Of a stretch of 43,091 nucleotides of DNA, positions 1-43,091 are shown one piece after another. Position 1 is the first letter of the stretch; every line of letters begins with the position of its first letter. The position numbers were made by a program, and so were the translations under genes. The stretch comes from Candidatus Micrarchaeota archaeon (GTDB lineage: Archaea > Micrarchaeota > Micrarchaeia > Anstonellales > Anstonellaceae). Where the stretch lies: contig JAKAME010000003.1 in NCBI GenBank assembly GCA_021813025.1, positions 1-43,091 of the forward strand, in the 5' to 3' direction. Below the pieces are notes generated by a model. The model was not told the DNA's origin and ran no database searches. It saw nothing but the letters and a program-made list of their open reading frames with translations.

Positions 1-1344
1 GATGACTTGGGAACTTGCTGCTATGACATTGGGAATTTGCCGCTAGGCACGCTTGGACAGGAAATTACCCCGTACAACAAGAGCGATTGCACTGTAGGCA
101 AGCTGTGCTGCTCCAGCGGCACGTCGGCCTGCGCGCAGGCATGCACCAACCAGACGCCGGTCTGCTGCAAGACCTGCCACCCGCCAACTGAATGCGGCGC
201 GGCGTGCAACTATCAGGTGTGCTGCGGGAACAATCAGGATTATTGCAACAGCATGACGCGGGGAACGACATGCTGCATGGCTACCGAGAATTGCTTGGGC
301 AGCGGCGGACAGCAGGAGTGCTGCCCGGCAGACTCAACAGATTTCTGCAAGAATACAGAAACACCTGCACAGTTGGTCTGCTGCGGTCCCTCCACCGGCG
401 GCACTGCGGTTGCAAAAGACAACACCCCCTATTCGCAGGGCGGCGACAACATCTGCTGTCCCGCAGCCCTGCTCCCCCAGAGCTTCTGCACAGGAGACAG
501 CCAGTGCTGCCCCCATGCCTGCTCAATTGACAGCGCCACAGGCAAAGGATACTGCTGCGCAGACCCCTTAACTCCTGTCTGCAACCTCACAAGCGGAGGG
601 GTGGGCTGCTGCGCTCCGCCCAACCAGCCAGCGCCCATTGCAGGCGGAACAGGCAACATGTGCTGCCCGGCCGCCAACAGCACGGCCTACTGCCCCCTGA
701 ACACCACAAGCGGATGCTGCGCCAATTCCTGCTCCTACCTAATGCTGAGCGGCACGGCCCGTTATGCCTGCTGCGGCGGAACGGACGAGCTGGCTTGCAG
801 CAGCCCCACGGTGACCTTGTGCGGCGCCGGTGATTTGGAGTGCTGCGGCAACGTGATTTCATCCGCAAACTTCGATTTGCCGAGCAGCCCTCCGGCAGTA
901 AACGTGCCAAACGAATGCTGCCCTGCGGGCGACACTAAGCTGTGCGTGGGGCCAAGCGGATATTACCAATGCTGCGCGGCCAGCAATGTCTGCGCGGAAG
1001 GGACGTGCTGCGCGCCGGGCAGCACTGCATACAAATTCACCAGCCCGGGAGGCAGCGGCACCCCATGGCTCTGCTGCTCCGCCGGCCAGACGCCCGTGAA
1101 CGACTCCAGCCCAAGCTGCTGCAGCGTAGGAACTTATCCAAACGGAAATTACATATGCGCCAGTGAAATCTATCCGAATACTGTCCAGAGCTGCTGTCCA
1201 TACAGCCAGGGATGCAGCGACGCTGGCACCTGCATACCGGCTGGCGGGGGCAGCTGCCCGCAAGGATTCACCTGCAATCCGGAAACTCATCTCTGCACTT
1301 ACGTCTGCCCTGCCGGGGGCACCTATACGGCTGGCTCATGCTGA
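1..1344 (+). CDS. Cysteine-rich repeat protein, 5'-truncated at window edge (probable secreted/surface protein)
   Basis: The frame is open from nt 1 (GAT GAC precede the ORF-track start at 7) to the TGA at 1342-1344. About 21 Cys-Cys doublets (my count) recur every 15-25 aa in a CC-x(n)-C pattern. Many N-x-S/T sequons and a G/P/T/S-rich composition. The underlying TGCTGC hexamer recurs throughout. Confidence 0.6.
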   Translation, partial: DDLGTCCYDIGNLPLGTLGQEITPYNKSDCTVGKLCCSSGTSACAQACTNQTPVCCKTCHPPTECGAACNYQVCCGNNQDYCNSMTRGTTCCMATENCLGSGGQQECCPADSTDFCKNTETPAQLVCCGPSTGGTAVAKDNTPYSQGGDNICCPAALLPQSFCTGDSQCCPHACSIDSATGKGYCCADPLTPVCNLTSGGVGCCAPPNQPAPIAGGTGNMCCPAANSTAYCPLNTTSGCCANSCSYLMLSGTARYACCGGTDELACSSPTVTLCGAGDLECCGNVISSANFDLPSSPPAVNVPNECCPAGDTKLCVGPSGYYQCCAASNVCAEGTCCAPGSTAYKFTSPGGSGTPWLCCSAGQTPVNDSSPSCCSVGTYPNGNYICASEIYPNTVQSCCPYSQGCSDAGTCIPAGGGSCPQGFTCNPETHLCTYVCPAGGTYTAGSC

Positions 1345-1357
1345 AAAAGAGGGGTTT

Positions 1358-3076
1358 TTAGCGGATGATTTCCACCTTAATCTCTTCGGCCTTGTTGGTG
1401 CCCCTCACCTGCAGGAAGTAGATGCCAGATGACAGGTCGGACGTGTTAAGCGGGAAGCTTTCGTTCCCCTCCACCTCTCCGTTGTAGACGTTCTTCACCA
1501 CCCTGCCGTATATGTCGGTCAGGTTCACCCAAGTATGGCCCTGTCCGGACACTTCAACGGTGAGCTGGTCGTGGGCAGGGTTGGGATAAACCTTGAGCAC
1601 AGAAGAGTGTGCAATGGGGTCAATCACGTCCGTGGTGTCCTGGCTCCTCTCATAGGGCGTCAGGGCCGTCTGGGGAGTGTAGAACTTGTCCCCCTTCATG
1701 GATTCAGGGTTGATGTCCTCGATGACGATGTGGCGCTCGCTGACCTTGCGGACGCGGAGATTGTAGTCTGCTGTGAACACGGTATCCGTGCGTTCGATAT
1801 TTATCTGGTAACTAACACCCGTTTTGTATACTACTGCTCCGAACTCCAATACTCCATATCGAAGCGCCCATCTCCCATTTGGATCGTCATTTGGGGTCCT
1901 CATTATGCAAAAACCAACTGCAGAATCCTGCTCTTTGAGAACACGAGTCCCTTTCTGCAAAGCAAAGTATCTGCCCGCCTCGCTATTCAGCCATAGGCTT
2001 CCAAACACATTTGTCTGGGACGAAGGAGCCCCTCCAAGACCTATTGGTGTAGCTGTGGCATTGTCGAGGTCGCCAAGCACGTAAGAAGTCGTATCCGGGT
2101 TCTGGGGGGAGCCGGCTCTTGTGAATCTCGCATAGCTGTGCGGAACGCGAAGGGTCTTGCCATCCTTTCTCATTCCAAGCTCGTAAAACGCTCCGCTCAT
2201 CTCTCCGTCAAATTTTCCATTCTCGTATACGTATCTTGCCCAATACTCGTGCTTGCTCTTGTCATACTTGTAATTGTTGGTGATATCCGCCTTCAGGACG
2301 TTGTAGAATGTCTCGGTGGTGAAGGTAAGCTTGCTGCCCCAGTGCGCAATCGTAGCTACCAGCGTGTCCTGCACGGTCAAATCAATCCAGTTCTGCACCT
2401 GCGTGGCCGCCGACGCGTCAATCAGGCCCCACAAGTCAAAGTTGGGCGGGAACACAAGCTTGTTCTTCTCATCCGTCACCACGCCTCCAGAAGCAGTGTA
2501 ATCCTTCACCAGCCTGGCCGTCAGGTTGATGTTGTCCCCGCTCTTCTGCACGTTCGAGAACTCGACAATGCATCCCTTGTCAGTGGTGTCCTTGACTCCG
2601 TTGTTGAATATGAATTCCGGCTGCTCTCCATCCTTCAGCACGATGGTCCTTATTTTGGATTCCCAGTCATTGGCCGTGAAAACCAGCGACAGCTTGCCGT
2701 CTGTTTCCACCGCCTTGACATCCATCTTTATGCTGTTGCTGTCGCTCGCCGAACCCAGCCAAGCCACGCCATTCTCCGGCCCCCACGTGGAGGTGAGGCT
2801 CACGATGTGATTTCCAAGCGAAAAGTCGCGGCCAATGAAGGATTTGAGCATGCGCCCGTTTGCGTCCACATTCAGGCCCAGCTTCCAGTCGCCATTGGCA
2901 ATAACGGTGTCAATGGGCAGCTTGAACTTGACTTGGGAAAGAATCCTGTCATAATCATTTTTCTGGCTGAAGATGCGCTCGTTCACCACCTGATTTTTTG
3001 CAAAGAACTTGGCGTCCGCTTGCTGTGCCGTGTTGGGCGGAGTGGTTGCAACGACAGGGCCTACCATAGGCATCAC
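1358..3076 (-). CDS. Hypothetical beta-rich protein with T9SS-type (Por_Secre_tail) C-terminal sorting domain
   Basis: The last ~80 aa read LKVYPNPAHDQLTVEV...LTDIYGRVVKNVY...LNTSDLSSGIYFLQVRGTNKAEEIKVEIIR. This matches the YPNP...G+.V...L..G.Y consensus of the type A T9SS CTD. The composition is balanced, unlike the antisense ORF 2138..3106. The start is GTG 3076 or ATG 3073. No obvious N-terminal signal peptide. Confidence 0.8.
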   Translation of the reverse strand: MMPMVGPVVATTPPNTAQQADAKFFAKNQVVNERIFSQKNDYDRILSQVKFKLPIDTVIANGDWKLGLNVDANGRMLKSFIGRDFSLGNHIVSLTSTWGPENGVAWLGSASDSNSIKMDVKAVETDGKLSLVFTANDWESKIRTIVLKDGEQPEFIFNNGVKDTTDKGCIVEFSNVQKSGDNINLTARLVKDYTASGGVVTDEKNKLVFPPNFDLWGLIDASAATQVQNWIDLTVQDTLVATIAHWGSKLTFTTETFYNVLKADITNNYKYDKSKHEYWARYVYENGKFDGEMSGAFYELGMRKDGKTLRVPHSYARFTRAGSPQNPDTTSYVLGDLDNATATPIGLGGAPSSQTNVFGSLWLNSEAGRYFALQKGTRVLKEQDSAVGFCIMRTPNDDPNGRWALRYGVLEFGAVVYKTGVSYQINIERTDTVFTADYNLRVRKVSERHIVIEDINPESMKGDKFYTPQTALTPYERSQDTTDVIDPIAHSSVLKVYPNPAHDQLTVEVSGQGHTWVNLTDIYGRVVKNVYNGEVEGNESFPLNTSDLSSGIYFLQVRGTNKAEEIKVEIIR

Positions 3077-3267
3077 CCATTTCTTCGTCGAGAGGGCTTC
3101 CCATGACCCCTACTCATTTGAACTATAAAAGTATGCCTGCTGCCCTATTTAAATGTTTCTAACGCTGTATTTGTGTGGGAGAATAAGGCCCTAAAAACAG
3201 GGCTTTAAACATTGTTTTTAGTAGCAAAACCGAGCCGACCTTGGCGCTTTTTTCAGGCCGCACTGGC

Positions 3268-3711
3268 TCATTTTACGCTATTCCCCTTTTCAAGCAGTTT
3301 CTTAGCCGCTTCCAAAAACTCGCCGGCCCACCCCACCACTTCTCTGGAAGATTGGGCAGAATACACCATGCCGTAATCAGCGTCATGGCGCAGGGCCATG
3401 CAGTCGCGAAAGCGGTTGCAGTGCTTCACGTCCAGGGCATTCGCATCGGAATAGAGCGCCTTGAGCGCGACAGCGAGGCATTGATGGCTCTTCTCGCGGT
3501 AACCTTTGCTGTAGACGAGCGCCTTGGCGGCGTGGAACATTGAGTAATAGGCCTGCACGGTGGCCCATTTGTGGTTCTCTTCCGAAAACGAGGTGCGGGC
3601 GGAAGACAAATCCATTGCGGCGGCGAGCAGCTCCTTGGCGGCCAGGTCCGGCGCATCCTTGACCTTGATGAGCTTGCTCTCGTCAAGGCATTGCCTGAAG
3701 CGGCTGTCCAT
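3268..3711 (-). CDS. HEPN domain protein (toxin-like partner of the upstream nucleotidyltransferase)
   Basis: 147 aa, helical, with the HEPN-type motif LRHDADYG near the C-terminus. It starts 1 nt after the stop of the MNT gene, which is the classic MNT-HEPN pair arrangement. Confidence 0.75.
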   Translation of the reverse strand: MDSRFRQCLDESKLIKVKDAPDLAAKELLAAAMDLSSARTSFSEENHKWATVQAYYSMFHAAKALVYSKGYREKSHQCLAVALKALYSDANALDVKHCNRFRDCMALRHDADYGMVYSAQSSREVVGWAGEFLEAAKKLLEKGNSVK

Positions 3712-3712
3712 C

Positions 3713-4237
3713 TCAACCGGCCTCCCAGAGGGTGATGCCTGAATTTATCCGCTCATAGAGCGGCTTGTCGTTTCTGGACAGGGAAACCCATTCGGGGCTG
3801 CTCAGGATGAGGGCCTGGATTCCCGCGTATTCGTCCAGAAGCCGTTTGACCCGCTCCTTCTGCGAGGACAGGATGAACAGGTCTATGTCGCTTGAGCGGG
3901 TGTTGGTGCCGCTGGCGCAACTCCCGTATAAGACGATTCTCCCGCTCAGTGAAGCCAGATGGTTGACGAGGGGCATCAGGTCATTGACATTCCTGAAGAC
4001 CTTGAACTGGCGCAGGACCGGATTGCGGGCTGAAGCCGAATAGAATGACATCTTCCCGCGCGTGGTCTTGACCACGAGGCCTAGCCTGGCGAAGCGGTTG
4101 AGAATCGAGTTGGCCGAGCCGGCGCTGATTTTGGCCTCGGCGGCTATTTCGCGCTCGTAGAGGTCGCGGTCGCTTTTCGCTATGAAATCGAGAACCTTCA
4201 ATTCTGTCTTTGAAAACAGATTCAATTTTTTGAACAT
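3713..4237 (-). CDS. wHTH-fused minimal nucleotidyltransferase (MNT family)
   Basis: The N-terminal winged-HTH-like segment reads LKVLDFIAKSDRDLYEREIAAEAKISAGSANSILNRFARLGLV. The Pol-beta NTase motif is LYGSCASGTNTRSSDIDLFI (GS...DxD). Confidence 0.8.
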   Translation of the reverse strand: MFKKLNLFSKTELKVLDFIAKSDRDLYEREIAAEAKISAGSANSILNRFARLGLVVKTTRGKMSFYSASARNPVLRQFKVFRNVNDLMPLVNHLASLSGRIVLYGSCASGTNTRSSDIDLFILSSQKERVKRLLDEYAGIQALILSSPEWVSLSRNDKPLYERINSGITLWEAG

Positions 4238-4257
4238 GAGTTTATTTTTATGAACAG

Positions 4258-4267
4258 ATATTTAAAG
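4258..4267 (-). promoter_or_regulatory. TATA-like box for the MNT-HEPN pair
   Basis: The minus strand reads CTTTAAATAT, centred ~25 nt upstream of ATG 4237. This spacing fits a leaderless archaeal transcript. Confidence 0.3.
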
Positions 4268-4372
4268 GTTTCCAAAGCGCTTTTCCGCCCCTCTGGCCGG
4301 CTCGAACGCAAGCGGCGAACACTGGGCGGCCGAAGGCCCTGCCCGCCCGGCTATGTGGGATACCGCGCGCTG

Positions 4373-4465
4373 AACGGAACTGGCGCCTTCCCGCTCAACA
4401 CCTCCGACATCCCCTCTGGAGTGTATTTCCTGCAGGTGAGGGGCACAGCAAGTCCGAAGCGATAA
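4373..4465 (+). pseudogene. Relic of the 3' end of a second T9SS-type CTD gene
   Basis: It translates to NGTGAFPLNTSDIPSGVYFLQVRGTASPKR*. Compare FPLNTSDLSSGIYFLQVRGT in the 1358..3076 gene. 49 of 60 nt are identical over 4388-4447 versus the reverse complement of 1397-1456 (hand alignment). The upstream in-frame sequence is R/G-rich and not CTD-like. Confidence 0.55.
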
Positions 4466-4473
4466 AGGCTGAA

Positions 4474-4517
4474 ATCGCCCGCTAGGCGGGCGATAAGAGA
4501 GGCCGGCAGGCCTCTCT
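4474..4517. repeat. Two adjacent perfect 9-bp stem-loops
   Basis: Hairpin 1 is ATCGCCCGC-TAG-GCGGGCGAT (4474-4494). Hairpin 2 is AGAGAGGCC-GGCA-GGCCTCTCT (4496-4517). They lie between the CTD relic and the mntA promoter. Confidence 0.5.
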
Positions 4518-4554
4518 GCATAATCCGCTGAAAACCCGCCTTGGCGACTGGCGT

Positions 4555-4563
4555 CTTTATATT
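4555..4563 (+). promoter_or_regulatory. TATA-like box for mntA-hepT
   Basis: CTTTATATT is centred ~28 nt upstream of ATG 4587. Confidence 0.3.
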
Positions 4564-4586
4564 CCCCGGTTTGCCCTCTCTTCCCC

Positions 4587-4865
4587 ATGAAGCGCGAGCA
4601 GATTATCAAAACCATCCGCCGGACGCTCAAAAAATACAAAATCCGGGAGGCCTACCTTTTCGGCAGCTTTGCAAGGGGCGAAAAGAACTACCATGACATT
4701 GACATCGCCATCAGGCCCCCAAGGGGGAAATTCTCCCTGCTGGATTTGGTGGGGATTGAACAGGAGATGGAAGGCCAAATCGGCCATGACGTTGACCTGA
4801 TGACCCTGAGGTCCATATCGCCCTATTTCAAGCCTTATATCAAGAAGGACATGGTGCCGGTATGA
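4587..4865 (+). CDS. mntA: MntA-type nucleotidyltransferase antitoxin (type VII TA)
   Basis: 92 aa with LFGSFARGE...HDIDIAI (GSxxRG...DxD). It overlaps the downstream DUF86 gene by 4 nt (ATGA). Confidence 0.85.
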   Translation: MKREQIIKTIRRTLKKYKIREAYLFGSFARGEKNYHDIDIAIRPPRGKFSLLDLVGIEQEMEGQIGHDVDLMTLRSISPYFKPYIKKDMVPV

Positions 4866-5215
4866 AAGAGGACAAGCCATATATCTTTCACATTCTGGAC
4901 GCCATCGAGAGCATCGAGGAGGGGTGCAAAGGGCTGGACAGGGCCGGATTCGAGAAGAACGAACTGGTGCGGGACGCGACCCTGCGCAGAATCGAAATTA
5001 TCGGAGAGGCGGCCAAGCACCTCTCGCCGCCTTTCCGCGAAGCGCACAAAGAGGTTCCGTGGAGCAAAATCACCGGCATGCGGGACAAGCTGATTCATTA
5101 CTACATGGGCGTGGATTACAAGGTGGTGTGGGAGGTCGTAAGCAGAGACCTTCCGGCGCTCAGGAAGACGCTCTTGAGATATGATGAAAGGCACGGGAAC
5201 AAACCCCGTGCCTGA
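4862..5215 (+). CDS. hepT: HepT/DUF86 HEPN toxin
   Basis: 117 aa with the R-x4-H-x-Y motif GMRDKLIHYY. Translationally coupled to mntA. Confidence 0.85.
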   Translation: MKEDKPYIFHILDAIESIEEGCKGLDRAGFEKNELVRDATLRRIEIIGEAAKHLSPPFREAHKEVPWSKITGMRDKLIHYYMGVDYKVVWEVVSRDLPALRKTLLRYDERHGNKPRA

Positions 5216-5261
5216 AAGCCCCTTCCCCAAAAAAAGCAGTGGTTGAAACAATTTGGCTGGC

Positions 5262-5435
5262 ATGCAGAAAGGGCTCAAAACTCTGGCCGTCAAGGCGTCG
5301 GCTGTCGCGTTTCTGTCAGGCGCCGCCCTGTTTTATCCCTCAGTCTCAAAAGCCTTCCAGTACGAACCCCTGATAGACAGCCTGAATGGCGTGATTGTGC
5401 CCCAGAAGCAGATTCATCAAGTGAGGGAAACGTAG
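5262..5435 (+). CDS. Possible small membrane/secreted peptide (57 aa)
   Basis: An ATG at 5262 lies inside ORF 5253..5435. It has a hydrophobic N-terminal stretch, LAVKASAVAFLSGAALFY. There is no other support, so it could be non-coding. Confidence 0.2.
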   Translation: MQKGLKTLAVKASAVAFLSGAALFYPSVSKAFQYEPLIDSLNGVIVPQKQIHQVRET

Positions 5436-5484
5436 TTCCTGTTGCAACTGCTCCACCGGCTACGGTCCAGCAGGCCGGCGCGCG

Positions 5485-5508
5485 TTTGCCCTCTGGGGGC
5501 AAAAAAGC
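5485..5508 (-). terminator. Oligo-T / hairpin terminator at the end of the six-gene cluster
   Basis: Immediately after the TGA of the 590-aa gene, the minus strand reads GC-TTTTTTGCCC-CCAGA-GGGCAAA. This is a T6 run plus a 7-bp stem. Confidence 0.45.
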
Positions 5509-7281
5509 TCAGATGTAGTCGTAGCAGCCCAGAGAAGTGCCGCACTGCACTATGCCAACCGCGTGGTTGTTGACCTCATCGATTTCTGTGAGATGGTTGC
5601 CGAAGTCCGCGTCCATAGTGAATACTGCGAGGTGGGGGAACTCGCAGACGGCGGGGTAGGTCCGCTTCACATAGGATTGGGGCGGCTGGGGCAGGCCGTT
5701 GGCGTCCAGCGCGCCGGGGATGACTCCCATCGGCACAGGATAATAGCGGGCCGGGCTCCCGTCCAGCACCACAGAGGTGTTGGTGCCAAGCGGCGTGGGC
5801 CGCGTGCCGCTGTTCCAGGTGTAGACGTCCACGTTGAAGCTTGTTGGCGGCTTGGTAACCGGCACGGACGTGGCATTGGGGATGACCAGCGCGGCGAGGT
5901 CGTCCGCGTTGTTGAAGCACACCTGCACCGTGACGTTGGTCAGGCAGGGCTGCAGGTTGCACATCGGCTGCGCCGAGTGCAGGGAGATGCTGATGTCAAC
6001 GCAGCCCACATGGACTGTCAGCGGGTCTGGGGCTGTGAGGTTGACTACAAGAGTGGCGTTGCCCTGCGCAGGGATGATGTCGGGCGCGAAGCCGTTTGGA
6101 GCAGGGCCTTGGGTCGCGTTCCAGCCCGGTTCGGGCGCGCTGGCTATGCCGACCCCGTCTGCCACCATGTCAAAGACGCTGTCGGGGTTGGAGATTGTGA
6201 CGTTGAGCAGGTAGCTGGCCCCGTCGGTCGGCACTATGGTGCTCGGGTCCACGGTTGCGCTCACGCTGCATGTCTGCGGGTCCACCACTATGACGTTCCA
6301 GCTGGCCGCGGTCGTGTTCAGCGCGACGAGGGGGACTCCGTTGGTGTTGTCCCGGTATATGTTCTTCCAGTTCTGGGCGCTGTTGGCCACGTCTGGCCAG
6401 ATGTGGATGAAACCAAGGCATTGCTGCGAGCCCATCAGGGACTGGATGCTGTGGGTGCCCAAGGCCATGTTGCCTGTCACCCACGCGTCGCCGGTGGTCG
6501 GGTTGCAGCCGGGGGAGACGATGGGGCCGGGAGAGACTGCCCCGTCTGCCGGCCTTGTCATGGGATTGGAATCCAGCGTCACCCACTCCGAGCCGGAGCA
6601 TATCAGGCCGCTCTGGGCATTCTGGCCAGGATATTGCGGCGGCGGGGGCGGAACCTCCAAGATGGTGTAATAGTCGGATTTCGACTGGAGGTCGGTGCAT
6701 ATGAAGTTGTAATCCGCAGGCTGGGTTTGCTGGTTGACTATGCGGTTGACGCTGCCGCGCATCCGGGTTACGAAAGCGGGGTCGTTAATCCACTGCACCA
6801 GCCCGCCATTGTCCTGCCCCCAGCCGCAGGGCATGTTGCACTGGTTGCCGCACTGGTTGAGAAGGATGTTGGGGCACTGGCGGTTGACGTCTGGAGGCGG
6901 GGGCACGCCATAGTTGGCCGTGGCGCCGAAGCGCCCGTTGGCAAACGTCGAGCTTTGGTTGATGAGCACCCGCAGCTGGCCGGGGCACATGTAGACGCCG
7001 GTCCCGTTCGGGCCGGTTTGTGATGCGTCAAGGTCCTGGTCGTCTGTGATGTTGCGGGGAAAGTAGATGACTGCCGGCCCAGCGCCAGTGGTGTCATTGG
7101 CCAGGCGCATGCGGGCGCTGAGGCCTATGTCGGTGTTCATGTGCACGTTGGCTATGAGGTTTTGGATGAGGTCGATGTTGGATGATTTTGAAACCTCTTG
7201 GTAGGCCCACGCGCCGCTGGCAAGAAGCAGCAGGCTGCCAAGAAGAGGCAGCAGCATGGTCAAGTGGAACCGGTTTGTCAT
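5509..7281 (-). CDS. Secreted Cys-rich protein with CARDB-like C-terminal domain (cluster gene 6)
   Basis: The Sec-type signal peptide is MTNRFHLTMLLPLLGSLLLLASGAWA|YQ. Many Cys residues. The C-terminal ~116 aa end in FTMDADFGNHLTEIDEVNNH, the D..n.v.E.dE.NN signature typical of CARDB domains. Confidence 0.75.
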   Translation of the reverse strand: MTNRFHLTMLLPLLGSLLLLASGAWAYQEVSKSSNIDLIQNLIANVHMNTDIGLSARMRLANDTTGAGPAVIYFPRNITDDQDLDASQTGPNGTGVYMCPGQLRVLINQSSTFANGRFGATANYGVPPPPDVNRQCPNILLNQCGNQCNMPCGWGQDNGGLVQWINDPAFVTRMRGSVNRIVNQQTQPADYNFICTDLQSKSDYYTILEVPPPPPQYPGQNAQSGLICSGSEWVTLDSNPMTRPADGAVSPGPIVSPGCNPTTGDAWVTGNMALGTHSIQSLMGSQQCLGFIHIWPDVANSAQNWKNIYRDNTNGVPLVALNTTAASWNVIVVDPQTCSVSATVDPSTIVPTDGASYLLNVTISNPDSVFDMVADGVGIASAPEPGWNATQGPAPNGFAPDIIPAQGNATLVVNLTAPDPLTVHVGCVDISISLHSAQPMCNLQPCLTNVTVQVCFNNADDLAALVIPNATSVPVTKPPTSFNVDVYTWNSGTRPTPLGTNTSVVLDGSPARYYPVPMGVIPGALDANGLPQPPQSYVKRTYPAVCEFPHLAVFTMDADFGNHLTEIDEVNNHAVGIVQCGTSLGCYDYI

Positions 7282-7289
7282 GCATCCAC

Positions 7290-9455
7290 CTAGGGCGAGG
7301 GCGGCTGTTTTGGCTGGATTGTCGCGCTCCTGAACAGGTTCATGAACTCCTCAGGGTCTATGCGCAGGCCCAGCTTGGCTTCGGTGTGGGGCTGGCCTAT
7401 GATGTTCTGCCATGCGCCATACAGCTCGATGCCGCCGTACATTGCCCGAAGCTCGGGCTGGATGAAGACATTGCTTCGCGAGACGTCATAGCCGACCGAG
7501 ACAGCGGGTGAAATATAGTGGCCTTTCTCGTTCGCCTGCGAGCCTATCGGGATTAGCAGCCTGGGGACGAATATCAGGAGGTTGGATGGTATCTCCTGAG
7601 GCCGGTATTGCATCTGCAGGCCCACGTCTATGAGCGGCCTGACGTTGAAGAACTCGCCGCGCATGAACAGGGACTCGACGCCCTCCAGCGCCACTCTGGC
7701 GTTGGTGATGAGCCTGTCCTTGAAGCTGGGGGCGCGCACCATGAGGCTGTAGTCAAGGTTCAGGGTTTTGTTGTCCGCCGTCTGGAACAGCTTGAGTGGG
7801 TCGGAGTAGCCGGTGACCTGGTCGCGCTTGAAGACGCCAAGCTCGGCGCCCATCCGATAGTCGATTTGCGAATAGCTCAGGCCGGGGCGGACGAAGTGGC
7901 CGTAGCCGTTGAAGAATATGGCCGTGGCAAAGCGGAGGGTGTAGATGCCGGGATGGTCCAGCTTGTTATCGTTGATTTCGTACTCCACTTCCTGCCTGTC
8001 GTTGAGGAAGTATGTTGTTGACTTCTTCATGCGCTTGTATATCTCGGCGTTGAGGTCGAAATAGGCCGGGACCACCGAGCGCTCGCCATTGATGCCGCGG
8101 AGCAGCTCTTCGCTGAGTTTGGACGACACGTTGACGACGATGTCGAACTGGCCCAGCGGGCGGATGTTGGTTTTGTTTATGGTGACTTTTGGGATGTCGA
8201 GCCCGGCCGTGGAGTAGCGCATGGGGTTGGCTGGCGAGTTTCTCCAGATGGTGATGAAGTCAAGAAATGCCTGAAAATCCCCGTTCATGGCCCTGTCGTA
8301 GAGGGCCTTGGCTTGGGCAGCTGTCGAGCCGGCGAACCAGGAGTCGTCGCTGAAATAGGTGTCTGTGAGAAACGCCCTCGCGTCTTTCAGTGTGACCTTC
8401 ATCAGGTCGATGAATTCCTTGTCCGGGGTGTTGTTGCTCTGGCGGAATTCCTCGGCCAGAATGCGCGCGCCAAAAAGAAGGCCGAGGTATTTGCGGGCGT
8501 CGGTAAGATAATCTAGCTCGTTTGGGTATTTGGCATTGAGATAGCCGCTTGACCAGTCCATGTCCAGAAGGTTGCCCATCTGGTACTCCATGAACAGGCC
8601 CGAGACGTCAAGGCCTTGGTTTGAGAAGAGGGACGGGTATCTGATGCCTACCGTGCCCGGCCTCCAGTCCACAACGGCGGTCGGGTTGATTGGCACGTAT
8701 TTGGGTGCGCCCTCGGTTGAGACGACCGGCTCGGTGGGTTCGGCCCTCCTTGGCTCCTCCTTCCTTTCATCGGCCTGTGGAGCGGGGCTGACGAATGACG
8801 AGCGGCGGAGGCTGTGGGCGTTGATGTAGCTGTTCGCCTGCTCATACGCCCCTTGGTTGAGCTGGGACATCGTATAGGCGTCCAGGCCGACCTTGTTGTC
8901 TGACGCAAGCACGGCCCCGACATAATATGGCAGGCGCTTGTCCTCCGGCAGGCTGCGGGCGAAGGAGAGAAGGTCGTCCACGTCCCTCTGTATGAAGGTG
9001 CGCTGGACTTCGGGGGAATAAGCCCAGTTGAATATGTTGGTCAGCCGCTTGTTGCCCTCCTTTGACTCGTCAATCAGGTAGGTGCCCTCCGCCTTGAGGC
9101 TGGCGAGGGACTGGTCGAAAACGCCGTCAGCTTCGAGCCGCCTTTGCACGTACATGGCGGCTTGCGGGCTGCCCTCGCCCGCAAGTATGGCGGCCGCGCG
9201 CAGCTTGACCCTGTCCGCCTCGTCGAGGGTGCGGATTTCTGAGGCCTTGAGGATTTTGTCTATCTCCGCCATCACCCGCGAAGCGTTCTCCGGCCCGGCA
9301 TTGGCGAGGGTGTTGGCCACCACGAATGCGGCCATCGTCCTTTTGTTAGCGCTGGTTTTGGGGCTGGTGACCACTTTCATCTGCTTTTCATAGGTCTCGT
9401 TGAAGGGAGTCTGCACGGCCTGTATATTGCTTTGCAACACGAAGAACACCATCAT
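7290..9455 (-). CDS. Orphan 721-aa protein with beta-rich C-terminal module (cluster gene 5)
   Basis: Long ORF with balanced composition, starting 58 nt after gene 4 and ending 8 nt before gene 6. I recognised no family motif. The C-terminal ~200 aa show alternating hydrophobic/aromatic strands. Confidence 0.7.
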   Translation of the reverse strand: MMVFFVLQSNIQAVQTPFNETYEKQMKVVTSPKTSANKRTMAAFVVANTLANAGPENASRVMAEIDKILKASEIRTLDEADRVKLRAAAILAGEGSPQAAMYVQRRLEADGVFDQSLASLKAEGTYLIDESKEGNKRLTNIFNWAYSPEVQRTFIQRDVDDLLSFARSLPEDKRLPYYVGAVLASDNKVGLDAYTMSQLNQGAYEQANSYINAHSLRRSSFVSPAPQADERKEEPRRAEPTEPVVSTEGAPKYVPINPTAVVDWRPGTVGIRYPSLFSNQGLDVSGLFMEYQMGNLLDMDWSSGYLNAKYPNELDYLTDARKYLGLLFGARILAEEFRQSNNTPDKEFIDLMKVTLKDARAFLTDTYFSDDSWFAGSTAAQAKALYDRAMNGDFQAFLDFITIWRNSPANPMRYSTAGLDIPKVTINKTNIRPLGQFDIVVNVSSKLSEELLRGINGERSVVPAYFDLNAEIYKRMKKSTTYFLNDRQEVEYEINDNKLDHPGIYTLRFATAIFFNGYGHFVRPGLSYSQIDYRMGAELGVFKRDQVTGYSDPLKLFQTADNKTLNLDYSLMVRAPSFKDRLITNARVALEGVESLFMRGEFFNVRPLIDVGLQMQYRPQEIPSNLLIFVPRLLIPIGSQANEKGHYISPAVSVGYDVSRSNVFIQPELRAMYGGIELYGAWQNIIGQPHTEAKLGLRIDPEEFMNLFRSATIQPKQPPSP

Positions 9456-9493
9456 CCCCCCATGCGCATGTTCATGGATTCTACTCCTCGTCC

Positions 9494-9505
9494 TATATTA
9501 TTAAT
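9494..9505 (-). promoter_or_regulatory. Possible internal TATA box upstream of the 721-aa gene
   Basis: The minus strand reads ATTAATAATATA about 40-50 nt upstream of ATG 9455. It is the only AT-rich patch in the 58-nt spacer. Confidence 0.25.
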
Positions 9506-9513
9506 GTGATGGG

Positions 9514-11649
9514 TTACCTCCGCTTCCTGTCCTCCGCGAGGCGCTGGAGGTAATAGCCGCACAGGTCTGCCAGCCTGGAGCTCTCCGAGCCGGGCTGCGC
9601 GCGGTCGGGCGAGTCGGCGAGGATGGAACGGACGCTTCTGAAAAGGTATTCCGCATAATCCTGCTCCGAGCCGGTGTAGGTCCGCCCCTTCTTGTCCGCC
9701 ATCACAAGCTTGGCATTCTCTCCCCCAACGAAGTCGTCTTTGGCCTGCCCGCCGGCCATCATGCGGCTGTGGGCGTACTGGAACAGAGTGCCCAGAAGCC
9801 TTTCGGCCTCTGGCGTGAGCGGCCTGAGCGGCATCACTGGATAGATGGAAATCATTTCGCCCTCGCGCTTTAGCTGGAAGAGCCCGCGGCGCAGTTCGGA
9901 GCCTCTGCGGTCGAGGGCGTCAAAATCGCTGTCTGTGAGCGTGAGGTTGACTATGAATCGCCCTCCGGCCGCCTTGTTGTACTCGTCCCGGGCAGACCCG
10001 AACGAGGCGCTGTCAGGCTCGAATGAGAACAGCTTCTGCACGGGCTTGAGCAGGCTGCCCTCCGCCCCCAAGCGCGCGTCCAGCCCGCAGGAGGTGATGA
10101 CCGCCTGGCTGAGGAGAGCAAGGTCGCCGGCCAGGATGGAATATACCGCCGCCTGCGTCTGCTCGTCAAGATTTGCAAGGCCTATGAGCACCAGGCTCTT
10201 GACCACCTGCACGCTGCCCTCAGCCTTCGGGTTTGCCTCAAGCGAGCGGGCCAGAGTGAGTGCGGAGCGTTTCTTGTATTCTGCCTGCTGCTCCGTGCCT
10301 GCGTAGAAGTCGAGGCGGTCCAGCGAGCCGGCCGCATCCGCAGCATAGGAGGGCAGGCCGCTCAGGAAAGAAAGCGAATTCTCGACGCTGGTGCGCACGG
10401 TCGGGTAGAACTCCAGCGCGGAGCCGTCGCCCAAGGCACCCAGTATGGCAGGCAGGAGGCCGGAGTTGGCATTCAGCCATGCCTTGGCGCCTGCGGCATC
10501 CGCAGGCTTCACTCCTTCGGGCGGGACGGCAATTTTCCCGCTTGCTATTGAGGAATAGTAGGTGAATTCCTCCAAAGCCGCGGCAGCCATCTGCTGCAGC
10601 CCGCTCTTGATTATGTATTCGTCGGGACTGCCCTCTGCGCGGTCGGCAATTGACTGCAGGCGCTTGAGGAGGGCAGCCCTCTCAGTTGGGCAGCTGGAGG
10701 TGGCGCGGTATGCCAGCTTGAGGAAAGACTGCACGCGCTTCTCGCTTTCTGCAGCATCGGTGGTAAGCTCGCCGCTCGCCGCGTCCTTCTCCACCCGCTT
10801 GATTGGAATCGAGAACTTTCCCCCTTTTTCGGAAATTGCAGCCGTTAGTATGGAGCCTGCAAGCGCGCCGGCTTGCTCGGGGTTTTCCGAGCGCGAGGCG
10901 AGGTTGGAGAGGCGGAGGGCCGCGTCAAAGCGGGCGGAATAGGAGTCGGTTTGCCCTTCCGGCGGGCGGCCGCGCATGGAGGACAGCAGCGCGTCGGTGT
11001 CTATCTCGCTCACCTGCTCGCTGCCCTCCTCCCTGCCTGTGACCGGCTGGGGGATGGTCTTGGACAGAGCCTCCTTCTGCTCTGCTGTTGGCGGGCTTTC
11101 AGCCACATGCTGCAGTGGCTGCTCTTGGCGGCGCGCCACCAAATCAAGGTTGGTTTGCCAGGAATTCGAAGGCCCGCCCAGGCGCTCGAACTCCTTGCGC
11201 GCGCCGATGAGCAGCTCCCAGAAGGCCGAGGTGTCTGCGCCCGTGCTCCACTCGCTCACGTGCTTGAAGAAGGCGTCCTGCACTGCTGGATAGCCGTCGG
11301 CCACCTTGTAGGCTTCGTAGAGCATGGCGCCCAGCTGCTCGGGCTTGTTGCTCACGGCTACCCACTGGTTCCTTTTGGCGCTCTTGTAGAAGATGTTGTT
11401 GAGCACCCACTCCTCGACTTCCCCGGCAGCCTGAGCGCCGGCCTCGCCCTTGGGCCCTGCATGGCAGAGGCGGGCGGCCTCGCGTATGGCCTGCAGGCGG
11501 ATGTCTATGCTGCCCCCCCGCTTGAGGGCCTCGCTCACGGTCGTATGCTTTGGCTGGCCGTTGTCAAGCACGGTGAGCGGCGCGGACTTGACCGCGTCGC
11601 CCTGCGGGGGCGCGGGGCTCTCTTTTTTGACGTCCTGCCAAATCATCAT
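9514..11649 (-). CDS. Orphan 711-aa predominantly helical protein (cluster gene 4)
   Basis: Long ORF starting 11 nt after gene 3. A/L/E/S-rich with a helical character. No signal peptide, TM segment or catalytic motif recognised. Confidence 0.7.
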   Translation of the reverse strand: MMIWQDVKKESPAPPQGDAVKSAPLTVLDNGQPKHTTVSEALKRGGSIDIRLQAIREAARLCHAGPKGEAGAQAAGEVEEWVLNNIFYKSAKRNQWVAVSNKPEQLGAMLYEAYKVADGYPAVQDAFFKHVSEWSTGADTSAFWELLIGARKEFERLGGPSNSWQTNLDLVARRQEQPLQHVAESPPTAEQKEALSKTIPQPVTGREEGSEQVSEIDTDALLSSMRGRPPEGQTDSYSARFDAALRLSNLASRSENPEQAGALAGSILTAAISEKGGKFSIPIKRVEKDAASGELTTDAAESEKRVQSFLKLAYRATSSCPTERAALLKRLQSIADRAEGSPDEYIIKSGLQQMAAAALEEFTYYSSIASGKIAVPPEGVKPADAAGAKAWLNANSGLLPAILGALGDGSALEFYPTVRTSVENSLSFLSGLPSYAADAAGSLDRLDFYAGTEQQAEYKKRSALTLARSLEANPKAEGSVQVVKSLVLIGLANLDEQTQAAVYSILAGDLALLSQAVITSCGLDARLGAEGSLLKPVQKLFSFEPDSASFGSARDEYNKAAGGRFIVNLTLTDSDFDALDRRGSELRRGLFQLKREGEMISIYPVMPLRPLTPEAERLLGTLFQYAHSRMMAGGQAKDDFVGGENAKLVMADKKGRTYTGSEQDYAEYLFRSVRSILADSPDRAQPGSESSRLADLCGYYLQRLAEDRKRR

Positions 11650-11660
11650 GCACAGGCCCC

Positions 11661-14600
11661 CTATCCGTGCCGCGCGCGGCGGGGAACGAGCCTGCGGATG
11701 CCGCCGCCCCTCAGCTCGCCGCTGTCCTTCTTCTCCTCAGGCTTTGGCAGGGCGCCGATGGCCTCGAGGAACAGCTTGTAGCCGCCCTGGATGTTTCCGC
11801 CGGAGTCGAACTCCTGGATGGGCGCGCACATCCACCCGCCGTTCTCTTTGTACGCCCTATAAACGTCGACGTTTTTGACCGCGCCGGTGGCCTCGTCCTT
11901 GAGCTGGTAGGAGAGGATGAGCTTGGGGTCGGTTGCGGATGAGCCCGGGCCCTCGCGCACTGTCAGCGGAACGGTCTTGCCGGGCTTGCCGCCCTCGCCC
12001 TCTATCTGCACGTCCCAGGGCGTGATGTAGGAGAGGTAGGATTTGGCCTGCACGTCGGCCTTGGCCCACTCCTCGGCGTCCAGCGCCACGCCTATGAAGC
12101 CGTTTCCAGACCAGTTGAGCTTTATCGGAGGCGCGGCCCCGCCCGCGTCCAGGGTTACGGGGGTCACGAACATGTCTTTGAGTTTCCTGAAGGAAGCCTC
12201 CTCGCCGCTCATCACGCGCTGAATAAACTTCTCGTTGAAACGGTATTCGGTCGCTTCCGGGGCCGCCACCTCCTCATGGGTGGCTGGGTCGATTTTGGTG
12301 TGATAGGTGACAAAGGCGGCAGTCTGGCCAGCATAGATGAGCCGCTTCTCGAACCAGTGGCTGCCGTCCGCGAGCTTCCCATCGGCCCCTGCCTCGACTG
12401 CAACCGGCACCGGCCTGCCGCTGCTTGGGATTAGGCGGAAGGGGGAGTTGCCGTCCTTGTCTGTCACCGAGCCGGTCGCGTAGTCGACGACTTCGGAATA
12501 CATGCCGATGCCCATGACGCCCACGGGCATGTTTGAGGCCGGCAGCTCCTCCAGAAGCTGATAGCGCCGGAGGGTGTTTCCGCTGGCATCGGTATCCTCC
12601 ACCGGAATCACAAGGTTGCGCCGGAAAAACTCCGCAGGCACCTGCAAATCGCCCAGCTTCACCGTGAACACGCCGCGCGAGCCGGCCTCGAGCGGATTGG
12701 GCATGATGACGGCTTCGCTCTTCACGACAGGCTGGCCGTTCTCGCCGATGACCGGGCTGCCGTCAGGGTTTGTGACAGGCACGTTGACGGCCTTCACCAC
12801 TTGGGAGCGGAATGTCACCGTTCCGGCAGTGATGTATTGCGCGACTGGGCCGAAGTCCACATGGTCCCAATCCACGTCCTCGGGCGCGTGCTTGCGCACG
12901 GTAATCTTGTAGTCCTGAGGCGTGAAGCGGGTGACCGCAGTGCCTGCATTCGAGCGCTGCATCTCCTCGCTGATGTAATCCTTCGGGTCCACCCCTGCCT
13001 GTATCTTGAAAGAGCCGTCGGCCTTGCCGTATTGGTAATAGTAGTAGGCGTAATACTTGTCCTCGGCGCCGGTGGTGACGCTGAAGGTGTAGACGCGCTC
13101 TATTTTGGGGTTGGTGCCCTCCACGCCAGCCTGCGGCTCCCGGTCGATGCCCACTATGCTTTCGGTGCGGTTGGCCTGGGCCGGCAGCCCCGGCATGCCG
13201 ATGGGGCCGTCAATATCCTGTATGAATTCGCCGTTGTCGCTGCGGAAGAGGAGGCCCTTGAGAGTGCCGATTGGGGCGCTTGAATCTGCCGGGGCCGACA
13301 CCGGCACGCCCGGCGTGATGAGGTCCTGGTCTTCCTTGCCCCCGGACATGAGCGTGACGGTGACGTCCACGACCGCCTTGTCGGTGTTGGCTACGTGCTC
13401 CTTGAGAGGCTCCACATGCACTTTCAGCCGGGTGGGCACGTCTGAGCCGGTGCCGGTGAAACGGATGTTTTTGAGGTTGAGGTACCAGCTGGCCGGATGG
13501 TCGGGGTCCTCGAAATCCCTGTTGCTTTTGTCCGGCTTGCGCCGGTCAATCCAGTCCATGTAGGCCATGCGTTTTTCAAACGAGTCGTCGAGCCTGTATT
13601 TGCCGCCCTCTGATGCGAGGATGCTGTTGAGCAGGTTCTGCGCCTCGTCATAGAATTTGCCCGGCCCCCGGCGCGCGGCCTCCGCTTCGATGGCCTTGGC
13701 CATGGAGTCCATCATGTCCGGGTCCATGACAGCCAGATAGTCCACCCCGTCGGCCAGATAGTTCTCAATCTCCGGGCGCTGGGGCGCGGTCTTGACTCCG
13801 AAGTAGAAGAGGTTCGTGTCCAGATTCCGATTGGCGTCCACCATGTCCGCATACCAGTTTCTTTTTATGAGCTCAGGGCTGGGCGGCGGCTCGTGGGATG
13901 CCGAGCCTGACGCGAACTCCTTGGACTTCGTGTCCATGAGGATATCGTGGATGAGATTGGCCCATGGCTCGTTGCTACTGCCCCCCTTGGAGACGTCGGA
14001 GAATATTGGCTCCAGCACGAACGCGCGGATGATGTTCTTGGACTGCAGGGCGAGGTTGTGGTTGAACCAGGCCGTGAGCTTGGCCCCCAGCCCGTCGAGG
14101 CGCTTGGAATGGTCGTTGAGCCAGTCGGAGGGGATTGCGAGAGTGCATTCCTTCTCCGGCACGTCTGAGCCGCCAGTTCCGTAGGCCGAGATGCCGTATT
14201 TGGAGCGAGTCTTGGCCGGAAGATTGACCCTCAAGTCATCGAACAGATACTCCCCGTCCTTGTTCTTCATGTTCACCAGATAGGCCTTGATTTGGGAGCG
14301 GGAAAGCAGGTCCCATGCGTTCCCGATGGGGCGGAAACGGCCGCCTGCCATGCCCTTGGCCTCGGAGCGCAGGGCGTCGCGGGCCGTGATGCTGGCGGTT
14401 TTGAGCGCGTCGCGCTTTGCAGCCAGTTCGGCCTTCTGCGAGTCTGTGACCGTTCCGCCCTGCTGCGCTATCTGGCCTTCCAGAGCGTCAAGCTCGACGC
14501 CGGCCGTATAGAGCGCGAATATGGCCGGTTTCGCGGCCGCGGGCAGGAAACCCAGCATTTTGTCAATCTCGTCATCCGGCCGGTTGTCCTTCTTGCCCAA

Positions 14601-15140
14601 GGCCACCATGTCGAGGCCCAGGGTGATGATGCCCTGCAGTATGATGACGTCGGGTATGGCCACCCAGTCGGCGCGATACTCGCGCTCCAAATCTGCGTAA
14701 TGCTCCAGCGCGCGCTGGTTGGAATAGGATTCTGAAAGCGGCTCCTTGAGCACGGCCGCCTGCGCGTCCGGGGCGTACTCGCTGCTCTTGATGAAGTTTC
14801 CGGGGCTTGCTATGAACTGGTCCTCAAGGGCCTGCCCCACCTGCTGGAACAGGCTCTGGCGCCGGCCCTTGGTCTGGCGCGCGGCATCGGCATAGCGGGC
14901 GGCCGGGCCGTCGCCCAGAGAGGCCTTGAGCCATGAGCGGAAATCCTCCAGCCTCGTCTCGTCGAGCTTGTCGGTGATTTCCCGAACGCTTGGGATTGTG
15001 CCGCCGCTCACATAATCCTGCACTATGGCCACGAGGCGGTTTCTGAAGAATTCCTCGAGTTTTTTCGTTGCCTCGCCCTGGCTGACAAAGATGGACTTGC
15101 TGGCGACACCCTCGTCTTTCTGCAACAACATAAGCACCAT
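11661..15140 (-). CDS. Orphan 1159-aa protein (cluster gene 3)
   Basis: 3.5-kb ORF with GGGGTGAG immediately upstream of ATG 15140. The N-half is helical and the C-half is beta-rich (for example YYAYYYYQYGKADGSFKIQAG). Basic C-terminal tail. No known motif recognised. Confidence 0.75.
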   Translation of the reverse strand: MVLMLLQKDEGVASKSIFVSQGEATKKLEEFFRNRLVAIVQDYVSGGTIPSVREITDKLDETRLEDFRSWLKASLGDGPAARYADAARQTKGRRQSLFQQVGQALEDQFIASPGNFIKSSEYAPDAQAAVLKEPLSESYSNQRALEHYADLEREYRADWVAIPDVIILQGIITLGLDMVALGKKDNRPDDEIDKMLGFLPAAAKPAIFALYTAGVELDALEGQIAQQGGTVTDSQKAELAAKRDALKTASITARDALRSEAKGMAGGRFRPIGNAWDLLSRSQIKAYLVNMKNKDGEYLFDDLRVNLPAKTRSKYGISAYGTGGSDVPEKECTLAIPSDWLNDHSKRLDGLGAKLTAWFNHNLALQSKNIIRAFVLEPIFSDVSKGGSSNEPWANLIHDILMDTKSKEFASGSASHEPPPSPELIKRNWYADMVDANRNLDTNLFYFGVKTAPQRPEIENYLADGVDYLAVMDPDMMDSMAKAIEAEAARRGPGKFYDEAQNLLNSILASEGGKYRLDDSFEKRMAYMDWIDRRKPDKSNRDFEDPDHPASWYLNLKNIRFTGTGSDVPTRLKVHVEPLKEHVANTDKAVVDVTVTLMSGGKEDQDLITPGVPVSAPADSSAPIGTLKGLLFRSDNGEFIQDIDGPIGMPGLPAQANRTESIVGIDREPQAGVEGTNPKIERVYTFSVTTGAEDKYYAYYYYQYGKADGSFKIQAGVDPKDYISEEMQRSNAGTAVTRFTPQDYKITVRKHAPEDVDWDHVDFGPVAQYITAGTVTFRSQVVKAVNVPVTNPDGSPVIGENGQPVVKSEAVIMPNPLEAGSRGVFTVKLGDLQVPAEFFRRNLVIPVEDTDASGNTLRRYQLLEELPASNMPVGVMGIGMYSEVVDYATGSVTDKDGNSPFRLIPSSGRPVPVAVEAGADGKLADGSHWFEKRLIYAGQTAAFVTYHTKIDPATHEEVAAPEATEYRFNEKFIQRVMSGEEASFRKLKDMFVTPVTLDAGGAAPPIKLNWSGNGFIGVALDAEEWAKADVQAKSYLSYITPWDVQIEGEGGKPGKTVPLTVREGPGSSATDPKLILSYQLKDEATGAVKNVDVYRAYKENGGWMCAPIQEFDSGGNIQGGYKLFLEAIGALPKPEEKKDSGELRGGGIRRLVPRRARHG

Positions 15141-15205
15141 CTCACCCCTGCAACATGCATTGGTTTTCCATGATTATAATACCCCGCCACGGCCATTCAA
15201 GCGCG

Positions 15206-18200
15206 CTATTTCTTCGCAGGCCCCTTCTTTTCCTCAGGCTCAAGCGGCACTGCCTCCTCCGGCTCCTCTTCCTCCTTTTTGGGAGCCTGCTTTTGCGGAG
15301 CTTCCTTTTTCGGCTCGGTTTTGGCAGGAGGCGGCGTGACTTTCTTGGGCGTGGCCTTCTTCGGAGTCACCTCTCCGGCATCGGGTGTGCCGGTAGTTGG
15401 AGTCTCGGTGCCGATTGTAGTCTTGATGCTGGTTGGAGTGGTGGTGCCGGGCGTCTCGGTTTTCATCGGCTCGATTGGCTTGGGAGAAGGCGCGGGGTTC
15501 TGCTCCACGCGCGCCTTGTCAAGGTCAAGGTATTTCTGGCGCGCTGCGTTCGGGTCGCCGAACTTCTCCCACTGAAGCGGGCTGTAGCGGGTGTCTGTGT
15601 TGGGAAGATAGGTCCTGGTCTCCCCACTGGGCGTTTTCGTTTCGTAAGGCCCGCCGAACACGTAGGTGAATTGCAGCCTGACCCCAAAGTTTGACACCTG
15701 CCCCCAGTCAAGCTTGGAGAACATGTAGTCCACCGAAGCGCCGAGGCGGGCGTTGGGGCCTATTGGAGTGTAGGTCTGCAGTTGGGTGCGCAGGGTGGGG
15801 TTGAGGGTGCCCATGCCCGTGCCTGCATATCCTGCCTCCACGCTGAACTGGGTGTTGGTGCCGGGCAGCACCGAGCCGGAGTAGAGGCGGGCGAACAGGG
15901 TGGCCTCGCTCAGCTGCACTGCCGTGGCATTGGCTGAGAGGCTGGCCCCGAAGTCGCCGGCCAAATCCGCGAGGATGGGCACCGTGCGGCTGGCCATTAG
16001 GCGGAAGGGGATTGGAGGTATCCAGTTGCGGGTGATTTGGGGCATGTCGTTTATGGCATAGCTGACTGCGCGGTCCTTGTTGAACAGCTCGAACGCGGCC
16101 GTGTAGGGGGCGGAGGGAATGAAGATTGAGCCGACTATATCCAAGTCAACGCCAGTGCCGTTTGGGAACAGGCCAAGTAGGCGGGTGTCCTTCTCCTTGA
16201 ACCTCCAGTCAACCCTTATGTTGCCGAAAGGCATGATGTTCCTGCCGCCGATGAAGAGGCTGTCGATGCTCTGGTAGGTGCCAAGGCCGTTGCCATACAT
16301 GCCGCTCTCAAGGAAGGTGCCGGAGCCCTGCCCGCCAGAATACATCTGGGTGGAGAGATGCTCTGACATGAGCCTGAGCGCGTTGGCGCAATTGCCCGTG
16401 GCGCTGGTGGCATCTGCATTCGGGTTGTAGGGGTCTGAGTAGGTGATTATGAGGTCGGCGATGTCGCGGCCGGCCTTGTCGTTTGCAAGCAGCTTGTCCT
16501 TGAGCGCCTTGGCCGCCGCATTGATGGTCTGCGCGTTCTTCTGGCCGACAGGCGCTGACCACTGGGTGGCGAGCGGGGTCCAGGCGTTCCAGACCTCGCT
16601 GTTGTATTTGTAGTCGTAGGGGTTGCGGGTCCAGAACAGGCCCACTTCGGCCACGAAGTCCATGTTGAAGATTGAGCGGTCGCCCTCGTATTTGTAGAGG
16701 TTGAACTGCTCGTTGATTACGAACATGGAGGCGTTCACAAGCTTGGTGGTGAGCGGGAAGTTTGGATTGTAAATCGACTGGCCCAAGCCTGCCACGTCGC
16801 CGAGGGCCGGGCAGAAGGTCACCATCAGGCGGTTTTGGGGGTTGAAGGAGAATATGGCAGTGATGCCGTGCTGCCGCGCCGACTCGCCTATGCCGGCGAG
16901 CATGTCCATGGTCACGCCCCAGGCAGCCACTCCCCGCACAATGGTCGGATAGATTTCATTCGCAGGCTTTGATATGGTGAACCCGCGGGCCTCGTCTATC
17001 TTGTCGTCGAGCAGGGCGAGGGTTTTGGCGTCGGCCGGGTCGATGAGGTTGCGGGCCTGAATCAGCCAGCCCTTCCACAGCTGTCTTTCTGTGATGATTG
17101 CGCCCAAGGGGTCGAACTCGCGGATTTTGGAGATGGAGTCGAGGAAATCGTATGGCTTGTCTTTTAGAACCGGGTCCTGAGGCAGCTGGTCGGCAAGGCC
17201 GGGAGTGAAGAGCGCCTTGACTATGGAGTCCTTGTTCTGGTCGTGGATGTTTTGCAAGGTCGCGAGGTCGAATCCTGCCAGGTAATTGCTGCCGCCAACC
17301 GTCTTGGCGCCGAAGGCGTCGAACATGGGCTGATTCAGCAATCCGCTGCCAGCGAAGCGGTAGGCGTTGTACTGCCTGTCGCTCCAATAGGTGGCGCGCC
17401 GGGCATTTACGTAGTCCGAGAGCGGGCTGTAGCCAAGATTGGAGAACATGTCCACATAGCCGCCCGCGCTCTCGTTGCGCTGGCCGAAGAGCCCCTCTTT
17501 GCCTGAGTTGGCGTCGCCCCCGCCCTTGAGGATGTTCTTGGTGTAGCCGTAAGTGGGCACGCTGGTGAGCCCGGCCATGAGGCCGAGGCGGAATGGCGAG
17601 GGCTGGGGCAGGATGCGATTGTGCGTTTCAAATTCGGCCAGGGGCAGCCAGGCCTTCATCTCATACACTACAAGAGGCTTGCCGCCCGGGCCAATCATGT
17701 CGGGGATGCGGATTGCCTTGCGCAACTCCTTCACTTCATCGTGCGTCTTGACCTCATACGGGTTGCGGATTTCGACTATGTATTCGTGCGTCCCGTCGCC
17801 GCGGTCCACCACCTTGACGTCGGGCTGCACTGTGATGTTGTCGATTGGCTCGAAGCGGCCCGTGGGGGCGTTCCACACGCTGTTGGCCTGCATGGCCAGC
17901 TCCGCCAGCCGCTTTGAGAAGGCCGGGCCGTATTCCTTGCAGGCCGAGTCGCTGCGCACTATGACGTGCCAGAACACGCGCGCGTAGCCCTCGTCAAGCT
18001 CGTATGGAGTCCCGTCAGGTTTTGTGCCAACGCCCATTTTTGGCCTTGACTGGCTGGCGTCCACGTTGTGCTCCACGTTGAGCACGGGCCGATTGGAGGG
18101 CACGAACACAGTGCCGCGGCCGGTGTAGTCCATTGCCAGGTTGAAGGCCAGATAGCCGGCAACGTTCTGGACCGCAATCCAGCCCTCGCCCCCGTAAGCC

Positions 18201-19666
18201 TTGCCAGCCGTTTCCGGCGGCTCGCCTTCGGGGTGGCGGATTTCGCAGTTTTGGGCGATGGCGTATTTGAGCTTGAAATCAAAGAAGGCCTTGGCGGCAG
18301 CCGGCGAGTTTGAGGCTATCTGGCCCTTTACCGCCAGCAGCTCGCTCTGCGCGCGCTGGATGGAGGAGATGGCGTCCGGGCCGAGGATAATGGCGGAATG
18401 GCGCAGGACTTCTTCCTTCAGTTTTGCCTTGGCCTCAGCCACGTCGGCTTGCGCCTGCAGCTTGTTGGTCTTGGCCTTGTCTGCGATTGCTTTCTTTTTG
18501 TCCAAGTCATCGGAGAGCGAGCGGATGATGGCGAGAGGGCCGGCCGCGTCCGGCAGGGAGGAATCGCCCCCTCTTTTCTGGGCCGCCGACTCCACGGCCA
18601 GGCGCGCCTCCACTATGCTCTTGAGAGTCTCGAAAGAGTAGGCTTGGGGGCTGATGGAAGGGGCGAAGACCTCCTCGGCTACAACCATGTGGGCGTCAAT
18701 CTGGTCGCAGAGGAGCCTGCGGCCCTCCTCGCTGCCCATCATGCGGGAATCGTAGTATAGAGAGAGCGAGTAAGGCGCGCCCAGCTTGTTGCCTGTGTAC
18801 TCGCCGTTCTGCCAGCCCAGCTCGATGTTCTCGCTGCGCACCTTCTCTGCCGCTTTTTTCCAGTCTTTTTTGTATTCGCTGGGAGTGATGGAGGCGCCGG
18901 AATCGTCGGCAAAGCCGATGACGCGTCCGCCCTTGGCGTTCACGCCCAGGTTGCCTGCGAGAAGGCTTTTTTGCGCGCCGTCGAGGCCGGCTTTCACGCC
19001 TGCCAGCTCCGGGCCGTCGGAGGCTTTGCTGAAGGCGTTGCCCTCGAAAAACTCCTTGACCAGCGGGGCGGTCTTGTTGATTAGCCCGCTCTCGCCCTTG
19101 AGGCCTTCCGCCTTCTGCTCCATGAAGAGCGTGAGCCCGTCGGTGAGGATGCGGATGGACTGCTCGTCATCCACCACCGCCCATGCCGCCTGGGGAAAGA
19201 GCGCGGGCAGGATTCTGTGCAGCACGTCCGCCGACTCGTCCAGCTGGACCTGGTGCTCGTTGGTGAGCTGGTAGGTTGTGGCTATGGTGCGGGAAAACCA
19301 CAGCGGCTGGGCGCGCTGGCTTATGTCAAGCTGGCCGGCCGCGTCATAGCGGAAGATGTCGAAGTAGACTGGCTGGTTGGCGGGCTCGCCTTTGGCGTTG
19401 GTGTAGGCGGTGCCCTCTGAGTCCTGGCTGAAGAGGGGGCTGCTCTCGAATGGCTTTGGGTCTTTTTTCTTCTGGCCTTCCGGGATGGTTGCCGGCACGG
19501 TCCTGTGCTGGTCGACAAGAATGCCGCCGCCCCGCTTGAGCGACTCGATCTGCGCGCGCTGGTCATCAATCTGCTGCTTGGTGTTGTTGGCAGCTTCAAT
19601 CGCCTGGGAGGAAACCCTCTTTTCCTGGGTTTTCTGGGCTGGAGGCATAGCGACGACCGTTACCAC
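15206..19666 (-). CDS. Orphan 1486-aa protein with coiled-coil N-half, OMP-like beta-rich C-module and K/P/T/E-rich tail (cluster gene 2)
   Basis: 4.5-kb ORF. The start is GTG 19666 or ATG 19648, with a TATA-like CTTTTAAG at 19679-19688 on the minus strand. It contains the coiled-coil stretch KKKAIADKAKTNKLQAQADVAEAKAKLKEE. The beta-rich module ends in NFGVRLQFTYVF and is followed by a low-complexity tail. Confidence 0.75.
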   Translation of the reverse strand: MVTVVAMPPAQKTQEKRVSSQAIEAANNTKQQIDDQRAQIESLKRGGGILVDQHRTVPATIPEGQKKKDPKPFESSPLFSQDSEGTAYTNAKGEPANQPVYFDIFRYDAAGQLDISQRAQPLWFSRTIATTYQLTNEHQVQLDESADVLHRILPALFPQAAWAVVDDEQSIRILTDGLTLFMEQKAEGLKGESGLINKTAPLVKEFFEGNAFSKASDGPELAGVKAGLDGAQKSLLAGNLGVNAKGGRVIGFADDSGASITPSEYKKDWKKAAEKVRSENIELGWQNGEYTGNKLGAPYSLSLYYDSRMMGSEEGRRLLCDQIDAHMVVAEEVFAPSISPQAYSFETLKSIVEARLAVESAAQKRGGDSSLPDAAGPLAIIRSLSDDLDKKKAIADKAKTNKLQAQADVAEAKAKLKEEVLRHSAIILGPDAISSIQRAQSELLAVKGQIASNSPAAAKAFFDFKLKYAIAQNCEIRHPEGEPPETAGKAYGGEGWIAVQNVAGYLAFNLAMDYTGRGTVFVPSNRPVLNVEHNVDASQSRPKMGVGTKPDGTPYELDEGYARVFWHVIVRSDSACKEYGPAFSKRLAELAMQANSVWNAPTGRFEPIDNITVQPDVKVVDRGDGTHEYIVEIRNPYEVKTHDEVKELRKAIRIPDMIGPGGKPLVVYEMKAWLPLAEFETHNRILPQPSPFRLGLMAGLTSVPTYGYTKNILKGGGDANSGKEGLFGQRNESAGGYVDMFSNLGYSPLSDYVNARRATYWSDRQYNAYRFAGSGLLNQPMFDAFGAKTVGGSNYLAGFDLATLQNIHDQNKDSIVKALFTPGLADQLPQDPVLKDKPYDFLDSISKIREFDPLGAIITERQLWKGWLIQARNLIDPADAKTLALLDDKIDEARGFTISKPANEIYPTIVRGVAAWGVTMDMLAGIGESARQHGITAIFSFNPQNRLMVTFCPALGDVAGLGQSIYNPNFPLTTKLVNASMFVINEQFNLYKYEGDRSIFNMDFVAEVGLFWTRNPYDYKYNSEVWNAWTPLATQWSAPVGQKNAQTINAAAKALKDKLLANDKAGRDIADLIITYSDPYNPNADATSATGNCANALRLMSEHLSTQMYSGGQGSGTFLESGMYGNGLGTYQSIDSLFIGGRNIMPFGNIRVDWRFKEKDTRLLGLFPNGTGVDLDIVGSIFIPSAPYTAAFELFNKDRAVSYAINDMPQITRNWIPPIPFRLMASRTVPILADLAGDFGASLSANATAVQLSEATLFARLYSGSVLPGTNTQFSVEAGYAGTGMGTLNPTLRTQLQTYTPIGPNARLGASVDYMFSKLDWGQVSNFGVRLQFTYVFGGPYETKTPSGETRTYLPNTDTRYSPLQWEKFGDPNAARQKYLDLDKARVEQNPAPSPKPIEPMKTETPGTTTPTSIKTTIGTETPTTGTPDAGEVTPKKATPKKVTPPPAKTEPKKEAPQKQAPKKEEEEPEEAVPLEPEEKKGPAKK

Positions 19667-19759
19667 TGATTCGTGAGAGCTTAAAAGTCTTCAGCAAAAC
19701 CTCCGCGCAGGCTGGCGGGATTGCGCTCTACGGGGTTTTCTGCCCCGAATTTTGAGGGC

Positions 19760-21076
19760 CTATTTCACAAGCAGGCGGAACGCCGCGCCGGCCTTTTCGC
19801 CGCTGTCCCCGGCGATTTTGACGAAGCGGACCGGGTCCTGCGCGAAGAGCTGGTTTGTGCGCGGCTGGCAGAGGGCGTCGAAGGCGTCCCACGCATACCC
19901 GCCGCTGGCTTGGGCGATTTTCACGCACGCGTCGATGTTGCTGGCGAAGAGCTGCCTTGTGCCGGTATGGGAGAGGCTGTTGAAGGCCAGATAGGCGTAT
20001 ATGCCGCTTGCCTGCGAGATTTTCACGAAGGCGTCGATGTTCTGGGCGACGAACTCGGGGCTGAAGTTGGAGAGGGCGTAGAATGCGTCTGGGGCGTAGT
20101 GGCCGGTCGCCTGGGCGATTTTCACGCACGCGTCGGCGTTTTGGGCGAAAAGTTCCGGAACCGCGATGTTGATGGCGCGGAAGGTTTCGTGGGCATACTC
20201 GCCGCTCGCCTGCGAGATTTTCACGCACGCGTCTGGGTTCTGGACTATGAGCTTTGCGACGCTGGGGCGGGCGATGTCACCGAAGGTGAGATAGACGTTT
20301 CCGCCCGATGCGTGGGCTATTTTCACGAACGCGTCCACTACCTGCCAGGGGTTCTGGGCAAGGAGCTCGGAGAGGCAGGGGTCGGAGAGGGTGTTGAAGG
20401 CCAGATAGGCGTACTGGCCGGTAGCCTGGGAAAGCTTCACGCACCCGTCAAGGGTCTGGATGAGGAAGCGCGAGTCGAGGTTGGAGAGGGAAGAGAAGGC
20501 CCAGGAAGTGCCGCTGCCGCTTGCCTGCGAGATTTTCACGAACGCATCGAGGCTTTGGATGAAGAGCTTCTTGATTTCCTGCGTGTGGAGCGGGCGGAGG
20601 GCCCAGTAGGGATGATGCTCTCCCATGGCAGCCGTGATTTTGCCGACTGCGTCGCCTATGCGCCCGACATATGCGGGCGCGTCGCCCGACGCGAGAATTA
20701 TCTGGGCCATCTCGTCGGTGCAGAAGCCGCGGATTGTGACCGCGTTCACGTCGTGCTTTATCTTGCGGATGGTGAGGCGCATGTCCTCGGTCGCGGCGCT
20801 GTCTGGAAGAGAGGTCGGACTCGCTTCCGCAGTATTCTGCCCGTCCGGCAGGGTGGCTGGTTTCGTTCCGGCCGGGCTCGGCTGTTCCGGCATGGCCGGC
20901 GGCTTCGTCATGGTCGAGTCCTGCTGCGTTGCCGGAACATCTGATTTGGCTCCTGTCTCGTTCTGCCGCCCGGGCTGTGAATATGAGCGTACAATCGGAA
21001 TCTTGTCCTGCGCTTTGAGAAGGGAGATGCCTTCGGCGATGGGGGTGAAGAGCTGGGCTATGGACGAGACCGCCAC
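19760..21076 (-). CDS. Tandem-repeat protein with disordered P/T/S-rich N-terminus plus 8-9 x 33-38-aa repeats (cluster gene 1)
   Basis: GTG start at 21076. The repeat unit is D-A-[CF]-V-K-I-[SA]-Q-A-[ST]-G-x-Y-A-x-x-A-F-x-x-L-S...[AV]-Q-N. Units begin at aa 177, 210, 248, 282, 315, 348, 382 and 415. Confidence 0.7.
   Translation of the reverse strand: MAVSSIAQLFTPIAEGISLLKAQDKIPIVRSYSQPGRQNETGAKSDVPATQQDSTMTKPPAMPEQPSPAGTKPATLPDGQNTAEASPTSLPDSAATEDMRLTIRKIKHDVNAVTIRGFCTDEMAQIILASGDAPAYVGRIGDAVGKITAAMGEHHPYWALRPLHTQEIKKLFIQSLDAFVKISQASGSGTSWAFSSLSNLDSRFLIQTLDGCVKLSQATGQYAYLAFNTLSDPCLSELLAQNPWQVVDAFVKIAHASGGNVYLTFGDIARPSVAKLIVQNPDACVKISQASGEYAHETFRAINIAVPELFAQNADACVKIAQATGHYAPDAFYALSNFSPEFVAQNIDAFVKISQASGIYAYLAFNSLSHTGTRQLFASNIDACVKIAQASGGYAWDAFDALCQPRTNQLFAQDPVRFVKIAGDSGEKAGAAFRLLVK
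19763..20548 (-). repeat. Coding tandem repeat, period ~99-114 nt
   Basis: GA(T/G)TTTCACG(C/A)A(C/G)GCGTC-like cores recur on the plus strand near 19917, 20010, 20115, 20216, 20320, 20435 and 20530. They also generate the repetitive shadow ORF 19721..20944. Confidence 0.7.
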
Positions 21077-21154
21077 AAAATAGGAGACTGCACGAATGGT
21101 GCGGAACTTGCTGAATGTCTCCTTTGGTTTGAAAGATTTCAGCCAATCACCTAT

Positions 21155-21209
21155 AGCTCGCTAGACGAGCGAGTTAGTAATTTTATATGGATATTGTGGT
21201 ATAAAAAGC
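21155..21209 (-). promoter_or_regulatory. AT-rich spacer with two TATA-like boxes and a hairpin between pgk and the cluster
   Basis: The minus strand carries GCTTTTTATACC (21198-21209) and CCATATAAAATTA (21178-21190). These are followed by the hairpin CTCGCT-AGACG-AGCGAG (21155-21175), about 80 nt upstream of GTG 21076. Confidence 0.35.
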
Positions 21210-21244
21210 TATGTGATGGGAAGCGCACAGGCTGGCGCGGGGGT

Positions 21245-22543
21245 TTATGGGCCGCCAGCCCCCCTCTTGCCTGCTTTTTTCGCTCCTGATTTTGCGGCCC
21301 CCTTCTTCCCCCACTTTTGCAGCATCTCCACTCCGGGCAATTTCTCTCCGGACAGGTATTCAATCAGCGCCTTGCCTGAAAGCGAGACATAGCCCAAGTT
21401 GGAGCGCTCTATTCTGAATTTGTCGAGGGCAGATAGGGTGTGCCCGCCACCCAAGAGAGAGAAGCCCCCTGAGGAGGCGATTGCCTCCAGCACGGAGCGC
21501 GTTCCGTTCGCAAACTCGTCCTTTTCATACACCCCCATCGGCCCGTTCATCACAATCGAGCCTGCGGAGCGGATGAGGGAGGAGAAATGCCGCGAAGTGG
21601 CCGGCCCGATGTCCATGATGAGATATGGGGACGGAAGCCGCCCGGCATCAAGCATGGATGGGGCGCCATCCGCATCAACCACCACATCAATTGGCAGGAC
21701 AATCTTGCCAGAATGCTTGAGCAACAGCTCTTTGGCCTCGTCCAGTTTGGCCAGCGCCTCCTTTTTTGCCAAAAACTCCTTCGTCTGCCCCAATTCGCGG
21801 CCTGAGGCCAGCAGCATGAGGCTGCCCAGCAGCCCGCCGCAGAGGGCATAGTCAAGCTTTTTCGCCTCAAGCCATGCCTTGAGGATTGGCAGGGAGTCGT
21901 CCGGTTTTGCGCCCCCAAGAACAAAAACTACGGGGCGCTTCGGGCGGCTGAATTTGCCCAATGCCTCCAGCTCCTGCTCCATCACCCGGCCCGCGAGGCA
22001 GGGGACTTTTGAAAATCCCACCACCGATGCGTGCGCGCGGTGCGCGCAGGAGAAGGCGTCCAGAACAAAGACGTCGCAGAATGGGGAGAGATTTTTCACC
22101 AGCTCGCTTTTTCCCCCGTTTTTCTCGAATTTTGTTTCGTCGTCCAGATAGCGGACGTTTTGCAGAAGGACGACCTCGCCGTTTTTGAGCGAGCGAATGG
22201 CCGTCTTCGCATTTTCCCCGCACACGTCATCCACAAAACGAATGTGAGGGGCTTTTTTTCCTTCCGCGCGCGCCAGCTTCGCGGCTTCCCCCTCCAGCAG
22301 TTTGGCGTGCGGCGCAAGCGAGGTGAAATCCTCATCCCCTTTCCTTCCCTGATGGGCCAGAAGCACGGTTTTCGCCCCCATTGAGGCCAAATCAAGGACC
22401 GTTCGCGCATGCGCGCTGATGCGGGGCGAGAGCTGGGGCTGTTTCTTCCCATCGAGCGGGCAGTTGAGGTCGATGCGGCAGAAAACGGCGCGCCCCGAAA
22501 GGGACAGGTCATCCAAAGTCAGGAACTGGCGGCCTGCGGCCAT
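21245..22543 (-). CDS. pgk: Phosphoglycerate kinase, archaeal type, with Lys-rich C-terminal extension
   Basis: Motifs RIDLNCPL, LLAHQGRKG and LLGGGHT. GGAGG lies 7 nt upstream of ATG 22543; the ORF track starts one codon earlier at a TTG. The tail is KWGKKGAAKSGAKKAGKRGAGGP. Confidence 0.9.
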   Translation of the reverse strand: MAAGRQFLTLDDLSLSGRAVFCRIDLNCPLDGKKQPQLSPRISAHARTVLDLASMGAKTVLLAHQGRKGDEDFTSLAPHAKLLEGEAAKLARAEGKKAPHIRFVDDVCGENAKTAIRSLKNGEVVLLQNVRYLDDETKFEKNGGKSELVKNLSPFCDVFVLDAFSCAHRAHASVVGFSKVPCLAGRVMEQELEALGKFSRPKRPVVFVLGGAKPDDSLPILKAWLEAKKLDYALCGGLLGSLMLLASGRELGQTKEFLAKKEALAKLDEAKELLLKHSGKIVLPIDVVVDADGAPSMLDAGRLPSPYLIMDIGPATSRHFSSLIRSAGSIVMNGPMGVYEKDEFANGTRSVLEAIASSGGFSLLGGGHTLSALDKFRIERSNLGYVSLSGKALIEYLSGEKLPGVEMLQKWGKKGAAKSGAKKAGKRGAGGP

Positions 22544-22546
22544 CAA

Positions 22547-23740
22547 AACGCCTCCGTGAACTACCGTGCCCTGAAGGGTGCGGCTTCCTGCTTCAAAGAC
22601 GGAGCTATCGCTTCATCTCCACAGGCGTTACTTCCGGCCATTCCGGCCGTAGCTCGTGTGAGTATGTTGATGGCCGCATTAACATCCCGGTCCAGCACCA
22701 GCCCGCAGGAAGAGCACTGGTGAATCCGCTCCCGCAGGCTTTTGCTGACGATGGAATGGCAGCCGCTGCATTCTTGGCTTGTATATTTCGGGTCCACAAA
22801 CACAATCTCTGAACCGGCACTTTCAGCCTTATAACAGAGCATGTTGGTGAGCATTCCCCAAGAGGCGTCATGGATGCCTTTACCATGGCCTTTCTGGGCC
22901 ATTTCATCTATCCTCAAATCTTCCATGACAATCTTGGAGTAGTTGGACAGGAGCCAGTTGGCGCTCTTGTGCAGATAGTCCTTGCGGGCATCGGCCATCT
23001 TCTCGTGCACCAACGCCACATTCTTTGCAGCTTTTTGCCGATTATGGCTTCCTTTGTGCTTGCGTGATAATAGCCTCTGGGCAGCCGCCAGCTTCTGCTC
23101 AAGCGCTCGGAAATGGTGGGGGTTTTGGATGATTTTGCCGTCAGATAGCGTGGCTAGACGATTCAACCCCAAATCCAATCCCACGGCCGGTCCCTTATTG
23201 GTCTTCGGAGTTTGAAGCTCCTGCTCGACGGTGAAGATTGCATGCCACTTTCCAGACGCCTCCCGTTTCAGGGTCAGGGTCTTGATTTTGCCTTTGATTG
23301 CCCTGTGTTGAACAATAGATATTTCACCAAATTGGGAGACTTGGAGCTTTTCGTCAAGAGAGAAGCCTGATTGGGGATAGTAAATGCTTCTCATCCGCTC
23401 AAAGGACTTGAACCTTGGGAAACCCCATTTCTGACCTCTATTTTTGGCCCTGACTTTGACTTGAAGGGCGCGATGCAGGCGATGGGCGATGGCTTGGGCG
23501 GATTGAGAGTATAAGCCGCTGTCCTTGACCATGAGCTGAAGCTCTCTTTGTGAGTAGAACCTGCCTTCTTCACCATACCGCTTTTTGGTCTTCTCTAAAA
23601 GCGTATTCCACAGCTTTTTCTCTGTCCAAAGGTGATGTTCAAGCTCATTCTGCTGAGTCTTGGAGGGATAAAGGCGGAAGGCGTAGGCTCGCATAGAGGA
23701 GATATGACCTACTTTTTGTATATGGATTTGGAGAGGGTAG
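22547..23740 (-). mobile_element. Solo tnpB element (IS200/IS605-like, no tnpA); ends not determined
   Basis: tnpB is present, but no Y1 or serine transposase gene occurs anywhere in the window. It is inserted between divergent gap and pgk. The boundaries are approximate, taken from the flanking genes. Confidence 0.45.
22561..23694 (-). CDS. tnpB: TnpB (IS200/IS605-family OrfB, RNA-guided nuclease)
   Basis: The conserved N-terminus MRAYAFRLYPSKTQ starts at ATG 23694; the ORF-track extension to 23823 is unlikely. RuvC motifs are VGLDLGL, VMEDLRI and DRDVNAAINI. The zinc finger is CSGC...CSSC. Confidence 0.85.
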   Translation of the reverse strand: MRAYAFRLYPSKTQQNELEHHLWTEKKLWNTLLEKTKKRYGEEGRFYSQRELQLMVKDSGLYSQSAQAIAHRLHRALQVKVRAKNRGQKWGFPRFKSFERMRSIYYPQSGFSLDEKLQVSQFGEISIVQHRAIKGKIKTLTLKREASGKWHAIFTVEQELQTPKTNKGPAVGLDLGLNRLATLSDGKIIQNPHHFRALEQKLAAAQRLLSRKHKGSHNRQKAAKNVALVHEKMADARKDYLHKSANWLLSNYSKIVMEDLRIDEMAQKGHGKGIHDASWGMLTNMLCYKAESAGSEIVFVDPKYTSQECSGCHSIVSKSLRERIHQCSSCGLVLDRDVNAAINILTRATAGMAGSNACGDEAIAPSLKQEAAPFRAR

Positions 23741-23840
23741 GTTTCCGGTGCTTTGGAATAACTCCCCGCTCGCAGGTTTATTAAATCCGCTCCGAGTAAG
23801 CCGCGAAGAGGGAAGCCGCCCATACTGCGAGGTGAATTTC

Positions 23841-24845
23841 ATGAAGGTTGCAATCAACGGATTCGGCCGCATCGGGCGCATGGTGCTGCGCTCCGCGCTG
23901 GCACGAAAAGTTGCCGGAAAGAAATTCGACCTCGTGGCCATCAACGACCCCGGCGGGCCCGCGCAGGCGGCCCATCTTTTCAAGTATGATTCGGTACACG
24001 GCGTCTGGCCCGGAGTTGTGAAGGCCGGCGCGGATTTTATCTCGGTTGACGGGCAGAAGTTCGTTGTGCTTGGAGAGCGCGAGCCTGAGAAGCTGCCCTG
24101 GAAACGCTTGGGGGTGGAAACCGTGCTGGAATGCACCGGCGCCTTCACCGACAGGGAGGGCTGCTCAAGGCATCTGGCTGCCGGGGCGCAGAAAATCCTG
24201 CTCTCGGCCCCTGCCAAAAAGGGCGGGGCTGACGTCAGCATAGTGCCGGGCGTGAACGAGAGGGCGTATGACAGAAAGAAGCACGCCATCATTTCCATGG
24301 GCTCGTGCACCACCAACTGCCTTGCGCCCGTGGCCAAGACTTTGAACGACAATTTCGGCATAGTGGAGGGCTTCATGACCACATGCCATGCCTATACGAA
24401 TGACCAGAGGGTGCTTGACGTCGGGCACAAGGACCCGAGGCGTGCGCGCGCGGCCGCGCTCAACATCATTCCCACAACCACGGGGGCCGCGAAAGCGATT
24501 GGCGAGGTGCTGCCCGAGCTGAAGGGCAAGCTGGACGGCCTGTCGCTTCGCGTGCCGATTCCCTGCGGCTCGATAAATGATTTGTCTGTGCTGCTCCAAA
24601 AGCCTGCAAGTAAGGAGGAAGTCAACGCGGTGCTCAAGAAAACTGCTGACGGGCCGATGAAGGGCATCATGCAATACACTGAGGAGCCGCTGGTGAGTTC
24701 TGATATTGTGGACAATCCTCATTCGGCAATAGTGGACGGCTTGAGCACGGTCGTGGTCGGCAAATCCGTCAAGGTGCTGTCATGGTATGACAACGAGTGG
24801 GGCTTCTCTAACAGAATGGTGGACATGGTGGCAAGAATATTGTAG
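23841..24845 (+). CDS. gap: Glyceraldehyde-3-phosphate dehydrogenase, class I (bacterial/eukaryal type)
   Basis: MKVAINGFGRIGR, active site SCTTNCLAP, and WYDNEWGFS. GAGGTGA lies 6 nt upstream of ATG 23841; the ORF-track start at 23748 is unlikely. Confidence 0.9.
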   Translation: MKVAINGFGRIGRMVLRSALARKVAGKKFDLVAINDPGGPAQAAHLFKYDSVHGVWPGVVKAGADFISVDGQKFVVLGEREPEKLPWKRLGVETVLECTGAFTDREGCSRHLAAGAQKILLSAPAKKGGADVSIVPGVNERAYDRKKHAIISMGSCTTNCLAPVAKTLNDNFGIVEGFMTTCHAYTNDQRVLDVGHKDPRRARAAALNIIPTTTGAAKAIGEVLPELKGKLDGLSLRVPIPCGSINDLSVLLQKPASKEEVNAVLKKTADGPMKGIMQYTEEPLVSSDIVDNPHSAIVDGLSTVVVGKSVKVLSWYDNEWGFSNRMVDMVARIL

Positions 24846-25131
24846 TAAAGAAAGCCTCTCCGCTAAGGGTTGTCAAAATTAGGCCGACGCCGACTTTCGA
24901 CGACGCCGGCAAGGCGACCAGTTTTCCACCGCGCCACCTGGCGGGGCGGAACAAAAGACGGATAGGCATAGAGGATGGGAAGGGGGGATTTATAACGCTT
25001 TCTACCCATATTACCTCGATAGGACACATTTATGGCCGAGCTTAGGGCTTAAAAGAACAAGCCCCTATTATAGGCAACAAGAAAATCGGCGATAGCTGTT
25101 TTCCACTAAATAGGCTGGCGGATGAATTGAA

Positions 25132-25758
25132 ATGACAGATGTTCAGGCCCTGCGGGAGGCCATGCAGTCCAAGCTCGCGCGAAAGCGCGAGATTATCGAC
25201 AAGCTCAAGGACAGCAACGCTGCCGTCGAAAAGGCCAAGCAGGAGCTGCTGGCCATACCCGAGACAGGCAGGCCGGGCCGCAACTCTCTTGAGCGGCTGG
25301 CCGAACAGGCAGACCGCATGGAATTCGCTATTGCTACATCCGCCTACACTCCTGCGCAGGAAAAGGCGCTGCTGCGAAAGATGGACGTCATCCGCCTTGA
25401 GCTTGAGCAGGCCAAGAAGGAGGCCAAGGCTTCCGGCGCGGGCGCCGAGGCGCGCGCCAAGCTTGACGCCGTGCGAAACGAGAGGCGGGCGCTGGTGGCC
25501 GAGCTGCAGGTTCTGCGCAAGGAAATAGACGCCATTTACAAGCAGCTCAAGGATTTGGACGCCCAGCGCGCGGCAGAGCGCACCGAGAGGCAGGTGCGCC
25601 GCTCTGTAGGAGATGAGAAGCGCAAGGCCCGCGAGGAGGAGCGCAAGGAGATGGAGCCTTACATGAAGGAAGTGGACCCGTTCGTCTCTTTGGAGGAAAT
25701 TGCGGAAATCAAGCGCAAGGCAGGGGAGGCGGAAGAGACGGCGGCCAAAGACGGATAG
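25132..25758 (+). CDS. Coiled-coil protein (resembles the archaeal COG1340-type coiled-coil family)
   Basis: 208 aa, E/K/A/R-rich with heptad-like sequence. The segment EFAIATSAYTPAQEKALLRKM is reminiscent of that family. The family assignment is from memory only. Confidence 0.55.
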   Translation: MTDVQALREAMQSKLARKREIIDKLKDSNAAVEKAKQELLAIPETGRPGRNSLERLAEQADRMEFAIATSAYTPAQEKALLRKMDVIRLELEQAKKEAKASGAGAEARAKLDAVRNERRALVAELQVLRKEIDAIYKQLKDLDAQRAAERTERQVRRSVGDEKRKAREEERKEMEPYMKEVDPFVSLEEIAEIKRKAGEAEETAAKDG

Positions 25759-25770
25759 AAGCCAGTTGGA

Positions 25771-26445
25771 CTAAGGCCGCGGATAGGGATAATCGTCTGA
25801 TTTTTGATGGGGCAGACCATCCAGCTTCAGCTGGCTGCCGAATTCAACCAGTTTCTCATATTTTCTGGATGAAAAAATCTCACCCGCGTGGAGTGTATAA
25901 TACGGATGGATAAGGCGCGGGTCCTGCATCGTCCTGCCGTCCGGGCCGAGCTTCTCGAGCAGCGCGGTGACTGAGATATGGTCATCGAGCAGGTAATAGA
26001 GAGCCAGAGGGGTTAGGTAGAGCCGGAGATTGCGGGCCTTTTTGACTTCGTCGAGCGTAAGCTCGCCGCGCAGCAGGCCGATGGGGACGTACACGTCCGG
26101 CGTGTCGTCGGTGGTGCTGCCGATGAGTTCATGCTCCTGGGTGGTGATGATAAGGCTTGACCAGCGATAGCCTTTTTTCAACAGCACGCCCCGAAGGCCC
26201 CCCAAAAAGGATTCAAACTGCGGGAGGGATGCCTCGGGAAGAAGGCGGCCGAACTGCAAATAAGCCCCGATGGAGGCCTGCTCAAGGTGAAGTGCATAGG
26301 AAGGCGTCTTGGAGTTGAAGATGCACTCCACCAGGCCGCTGAGGCAGGCAAAATCTTTGTCAGCCTTTGGATTGGACTTGATGAGAGCCTCAATGGCCTT
26401 GAGCTGCTTGACGGCCTGTTTTTGGGTGAGGATAGGTGTAGCCAT
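25771..26445 (-). CDS. Hypothetical protein (224 aa)
   Basis: ORF with balanced composition, divergent from polB. No motif recognised. Confidence 0.5.
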   Translation of the reverse strand: MATPILTQKQAVKQLKAIEALIKSNPKADKDFACLSGLVECIFNSKTPSYALHLEQASIGAYLQFGRLLPEASLPQFESFLGGLRGVLLKKGYRWSSLIITTQEHELIGSTTDDTPDVYVPIGLLRGELTLDEVKKARNLRLYLTPLALYYLLDDHISVTALLEKLGPDGRTMQDPRLIHPYYTLHAGEIFSSRKYEKLVEFGSQLKLDGLPHQKSDDYPYPRP

Positions 26446-26532
26446 AAGTGGAATTATGAATTTCCAACTTATTAAGTTTGGGGGAAAGACGCCCGCATCG
26501 GATTTTTTAGCTTAGGGGCCCAAGGAGGGGCG

Positions 26533-29097
26533 ATGGCCGAAAACAAGACGCCCCATGCACAAGCCGCAACGTCCAAAGCTCCGAAGCCAAAACCCCCAAT
26601 CAGGAAGCGCTCGGGCATACTGCTTGAAGTCGATTACGTCATCAGAAACAACGAGACGCGCGTGCGCCTGATGATGAAGGGAAAGAGAATCTACTATCTC
26701 TACGACAGGTACGAGCCTTATTTCTACCTCGACGCGCCGGCATCGGAAATTCCGCAACTGATGAAGGCCGGCGCCATACACAGGGGCATGCGCATACACC
26801 CAAGCAGAATTGAGGAAGTGGAGCGCGAGGTGGAGGGCAAGAAGCGGAAAGTGCTGAAAGTGTACGGAAAGCACCCGCCCGAAATTCCGGACTTGAGGAA
26901 GGCGCTGGAAAAGCACAAGGCATGGGAATACAACATCCTCTTCGGACGGCGCTACATGATGGACAAGGGGCTTGCGCCGCTGAACATGCTGAAATATGAG
27001 AGGCAGGGCAGGCGGCTGCTCAAGGTGATTTCGCAAAAAGAGGCAAGCCCAAAATTCCGCACCATGAGCTTTGACATCGAGACTTACAACCCGCTGGGCG
27101 CGCCGAGGCCCAACCAGGACCCGGCCATAATGATTTCCTATTCCACCAAAGCAGAGGATGGAAAGGTGCTGACATTCAAGAAAATACACAGGCCCTTCGC
27201 GCAGGACTGCGGGGACGAGAAGGGGATGATTGAGGCGTTCAACGTCGCCGTGCGTGAAATCGACCCCGAAGTGATGGCAGGCTACAATTCCACCCAGTTC
27301 GATTTGCCATATTTGGAAGCAAGGGCGGCGAAAAACAAGTGCAAGCTGAAACTTGGGCGCGACGGCTCGTCTTTCCGCGTGCGGAGGCGAGGCATACGCG
27401 ACGTGGCCTCGGTTAAAGGGAGAATTTACGTTGACTTGCTCCCCCTGCTGCGCTTCTTGTCGTTCATAGGCGCAGTAAAAGTGAGCCGCTTCTCGCTTGA
27501 AATCGCCTATGCCGAAATCATGGGCAAAAAGAGCGAGCTGAAGGAGGCGATGGAGAGGCTTGACATCTACAAGATGTGGGACGACCCCTCCAAGCTTGGC
27601 GCGCTGGCAGACTATTCACAGGGGGATGCGCACATCACATGGGAGCTTGCGCAGGCCGTGCTGCCGCTTGAGCTTGAGATGTCGCGCGTCACCCGCCTGC
27701 CTCCCTCTGACGTGGTGGGCGCCACTTCCTCACAGCTTGTCGAGTCTCTTCTGATGCACGAGGCGGTGGCGCGCGGGGCCATTGTGCCCAACCGCCCCGC
27801 AGACGAGGAGGCCAAGAGGCGCGAGGAGCACCCCATAGTGGGGGCTTACGTCAAGACGCCGGCGCCGGGCATTTACGAGAACATGGTGGTGTTCGACTTC
27901 CGCGGGCTGTATCCGTCCATCATCACGGCGCACAACATCGACCCGTTCACACTGAATTGCTCGTGCTGCCATGGGGATGGATATGCCTCGCCCACAGGCG
28001 CGCATTTCTGCAAAAAACACCCCGGCCTCATTCCCGAAGTGCTGGCCAAGGTGGTGAAGGCGCGCGCCGAACTGAAAGACAGGCTGAAAAAGCTTGAGCC
28101 CGGCAGCGAGGAACACCGCGCCATGTTCGCCCGCCAGCAGTCGCTGAAAATCCTGGCCAATTCGTATTACGGATACCTTGCCTTCTCGCGCTCGCGCTAT
28201 TATTCGCGCGAGGCCGCCGAATCGGTGACGGCGTGGGGCAGGCATTACATCATGCAGACAGGCGAGAAGGCGCAAAAGGCGGGCTACACCCTCCTGTATC
28301 AGGACACTGATTCGTGCTTTTTGCTTATGGGGGAGAAGAGGAAGGAGGACGTGATGAAATGGATGAAGGAAGTGAATGCCTCGCTGCCCGGCGGCATGGA
28401 GCTTGAATTGGAGGCTTTCTACCCAAGAGGGGTGTTTGTGAGCAAAAAATTGGCTGGGGGGGAGGAGGGCAAGACCGCCACGGGCGCCAAGAAGAAATAC
28501 GCCCTCATTGATGACAAGGGGCGCATCAAAATCCGCGGCTTCGAGCTTGTGCGCCGAGACTGGTCTGTCATCGCCCGCGAGACGCAGCGCCGCGTGCTTG
28601 AAGCCATTCTGAAAGACGGCTCGAAGGAGAAGGCAATAGAAATAGTGCGCGACGTGGTGGGCAAAATCCGCTCAGGCAAGATGCCGATTGAGAAATTCGT
28701 GATTGAGACGCAGCTTGTGAAGCCGCTTGACAAGTATGAGGTGATGTCGCCTGAATTGGCTGCTGCTCTGAAGGCAAACAAGAGGGGGCGGGCGGAAAAG
28801 CTGGAGCAGAACAGCGTGGTGCGCTATGTGATTACCAGAACAGGCGGCGGGGGAGAACTGCTTGGCTCTGCCACTCATTCGAAAGCGGCCAAAAATTCTG
28901 GCTCGAAATCAAAATCATCCAAAAATTCGGTTTCTGACAAGGCGGAACTGCTGGAATATGCCAAAGACTACGATGCTGATTACTACATTTCGCATCAAAT
29001 CATCCCAACCGTGCTGAAAATTTTGAAAGAGCTTGGCGTGAGCGAGGATGACTTGAAATTGAGCGGGAAACCCTCGAAGCAGACTACCTTGTTTTGA
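26533..29097 (+). CDS. polB: DNA polymerase, family B (archaeal PolB)
   Basis: Exo I FDIETYN, Exo II YNSTQFDLPYL, Exo III YSQGDAHITW. Pol A DFRGLYPSII, Pol B KILANSYYGY, Pol C YQDTDS, plus KKKYA. AGGAGG lies upstream of ATG 26533. Confidence 0.95.
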   Translation: MAENKTPHAQAATSKAPKPKPPIRKRSGILLEVDYVIRNNETRVRLMMKGKRIYYLYDRYEPYFYLDAPASEIPQLMKAGAIHRGMRIHPSRIEEVEREVEGKKRKVLKVYGKHPPEIPDLRKALEKHKAWEYNILFGRRYMMDKGLAPLNMLKYERQGRRLLKVISQKEASPKFRTMSFDIETYNPLGAPRPNQDPAIMISYSTKAEDGKVLTFKKIHRPFAQDCGDEKGMIEAFNVAVREIDPEVMAGYNSTQFDLPYLEARAAKNKCKLKLGRDGSSFRVRRRGIRDVASVKGRIYVDLLPLLRFLSFIGAVKVSRFSLEIAYAEIMGKKSELKEAMERLDIYKMWDDPSKLGALADYSQGDAHITWELAQAVLPLELEMSRVTRLPPSDVVGATSSQLVESLLMHEAVARGAIVPNRPADEEAKRREEHPIVGAYVKTPAPGIYENMVVFDFRGLYPSIITAHNIDPFTLNCSCCHGDGYASPTGAHFCKKHPGLIPEVLAKVVKARAELKDRLKKLEPGSEEHRAMFARQQSLKILANSYYGYLAFSRSRYYSREAAESVTAWGRHYIMQTGEKAQKAGYTLLYQDTDSCFLLMGEKRKEDVMKWMKEVNASLPGGMELELEAFYPRGVFVSKKLAGGEEGKTATGAKKKYALIDDKGRIKIRGFELVRRDWSVIARETQRRVLEAILKDGSKEKAIEIVRDVVGKIRSGKMPIEKFVIETQLVKPLDKYEVMSPELAAALKANKRGRAEKLEQNSVVRYVITRTGGGGELLGSATHSKAAKNSGSKSKSSKNSVSDKAELLEYAKDYDADYYISHQIIPTVLKILKELGVSEDDLKLSGKPSKQTTLF

Positions 29098-29105
29098 ATG
29101 GCGGC

Positions 29106-30104
29106 TCAGCGCTCTTGCGGCGCTATCTCGGCCCACACAAGGTAGTGGTCCGACAGGTCCGGCGTGATGCCGCTTCTTACCACGCCGCTGCGCAGGTATT
29201 CCGCGCTCGCATTTGCATTGAGGATGATGCGGTCATAGGTGCAATTTGACGCGGCCACTGTAGTGTCCTCGCCATCCGCAACCGCCCACGTCCAATTGGC
29301 AAACAAATCAGCGTGCTGCGAATGCCTGAAATAGCCGCAGTCTGCATTGAAGTCGCCCATGAGCATGACGTTGCCCCTGTCCGGCACAAGCGACTGAAGA
29401 GCATACAGCTCTGCTGAAACGTTCGACGGCTTGACGTGGATGACGTAGGCGTCAAACGAGTAGTTGCCGCTGCGAAGCGAGGCTTGCGCGGGCGGCCGCT
29501 CGAACAGCTGGGCCTGCGCCGGATTGTAATCCGTCCATTGCACGAGCGTGATGGTGGGCCGGAACATCAGCCCGTATTGCTCCTTGCTTGATGACCTGCC
29601 CGCGCGCGAGGAATTGACGCAGGAATAATTCGCCATTCGCCGGCACAGCGCGGCGAAGGCCGTGTTTGACGAATCGCGTATCTCCTGCACAAACACAACA
29701 TCATAGCCGCTCAGGATGGAGGCGTAGCTGTCCAGAAGCGTGGAGTTGGAGGCCTTTGCTTGGCCGAAGATTTGCAGGTTCCATGCCGCAATCTTGATTG
29801 TGGCGGGAGGGGTTGTGGCGGGATTGGAAGAAGAGCTTGTATTGGAAGCAGGAGAGGGAGTGGAGGGGGGAGCAACAGTTGATTGGCTGGAATTGGAGGC
29901 AGGAAGGGAATTGGAAGGTGGAGTGGTGGCTGACTGGCTGGAATTTGAGGCGGGAGGGGCAGGGGCGGAAATGGATGAAGGGGCGGAAGCCGGCGCTGGA
30001 TTGGAATTTTGTTGGGGCGCCTGCGTCAGGGCAACATAGGCCAAAATCCCCAATACGGCTAAGACGACGAGAACGAACAGCCATTTCCCGCTTCCACGGC
30101 CCAT
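29106..30104 (-). CDS. Membrane-anchored DNase I-family nuclease (endonuclease/exonuclease/phosphatase fold)
   Basis: IKIAAWNLQIFG, VFVQEIRD, MLMGDFNADC and SDHYLV parallel bovine DNase I (AAFNIRTFG, LIQEVRD, LMGDFNADC, SDHYPV). The N-terminal anchor is MGRGSGKWLFVLVVLAVLGILAYVAL. The start is taken as ATG 30104; the ORF track extends to 30164 and would overlap the upstream gene. Confidence 0.85.
   Translation of the reverse strand: MGRGSGKWLFVLVVLAVLGILAYVALTQAPQQNSNPAPASAPSSISAPAPPASNSSQSATTPPSNSLPASNSSQSTVAPPSTPSPASNTSSSSNPATTPPATIKIAAWNLQIFGQAKASNSTLLDSYASILSGYDVVFVQEIRDSSNTAFAALCRRMANYSCVNSSRAGRSSSKEQYGLMFRPTITLVQWTDYNPAQAQLFERPPAQASLRSGNYSFDAYVIHVKPSNVSAELYALQSLVPDRGNVMLMGDFNADCGYFRHSQHADLFANWTWAVADGEDTTVAASNCTYDRIILNANASAEYLRSGVVRSGITPDLSDHYLVWAEIAPQER
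29802..30023 (-). repeat. S/P/T/N-rich low-complexity stalk with degenerate ~17-aa repeats
   Basis: PPASNSSQSATTPPSNSL / PASNSSQSTVAPPSTPS / PASNTSSSSNPATTPP. It contains several N-x-S/T sequons. At the DNA level, (gattggctggaattggaggc / gactggctggaatttgaggc) recur. Confidence 0.6.
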
Positions 30105-30112
30105 AACATCCA

Positions 30113-31015
30113 CTAGAAACCCAGCGGCCCCAGTCCCGCCAGCACGAACAGCACGTTGCCCCACAAAAGCGAGATAATCAGGCCAAGCAGCATGTGCGGC
30201 ACGAAGGGCAGCAGGTGCCTATAGACCGGGATTTTCTCCTTCACATTCTGCAAACGCTTGTATTCTGCCTCATCCACAAGGCGGCCGATTGAGTATTTTT
30301 TCACAATGGCGGCATCCATCTTGTCTGGCGCAATAATATCTTCCACTTCCACTCTTTTAGCAGGAACCCATTCCAGCATGGAGTCGTTGATGGAATTGCG
30401 GAAAAGCACGAAATACACGCTGACGGCGGCCAGAATGGCGAGGAAGATTATGTAGGAGCCGCCCAAGAGGGGCATCGAGGACATGACATAGGCCAGAAAG
30501 CCGTAGGAAATGGCGATGGCAAACGCGCCGAACCACTGCTCTCCCTTGATTGAGCCTGCCTGCTTGAGGGTTTTGAGGGCATGGGGCACGGTCTTGATGA
30601 GCAGATGAAGCATGAAGGTGAGGAAGGCGGCAGTGAGCACGTGGATGATGAAGGGGAAGGTGAGCCATGCCGAGCTCTTGTCCAAGAGCAGGAGAGTGGG
30701 CTGGGCAGGCAGAAGGACGGCGATGGCTGAAAGGATGGGCACGTCTGCTCCGCCCAGATAGCCTGTCTTGTAAAGCAGATAGTTGGCTGCAAAAAGGATG
30801 GCGCCGGCCACAAGGCCGTAGGGCGTGGCTATCGGGTCATAGGCAACTATGGCTACAATGACGGCAAGAGCAAGGAAGGCTTGGAGCAGGCGCTCGGGCA
30901 CGTTCTTGTTGTTGAACAAATCGTAATAGGCGCAGGCTGCCGTGCCCAAGAGGGCGAGGGCTATGCGCAGCCATTCGAGGGGCAGATTGACGCTGGAGCC
31001 GAAGAGGATGTCCAT
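30113..31015 (-). CDS. A24-family prepilin/preflagellin-type signal peptidase
   Basis: Polytopic membrane protein. The two aspartate motifs are in the expected contexts: AYYDLFNNKNVP and GYLGGADVPIL. Confidence 0.7.
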   Translation of the reverse strand: MDILFGSSVNLPLEWLRIALALLGTAACAYYDLFNNKNVPERLLQAFLALAVIVAIVAYDPIATPYGLVAGAILFAANYLLYKTGYLGGADVPILSAIAVLLPAQPTLLLLDKSSAWLTFPFIIHVLTAAFLTFMLHLLIKTVPHALKTLKQAGSIKGEQWFGAFAIAISYGFLAYVMSSMPLLGGSYIIFLAILAAVSVYFVLFRNSINDSMLEWVPAKRVEVEDIIAPDKMDAAIVKKYSIGRLVDEAEYKRLQNVKEKIPVYRHLLPFVPHMLLGLIISLLWGNVLFVLAGLGPLGF

Positions 31016-31053
31016 ACAAGAGGCAGGGATGCGGGGAATAAAAAGATAGGTGT

Positions 31054-32205
31054 CTATTCCTCGAACCTTTTCGGCCCGTCATTCAATGTCTGCACGAACG
31101 AGTCTTCCACTCCCATAACATCCAATTGCTTGCAGCGGCAGGGAGTCTTGAGCAGGCCGGAGAAAGAGGGGTTGGTGCGCCCGCCGTCGCCGTGAATCAG
31201 CTCCTTGATGTAGGTGCCTGCTTCGGCAAAAATGTCAAGCACCCACAAGTCCGGGGCGCGGGAAACGGCATCAATCGAATACACGTGCCTTGGCCTGATT
31301 AAGTCCGCCCTTCTTCGCAATACCCGCACCGGAGTCTGCTGCTTTACGCGCATGGGCATGGCTGATTGGAGCGCGCGCCAGTCCTCCTCAGTAAGAGGCC
31401 TGTCAGCTTCCACCCACGCGCGGTAGTGCTTGTCGAAATGCGAAGTGCACACCGTGCCGGGCCAGAAAGGCTGGACATATTTCAAATCGCGGGCTTCGAG
31501 AGGAAATTTAGCGGCAAATGAACGGGCCAGCCCCTCTAAATCCGCCTCCCTTTTCTGCGGCTGCAATAGTTCGAGCACAAACGGCCGCCCGCTGCCCAGG
31601 CACATCACATCCACGTCTTCCCTTCCGCTTGCATGCAAATACGCGTCAGATGCGCCGAAAGCAGGCACAAAGGTTTCGCGAAATGCCGTCTCGATTGCAG
31701 GATACTCCTGCTTTCTGTAATGGCATTTGGCGCAGCCGCGCCCGCGGCAGGCCATGCAGGCCCAGTCATGCTGGCACCATTCGCGCGATTTCTTGACGTA
31801 ATGGCCGAAAATGAAGATGGGGGTGGAAGTGGCCGAGCCTTTCATGTGCCAGAAATCAAGCTTGAAGGCTATTTCGCCGTTTGGAGAATAGGGCTTTTGG
31901 GTTTTCTTCTCAATTGCCTCGCCAGCCATGCGGTTGGCCTGGTTTTTTATCACCGTGACTTTGCCCAGAGGCTCGCCGTCGATGATTTCCTCCTCGCGCG
32001 CCATGAGAGGGCGGGAGAAGGTGGTTTGCACCAAAAATGAGGACCATTGTTTGTTGGAGGCTGAAGCGAGAGCCTGCTCCATTAGAATTGGAAGCTGCTC
32101 CAATACGCCCTGGCAAATGAAACAGCCGGAGGGCGCGTCCGCTGCCCTGACGTCAGGATGGCCGGGATGGCGGGCGGCGCAGTGCCTGCAGAGGGGATAT
32201 GCCAT
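31054..32205 (-). CDS. pus10: tRNA pseudouridine synthase Pus10
   Basis: The N-terminal Zn-ribbon cysteines are CRHC...CFIC. GREDVDVMCLGSGRPFVLEL and GTYIKELIHGDGGRTNPS are also present. The ATG is at 32205; the ORF track begins at TTG 32226. Confidence 0.85.
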   Translation of the reverse strand: MAYPLCRHCAARHPGHPDVRAADAPSGCFICQGVLEQLPILMEQALASASNKQWSSFLVQTTFSRPLMAREEEIIDGEPLGKVTVIKNQANRMAGEAIEKKTQKPYSPNGEIAFKLDFWHMKGSATSTPIFIFGHYVKKSREWCQHDWACMACRGRGCAKCHYRKQEYPAIETAFRETFVPAFGASDAYLHASGREDVDVMCLGSGRPFVLELLQPQKREADLEGLARSFAAKFPLEARDLKYVQPFWPGTVCTSHFDKHYRAWVEADRPLTEEDWRALQSAMPMRVKQQTPVRVLRRRADLIRPRHVYSIDAVSRAPDLWVLDIFAEAGTYIKELIHGDGGRTNPSFSGLLKTPCRCKQLDVMGVEDSFVQTLNDGPKRFEE

Positions 32206-32258
32206 TGGAATTACTGCCACCCTCAATCAATTTAACCTTCTCTCCCGAAATCCTCGCG

Positions 32259-32846
32259 ATGGCATACCCGTTCATCGTGCTGGAAGGCATAGACGGCTGC
32301 GGCAAGGAGACGCAGGTGCGCGAGCTTCTCAAATGGCTCAAGCGGCGCCGCCTGCCGGCAGTAGTGCACAAATACCCCACGGCAGGGGCGAAAAAAGTGC
32401 ACGAATACCTCGGCAGGCGGCAGGTGATGGATGCTGACTCGCTTTTCTCGGCTTTTGTTGATGATTTGCAGGCCCATCAGGCGCAGCTTGCCAAGGACCG
32501 CGGGCGCGCATGGGTGATTGCAGACAGATACTGCGTGTCGACAGCAGCTTATCAGGGCGTTGACGGGAAGCTCGATGCGCGCATCGCCCAGCTCGAAAAA
32601 TTTGAGTGGGTGAAGCCAGACTTCGTGCTTTGGCTTGATTTGCCTGTGGAAGAGGCCATGAGGCGCAAGGCGGGGCAGAAAAAGCCCGACAGGCACGAGG
32701 CGGACAGGGCCTTTCTGGAGGAGGTGCGCGCCAATTTCGACTCTCTTTACCGCCGCAGCTTCCTTTGCTCGAACTGGAAGCGCATAGACGCCAGCCAGCC
32801 GCCAGAGCGCGTGGCTGCCGACATCCGAGCGGCCATCGGGCAGTAG
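32259..32846 (+). CDS. tmk: Thymidylate kinase
   Basis: P-loop VLEGIDGCGKETQ and the DRY motif IADRYCVS. The ATG is at 32259; the ORF-track start at 32199 is unlikely. Confidence 0.9.
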   Translation: MAYPFIVLEGIDGCGKETQVRELLKWLKRRRLPAVVHKYPTAGAKKVHEYLGRRQVMDADSLFSAFVDDLQAHQAQLAKDRGRAWVIADRYCVSTAAYQGVDGKLDARIAQLEKFEWVKPDFVLWLDLPVEEAMRRKAGQKKPDRHEADRAFLEEVRANFDSLYRRSFLCSNWKRIDASQPPERVAADIRAAIGQ

Positions 32847-32855
32847 GCGGATGAG

Positions 32856-33923
32856 ATGGAAAAAAACATGAAAGCAGATGGCCGGCAAACAGATGGCCAG
32901 CCGTGCGAGTTCGGACTTGCTCTGTTCTTTTTTGTTCTGCTCGCTCTATCCCCTCTTCTTCATGCCGTTGAGCAGCCCCCGAATCTGGATTGGGACTCGC
33001 TGAGCGCGCCCCTGCGCCTGCAAAACGAGAGCTATTCGGTTTCGCCCGTGAAAGTGTCTGCTCAGCGCTGGCTGTTCCTTCTGTATGTGAACGGCACGCC
33101 CATCACTCTGGCGCAGGCCGAGCGCACGCAAGACGGGTGGACGGCGCGGCTGCTGGAAAACGAGGACGAACTGGCCGGAGCCGTGCGCTTCTACCATGCG
33201 GCACAGGGAAATCTGGACATGGCGCGCAAGGCTTTGGACGCGGCGCAGGCCGAACTTCGCGCCTACAACGCCTCGCGCGGGCAGGAGGGCCGCTGCCTTG
33301 ACGCGCTGGGTCTGGCGCGCAGGCCGTGCTCTGATTACGAGTCCTGCTTCAAGTCGTGCTTCTCTTCGCTTGATTTCTGCCAGCCTCTGGCGCAGGCCAA
33401 TGGAAAGCAGTTCATCTACCAGGTGTGGGACTATGAGAACAAGACAAGCCGGCTGAATGACGCGCTGGCAAAAACAGAGCTGGCGTATGAGAGCGCGTGG
33501 GCTTCCGTTTCCTCTTTGGAAATAGCAAGTTATAACGCCAGCCTGCGGCCGGTCTGGTCTGCCTCTGCAGACGTGCTGGCCCACCCGTTCAGCGGCTCAG
33601 TGTGCCAGAAGCCTTTCTACGACTCGGCCACTGCTGGGCGGGTGCAGGAGGATTTGACTGCAGCGCTGCGATGGCTGGAGCCTGTGGAGGACGGGGGGGC
33701 GGAAGCTGGGCAGTATATGCGCACGCTGGCCGCGCGCAGGCAGATGGTGGCGAGCGAGCGGATGAGGGAAAACCCGCTCGGAAACGTGATAGCTGCTGCT
33801 GGCGCGGACAATTCCCTGCTGGTGGCTGGCGCAGCGATGGTTGTGGTTATGTGCCTGATTGCAATTGCCGGCCTTCTTGTGTGGAGGGCCAGGCCCAAGG
33901 CTGGGGGAGGGAAACCAAGCTAA
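32856..33923 (+). CDS. Hypothetical surface protein with N-terminal signal/anchor and C-terminal TM anchor
   Basis: The N-terminal hydrophobic segment is FGLALFFFVLLALSPLLHAV. The C-terminal segment is LLVAGAAMVVVMCLIAIAGLLVW, followed by RARPK. Several Cys residues and N-x-S/T sites. Confidence 0.55.
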   Translation: MEKNMKADGRQTDGQPCEFGLALFFFVLLALSPLLHAVEQPPNLDWDSLSAPLRLQNESYSVSPVKVSAQRWLFLLYVNGTPITLAQAERTQDGWTARLLENEDELAGAVRFYHAAQGNLDMARKALDAAQAELRAYNASRGQEGRCLDALGLARRPCSDYESCFKSCFSSLDFCQPLAQANGKQFIYQVWDYENKTSRLNDALAKTELAYESAWASVSSLEIASYNASLRPVWSASADVLAHPFSGSVCQKPFYDSATAGRVQEDLTAALRWLEPVEDGGAEAGQYMRTLAARRQMVASERMRENPLGNVIAAAGADNSLLVAGAAMVVVMCLIAIAGLLVWRARPKAGGGKPS

Positions 33924-33987
33924 AAAGAACTCTATTTATACCGCTAATGCCCAGATTTGGTAAAATTACTATAATTGACGACGGATA

Positions 33988-34146
33988 TGCTCCGACCGGG
34001 ATTTGAACCCGGGTTACCGGCTTTCGGCGAGCTTTTCTGCGTCCCGGGCACTGCCGACGGGCGGCAGTTTTTCCGAGGTTTTTTGCCCTCCGGGCAAAAA
34101 AGCTCTTGAAAGGCCAGCGTCCTTGACCGGGCTAGACTATCGGAGC
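33988..34146 (-). tRNA. tRNA-Glu(UUC) with ~84-nt intron at the canonical 37/38 position
   Basis: Hand-folded. Acceptor GCTCCGA/TCGGAGC. D-arm GTCT-AGCCCGGTCAA-GGAC. Anticodon stem CTGGC/GCCGG with loop CTTTCA^A. T-arm CCGGG-TTCAAAT-CCCGG. Discriminator A. No encoded CCA. The intron is closed by GAGCTTTT/AAAAGCTC. Confidence 0.85.
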
Positions 34147-34171
34147 ACGGCAAAAGAGATGGGGCGGGAGG

Positions 34172-34181
34172 AATTTTTAAT
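34172..34181. promoter_or_regulatory. Shared near-palindromic TATA element between tRNA-Glu and srp54
   Basis: AATTTTTAAT is centred ~30 nt upstream of the tRNA 5' end (minus strand) and ~58 nt upstream of the srp54 ATG (plus strand). Confidence 0.35.
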
Positions 34182-34234
34182 CACGTGGGGCGAGGGCAGC
34201 CAATTTTAAGCCTCACAAGCCCCTTATTCAGCCT

Positions 34235-35572
34235 ATGGATTTAGGCAAAGGCCTGCGAACAGCGCTGGCCAAGCTCACCGGCCGCGCGCTGGTGGACGAG
34301 GCTGCGGTGAAGGAATTTTTGCGCGACATCCAGCGCGTGCTTATTGCAAACGACGTGCCGGTGAAGCTGGTTTTCGAGCTGTCCAAGAGGATTGAGAAGC
34401 GGGTTTTGGGGGCAGAGGCTGCCCCGGGCCTGTCATTGCGCGAGCAGGTGGTGCGCGCTATTTATGACGAGCTTGTGGCTCTCTTGGGAGAGAAATACGA
34501 GCCTGATTTGAGGCCGCGCCGCCTTGTTTTATTGGGTTTGTACGGCAGCGGCAAGACAACGACGTGCGGCAAGCTGGCCCAGTTTTACAAAAAGAGGGGG
34601 CTTTCGGTTGCGCTGGTGTGCGCAGACACAGACAGGCCGGCAGCTTATGCGCAATTGCAGCAGCTTTCGGCCAAGTGCGGCGCGTCTTTTCATGGAATAG
34701 AGGGGGAGAAGGAGGCTAAGAAGATTTTGCAGCGGCACCTGCCTCTGTTGAAAGAAGACCTTGTGATTGTGGATTCCGCAGGCCGCTCTGGATTTGACGA
34801 GGAGCTTGTGAAGCAGCTCAAAATAATCGTGGAGGAAGTGAAGCCGCAGGAGAAAATTCTTGTGATGTCTGCAGACATCGGGCAGACGGCGGCAAGGCAG
34901 GCGGAACAGTTCAATACTGCGGTTGGACTGACTGGCGTGATTATCACCAAGCTGGATGGCTCTGGAAAAGGAGGCGGAGCATTGGCTGCCTGTCATGCGG
35001 CCAAAGTGCCTGTGCTTTACATCGGGCGCGGAGAAAAATTGGAGGATTTCGAGCCTTTTGATTCCAAGAAATTCGTCGGCAGATTGCTTGGCTTCCCTGA
35101 TTTTGAGGCCTTGATGGAGAAAATCAAGGAGGCCGGCGTGCAGGCCGAGATGAAAGAGCAGCAGATGGACAAGCTGACTCTTGGGGCATTCTATTCGCAA
35201 TTGAAGGCGGCGCGCAAGATGGGGCCCCTGTCGTCTGTGTTTGGAATGATGGGCATGAGTGATTTGCCCCCAGACATGATGAAAACGTCGGAGCAGAAAC
35301 TGAAGAAATACGAGGCAATCATAGGCTCCATGACGCAGCATGAGAGGGATAATGCCGAAGTGCTGCGGAAACAAAAGGGGAGGATTGAGCGCATTGCAAA
35401 AGGGGCTGGAGCCAAGCCTGAAGAGGTGCGCGAGCTGCTTACTCAGTTTGAGAAGATGGCCAATCTGGTTAATGGGTTCAAGAAAAATAGGGGATTGCGG
35501 AAAAAGCTTGAGAAAATGATGGGCAAGAGCGGAGTGGATATGTCGAAGTTGCAGGGGATGATGGGTGGCTAA
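34235..35572 (+). CDS. srp54: Signal recognition particle protein SRP54
   Basis: G-domain motifs GLYGSGKTTTCGKLA, DTDRPAA, VDSAGR and TKLDGSGKGG. Met-rich M domain. Confidence 0.95.
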   Translation: MDLGKGLRTALAKLTGRALVDEAAVKEFLRDIQRVLIANDVPVKLVFELSKRIEKRVLGAEAAPGLSLREQVVRAIYDELVALLGEKYEPDLRPRRLVLLGLYGSGKTTTCGKLAQFYKKRGLSVALVCADTDRPAAYAQLQQLSAKCGASFHGIEGEKEAKKILQRHLPLLKEDLVIVDSAGRSGFDEELVKQLKIIVEEVKPQEKILVMSADIGQTAARQAEQFNTAVGLTGVIITKLDGSGKGGGALAACHAAKVPVLYIGRGEKLEDFEPFDSKKFVGRLLGFPDFEALMEKIKEAGVQAEMKEQQMDKLTLGAFYSQLKAARKMGPLSSVFGMMGMSDLPPDMMKTSEQKLKKYEAIIGSMTQHERDNAEVLRKQKGRIERIAKGAGAKPEEVRELLTQFEKMANLVNGFKKNRGLRKKLEKMMGKSGVDMSKLQGMMGG

Positions 35573-35646
35573 CCCAATGAGTGCCCGCCAGTCTTGGCGT
35601 GTGTTGGGTTCGTTAATGGAGGGATCTACCCCCAGGCCATCACCCG

Positions 35647-36144
35647 CTACCTCCACTTGCCCGTCTTGGCGTGCGTTGGATTCGACAACGGGGGGGAAGG
35701 GTCGTCCATAATCGCTTGAACTTTCCTTCGCAGCCGATTGTAATCAAACCCCACTCCGGATTTCTCGGTTTCCATGAGATTAACAAGCCCCTTCCCTATC
35801 TTTTCGTCGTTCGGGCTGTAAGAAGTTAACAGCCTGCTTGCCGTTCCGGCACCGGTTTGGCCACAGAGGCGGGCGGCAATGATGCAGGAGAGGATATCAG
35901 TAACGAGAGAATAGTCGCCATCCCGAGTGGAGTACGCGTCGATATACGCAGAAGTGGCTTCTTTATACTGCCTGTTTTTTACGAGCGTGCGGGCATCAGC
36001 CATGTGATTGTTGTATTCGACCCTCTCAAGAGCTTTCCTCTGGGTGTCTGGATTGGCAGAATGGATTTTCAAAAATCCGGGCTCGGGCTTCTTGCCGGGA
36101 AAATTTGCTAATGTTATCTTTTTCTTGAACACCATTGCATCCAC
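35647..36144 (-). CDS. Hypothetical protein (165 aa)
   Basis: ORF with plausible composition, preceded by an AT-rich promoter region. Its last ~12 codons are duplicated just downstream (see findings). Confidence 0.45.
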   Translation of the reverse strand: MDAMVFKKKITLANFPGKKPEPGFLKIHSANPDTQRKALERVEYNNHMADARTLVKNRQYKEATSAYIDAYSTRDGDYSLVTDILSCIIAARLCGQTGAGTASRLLTSYSPNDEKIGKGLVNLMETEKSGVGFDYNRLRRKVQAIMDDPSPPLSNPTHAKTGKWR

Positions 36145-36329
36145 CTCGATAAATATCAGTCCTGTGTTCTAGCGGCTTTAGCTCTGTGGCTTGTAGATTA
36201 TTGTGGATGCTAATGTTTAAATATGTTCCCATAATTTAGTTTTACTATTCTGTTCCTCTCTGATCAGGGAGAAAAATTTAGAAGAAATAAGAGAGGAAAA
36301 AGAAGCCTCCCACCCCGACAGAGATTATT

Positions 36330-36365
36330 TGGAAATTAAGAACGAAAATTTAAGAAATAAAAAAA
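36330..36365 (-). terminator. Oligo-T terminator tracts after the triple-HTH gene
   Basis: Immediately after stop 36366-36368, the minus strand reads TTTTTTTATTTCTTAAATTTTCGTT. This lies in a ~220-nt AT-rich spacer. Confidence 0.45.
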
Positions 36366-37157
36366 TCAAAGTTTGCGGCTTTGCAGCGCCAGCTCCTTGT
36401 TGATGAGCTCCTCGACCACGTCTTTTGGAATGACGCGCCTTCCGCCGATTTTCTCGTGCGGAATGCGGTTGCGGTCGAGGCGGCGCTCAAACGCGTTGCG
36501 CCTGATTTTCACGCCCTTGGCTTGCAGCAAAGTGATTGCGGCCGACACGTCGTGGTAGTTCTGCGCCACGTGCGTCAGGGCCTCCACCACGTCGCGGGGA
36601 ACCCAGCGGGCCGTCCCAATCTTGATTGAGGGCACGGTGTTTTTCTCCACGCGGCCTATGAAGGCGCGCAGATTCAGCTCAGGCTCGTGCGTTTTCAGCT
36701 TCTCATACGCTTCCTTGATGGAGTAGTATTCCTTGTGCAAGCCAATCCAGTCATGAATAACTGGTTTGGGAATGAGGCGCTTTTTGCCGATTTTCTCCGA
36801 GCGGATGGAGCGGCGCTCCACGCGGCCCCCGAAAGCGCGCGCCGAGATGTCGATGCCGGCCTTGGAAACCTCGTCGTAGGCCTCGTCAACCGTGAGCAGG
36901 CCCATGGAGCGCAGGCGCTCCTTGTCGAGCTTGTCCTGCTCGTAGAGCTGGTTGGCGGTGCGCACGATGGAGCCGATGTTCTCGCGCAGCTCGGTCTCGC
37001 GCACCGAGCGGCGGCTCCTCAGCTCCGAGGGCTTGAGCCCTTTGAGCTTGTGCACGACGGGGTCCTTTTGGTGTCGGGTGATTACGATTCGTTTTCCACG
37101 GGGCATGTTTTCACCATCTATGGGGGTGGTAATGGGATGGGTTTCATCTAAATACAT
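36366..37157 (-). CDS. Protein with three tandem 57-aa excisionase/MerR-like HTH repeats
   Basis: Repeats start at aa 87, 144 and 201 and share RAF.GRVE+..(I/V)...KIG..R.(I/V)P+.V. A TATA-like GGTTTTAAACC lies ~30 nt upstream of ATG 37157. An alternative start is M18 at 37106. Confidence 0.6.
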   Translation of the reverse strand: MYLDETHPITTPIDGENMPRGKRIVITRHQKDPVVHKLKGLKPSELRSRRSVRETELRENIGSIVRTANQLYEQDKLDKERLRSMGLLTVDEAYDEVSKAGIDISARAFGGRVERRSIRSEKIGKKRLIPKPVIHDWIGLHKEYYSIKEAYEKLKTHEPELNLRAFIGRVEKNTVPSIKIGTARWVPRDVVEALTHVAQNYHDVSAAITLLQAKGVKIRRNAFERRLDRNRIPHEKIGGRRVIPKDVVEELINKELALQSRKL

Positions 37158-37387
37158 TTTCTACCATACTATTAAGGGGCTGAGGTTTAAAACCCTTTGG
37201 GCAAGCTGTCCAAAAACGGGCCCCAGTATTTCCCCTTTCCATCACCCCGGCCAGATTACCACTATCTATAGTTTTAAAACGCTTGCGGCGGGGCAGCGCG
37301 GGCAAAAAAGGGGAGCTGCCCATCGGAGGGCAGGAAGGGTGTTTTTAATCCACCCCGCCCATCACGCATTGGGAAAGGGCGGATTGC

Positions 37388-38149
37388 ATGAACCTACTCC
37401 AAGTCACCGCAGCGTCGTTCAGGCTGTATTCCAACCACATAGGCTGGCACCTGCTGGGCGGACTGGCGCTGGTGCTCTCGACGCTGGTGGGCGTGGGCCT
37501 GATGTGCGGCGCGCTGCTGGCCAGCATGCTGCTGGCAATCCCGTTCGGGCCCAACGGCGAGTGGATTCGCCAGCCTCTCGCTGCCGGCCTCATCCTCCTC
37601 ACGCTTGGCGCGGGCGCTCTGGCGGGCAGCATCATCATCTTCGCGAGCTTGGGCGCGTTCGTGCACGTCTGCGCCCAGATAGGCGCGGGAGTGCGCGAGA
37701 TAACGGTGATTGGCTTCGTGGATTACATGCGCCGCTTCGGACACGTGTTCTGGACGATTGGAATTCTGCAGCTCCTGCTTGGCTCGCTTGCCGCGCTGCC
37801 GTTCGTGATTGCGTCCATGCTGCTCTCAAGCGCGTGGGAGCCCGTGCTTTTCATCGGCGCCGCCTTCGGCATACTGGCTTTCTTCCTCGCGCAGTGGCCC
37901 CTGTGGCTGGCTTTCGGGGCGCAGGTGGTGGAGAGGGGAGGCGTGCTGGGAAGCATCGGACTTTCGGTGCGCACCAGCCTGCGCGCGCCCGTCAGCAGCC
38001 TGGCGGGCCTTCTGCTTCTTGGCGTCGCATTCTCGCTGCCCCTGCCCATGCTGCTTTTCTATCCGGTTTATTTCTATTTCGTGTTCGCGCCTCTGGCGGC
38101 AGATTTCGGGCTTGTGTATTACGAGGCTTCGAGAGGGATGCTGAAGTAA
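37388..38149 (+). CDS. Polytopic membrane protein (253 aa), unknown function
   Basis: At least 5-6 hydrophobic helices. It is preferred over the overlapping R/A/G-rich ORF 36952..38295. TTTTTAAT lies ~45 nt upstream. Confidence 0.6.
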   Translation: MNLLQVTAASFRLYSNHIGWHLLGGLALVLSTLVGVGLMCGALLASMLLAIPFGPNGEWIRQPLAAGLILLTLGAGALAGSIIIFASLGAFVHVCAQIGAGVREITVIGFVDYMRRFGHVFWTIGILQLLLGSLAALPFVIASMLLSSAWEPVLFIGAAFGILAFFLAQWPLWLAFGAQVVERGGVLGSIGLSVRTSLRAPVSSLAGLLLLGVAFSLPLPMLLFYPVYFYFVFAPLAADFGLVYYEASRGMLK

Positions 38150-38155
38150 AAAGGG

Positions 38156-38503
38156 CTAATTCCCGCGCTCGACGAAGCCCACGCCAAATTTCGCAGAGTA
38201 GTGCAGGTTTATGGCCCGCAAGCCAATCAGTGAGAACATGCTGTGCCCCCAAATGCCCCCAACTTCGGGCCATCCGGAATTGCAATAGACATTAAAGATG
38301 TTGGCAGCTTCGGTTGAAAGCCGCGCGTCCAAGAATATTTTCTGCGGCCCGTCTTTGAGTTTGGAGATGGCTTGCTCGGCCTTCCAAAATTTGCTGAAAA
38401 ACTCGTAGCGGCTGCCCGACTGCACCGCGCGTTCGAGGTTGCGCAGAGCGAGATTTGCCTTCTCGGTCTTGGCAGCCTGACTGAATTTGAACATTTTGAA
38501 CAT
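38156..38503 (-). CDS. Hypothetical protein (115 aa)
   Basis: It starts 12 nt after the GGPP synthase stop. Its composition is balanced, unlike the overlapping R-rich ORF 38227..38904. Confidence 0.45.
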   Translation of the reverse strand: MFKMFKFSQAAKTEKANLALRNLERAVQSGSRYEFFSKFWKAEQAISKLKDGPQKIFLDARLSTEAANIFNVYCNSGWPEVGGIWGHSMFSLIGLRAINLHYSAKFGVGFVERGN

Positions 38504-38515
38504 AGACCCACCTTT

Positions 38516-39502
38516 TCAGCTTTCCCTTTCCGTGATGAATCTTGCCACGGCCTCAAGCTCCTCGCGCGCCTCGGACTTGGGAAGCTTGGAAATTTGGGAG
38601 AGAGACTTGCCGATGAGCGAGCGCGCGTATTTTGAGGCATAGTCAATCGAGCCGGTCGAGCGCATCCGCCCGATGGCCCAGTCAATGTCCGCCTGCCCTG
38701 CGGACTGGCTGTCGAGAATGGAGCGCAGGCGCTTTGCATCGGCAGAGTCAAGGCGCGGCAGGGCGTGCAGCACCATGAGGGTGCGCTTGCCCTCGCGTAT
38801 GTCGCCGCCGATTTCCTTCTTGTATTTCTCCTCCTCGCCGCACAGATTGAGCACGTCGTCCTGTATCTGGAAGGCCACGCCCATGGAATGGCCGTAGGAG
38901 GCAAGGGCCTTCACTTGAGCCGGCTTGGCCGAGGCGCAGAGCGCGCCAACTGAGCATGAGGCCTGCACAAGCGCGGCGGTCTTGCCGCCCACCATGGAAA
39001 GGTAATCCTCGGCCGTCAAATCCCAGGCATGGCGCCGATGCCAGCCAAGCTCCCGCGCCTGCCCCTCAAGCACGGCGGTGAAGGCGTCAAGCATGGTCTT
39101 CTGCACCGCGGCGGAGCGTGGGGATTTGATGGACAGCGCGGCGCGCCACACCAGCATGAACAGCCCGTCGCCCGCGTTGAGCGCGAGCGGCACGCCGTGG
39201 CGGATGTGGAGGCAGGGCTTGCCCCGGCGCATCTGCGAGTCGTCCTCTATGTCGTCGTGAATCAGGGTGAAGTTGTGGAAAAGCTCTATGGCGGCGGCCG
39301 CAGGCAGCGCGTCGGAGTCGCGGCCGCCGCAGGCGCGGCTGGAGGCAAGGGCGAGCAGGGGGCGGAAGCGCTTGCCCCCCAAATCAAGGAACTCCCAAAG
39401 CAGGCCATAGACTTCGGCAGGCCGGCCTGCGCGCGGGACAAGGCGCTCCATCTCCCGCTCCACAAGGCCGGCCCGCGAGTAGAAACGCCCGATGGCTGAC
39501 AT
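38516..39502 (-). CDS. idsA: Geranylgeranyl diphosphate (polyprenyl) synthase
   Basis: First Asp-rich motif LIHDDIEDDSQMRRGKP and second Asp-rich motif FQIQDDVLN. Confidence 0.9.
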   Translation of the reverse strand: MSAIGRFYSRAGLVEREMERLVPRAGRPAEVYGLLWEFLDLGGKRFRPLLALASSRACGGRDSDALPAAAAIELFHNFTLIHDDIEDDSQMRRGKPCLHIRHGVPLALNAGDGLFMLVWRAALSIKSPRSAAVQKTMLDAFTAVLEGQARELGWHRRHAWDLTAEDYLSMVGGKTAALVQASCSVGALCASAKPAQVKALASYGHSMGVAFQIQDDVLNLCGEEEKYKKEIGGDIREGKRTLMVLHALPRLDSADAKRLRSILDSQSAGQADIDWAIGRMRSTGSIDYASKYARSLIGKSLSQISKLPKSEAREELEAVARFITERES

Positions 39503-39556
39503 GGGAAAGAGGGGGGCTCGAACAATTAAAAGGATGGGGGGAGGGAAAAAAGAAGG

Positions 39557-41863
39557 ATGAGAACCGGCCTTCTTTCATTCCTGTTTCTTCTGCTTCTTTT
39601 TGCGCCAGCCTTTGCTGCGGCCAATTCAAGCAACACAGAATACGCCGGAGTATGGCTCAACGAGGCGCGCACCCTGCAAATCGGCGGAAGGGACGCTGTA
39701 TGGATTCGCATGGGCCGCTCCGGGGATGACACGCAGGCGCACGCGCTTGTGGTTGACCTTTACAACAGCACGCCTGCGAAAGAGATGGTGCTGCTGCGCG
39801 GGCCGTGGGCCGGCGGGGCTGGAAGGCTGGATGAGTTTGGCCGGAGCCTGCAGGCAGGCCTGCGGCAGGCAGGATGGAAGCTGCATGATGTGAATTTCAG
39901 TTCGCTGGCAGGCGGGACGCTTGATGGCTACTGGGACCTGACGGGCGGGCCGGACTCGCGGGCGAATTCTGGGCGGCTGGCGGACGCGCCCGGTTCGCTG
40001 GCAAATTCGGGGCGCGCCGGGGGGCGCATATTCATCCTGCCCTCTGGCGTGTGGCCATACGCGCTGATGGACAATTGGAGCCGCATTGTTGGGCCGGCGG
40101 ATGCGCTTGTTTATCTGGGCGTGCGGGCGGACCAGACGCTGGACGAGGCCGGGGCGGTGCATGCGGGCGGGGTGAGAAGCGATTTGATGGCCGCCGGCGC
40201 GCCGGCGGATTCTTCCCTTGGCGGCGAGCGGCTGCTGAGCGCGGAGGGCACGGCAGTGTGGCGCATCCCCCACACCCTCAACGAATACGATGATTTGCAG
40301 CCGCTTGGAGAGGGGCTGGCGCATTATGCAATTGCAGAAATGGGAAGGGGGCGGATAAGCAGCACGACTCTTGAATGGGGGGCGCTGGACGCGGCTGCCG
40401 TGGTGCTGAGGCCTGCAGGCAGCCATGCGCAGGAGGCTTGGGCGCGGCTTATTCTCATGGGCGAGGGCGGGAAGTGGCAGCGGGTCTGGGACTTGCGCGT
40501 GCCGCCGTCAAGCGGAGTGGTGGACGGGCCTGCGCAGGTGAACATGGGCGAGGCTGCCGCGTTCCAAATACAGCTGAAACCCGATTATCCGCAGACAGAG
40601 CGCATACGCTATTTTGCCCAGCTCTATGCGCCAAACCAAAGCCTCTACTGGCAGCAGGAGCTTGGAGAAGGCCAGCTTGCGCCCGGCGGCGCGTGGGTCG
40701 GCTCATTCACATACCGCGGCTGGCCGCAGGGGGGAGACTGGAGGGTGGACGTGCAGGACCAGTTCGGCCGCTCTTACGCAGGCGCGCTTCTGCATGTTGT
40801 GGAATACAGCCTAGAAGCCATGGAGCCTCTTGGAGGAGCGCAGCGCCTGCGCATATTGCGCGACGGGCGGGTGATGCAGGATGGAGGAGTGCGCCTGCGG
40901 CTGCATGGCAGCGAGGAGTGGACTGATGCGCGCATTTCGCAGGGAGTGCTGAGCTTCTCGACTGCGCGAAACGGCGCGCAGGCGGTTGAGGTGGAAGTGG
41001 ACGGCACGCGGCTGGCATACAGCTGGAGAGGAGCGGAGGAAGGGCCATGGGCGGGAGCTCTGCGCTGGGGCCTGCCGGCAATGGCTGCCGCGCTTCTGCT
41101 CTATTTCTTCCTGCGGCCCAAGGGCAGGGCAAAATACAGGATAAGGCTTCTTGAGCAGCCGGCGCCGTCGGGCGCGCCGGTGCGGCTGCCTGCAAGCAGG
41201 TGGCTGAAAATTCTTGGAGAGGGGGCGGGGGAATGCGCGCGTAAGGGACAGGCTGCTGGGGGAAAAGAGTGGGTGGTGCGCGCAGACGAGGCTGCGGAGC
41301 GCATGCAAAGCCAGCGCGTGGACGGGAGGGCGCTTGTGGTGAGCCAGGAGGGAGCGCAGGCGCTGCTTGAAGAGCTGGCCAAACGGGGAGAGCTGGCAAA
41401 GTGGAGGGAATGGTACGGACCAGTTTTGGAAAAGAGGGAAAGAACACGAAAGGGGAGCAGCTGGCCGGCTGAAAGTGAAGATATTATCCGCCAGCGCGCG
41501 CTCATGCGCCAGCTGAGGGACAGGCTGGTGGAGGCAGGGCTTGCGCCGAAATGCTGGAAAGGAAGGGCAGGGCAGGAAGGATACGCAGACCCGCAAGGAA
41601 GGCGCTGGCAGGTGCACCAGCCTCTTGATTATGGGCGCGAGCGGGAGAGGCTTGAGAATGCTGCGAGGGGTTGCCTGACTGGGCCTGATGCTGACGCGGC
41701 CCGTGTTTTGCCCCACGCCCTTGTCTTTGCGGACGAGGGCGAGCGAGAGGAATTCCTGCGCTGGCTGGGCGGCGCATCTGGGGCGGCGGCCGAGCGCCTG
41801 CGCCTCGCGCTGCGCACCGGGCGCATCCGCTTCATTAATGTTGCGCAGCCAATCAGGGCGTGA
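39557..41863 (+). CDS. Hypothetical bitopic membrane protein (768 aa): signal peptide, large exodomain, one TM, ~250-aa cytoplasmic domain
   Basis: MRTGLLSFLFLLLLFAPAFAAANSS, with a TM segment WGLPAMAAALLLYFFL followed by RPKGRAKYR. No family motif recognised. Confidence 0.6.
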   Translation: MRTGLLSFLFLLLLFAPAFAAANSSNTEYAGVWLNEARTLQIGGRDAVWIRMGRSGDDTQAHALVVDLYNSTPAKEMVLLRGPWAGGAGRLDEFGRSLQAGLRQAGWKLHDVNFSSLAGGTLDGYWDLTGGPDSRANSGRLADAPGSLANSGRAGGRIFILPSGVWPYALMDNWSRIVGPADALVYLGVRADQTLDEAGAVHAGGVRSDLMAAGAPADSSLGGERLLSAEGTAVWRIPHTLNEYDDLQPLGEGLAHYAIAEMGRGRISSTTLEWGALDAAAVVLRPAGSHAQEAWARLILMGEGGKWQRVWDLRVPPSSGVVDGPAQVNMGEAAAFQIQLKPDYPQTERIRYFAQLYAPNQSLYWQQELGEGQLAPGGAWVGSFTYRGWPQGGDWRVDVQDQFGRSYAGALLHVVEYSLEAMEPLGGAQRLRILRDGRVMQDGGVRLRLHGSEEWTDARISQGVLSFSTARNGAQAVEVEVDGTRLAYSWRGAEEGPWAGALRWGLPAMAAALLLYFFLRPKGRAKYRIRLLEQPAPSGAPVRLPASRWLKILGEGAGECARKGQAAGGKEWVVRADEAAERMQSQRVDGRALVVSQEGAQALLEELAKRGELAKWREWYGPVLEKRERTRKGSSWPAESEDIIRQRALMRQLRDRLVEAGLAPKCWKGRAGQEGYADPQGRRWQVHQPLDYGRERERLENAARGCLTGPDADAARVLPHALVFADEGEREEFLRWLGGASGAAAERLRLALRTGRIRFINVAQPIRA

Positions 41864-41873
41864 GGGGGAGAAA

Positions 41874-42275
41874 ATGAGCATGCGCCAATTTTTGCTTAAG
41901 AAAAAGCCTGCGGCCCTGCTGCTGTGCCTAAAGGACGGCAGCCAGCCGTGGTATCCTTCCAAGCTGGCGCACACCTGCGGCGCATCGTATGTTTATGTCA
42001 CGCACTGGCTGGACCGCTTGGAGAAAGGCGGGTGGGTGAAGACCGAGAAGAAGGGGCGGCTCAAGAGCGTGACCATCACCGAGGCGGGCTTGAGCGTGGC
42101 GTCGGCGCTGGATGAGATGGTGCACAAGATAGACGCGCTGACAACAAAGGCTTCGGGGGCGGCGGCCGCGCCAAGCGCGCAAACCCATGGCGGAACTCCC
42201 GCGCATGCGGGCGCGGCTGCCCATGCGGCAGATGGAGAGGCTGGAAAGAAGGAAAAGGAGAAGAAGGAATCATAG
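41874..42275 (+). CDS. Winged-HTH transcriptional regulator-like protein with A/G/K-rich tail
   Basis: ATG 41874 is preceded by GGGGGAG. The wHTH-like segment is PSKLAHTCGASYVYVTHWLDRLEKGGWVKTEKKGRLKSVTITEAG. It starts 10 nt after the 768-aa gene. The ORF-track start at 41688 overlaps that gene and is unlikely. Confidence 0.6.
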   Translation: MSMRQFLLKKKPAALLLCLKDGSQPWYPSKLAHTCGASYVYVTHWLDRLEKGGWVKTEKKGRLKSVTITEAGLSVASALDEMVHKIDALTTKASGAAAAPSAQTHGGTPAHAGAAAHAADGEAGKKEKEKKES

Positions 42276-42310
42276 GTGAAGCAATACACAAAAATACCCG
42301 ATAGATAACC

Positions 42311-42320
42311 ATTTAAATAT
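42311..42320 (+). promoter_or_regulatory. TATA-like box for the 206-aa membrane protein gene
   Basis: ATTTAAATAT is centred ~25 nt upstream of ATG 42340 (leaderless spacing). Confidence 0.35.
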
Positions 42321-42339
42321 CCGCGCTTGGAATAAAACC

Positions 42340-42960
42340 ATGCAAAAGCTGCATGCGCCGTTCAAAAAAGTTCCAACTCCCATGCGAGCGGGAGCCAGCG
42401 CGTGGAAGCTGTTGGATGACGGCATCTGGAATGCCCTCAACAAGCCCGCAGACAAGCTGAGCGAAAAAACAGGCTATTCAAAGGCGGCAATCGCCAGCAG
42501 CGCCCTGTTCATCGGCTGGGCCGCTTCGGACATCCAAGAAAGCGCCGGGAGGAATGACCTGGCTTATCTTGCACGGAACATTACCATCTCGGCAGTTGTG
42601 GCAAAGATTATGCATTGGGTAACCCGGCATTCGGGCAGTTCAAGCGCCGGCAAGAGCGACTGGCAGGCCGTCGATTTTGGGGATGCGGTCAAACGCGCTA
42701 TCCGCTTGCCGATTGTTCTCATTGGCACAGGAATTGCCTTCGCCGATTTCAGCATCGGCCTCGTTTGTGTCAGTTATGGAGTTTTCTGCTACCTTCTCAG
42801 CTCCAGCAACGGCATGGGAAAGAAAGCCCTTGACTGGGCCAAGGGCGTGGCGGGCGCGGCCGCCGGCATGGTGAAAGGAGCGCTTTCGCCCACCCCCGCC
42901 CAGGCCATGGTTCCGGTTTCTCCCGACGCCGTGCGCGCAGAAAACCAGAGAACGCCCTAA
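42340..42960 (+). CDS. Hypothetical membrane protein (206 aa)
   Basis: Hydrophobic segments AAIASSALFIGWAA, ITISAVVAKIMHWV and LPIVLIGTGIAFADFSIGLVCVSYGVFCYLL. Confidence 0.5.
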   Translation: MQKLHAPFKKVPTPMRAGASAWKLLDDGIWNALNKPADKLSEKTGYSKAAIASSALFIGWAASDIQESAGRNDLAYLARNITISAVVAKIMHWVTRHSGSSSAGKSDWQAVDFGDAVKRAIRLPIVLIGTGIAFADFSIGLVCVSYGVFCYLLSSSNGMGKKALDWAKGVAGAAAGMVKGALSPTPAQAMVPVSPDAVRAENQRTP

Positions 42961-43091
42961 ACCACTCTGAGCTCGAGGATTTTGCTCACAGAGTTCAGCA
43001 CGTGCGCATAGTCGCGGTAGTGGGAATACACCGTGAGCTTGAGCCTGTAGAGGCCGGGCAGGGTCTGGCTGTTTGCATGAATGGGCACCGC
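42957..43091 (-). CDS. 3' end of an unidentified gene running off the window
   Basis: The open minus-strand frame reads AVPIHANSQTLPGLYRLKLTVYSHYRDYAHVLNSVSKILELRVV*, with TAG at 42957-42959. It is too short to classify. Confidence 0.25.
   Translation of the reverse strand, partial: AVPIHANSQTLPGLYRLKLTVYSHYRDYAHVLNSVSKILELRVV

Follow-up and report, generated by a model that had tools for sequence, protein, structure and literature searches.

The SPEARE proteins of Nanohaloarchaeota are reportedly giant and lineage-restricted, and are said to have been proposed for interaction with other cells; they are reportedly encoded as single genes of several thousand residues, in which protease, adhesion and nuclease domains can be recognised. 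Within the Micrarchaeota, 'Ca. Mancarchaeum acidiphilum' Mia14 carries strain-specific CARDB-fused surface proteins, for which a role in cell-cell interaction was proposed (Golyshina et al. 2017, PMC5498576); these proteins are Sec-secreted, contain PKD and beta-propeller folds, and many of them were laterally acquired. SLP_Mh, an S-layer protein of Micrarchaeota, carries glycosylation, and its sequence shows little conservation (Gfrerer et al., bioRxiv 10.1101/2021.04.28.441871). By analogy with 'Ca. Micrarchaeum harzensis', the envelope of the host studied here is thought to consist of one membrane and an S-layer. In a cultured Micrarchaeon, cryo-ET revealed filaments that are as yet uncharacterised, and a remodelled surface at the sites of contact (PMC8975820).

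Here we analysed a DNA stretch of 43,091 nt (the window) in which six ORFs of the minus strand, g1-g6, encode 5105 aa in total and occupy about 36% of the sequence (Table 1). The gaps between successive ORFs from g1 to g6 are 93, 65, 11, 58 and 8 nt. Coordinates, lengths and gaps were all the same as in an earlier description of this DNA made from its letters only (hereafter the sequence-only reading), and both boundaries it had proposed were found again: an AT-rich, TATA-like spacer 5ʹ of g1, and a T6 run with a GCCC-N5-GGGC hairpin after the g6 stop, plausibly a terminator. SD-like motifs stand ahead of most cluster genes; together with the gaps of 8-93 nt and the overlaps conserved in other loci they appear to favour coupling of the genes. 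TATA-like boxes precede g2 and g3 as well, so internal promoters are possible and one single transcript is not established. GC-rich chance ORFs were considered and rejected, because homologs of g2, g3, g4 and g6 (E = 1e-12 to 1e-109) exist in genomes of 36-61% GC.

Table 1. Positions of the six genes and of the features assigned to them in the window
Feature	Position	Strand	Description
g1	19760..21076	-	438 aa; P/T-rich N-terminal region, then helical-type tandem repeats; lineage-specific, outside conserved core
g1 repeat array	19763..20608	-	8 units of 33-38 aa, motif LFAQNxDACVKIAQASGxYAxxAF
g2	15206..19666	-	1486 aa (1480 aa from ATG); best-conserved core protein
g2 N-terminal tag	19646-19666	-	MVTVVAM; hydropathy
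g2 beta meander (aa 1254-1337)	15656..15907	-	five strands of ~11 residues, hydrophobic/polar alternation, end ...VRLQFTYVFGG
g2 low-complexity tail	15209..15469	-	TPKK-type motifs and conserved terminal LExEE+K peptide
g3	11661..15140	-	1159 aa; N-terminal half helical, C-terminal half beta-rich
g3 N-terminal tag	15120..15140	-	MVLMLLQ; hydropathy
g4	9514..11649	-	711 aa; Ala/Leu/Glu-rich, probably helical
g5	7290..9455	-	721 aa; C-terminal module beta-rich, amphipathic strands at end
g5 N-terminal tag	9432-9455	-	MMVFFVLQ; hydropathy
g6	5509..7281	-	590 aa; predicted secreted, Cys-rich, charge-poor, CARDB-like C-terminal domain
g6 Sec-type signal peptide (aa 1-26)	7204..7281	-	hydropathy and sequence; putative cleavage between ...ASGAWA and YQ
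g6 CARDB-like domain (aa 465-573)	5563..5889	-	Pfam PF07705
pgk-g1 spacer	21077..21244	-	TATA-like AT-rich box (~21196-21203), sequence AGCTTTTTATACCACAATATCCATATAAAATTAC; putative promoter
TATA-like box 5ʹ of g2	19680-19687	-	CTTTTAAG; resembles box before g3; from sequence
TATA-like box ~40 nt 5ʹ of g3	15173..15180	-	ATTATAAT; candidate internal promoter, from sequence
T6 run plus short GC hairpin, immediately 3ʹ of g6 stop	5485..5508	-	TGA GCTTTTTT GCCCCCAGAGGGC; plausible terminator

The giant orphan genes g2-g6 recur as a tight, pgk-adjacent cluster in six other Micrarchaeota contigs, with GC contents from 36% to 61%. All five genes are kept together, arranged in one of two orders, pgk>g2>g3>g4>g5>g6 (loci L020 and L022) and pgk>g3>g4>g2>315aa>g5-like>g6 (L024, L023 and L025), with start/stop overlaps and tight spacing in the related loci. 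The co-directional unit of six genes described in the sequence-only reading, which was expected to co-occur in related genomes, therefore holds for g2-g6 and not for g1, for which neither phmmer nor hhalign found a counterpart in any of L020-L025. An identical g1 is present in L002. Its repeats, given earlier as 8-9 of 33-38 aa, were counted as eight, with anchor motifs at aa 179, 212, 250, 284, 317, 350, 384 and 418.

The host is a Micrarchaeota archaeon near 'Ca. Anstonellaceae' LFW-29, in keeping with the DPANN-type archaeon proposed earlier. Its housekeeping proteins are 68-90% identical to those of LFW-29 (SRP54 90%, GAPDH 84%, A24 82%, Pus10 81%, PolB 78%, PGK 68%), against 25% (over 266 aa) for g3. 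Such extreme divergence, combined with rearrangement, is a pattern typical of loci under biotic selection. LFW-29, the nearest named relative, represents the lineage LFWA-III, which has been described as anabolically rich and putatively free-living (PMC8561730), and this weakens the idea of a host-attachment apparatus of an episymbiont, for which we obtained no specific support.

The sequence-only reading could name no family for most of these proteins, and database searches led to the same result, with the CARDB domain of g6 as the exception. No family in Pfam, NCBIfam, PHROGs or PADLOC reached threshold for the six proteins, sequence and profile searches of the PDB gave no match for the cluster proteins, and g2-g5 have no detectable homology to known families. 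A motif scan of all six proteins detected neither Walker A nor HExxH, and the hydropathy of g1-g5 revealed no hydrophobic segment long and clean enough for a TM helix, both as previously noted. Sec, Tat and class III signals were absent from g2-g5. Neither an ATPase nor a translocon or membrane protein is encoded in the cluster, its neighbours in the related loci had no Pfam match, and no ATPase or pilin of the kind used by type IV pili, the archaellum or T4SS was matched in Pfam in the window cluster or the related loci. Anti-phage defence models of PADLOC gave 0 matches at E <= 1. The frequency of N-glycosylation sequons in g2-g5 was neutral (z from -1.8 to +1.6), and their charge composition was intermediate, near that of cytoplasmic controls. 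The structure predictions called for in the sequence-only reading were of low confidence: the two AF2 models were poor (pLDDT 45-47), therefore no fold was assignable, and Foldseek returned no significant match.

The best-conserved protein, g2, for which gene callers place the start at an ATG six codons downstream, has homologs in L020, L022, L023 and L024 (E = 1e-79 to 1e-109). According to the alignments and a low-confidence AF2 model, it has long helices in its N-terminal part and a mixed middle part, and towards the C-terminus an amphipathic beta meander is followed by a Lys/Pro/Thr/Glu tail of low complexity. The strands of the meander were drawn by AF2 DSSP at pLDDT 30-46, and all five members of the family keep their hydrophobic/polar alternation. 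Foldseek with the meander listed GFP, OmpA and OmpF as top entries, but with E >= 0.018 and TM < 0.1 on this low-confidence model. The tail occurs in the window, L020 and L022 and is missing from L023 and L024, where a separate basic, P/S-rich protein of 315/321 aa lies 3ʹ of the g2 homolog.

The remaining signal-less proteins are less conserved. g3 ends in a conserved 'hydrophobic-P-x-R' peptide, as seen in the alignment; its AF2 model (pLDDT 46.8) had no Foldseek match. For g4, homologs were found in L022 (E = 3e-34) and L020 (E = 4e-12), and the 750/777-aa proteins of L024/L023 were matched by hhalign with 96% probability. g5 is related to a 602-aa protein at the same position in L020 (blastp E = 6e-10); hhalign links it weakly (E = 6e-4, probability 29%) with proteins of 603/627 aa in L023 and L024. 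Like g2, the g5 family ends in amphipathic beta strands of conserved pattern, and neither family has a Sec signal peptide. The OMP-like ending ascribed to these proteins thus stands as a visible, conserved sequence pattern and not as a match to an OMP family at gathering score: Pfam OMP models found nothing in the g2 family, and only one of nine C-terminal modules, that of P0015 (one of the 603/627-aa g5-like proteins), matched an OMP beta-barrel model, OMP_b-brl, at a sub-threshold 15.8-16.9 bits against the cutoff of 28.7, the other eight giving nothing.

The four signal-less giant families (g2-g5), although non-homologous to one another, have in common an N-terminal tag composed of Met and 4-6 hydrophobic residues. 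The mean hydropathy of residues 2-6 exceeded 2 in 10 of 19 cluster proteins, in comparison to 1 of 50 neighbours (Mann-Whitney p = 3e-4).

g6 proved to be the sole carrier of a Sec signal peptide among the six proteins, as the sequence-only reading had stated, and its Cys-rich, CARDB-like character was upheld as well. Homologs are present in L020 (E = 1e-41) and L023 (E = 7e-20), and all three family members have a Sec-type signal, 17-41 Cys (17 in g6 itself) and a K+R+E content of 4.6-7%. PF07705 matched g6 weakly (E = 0.025, 15.2 bits, below the gathering score of 22.7), and this match was strengthened by P0020 (E = 1.4e-4, 22.4 bits) and by the L023 homolog (E = 5.2e-5, 23.8 bits, above the gathering score); the match is C-terminal in all three members, with the gathering score reached at the family level only. 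g6 also contains 12 N-glycosylation sequons (z = +2.4). Together these features mark g6 as a predicted secreted, CARDB-bearing protein.

We propose, with a probability of roughly 0.35, that the products of g2-g6 are subunits of a multi-protein structural assembly, non-enzymatic and specific to Micrarchaeota, for which the cell envelope is the preferred site. Such an assembly would be vertically inherited at a fixed site beside pgk and would diverge fast. g6 would be exported by Sec and expose its CARDB domain as the adhesive part, the amphipathic beta-strand modules of g2 and g5 would lie in or against the membrane or surface layer, and g3 and g4 would serve as large helical and beta scaffolds. 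The tag, followed by a polar linker, may be a common targeting or docking signal that gathers the signal-less giants g2-g5 into one assembly. The large structural machine of the sequence-only reading is plausible, given a conserved set of genes with no enzymatic motif, whereas the envelope site and host contact that it suggested found no firm support. Because export signals, TM segments and sequon enrichment are all missing from four of the five core proteins, we only infer the envelope location, mainly from g6, the fast divergence and the amphipathic beta C-termini. The filaments and surface changes seen by cryo-ET in a cultured Micrarchaeon (PMC8975820) also speak for the model. A bolder version, which we regard as a long shot, is an LFWA-III envelope machine of tag-recruited giants, in which beta-barrel-like C-terminal modules from two subunits would make up a membrane-embedded pore or anchor, capped by a CARDB adhesin for contact with cells or particles; in a variant, these proteins would instead form the internal 'tubular organelle' of ARMAN. 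If the envelope version were true, the barrel-like modules of the two subunits would be an archaeal counterpart of bacterial outer-membrane beta-barrels, and the cluster would encode an archaeal envelope machine of a new kind.

Alternatively, g2-g5 may form a structure inside the cell, for example a scaffold resembling a cytoskeleton or the ARMAN 'tubular organelle', with g6 as an unrelated neighbour or an external partner. We consider this possible, if doubtful; an intracellular assembly fits the data about as well as an envelope one. The missing export signals and TM helices of g2-g5, their neutral sequon frequency and near-cytoplasmic charge, and their make-up of long helices and large beta domains, in which no catalytic motif was detected, all agree with it, and a tubular organelle of unknown composition, seen by cryo-ET, has been reported from ARMAN cells (PMC6098224). 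That organelle, however, comes from acid-mine ARMAN, whereas the cluster has so far been detected in no more than a few Micrarchaeota lineages of neutral waters, and an exhaustive search of 1.84e9 representative proteins yielded only seven relatives of g3. Identity of about 25% between close relatives, together with a change in gene order, would be unusual for internal structural proteins, and the clearly secreted g6 is present in every complete locus.

The same fast divergence and variable gene order could also be explained if the giants were exported polymorphic effectors or adhesins directed against hosts, competitors or viruses, with the tag common to them acting as a non-classical secretion signal; the Lys-rich tail gained or lost between groups and the adjoining adhesin-like CARDB protein would fit as well. 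We find this improbable: none of the libraries searched revealed a toxin, protease, nuclease or immunity-like domain, no cognate secretion machinery was found, and all four families are kept as a single-copy set and not as variable cassettes. It is still less probable that g1-g6 are unrelated neighbours or fast-decaying, low-constraint ORFs of little function, as their extreme divergence, lack of known function and internal TATA-like boxes (perhaps separate promoters) could suggest, since in all seven loci the ORFs remain unbroken, with lengths of 600-1600 aa, rearrangement has not separated the set, start/stop overlaps and SD motifs are retained, the tag is common to four families, and 7 contigs, from several samples, carry the cluster allele of the window unchanged. 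A domesticated or resident structural module of a mobile element or virus is very improbable in spite of the orphan proteins, the slightly raised local GC (0.59-0.66 vs 0.52-0.58 in the flanks) and the tnpB and HEPN/MNT genes flanking the cluster in the window, as these flanks are missing at the other loci, the pgk/GAPDH-adjacent chromosomal position is constant across genomes of 36-61% GC, hallmark genes such as those for an integrase, terminase or capsid are absent, and PHROGs, IMG/VR and 50,697 phage records searched by tblastn gave no match.

Compared with known systems, the cluster shares single features with several of them. A Por_Secre_tail protein lies 2.4 kb from g6 in the window only, and the sequence-only reading supposed that the cluster might serve this T9SS-tail cargo; since neither the tail protein nor the HEPN/MNT cassettes occur at any other locus, this idea is unsupported, and, unlike in T9SS, no cluster protein matches a T9SS component in Pfam or NCBIfam. 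SLP_Mh has an N-terminal signal/TM segment, which g2-g5 lack, and the S-layer domains PF05123 and TIGR01564/TIGR01567, whose models gave no match in Pfam or NCBIfam at E <= 1 for the six proteins, nor for ten homologs. Like OMP_b-brl (PF13505), the g2 and g5 families end in alternating strands of 10-12 residues, the last of them aromatic-rich, and in one g5-like protein the alignment covers the whole C-terminal half of the profile, end to end (sub-threshold, 16.9 vs 28.7 bits); unlike bacterial OMPs, they have no signal peptide, no BAM-like machinery was found, and the modules are appended to the C-termini of proteins of 600-1500 aa. With SPEARE the cluster has in common giant, lineage-restricted proteins of DPANN archaea, although five separate genes are present here and no catalytic domain is recognisable. 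The surface proteins of Mia14 also belong to Micrarchaeota, are large, account for an appreciable part of a tiny genome and carry the CARDB module seen in g6. In the cluster, however, only g6 is predicted to be secreted and CARDB-bearing, g2-g5 being without known domain or signal, and, in contrast to the many laterally acquired ones among the Mia14 proteins, the five genes form what appears to be a vertically inherited set.

The six minus-strand ORFs of the cluster, g1 (nearest pgk) to g6, were found exactly at the positions given in the sequence-only reading, and the intergenic gaps of 93, 65, 11, 58 and 8 nt, the TATA-like AT-rich box in the spacer after pgk, as well as the T6 run with a short GC hairpin 3' of the g6 stop codon were also as described there. 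With its length of about 15 kb, the cluster fills roughly 1% of the genome (about 1.3 Mb). The spacing is tight in every locus, with overlaps of 1 nt and 4 nt among the cluster genes. SD-like GGTG or GGGG motifs are located upstream of most of them, and TATA-like boxes precede g2 and g3, so that more than one promoter is possible. The cluster (window 5001-21000) has a GC content of 0.59-0.66, slightly above the 0.52-0.58 of the housekeeping region that flanks it, and the GC skew is positive throughout.

Coordinates of the cluster genes and of neighbouring features in the window and in related loci
Feature	Sequence	Coordinates	Strand	Length
g1	window	19760-21076	minus	438 aa
g2	window	15206-19666	minus	1486 aa
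g3	window	11661-15140	minus	1159 aa
g4	window	9514-11649	minus	711 aa
g5	window	7290-9455	minus	721 aa
g6	window	5509-7281	minus	590 aa
Por_Secre_tail protein	window	1358-3076	minus	572 aa
MNT/HepT-type pairs (two)	window	3268-4237		
MNT/HepT-type pairs (two)	L001	15185-17132		
TnpB gene	window	22561-23823	minus	
GAPDH ORF as listed	window	23748-24845		
tRNA gene	window	33988-34146	minus	
ORF with Sec-like signal peptide	window	39557-41863	plus	768 aa
Four-gene set beyond g6	L020	17123-19767		
Four-gene set beyond g6	L023	2003-4853		
Basic P/S/T-rich protein	L023	21166-22131		315-321 aa
Basic P/S/T-rich protein	L024	16067-17014		315-321 aa
Basic P/S/T-rich protein	L025	14107-15072		315-321 aa

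Genes for a family B DNA polymerase, Pus10, SRP54 and an A24 prepilin peptidase in the window identify the host as an archaeon. Its SRP54 is nearest to that of 'uncultured archaeon LFW-29' (90% identity) and shares 54-82% identity with those of other Micrarchaeota MAGs; the earlier guess of a DPANN host was right. LFW-29 is a member of 'Ca. Anstonellaceae' (order Anstonellales, lineage LFWA-III, groundwater Micrarchaeota), and LFWA-III was called anabolically rich and putatively free-living by its describers (PMC8561730), which leaves the assumption of an episymbiont without support for this lineage. For the tRNA gene of the window, a full-length Rfam match extends over 159 nt, a span indicating an intron; no tRNA was detected in the window by ARAGORN. 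The 768-aa ORF starts with a Sec-like signal peptide (MRTGLLSFLFLLLLFAPAFAAA...), has no Pfam match, and probably encodes another secreted orphan protein.

An exhaustive HMMER search of 1.84 billion representative proteins with g3 returned just seven family members, namely g3 itself, a protein with 53% identity and another five with 25-36%; no close relative was found when GTDB species representatives were scanned with g3. The neighbours of the g3 relatives were then compared locally on their contigs, gene by gene. In the first gene-order group, L020 (GC 36%) and L022 (GC 50%), the order is pgk, g2, g3, g4, g5, g6, with L022 ending after g4. In the second group, L024 (GC 58.5%) has pgk, g3, g4, g2, a 315-aa protein, a g5-like gene and g6, and L023 and L025 (GC 61%) have the same gene set with the g5-like/g6 pair inverted beside g3. 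The contig of LFW-29 (L021) has g3 next to pgk and ends there. The E-values of the homologs were 1e-59 to 1e-109 for g2, 1e-11 to 1e-19 for g3, 1e-12 to 1e-34 for g4 and 1e-20 to 1e-41 for g6. Proteins of 750/777 aa were linked to the g4 family by hhalign (probability 96%), and g5 matched the L020 protein in the equivalent position with E = 6e-10; its similarity to proteins of 603/627 aa (E = 6e-4) is only suggestive of a relation. No counterpart of g1 was present in any related locus, so the conserved unit comprises five genes. The expectation that the whole six-gene set co-occurs in relatives therefore holds for g2-g6, which are syntenic in genomes of 36% to 61% GC, and fails for g1; this synteny adds strength to the original observation. 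The five-gene unit is inherited vertically and keeps its site next to pgk and GAPDH. At this site, the window carries a tnpB gene with OrfB_IS605 and Cas12f1-like TNB domains between pgk and GAPDH; it is a recent insertion, since the two genes are adjacent without it in LFW-29 and L024. The GAPDH ORF as listed runs into the 5' end of tnpB, and relatives align with it only from residue 26-32 onwards, hence the true start is probably further downstream.

The cluster diverges far faster than the genome that carries it. Between the window and LFW-29, identities amount to 90% for SRP54, 84% for GAPDH, 82% for the A24 peptidase, 81% for Pus10, 78% for PolB and 68% for PGK, whereas the g3 proteins share 25% identity with only 266 residues aligned, and the gene order also differs. 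The g3 of LFW-29 is not more similar to that of the window than the g3 of the 36%-GC genome is. The window allele itself was identical on seven contigs from several samples. Such rapid evolution of a cluster of this size, kept intact from 36% to 61% GC, suggests a costly, lineage-defining structure under strong selection.

None of the six proteins contains a Walker A or HExxH motif, in agreement with the sequence-only reading. The further claim that five of them belong to no nameable family was borne out by Pfam, NCBIfam, PHROGs and PADLOC, where nothing at or near threshold was found, except for a weak CARDB match in g6. PDB sequence searches were empty for all six proteins, as were PDB-sequence profile searches with the g2, g3 and g5 families. 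We detected no paralogy among the six proteins, nor between the beta modules of g2 and g5. A scan of JGI metagenomes gave nothing with the g2 alignment and the query itself alone with the single protein P0012. The empty word-index homolog search with g2 is technical and does not indicate absence; the 90%-identity protein cluster containing g2 (P0013/P0014) is represented by a 172-aa fragment, which probably contributes. The homologs are labelled by NCBI as hypothetical proteins of Candidatus Micrarchaeota, no Pfam family is recorded for any cluster homolog in the related loci, and no description of the cluster was found in the literature searched. AlphaFold2 was run for g3 with 7 sequences and for residues 210-1409 of g2 with 6 sequences, and gave models of low confidence (pLDDT 46.8 and 45.3, respectively), for which Foldseek found nothing in the PDB at E < 0.01 (all TM < 0.1). 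We used these models solely for the secondary-structure trend: a helical N-terminal and a beta C-terminal half in g3, and, in g2, long helices, then mixed regions and a C-terminal meander of five strands.

As regards the individual proteins, g1 has eight tandem repeats of 33-38 aa (8-9 were claimed). The description of g6 as a secreted, Cys-rich and CARDB-like protein, and the only one of the six with a Sec-type signal peptide, was also correct, and the other five have no convincing TM segment. Every member of the g6 family has a Sec signal peptide, 17-41 Cys, a K+R+E content of 4.6-7% (vs 15-25% in cytoplasmic controls) and a C-terminal CARDB domain, which in one member is above the Pfam threshold and in another close to it. 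Of all components, only g6 can confidently be assigned to the outside of the cell.

A feature absent from the sequence-only reading is found at the N-termini of g2-g5. Ten of the 19 family members start with Met and 4-6 strongly hydrophobic residues, after which the sequence turns polar (e.g. MVLMLLQK, MMVFFVLQ, MLVFQINK, MFAFLLRQ, MVLFLLMR and MLFLLFSE), in comparison to only 1 of 50 neighbouring genes (Mann-Whitney p = 3e-4). The stretch is too short for a signal peptide or a TM anchor and, as it occurs in four non-homologous families, it may serve as a common targeting or docking tag. The C-termini of the g2 and g5 families are built of successive strands of 10-12 residues in which hydrophobic residues alternate, the last strand being rich in aromatics (...VRLQFTYVFGG in g2), and this pattern is retained in all members despite about 25% identity. 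One g5-like protein matched Pfam OMP_b-brl end to end below threshold (E = 0.007-0.016); the remaining eight of the nine beta modules gave no match. A C-terminal 'hydrophobic-P-x-R' peptide is retained in g3. The g2 proteins of the first gene-order group end in a tail rich in Lys, Pro and Thr, which contains TPKK motifs and closes with a conserved LExEE+K peptide. In the second group, g2 is without the Lys-rich tail and is followed by a separate gene for a basic protein with a P/S/T-rich disordered centre, which may therefore reflect gene fission or fusion of the tail. The same protein was considered as a replacement of g1, for which there was no support at the level of sequence.

Taken together, the results support a non-enzymatic, multi-subunit structural assembly limited to a subset of Micrarchaeota. 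Of the original interpretation, the structural part stands, the envelope is a possible location, and contact of an episymbiont with its host is unsupported. We tentatively place the assembly at the cell envelope, with roughly one chance in three. This location is favoured by the secreted CARDB protein conserved along with the other genes, by very rapid divergence and rearrangement of a kind typical of loci under biotic selection, by the amphipathic beta C-termini and by the shared N-terminal tag. On the other hand, export signals and TM segments are lacking in g2-g5, where sequons are not enriched and the composition in charged residues resembles that of cytoplasmic proteins, and no ATPase or membrane component is encoded in the cluster. 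Alternatively, the cluster could build an intracellular scaffold or organelle, which we regard as only slightly less likely. For ARMAN cells, an unexplained tubular organelle is reported in one study (PMC6098224), and uncharacterised filaments and surface remodelling were described at Micrarchaeon-host contacts (PMC8975820). Linking the intracellular model to the former, or the envelope model to the latter, would be speculative, because these observations come from acidophilic lineages, whereas the cluster was found only in a few Micrarchaeota lineages of neutral water. The cluster is unlikely to be of viral or mobile origin, as PHROGs, IMG/VR and phage records all gave no match, and a defence function is likewise unlikely, given the lack of any match in PADLOC.

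The genes beyond g6 differ among the loci. Directly downstream of g6, the window and locus L001 have two nucleotidyltransferase/HEPN (MNT/HepT-type) toxin-antitoxin-like pairs, which are missing from the other loci. On that side, L020 (36% GC) and L023 (61% GC) share a set of four genes, absent from the window, encoding a 218/222-aa protein, bPH_2, Rpb6 and a GHMP kinase. The 218/222-aa protein (E = 1e-71 between the two loci) has a weak CEPT76_peptidase match; it was dropped as a candidate member of the system since it is missing from the window. In the 572-aa protein, a Por_Secre_tail domain (C-terminal sorting, T9SS) was clearly recognised (E = 5.6e-13), here in an archaeal genome. The proposal that the cluster serves this protein is not supported, because both it and the HEPN/MNT cassettes are confined to the window, and no Por_Secre_tail protein occurs near the cluster in any related locus.

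DPANN archaea are abundant, most of them have not been cultured, and little is known of their cell biology. To our knowledge, what cryo-ET has revealed in Micrarchaeota (contact filaments, remodelling of the surface and an internal tubular body) has not been connected with any gene. With the cluster, proteomics, antibody labelling and cryo-ET of this group have a small and concrete number of candidate genes to aim at, and the N-terminal tag and the beta-strand C-termini are two sequence features open to testing. Should the tag be an export or assembly signal, archaea would have a new route of protein targeting; if the products are merely fast-evolving scaffold proteins, the cluster is still a useful marker locus for the clade. 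The S-layer protein of Micrarchaeota belongs to a distinct, recognisable family (PF05123) that is not encoded here. Within the limits set by the poor alignments, which barred fold-level comparison, the CARDB domain is the sole component of the cluster resembling anything known.
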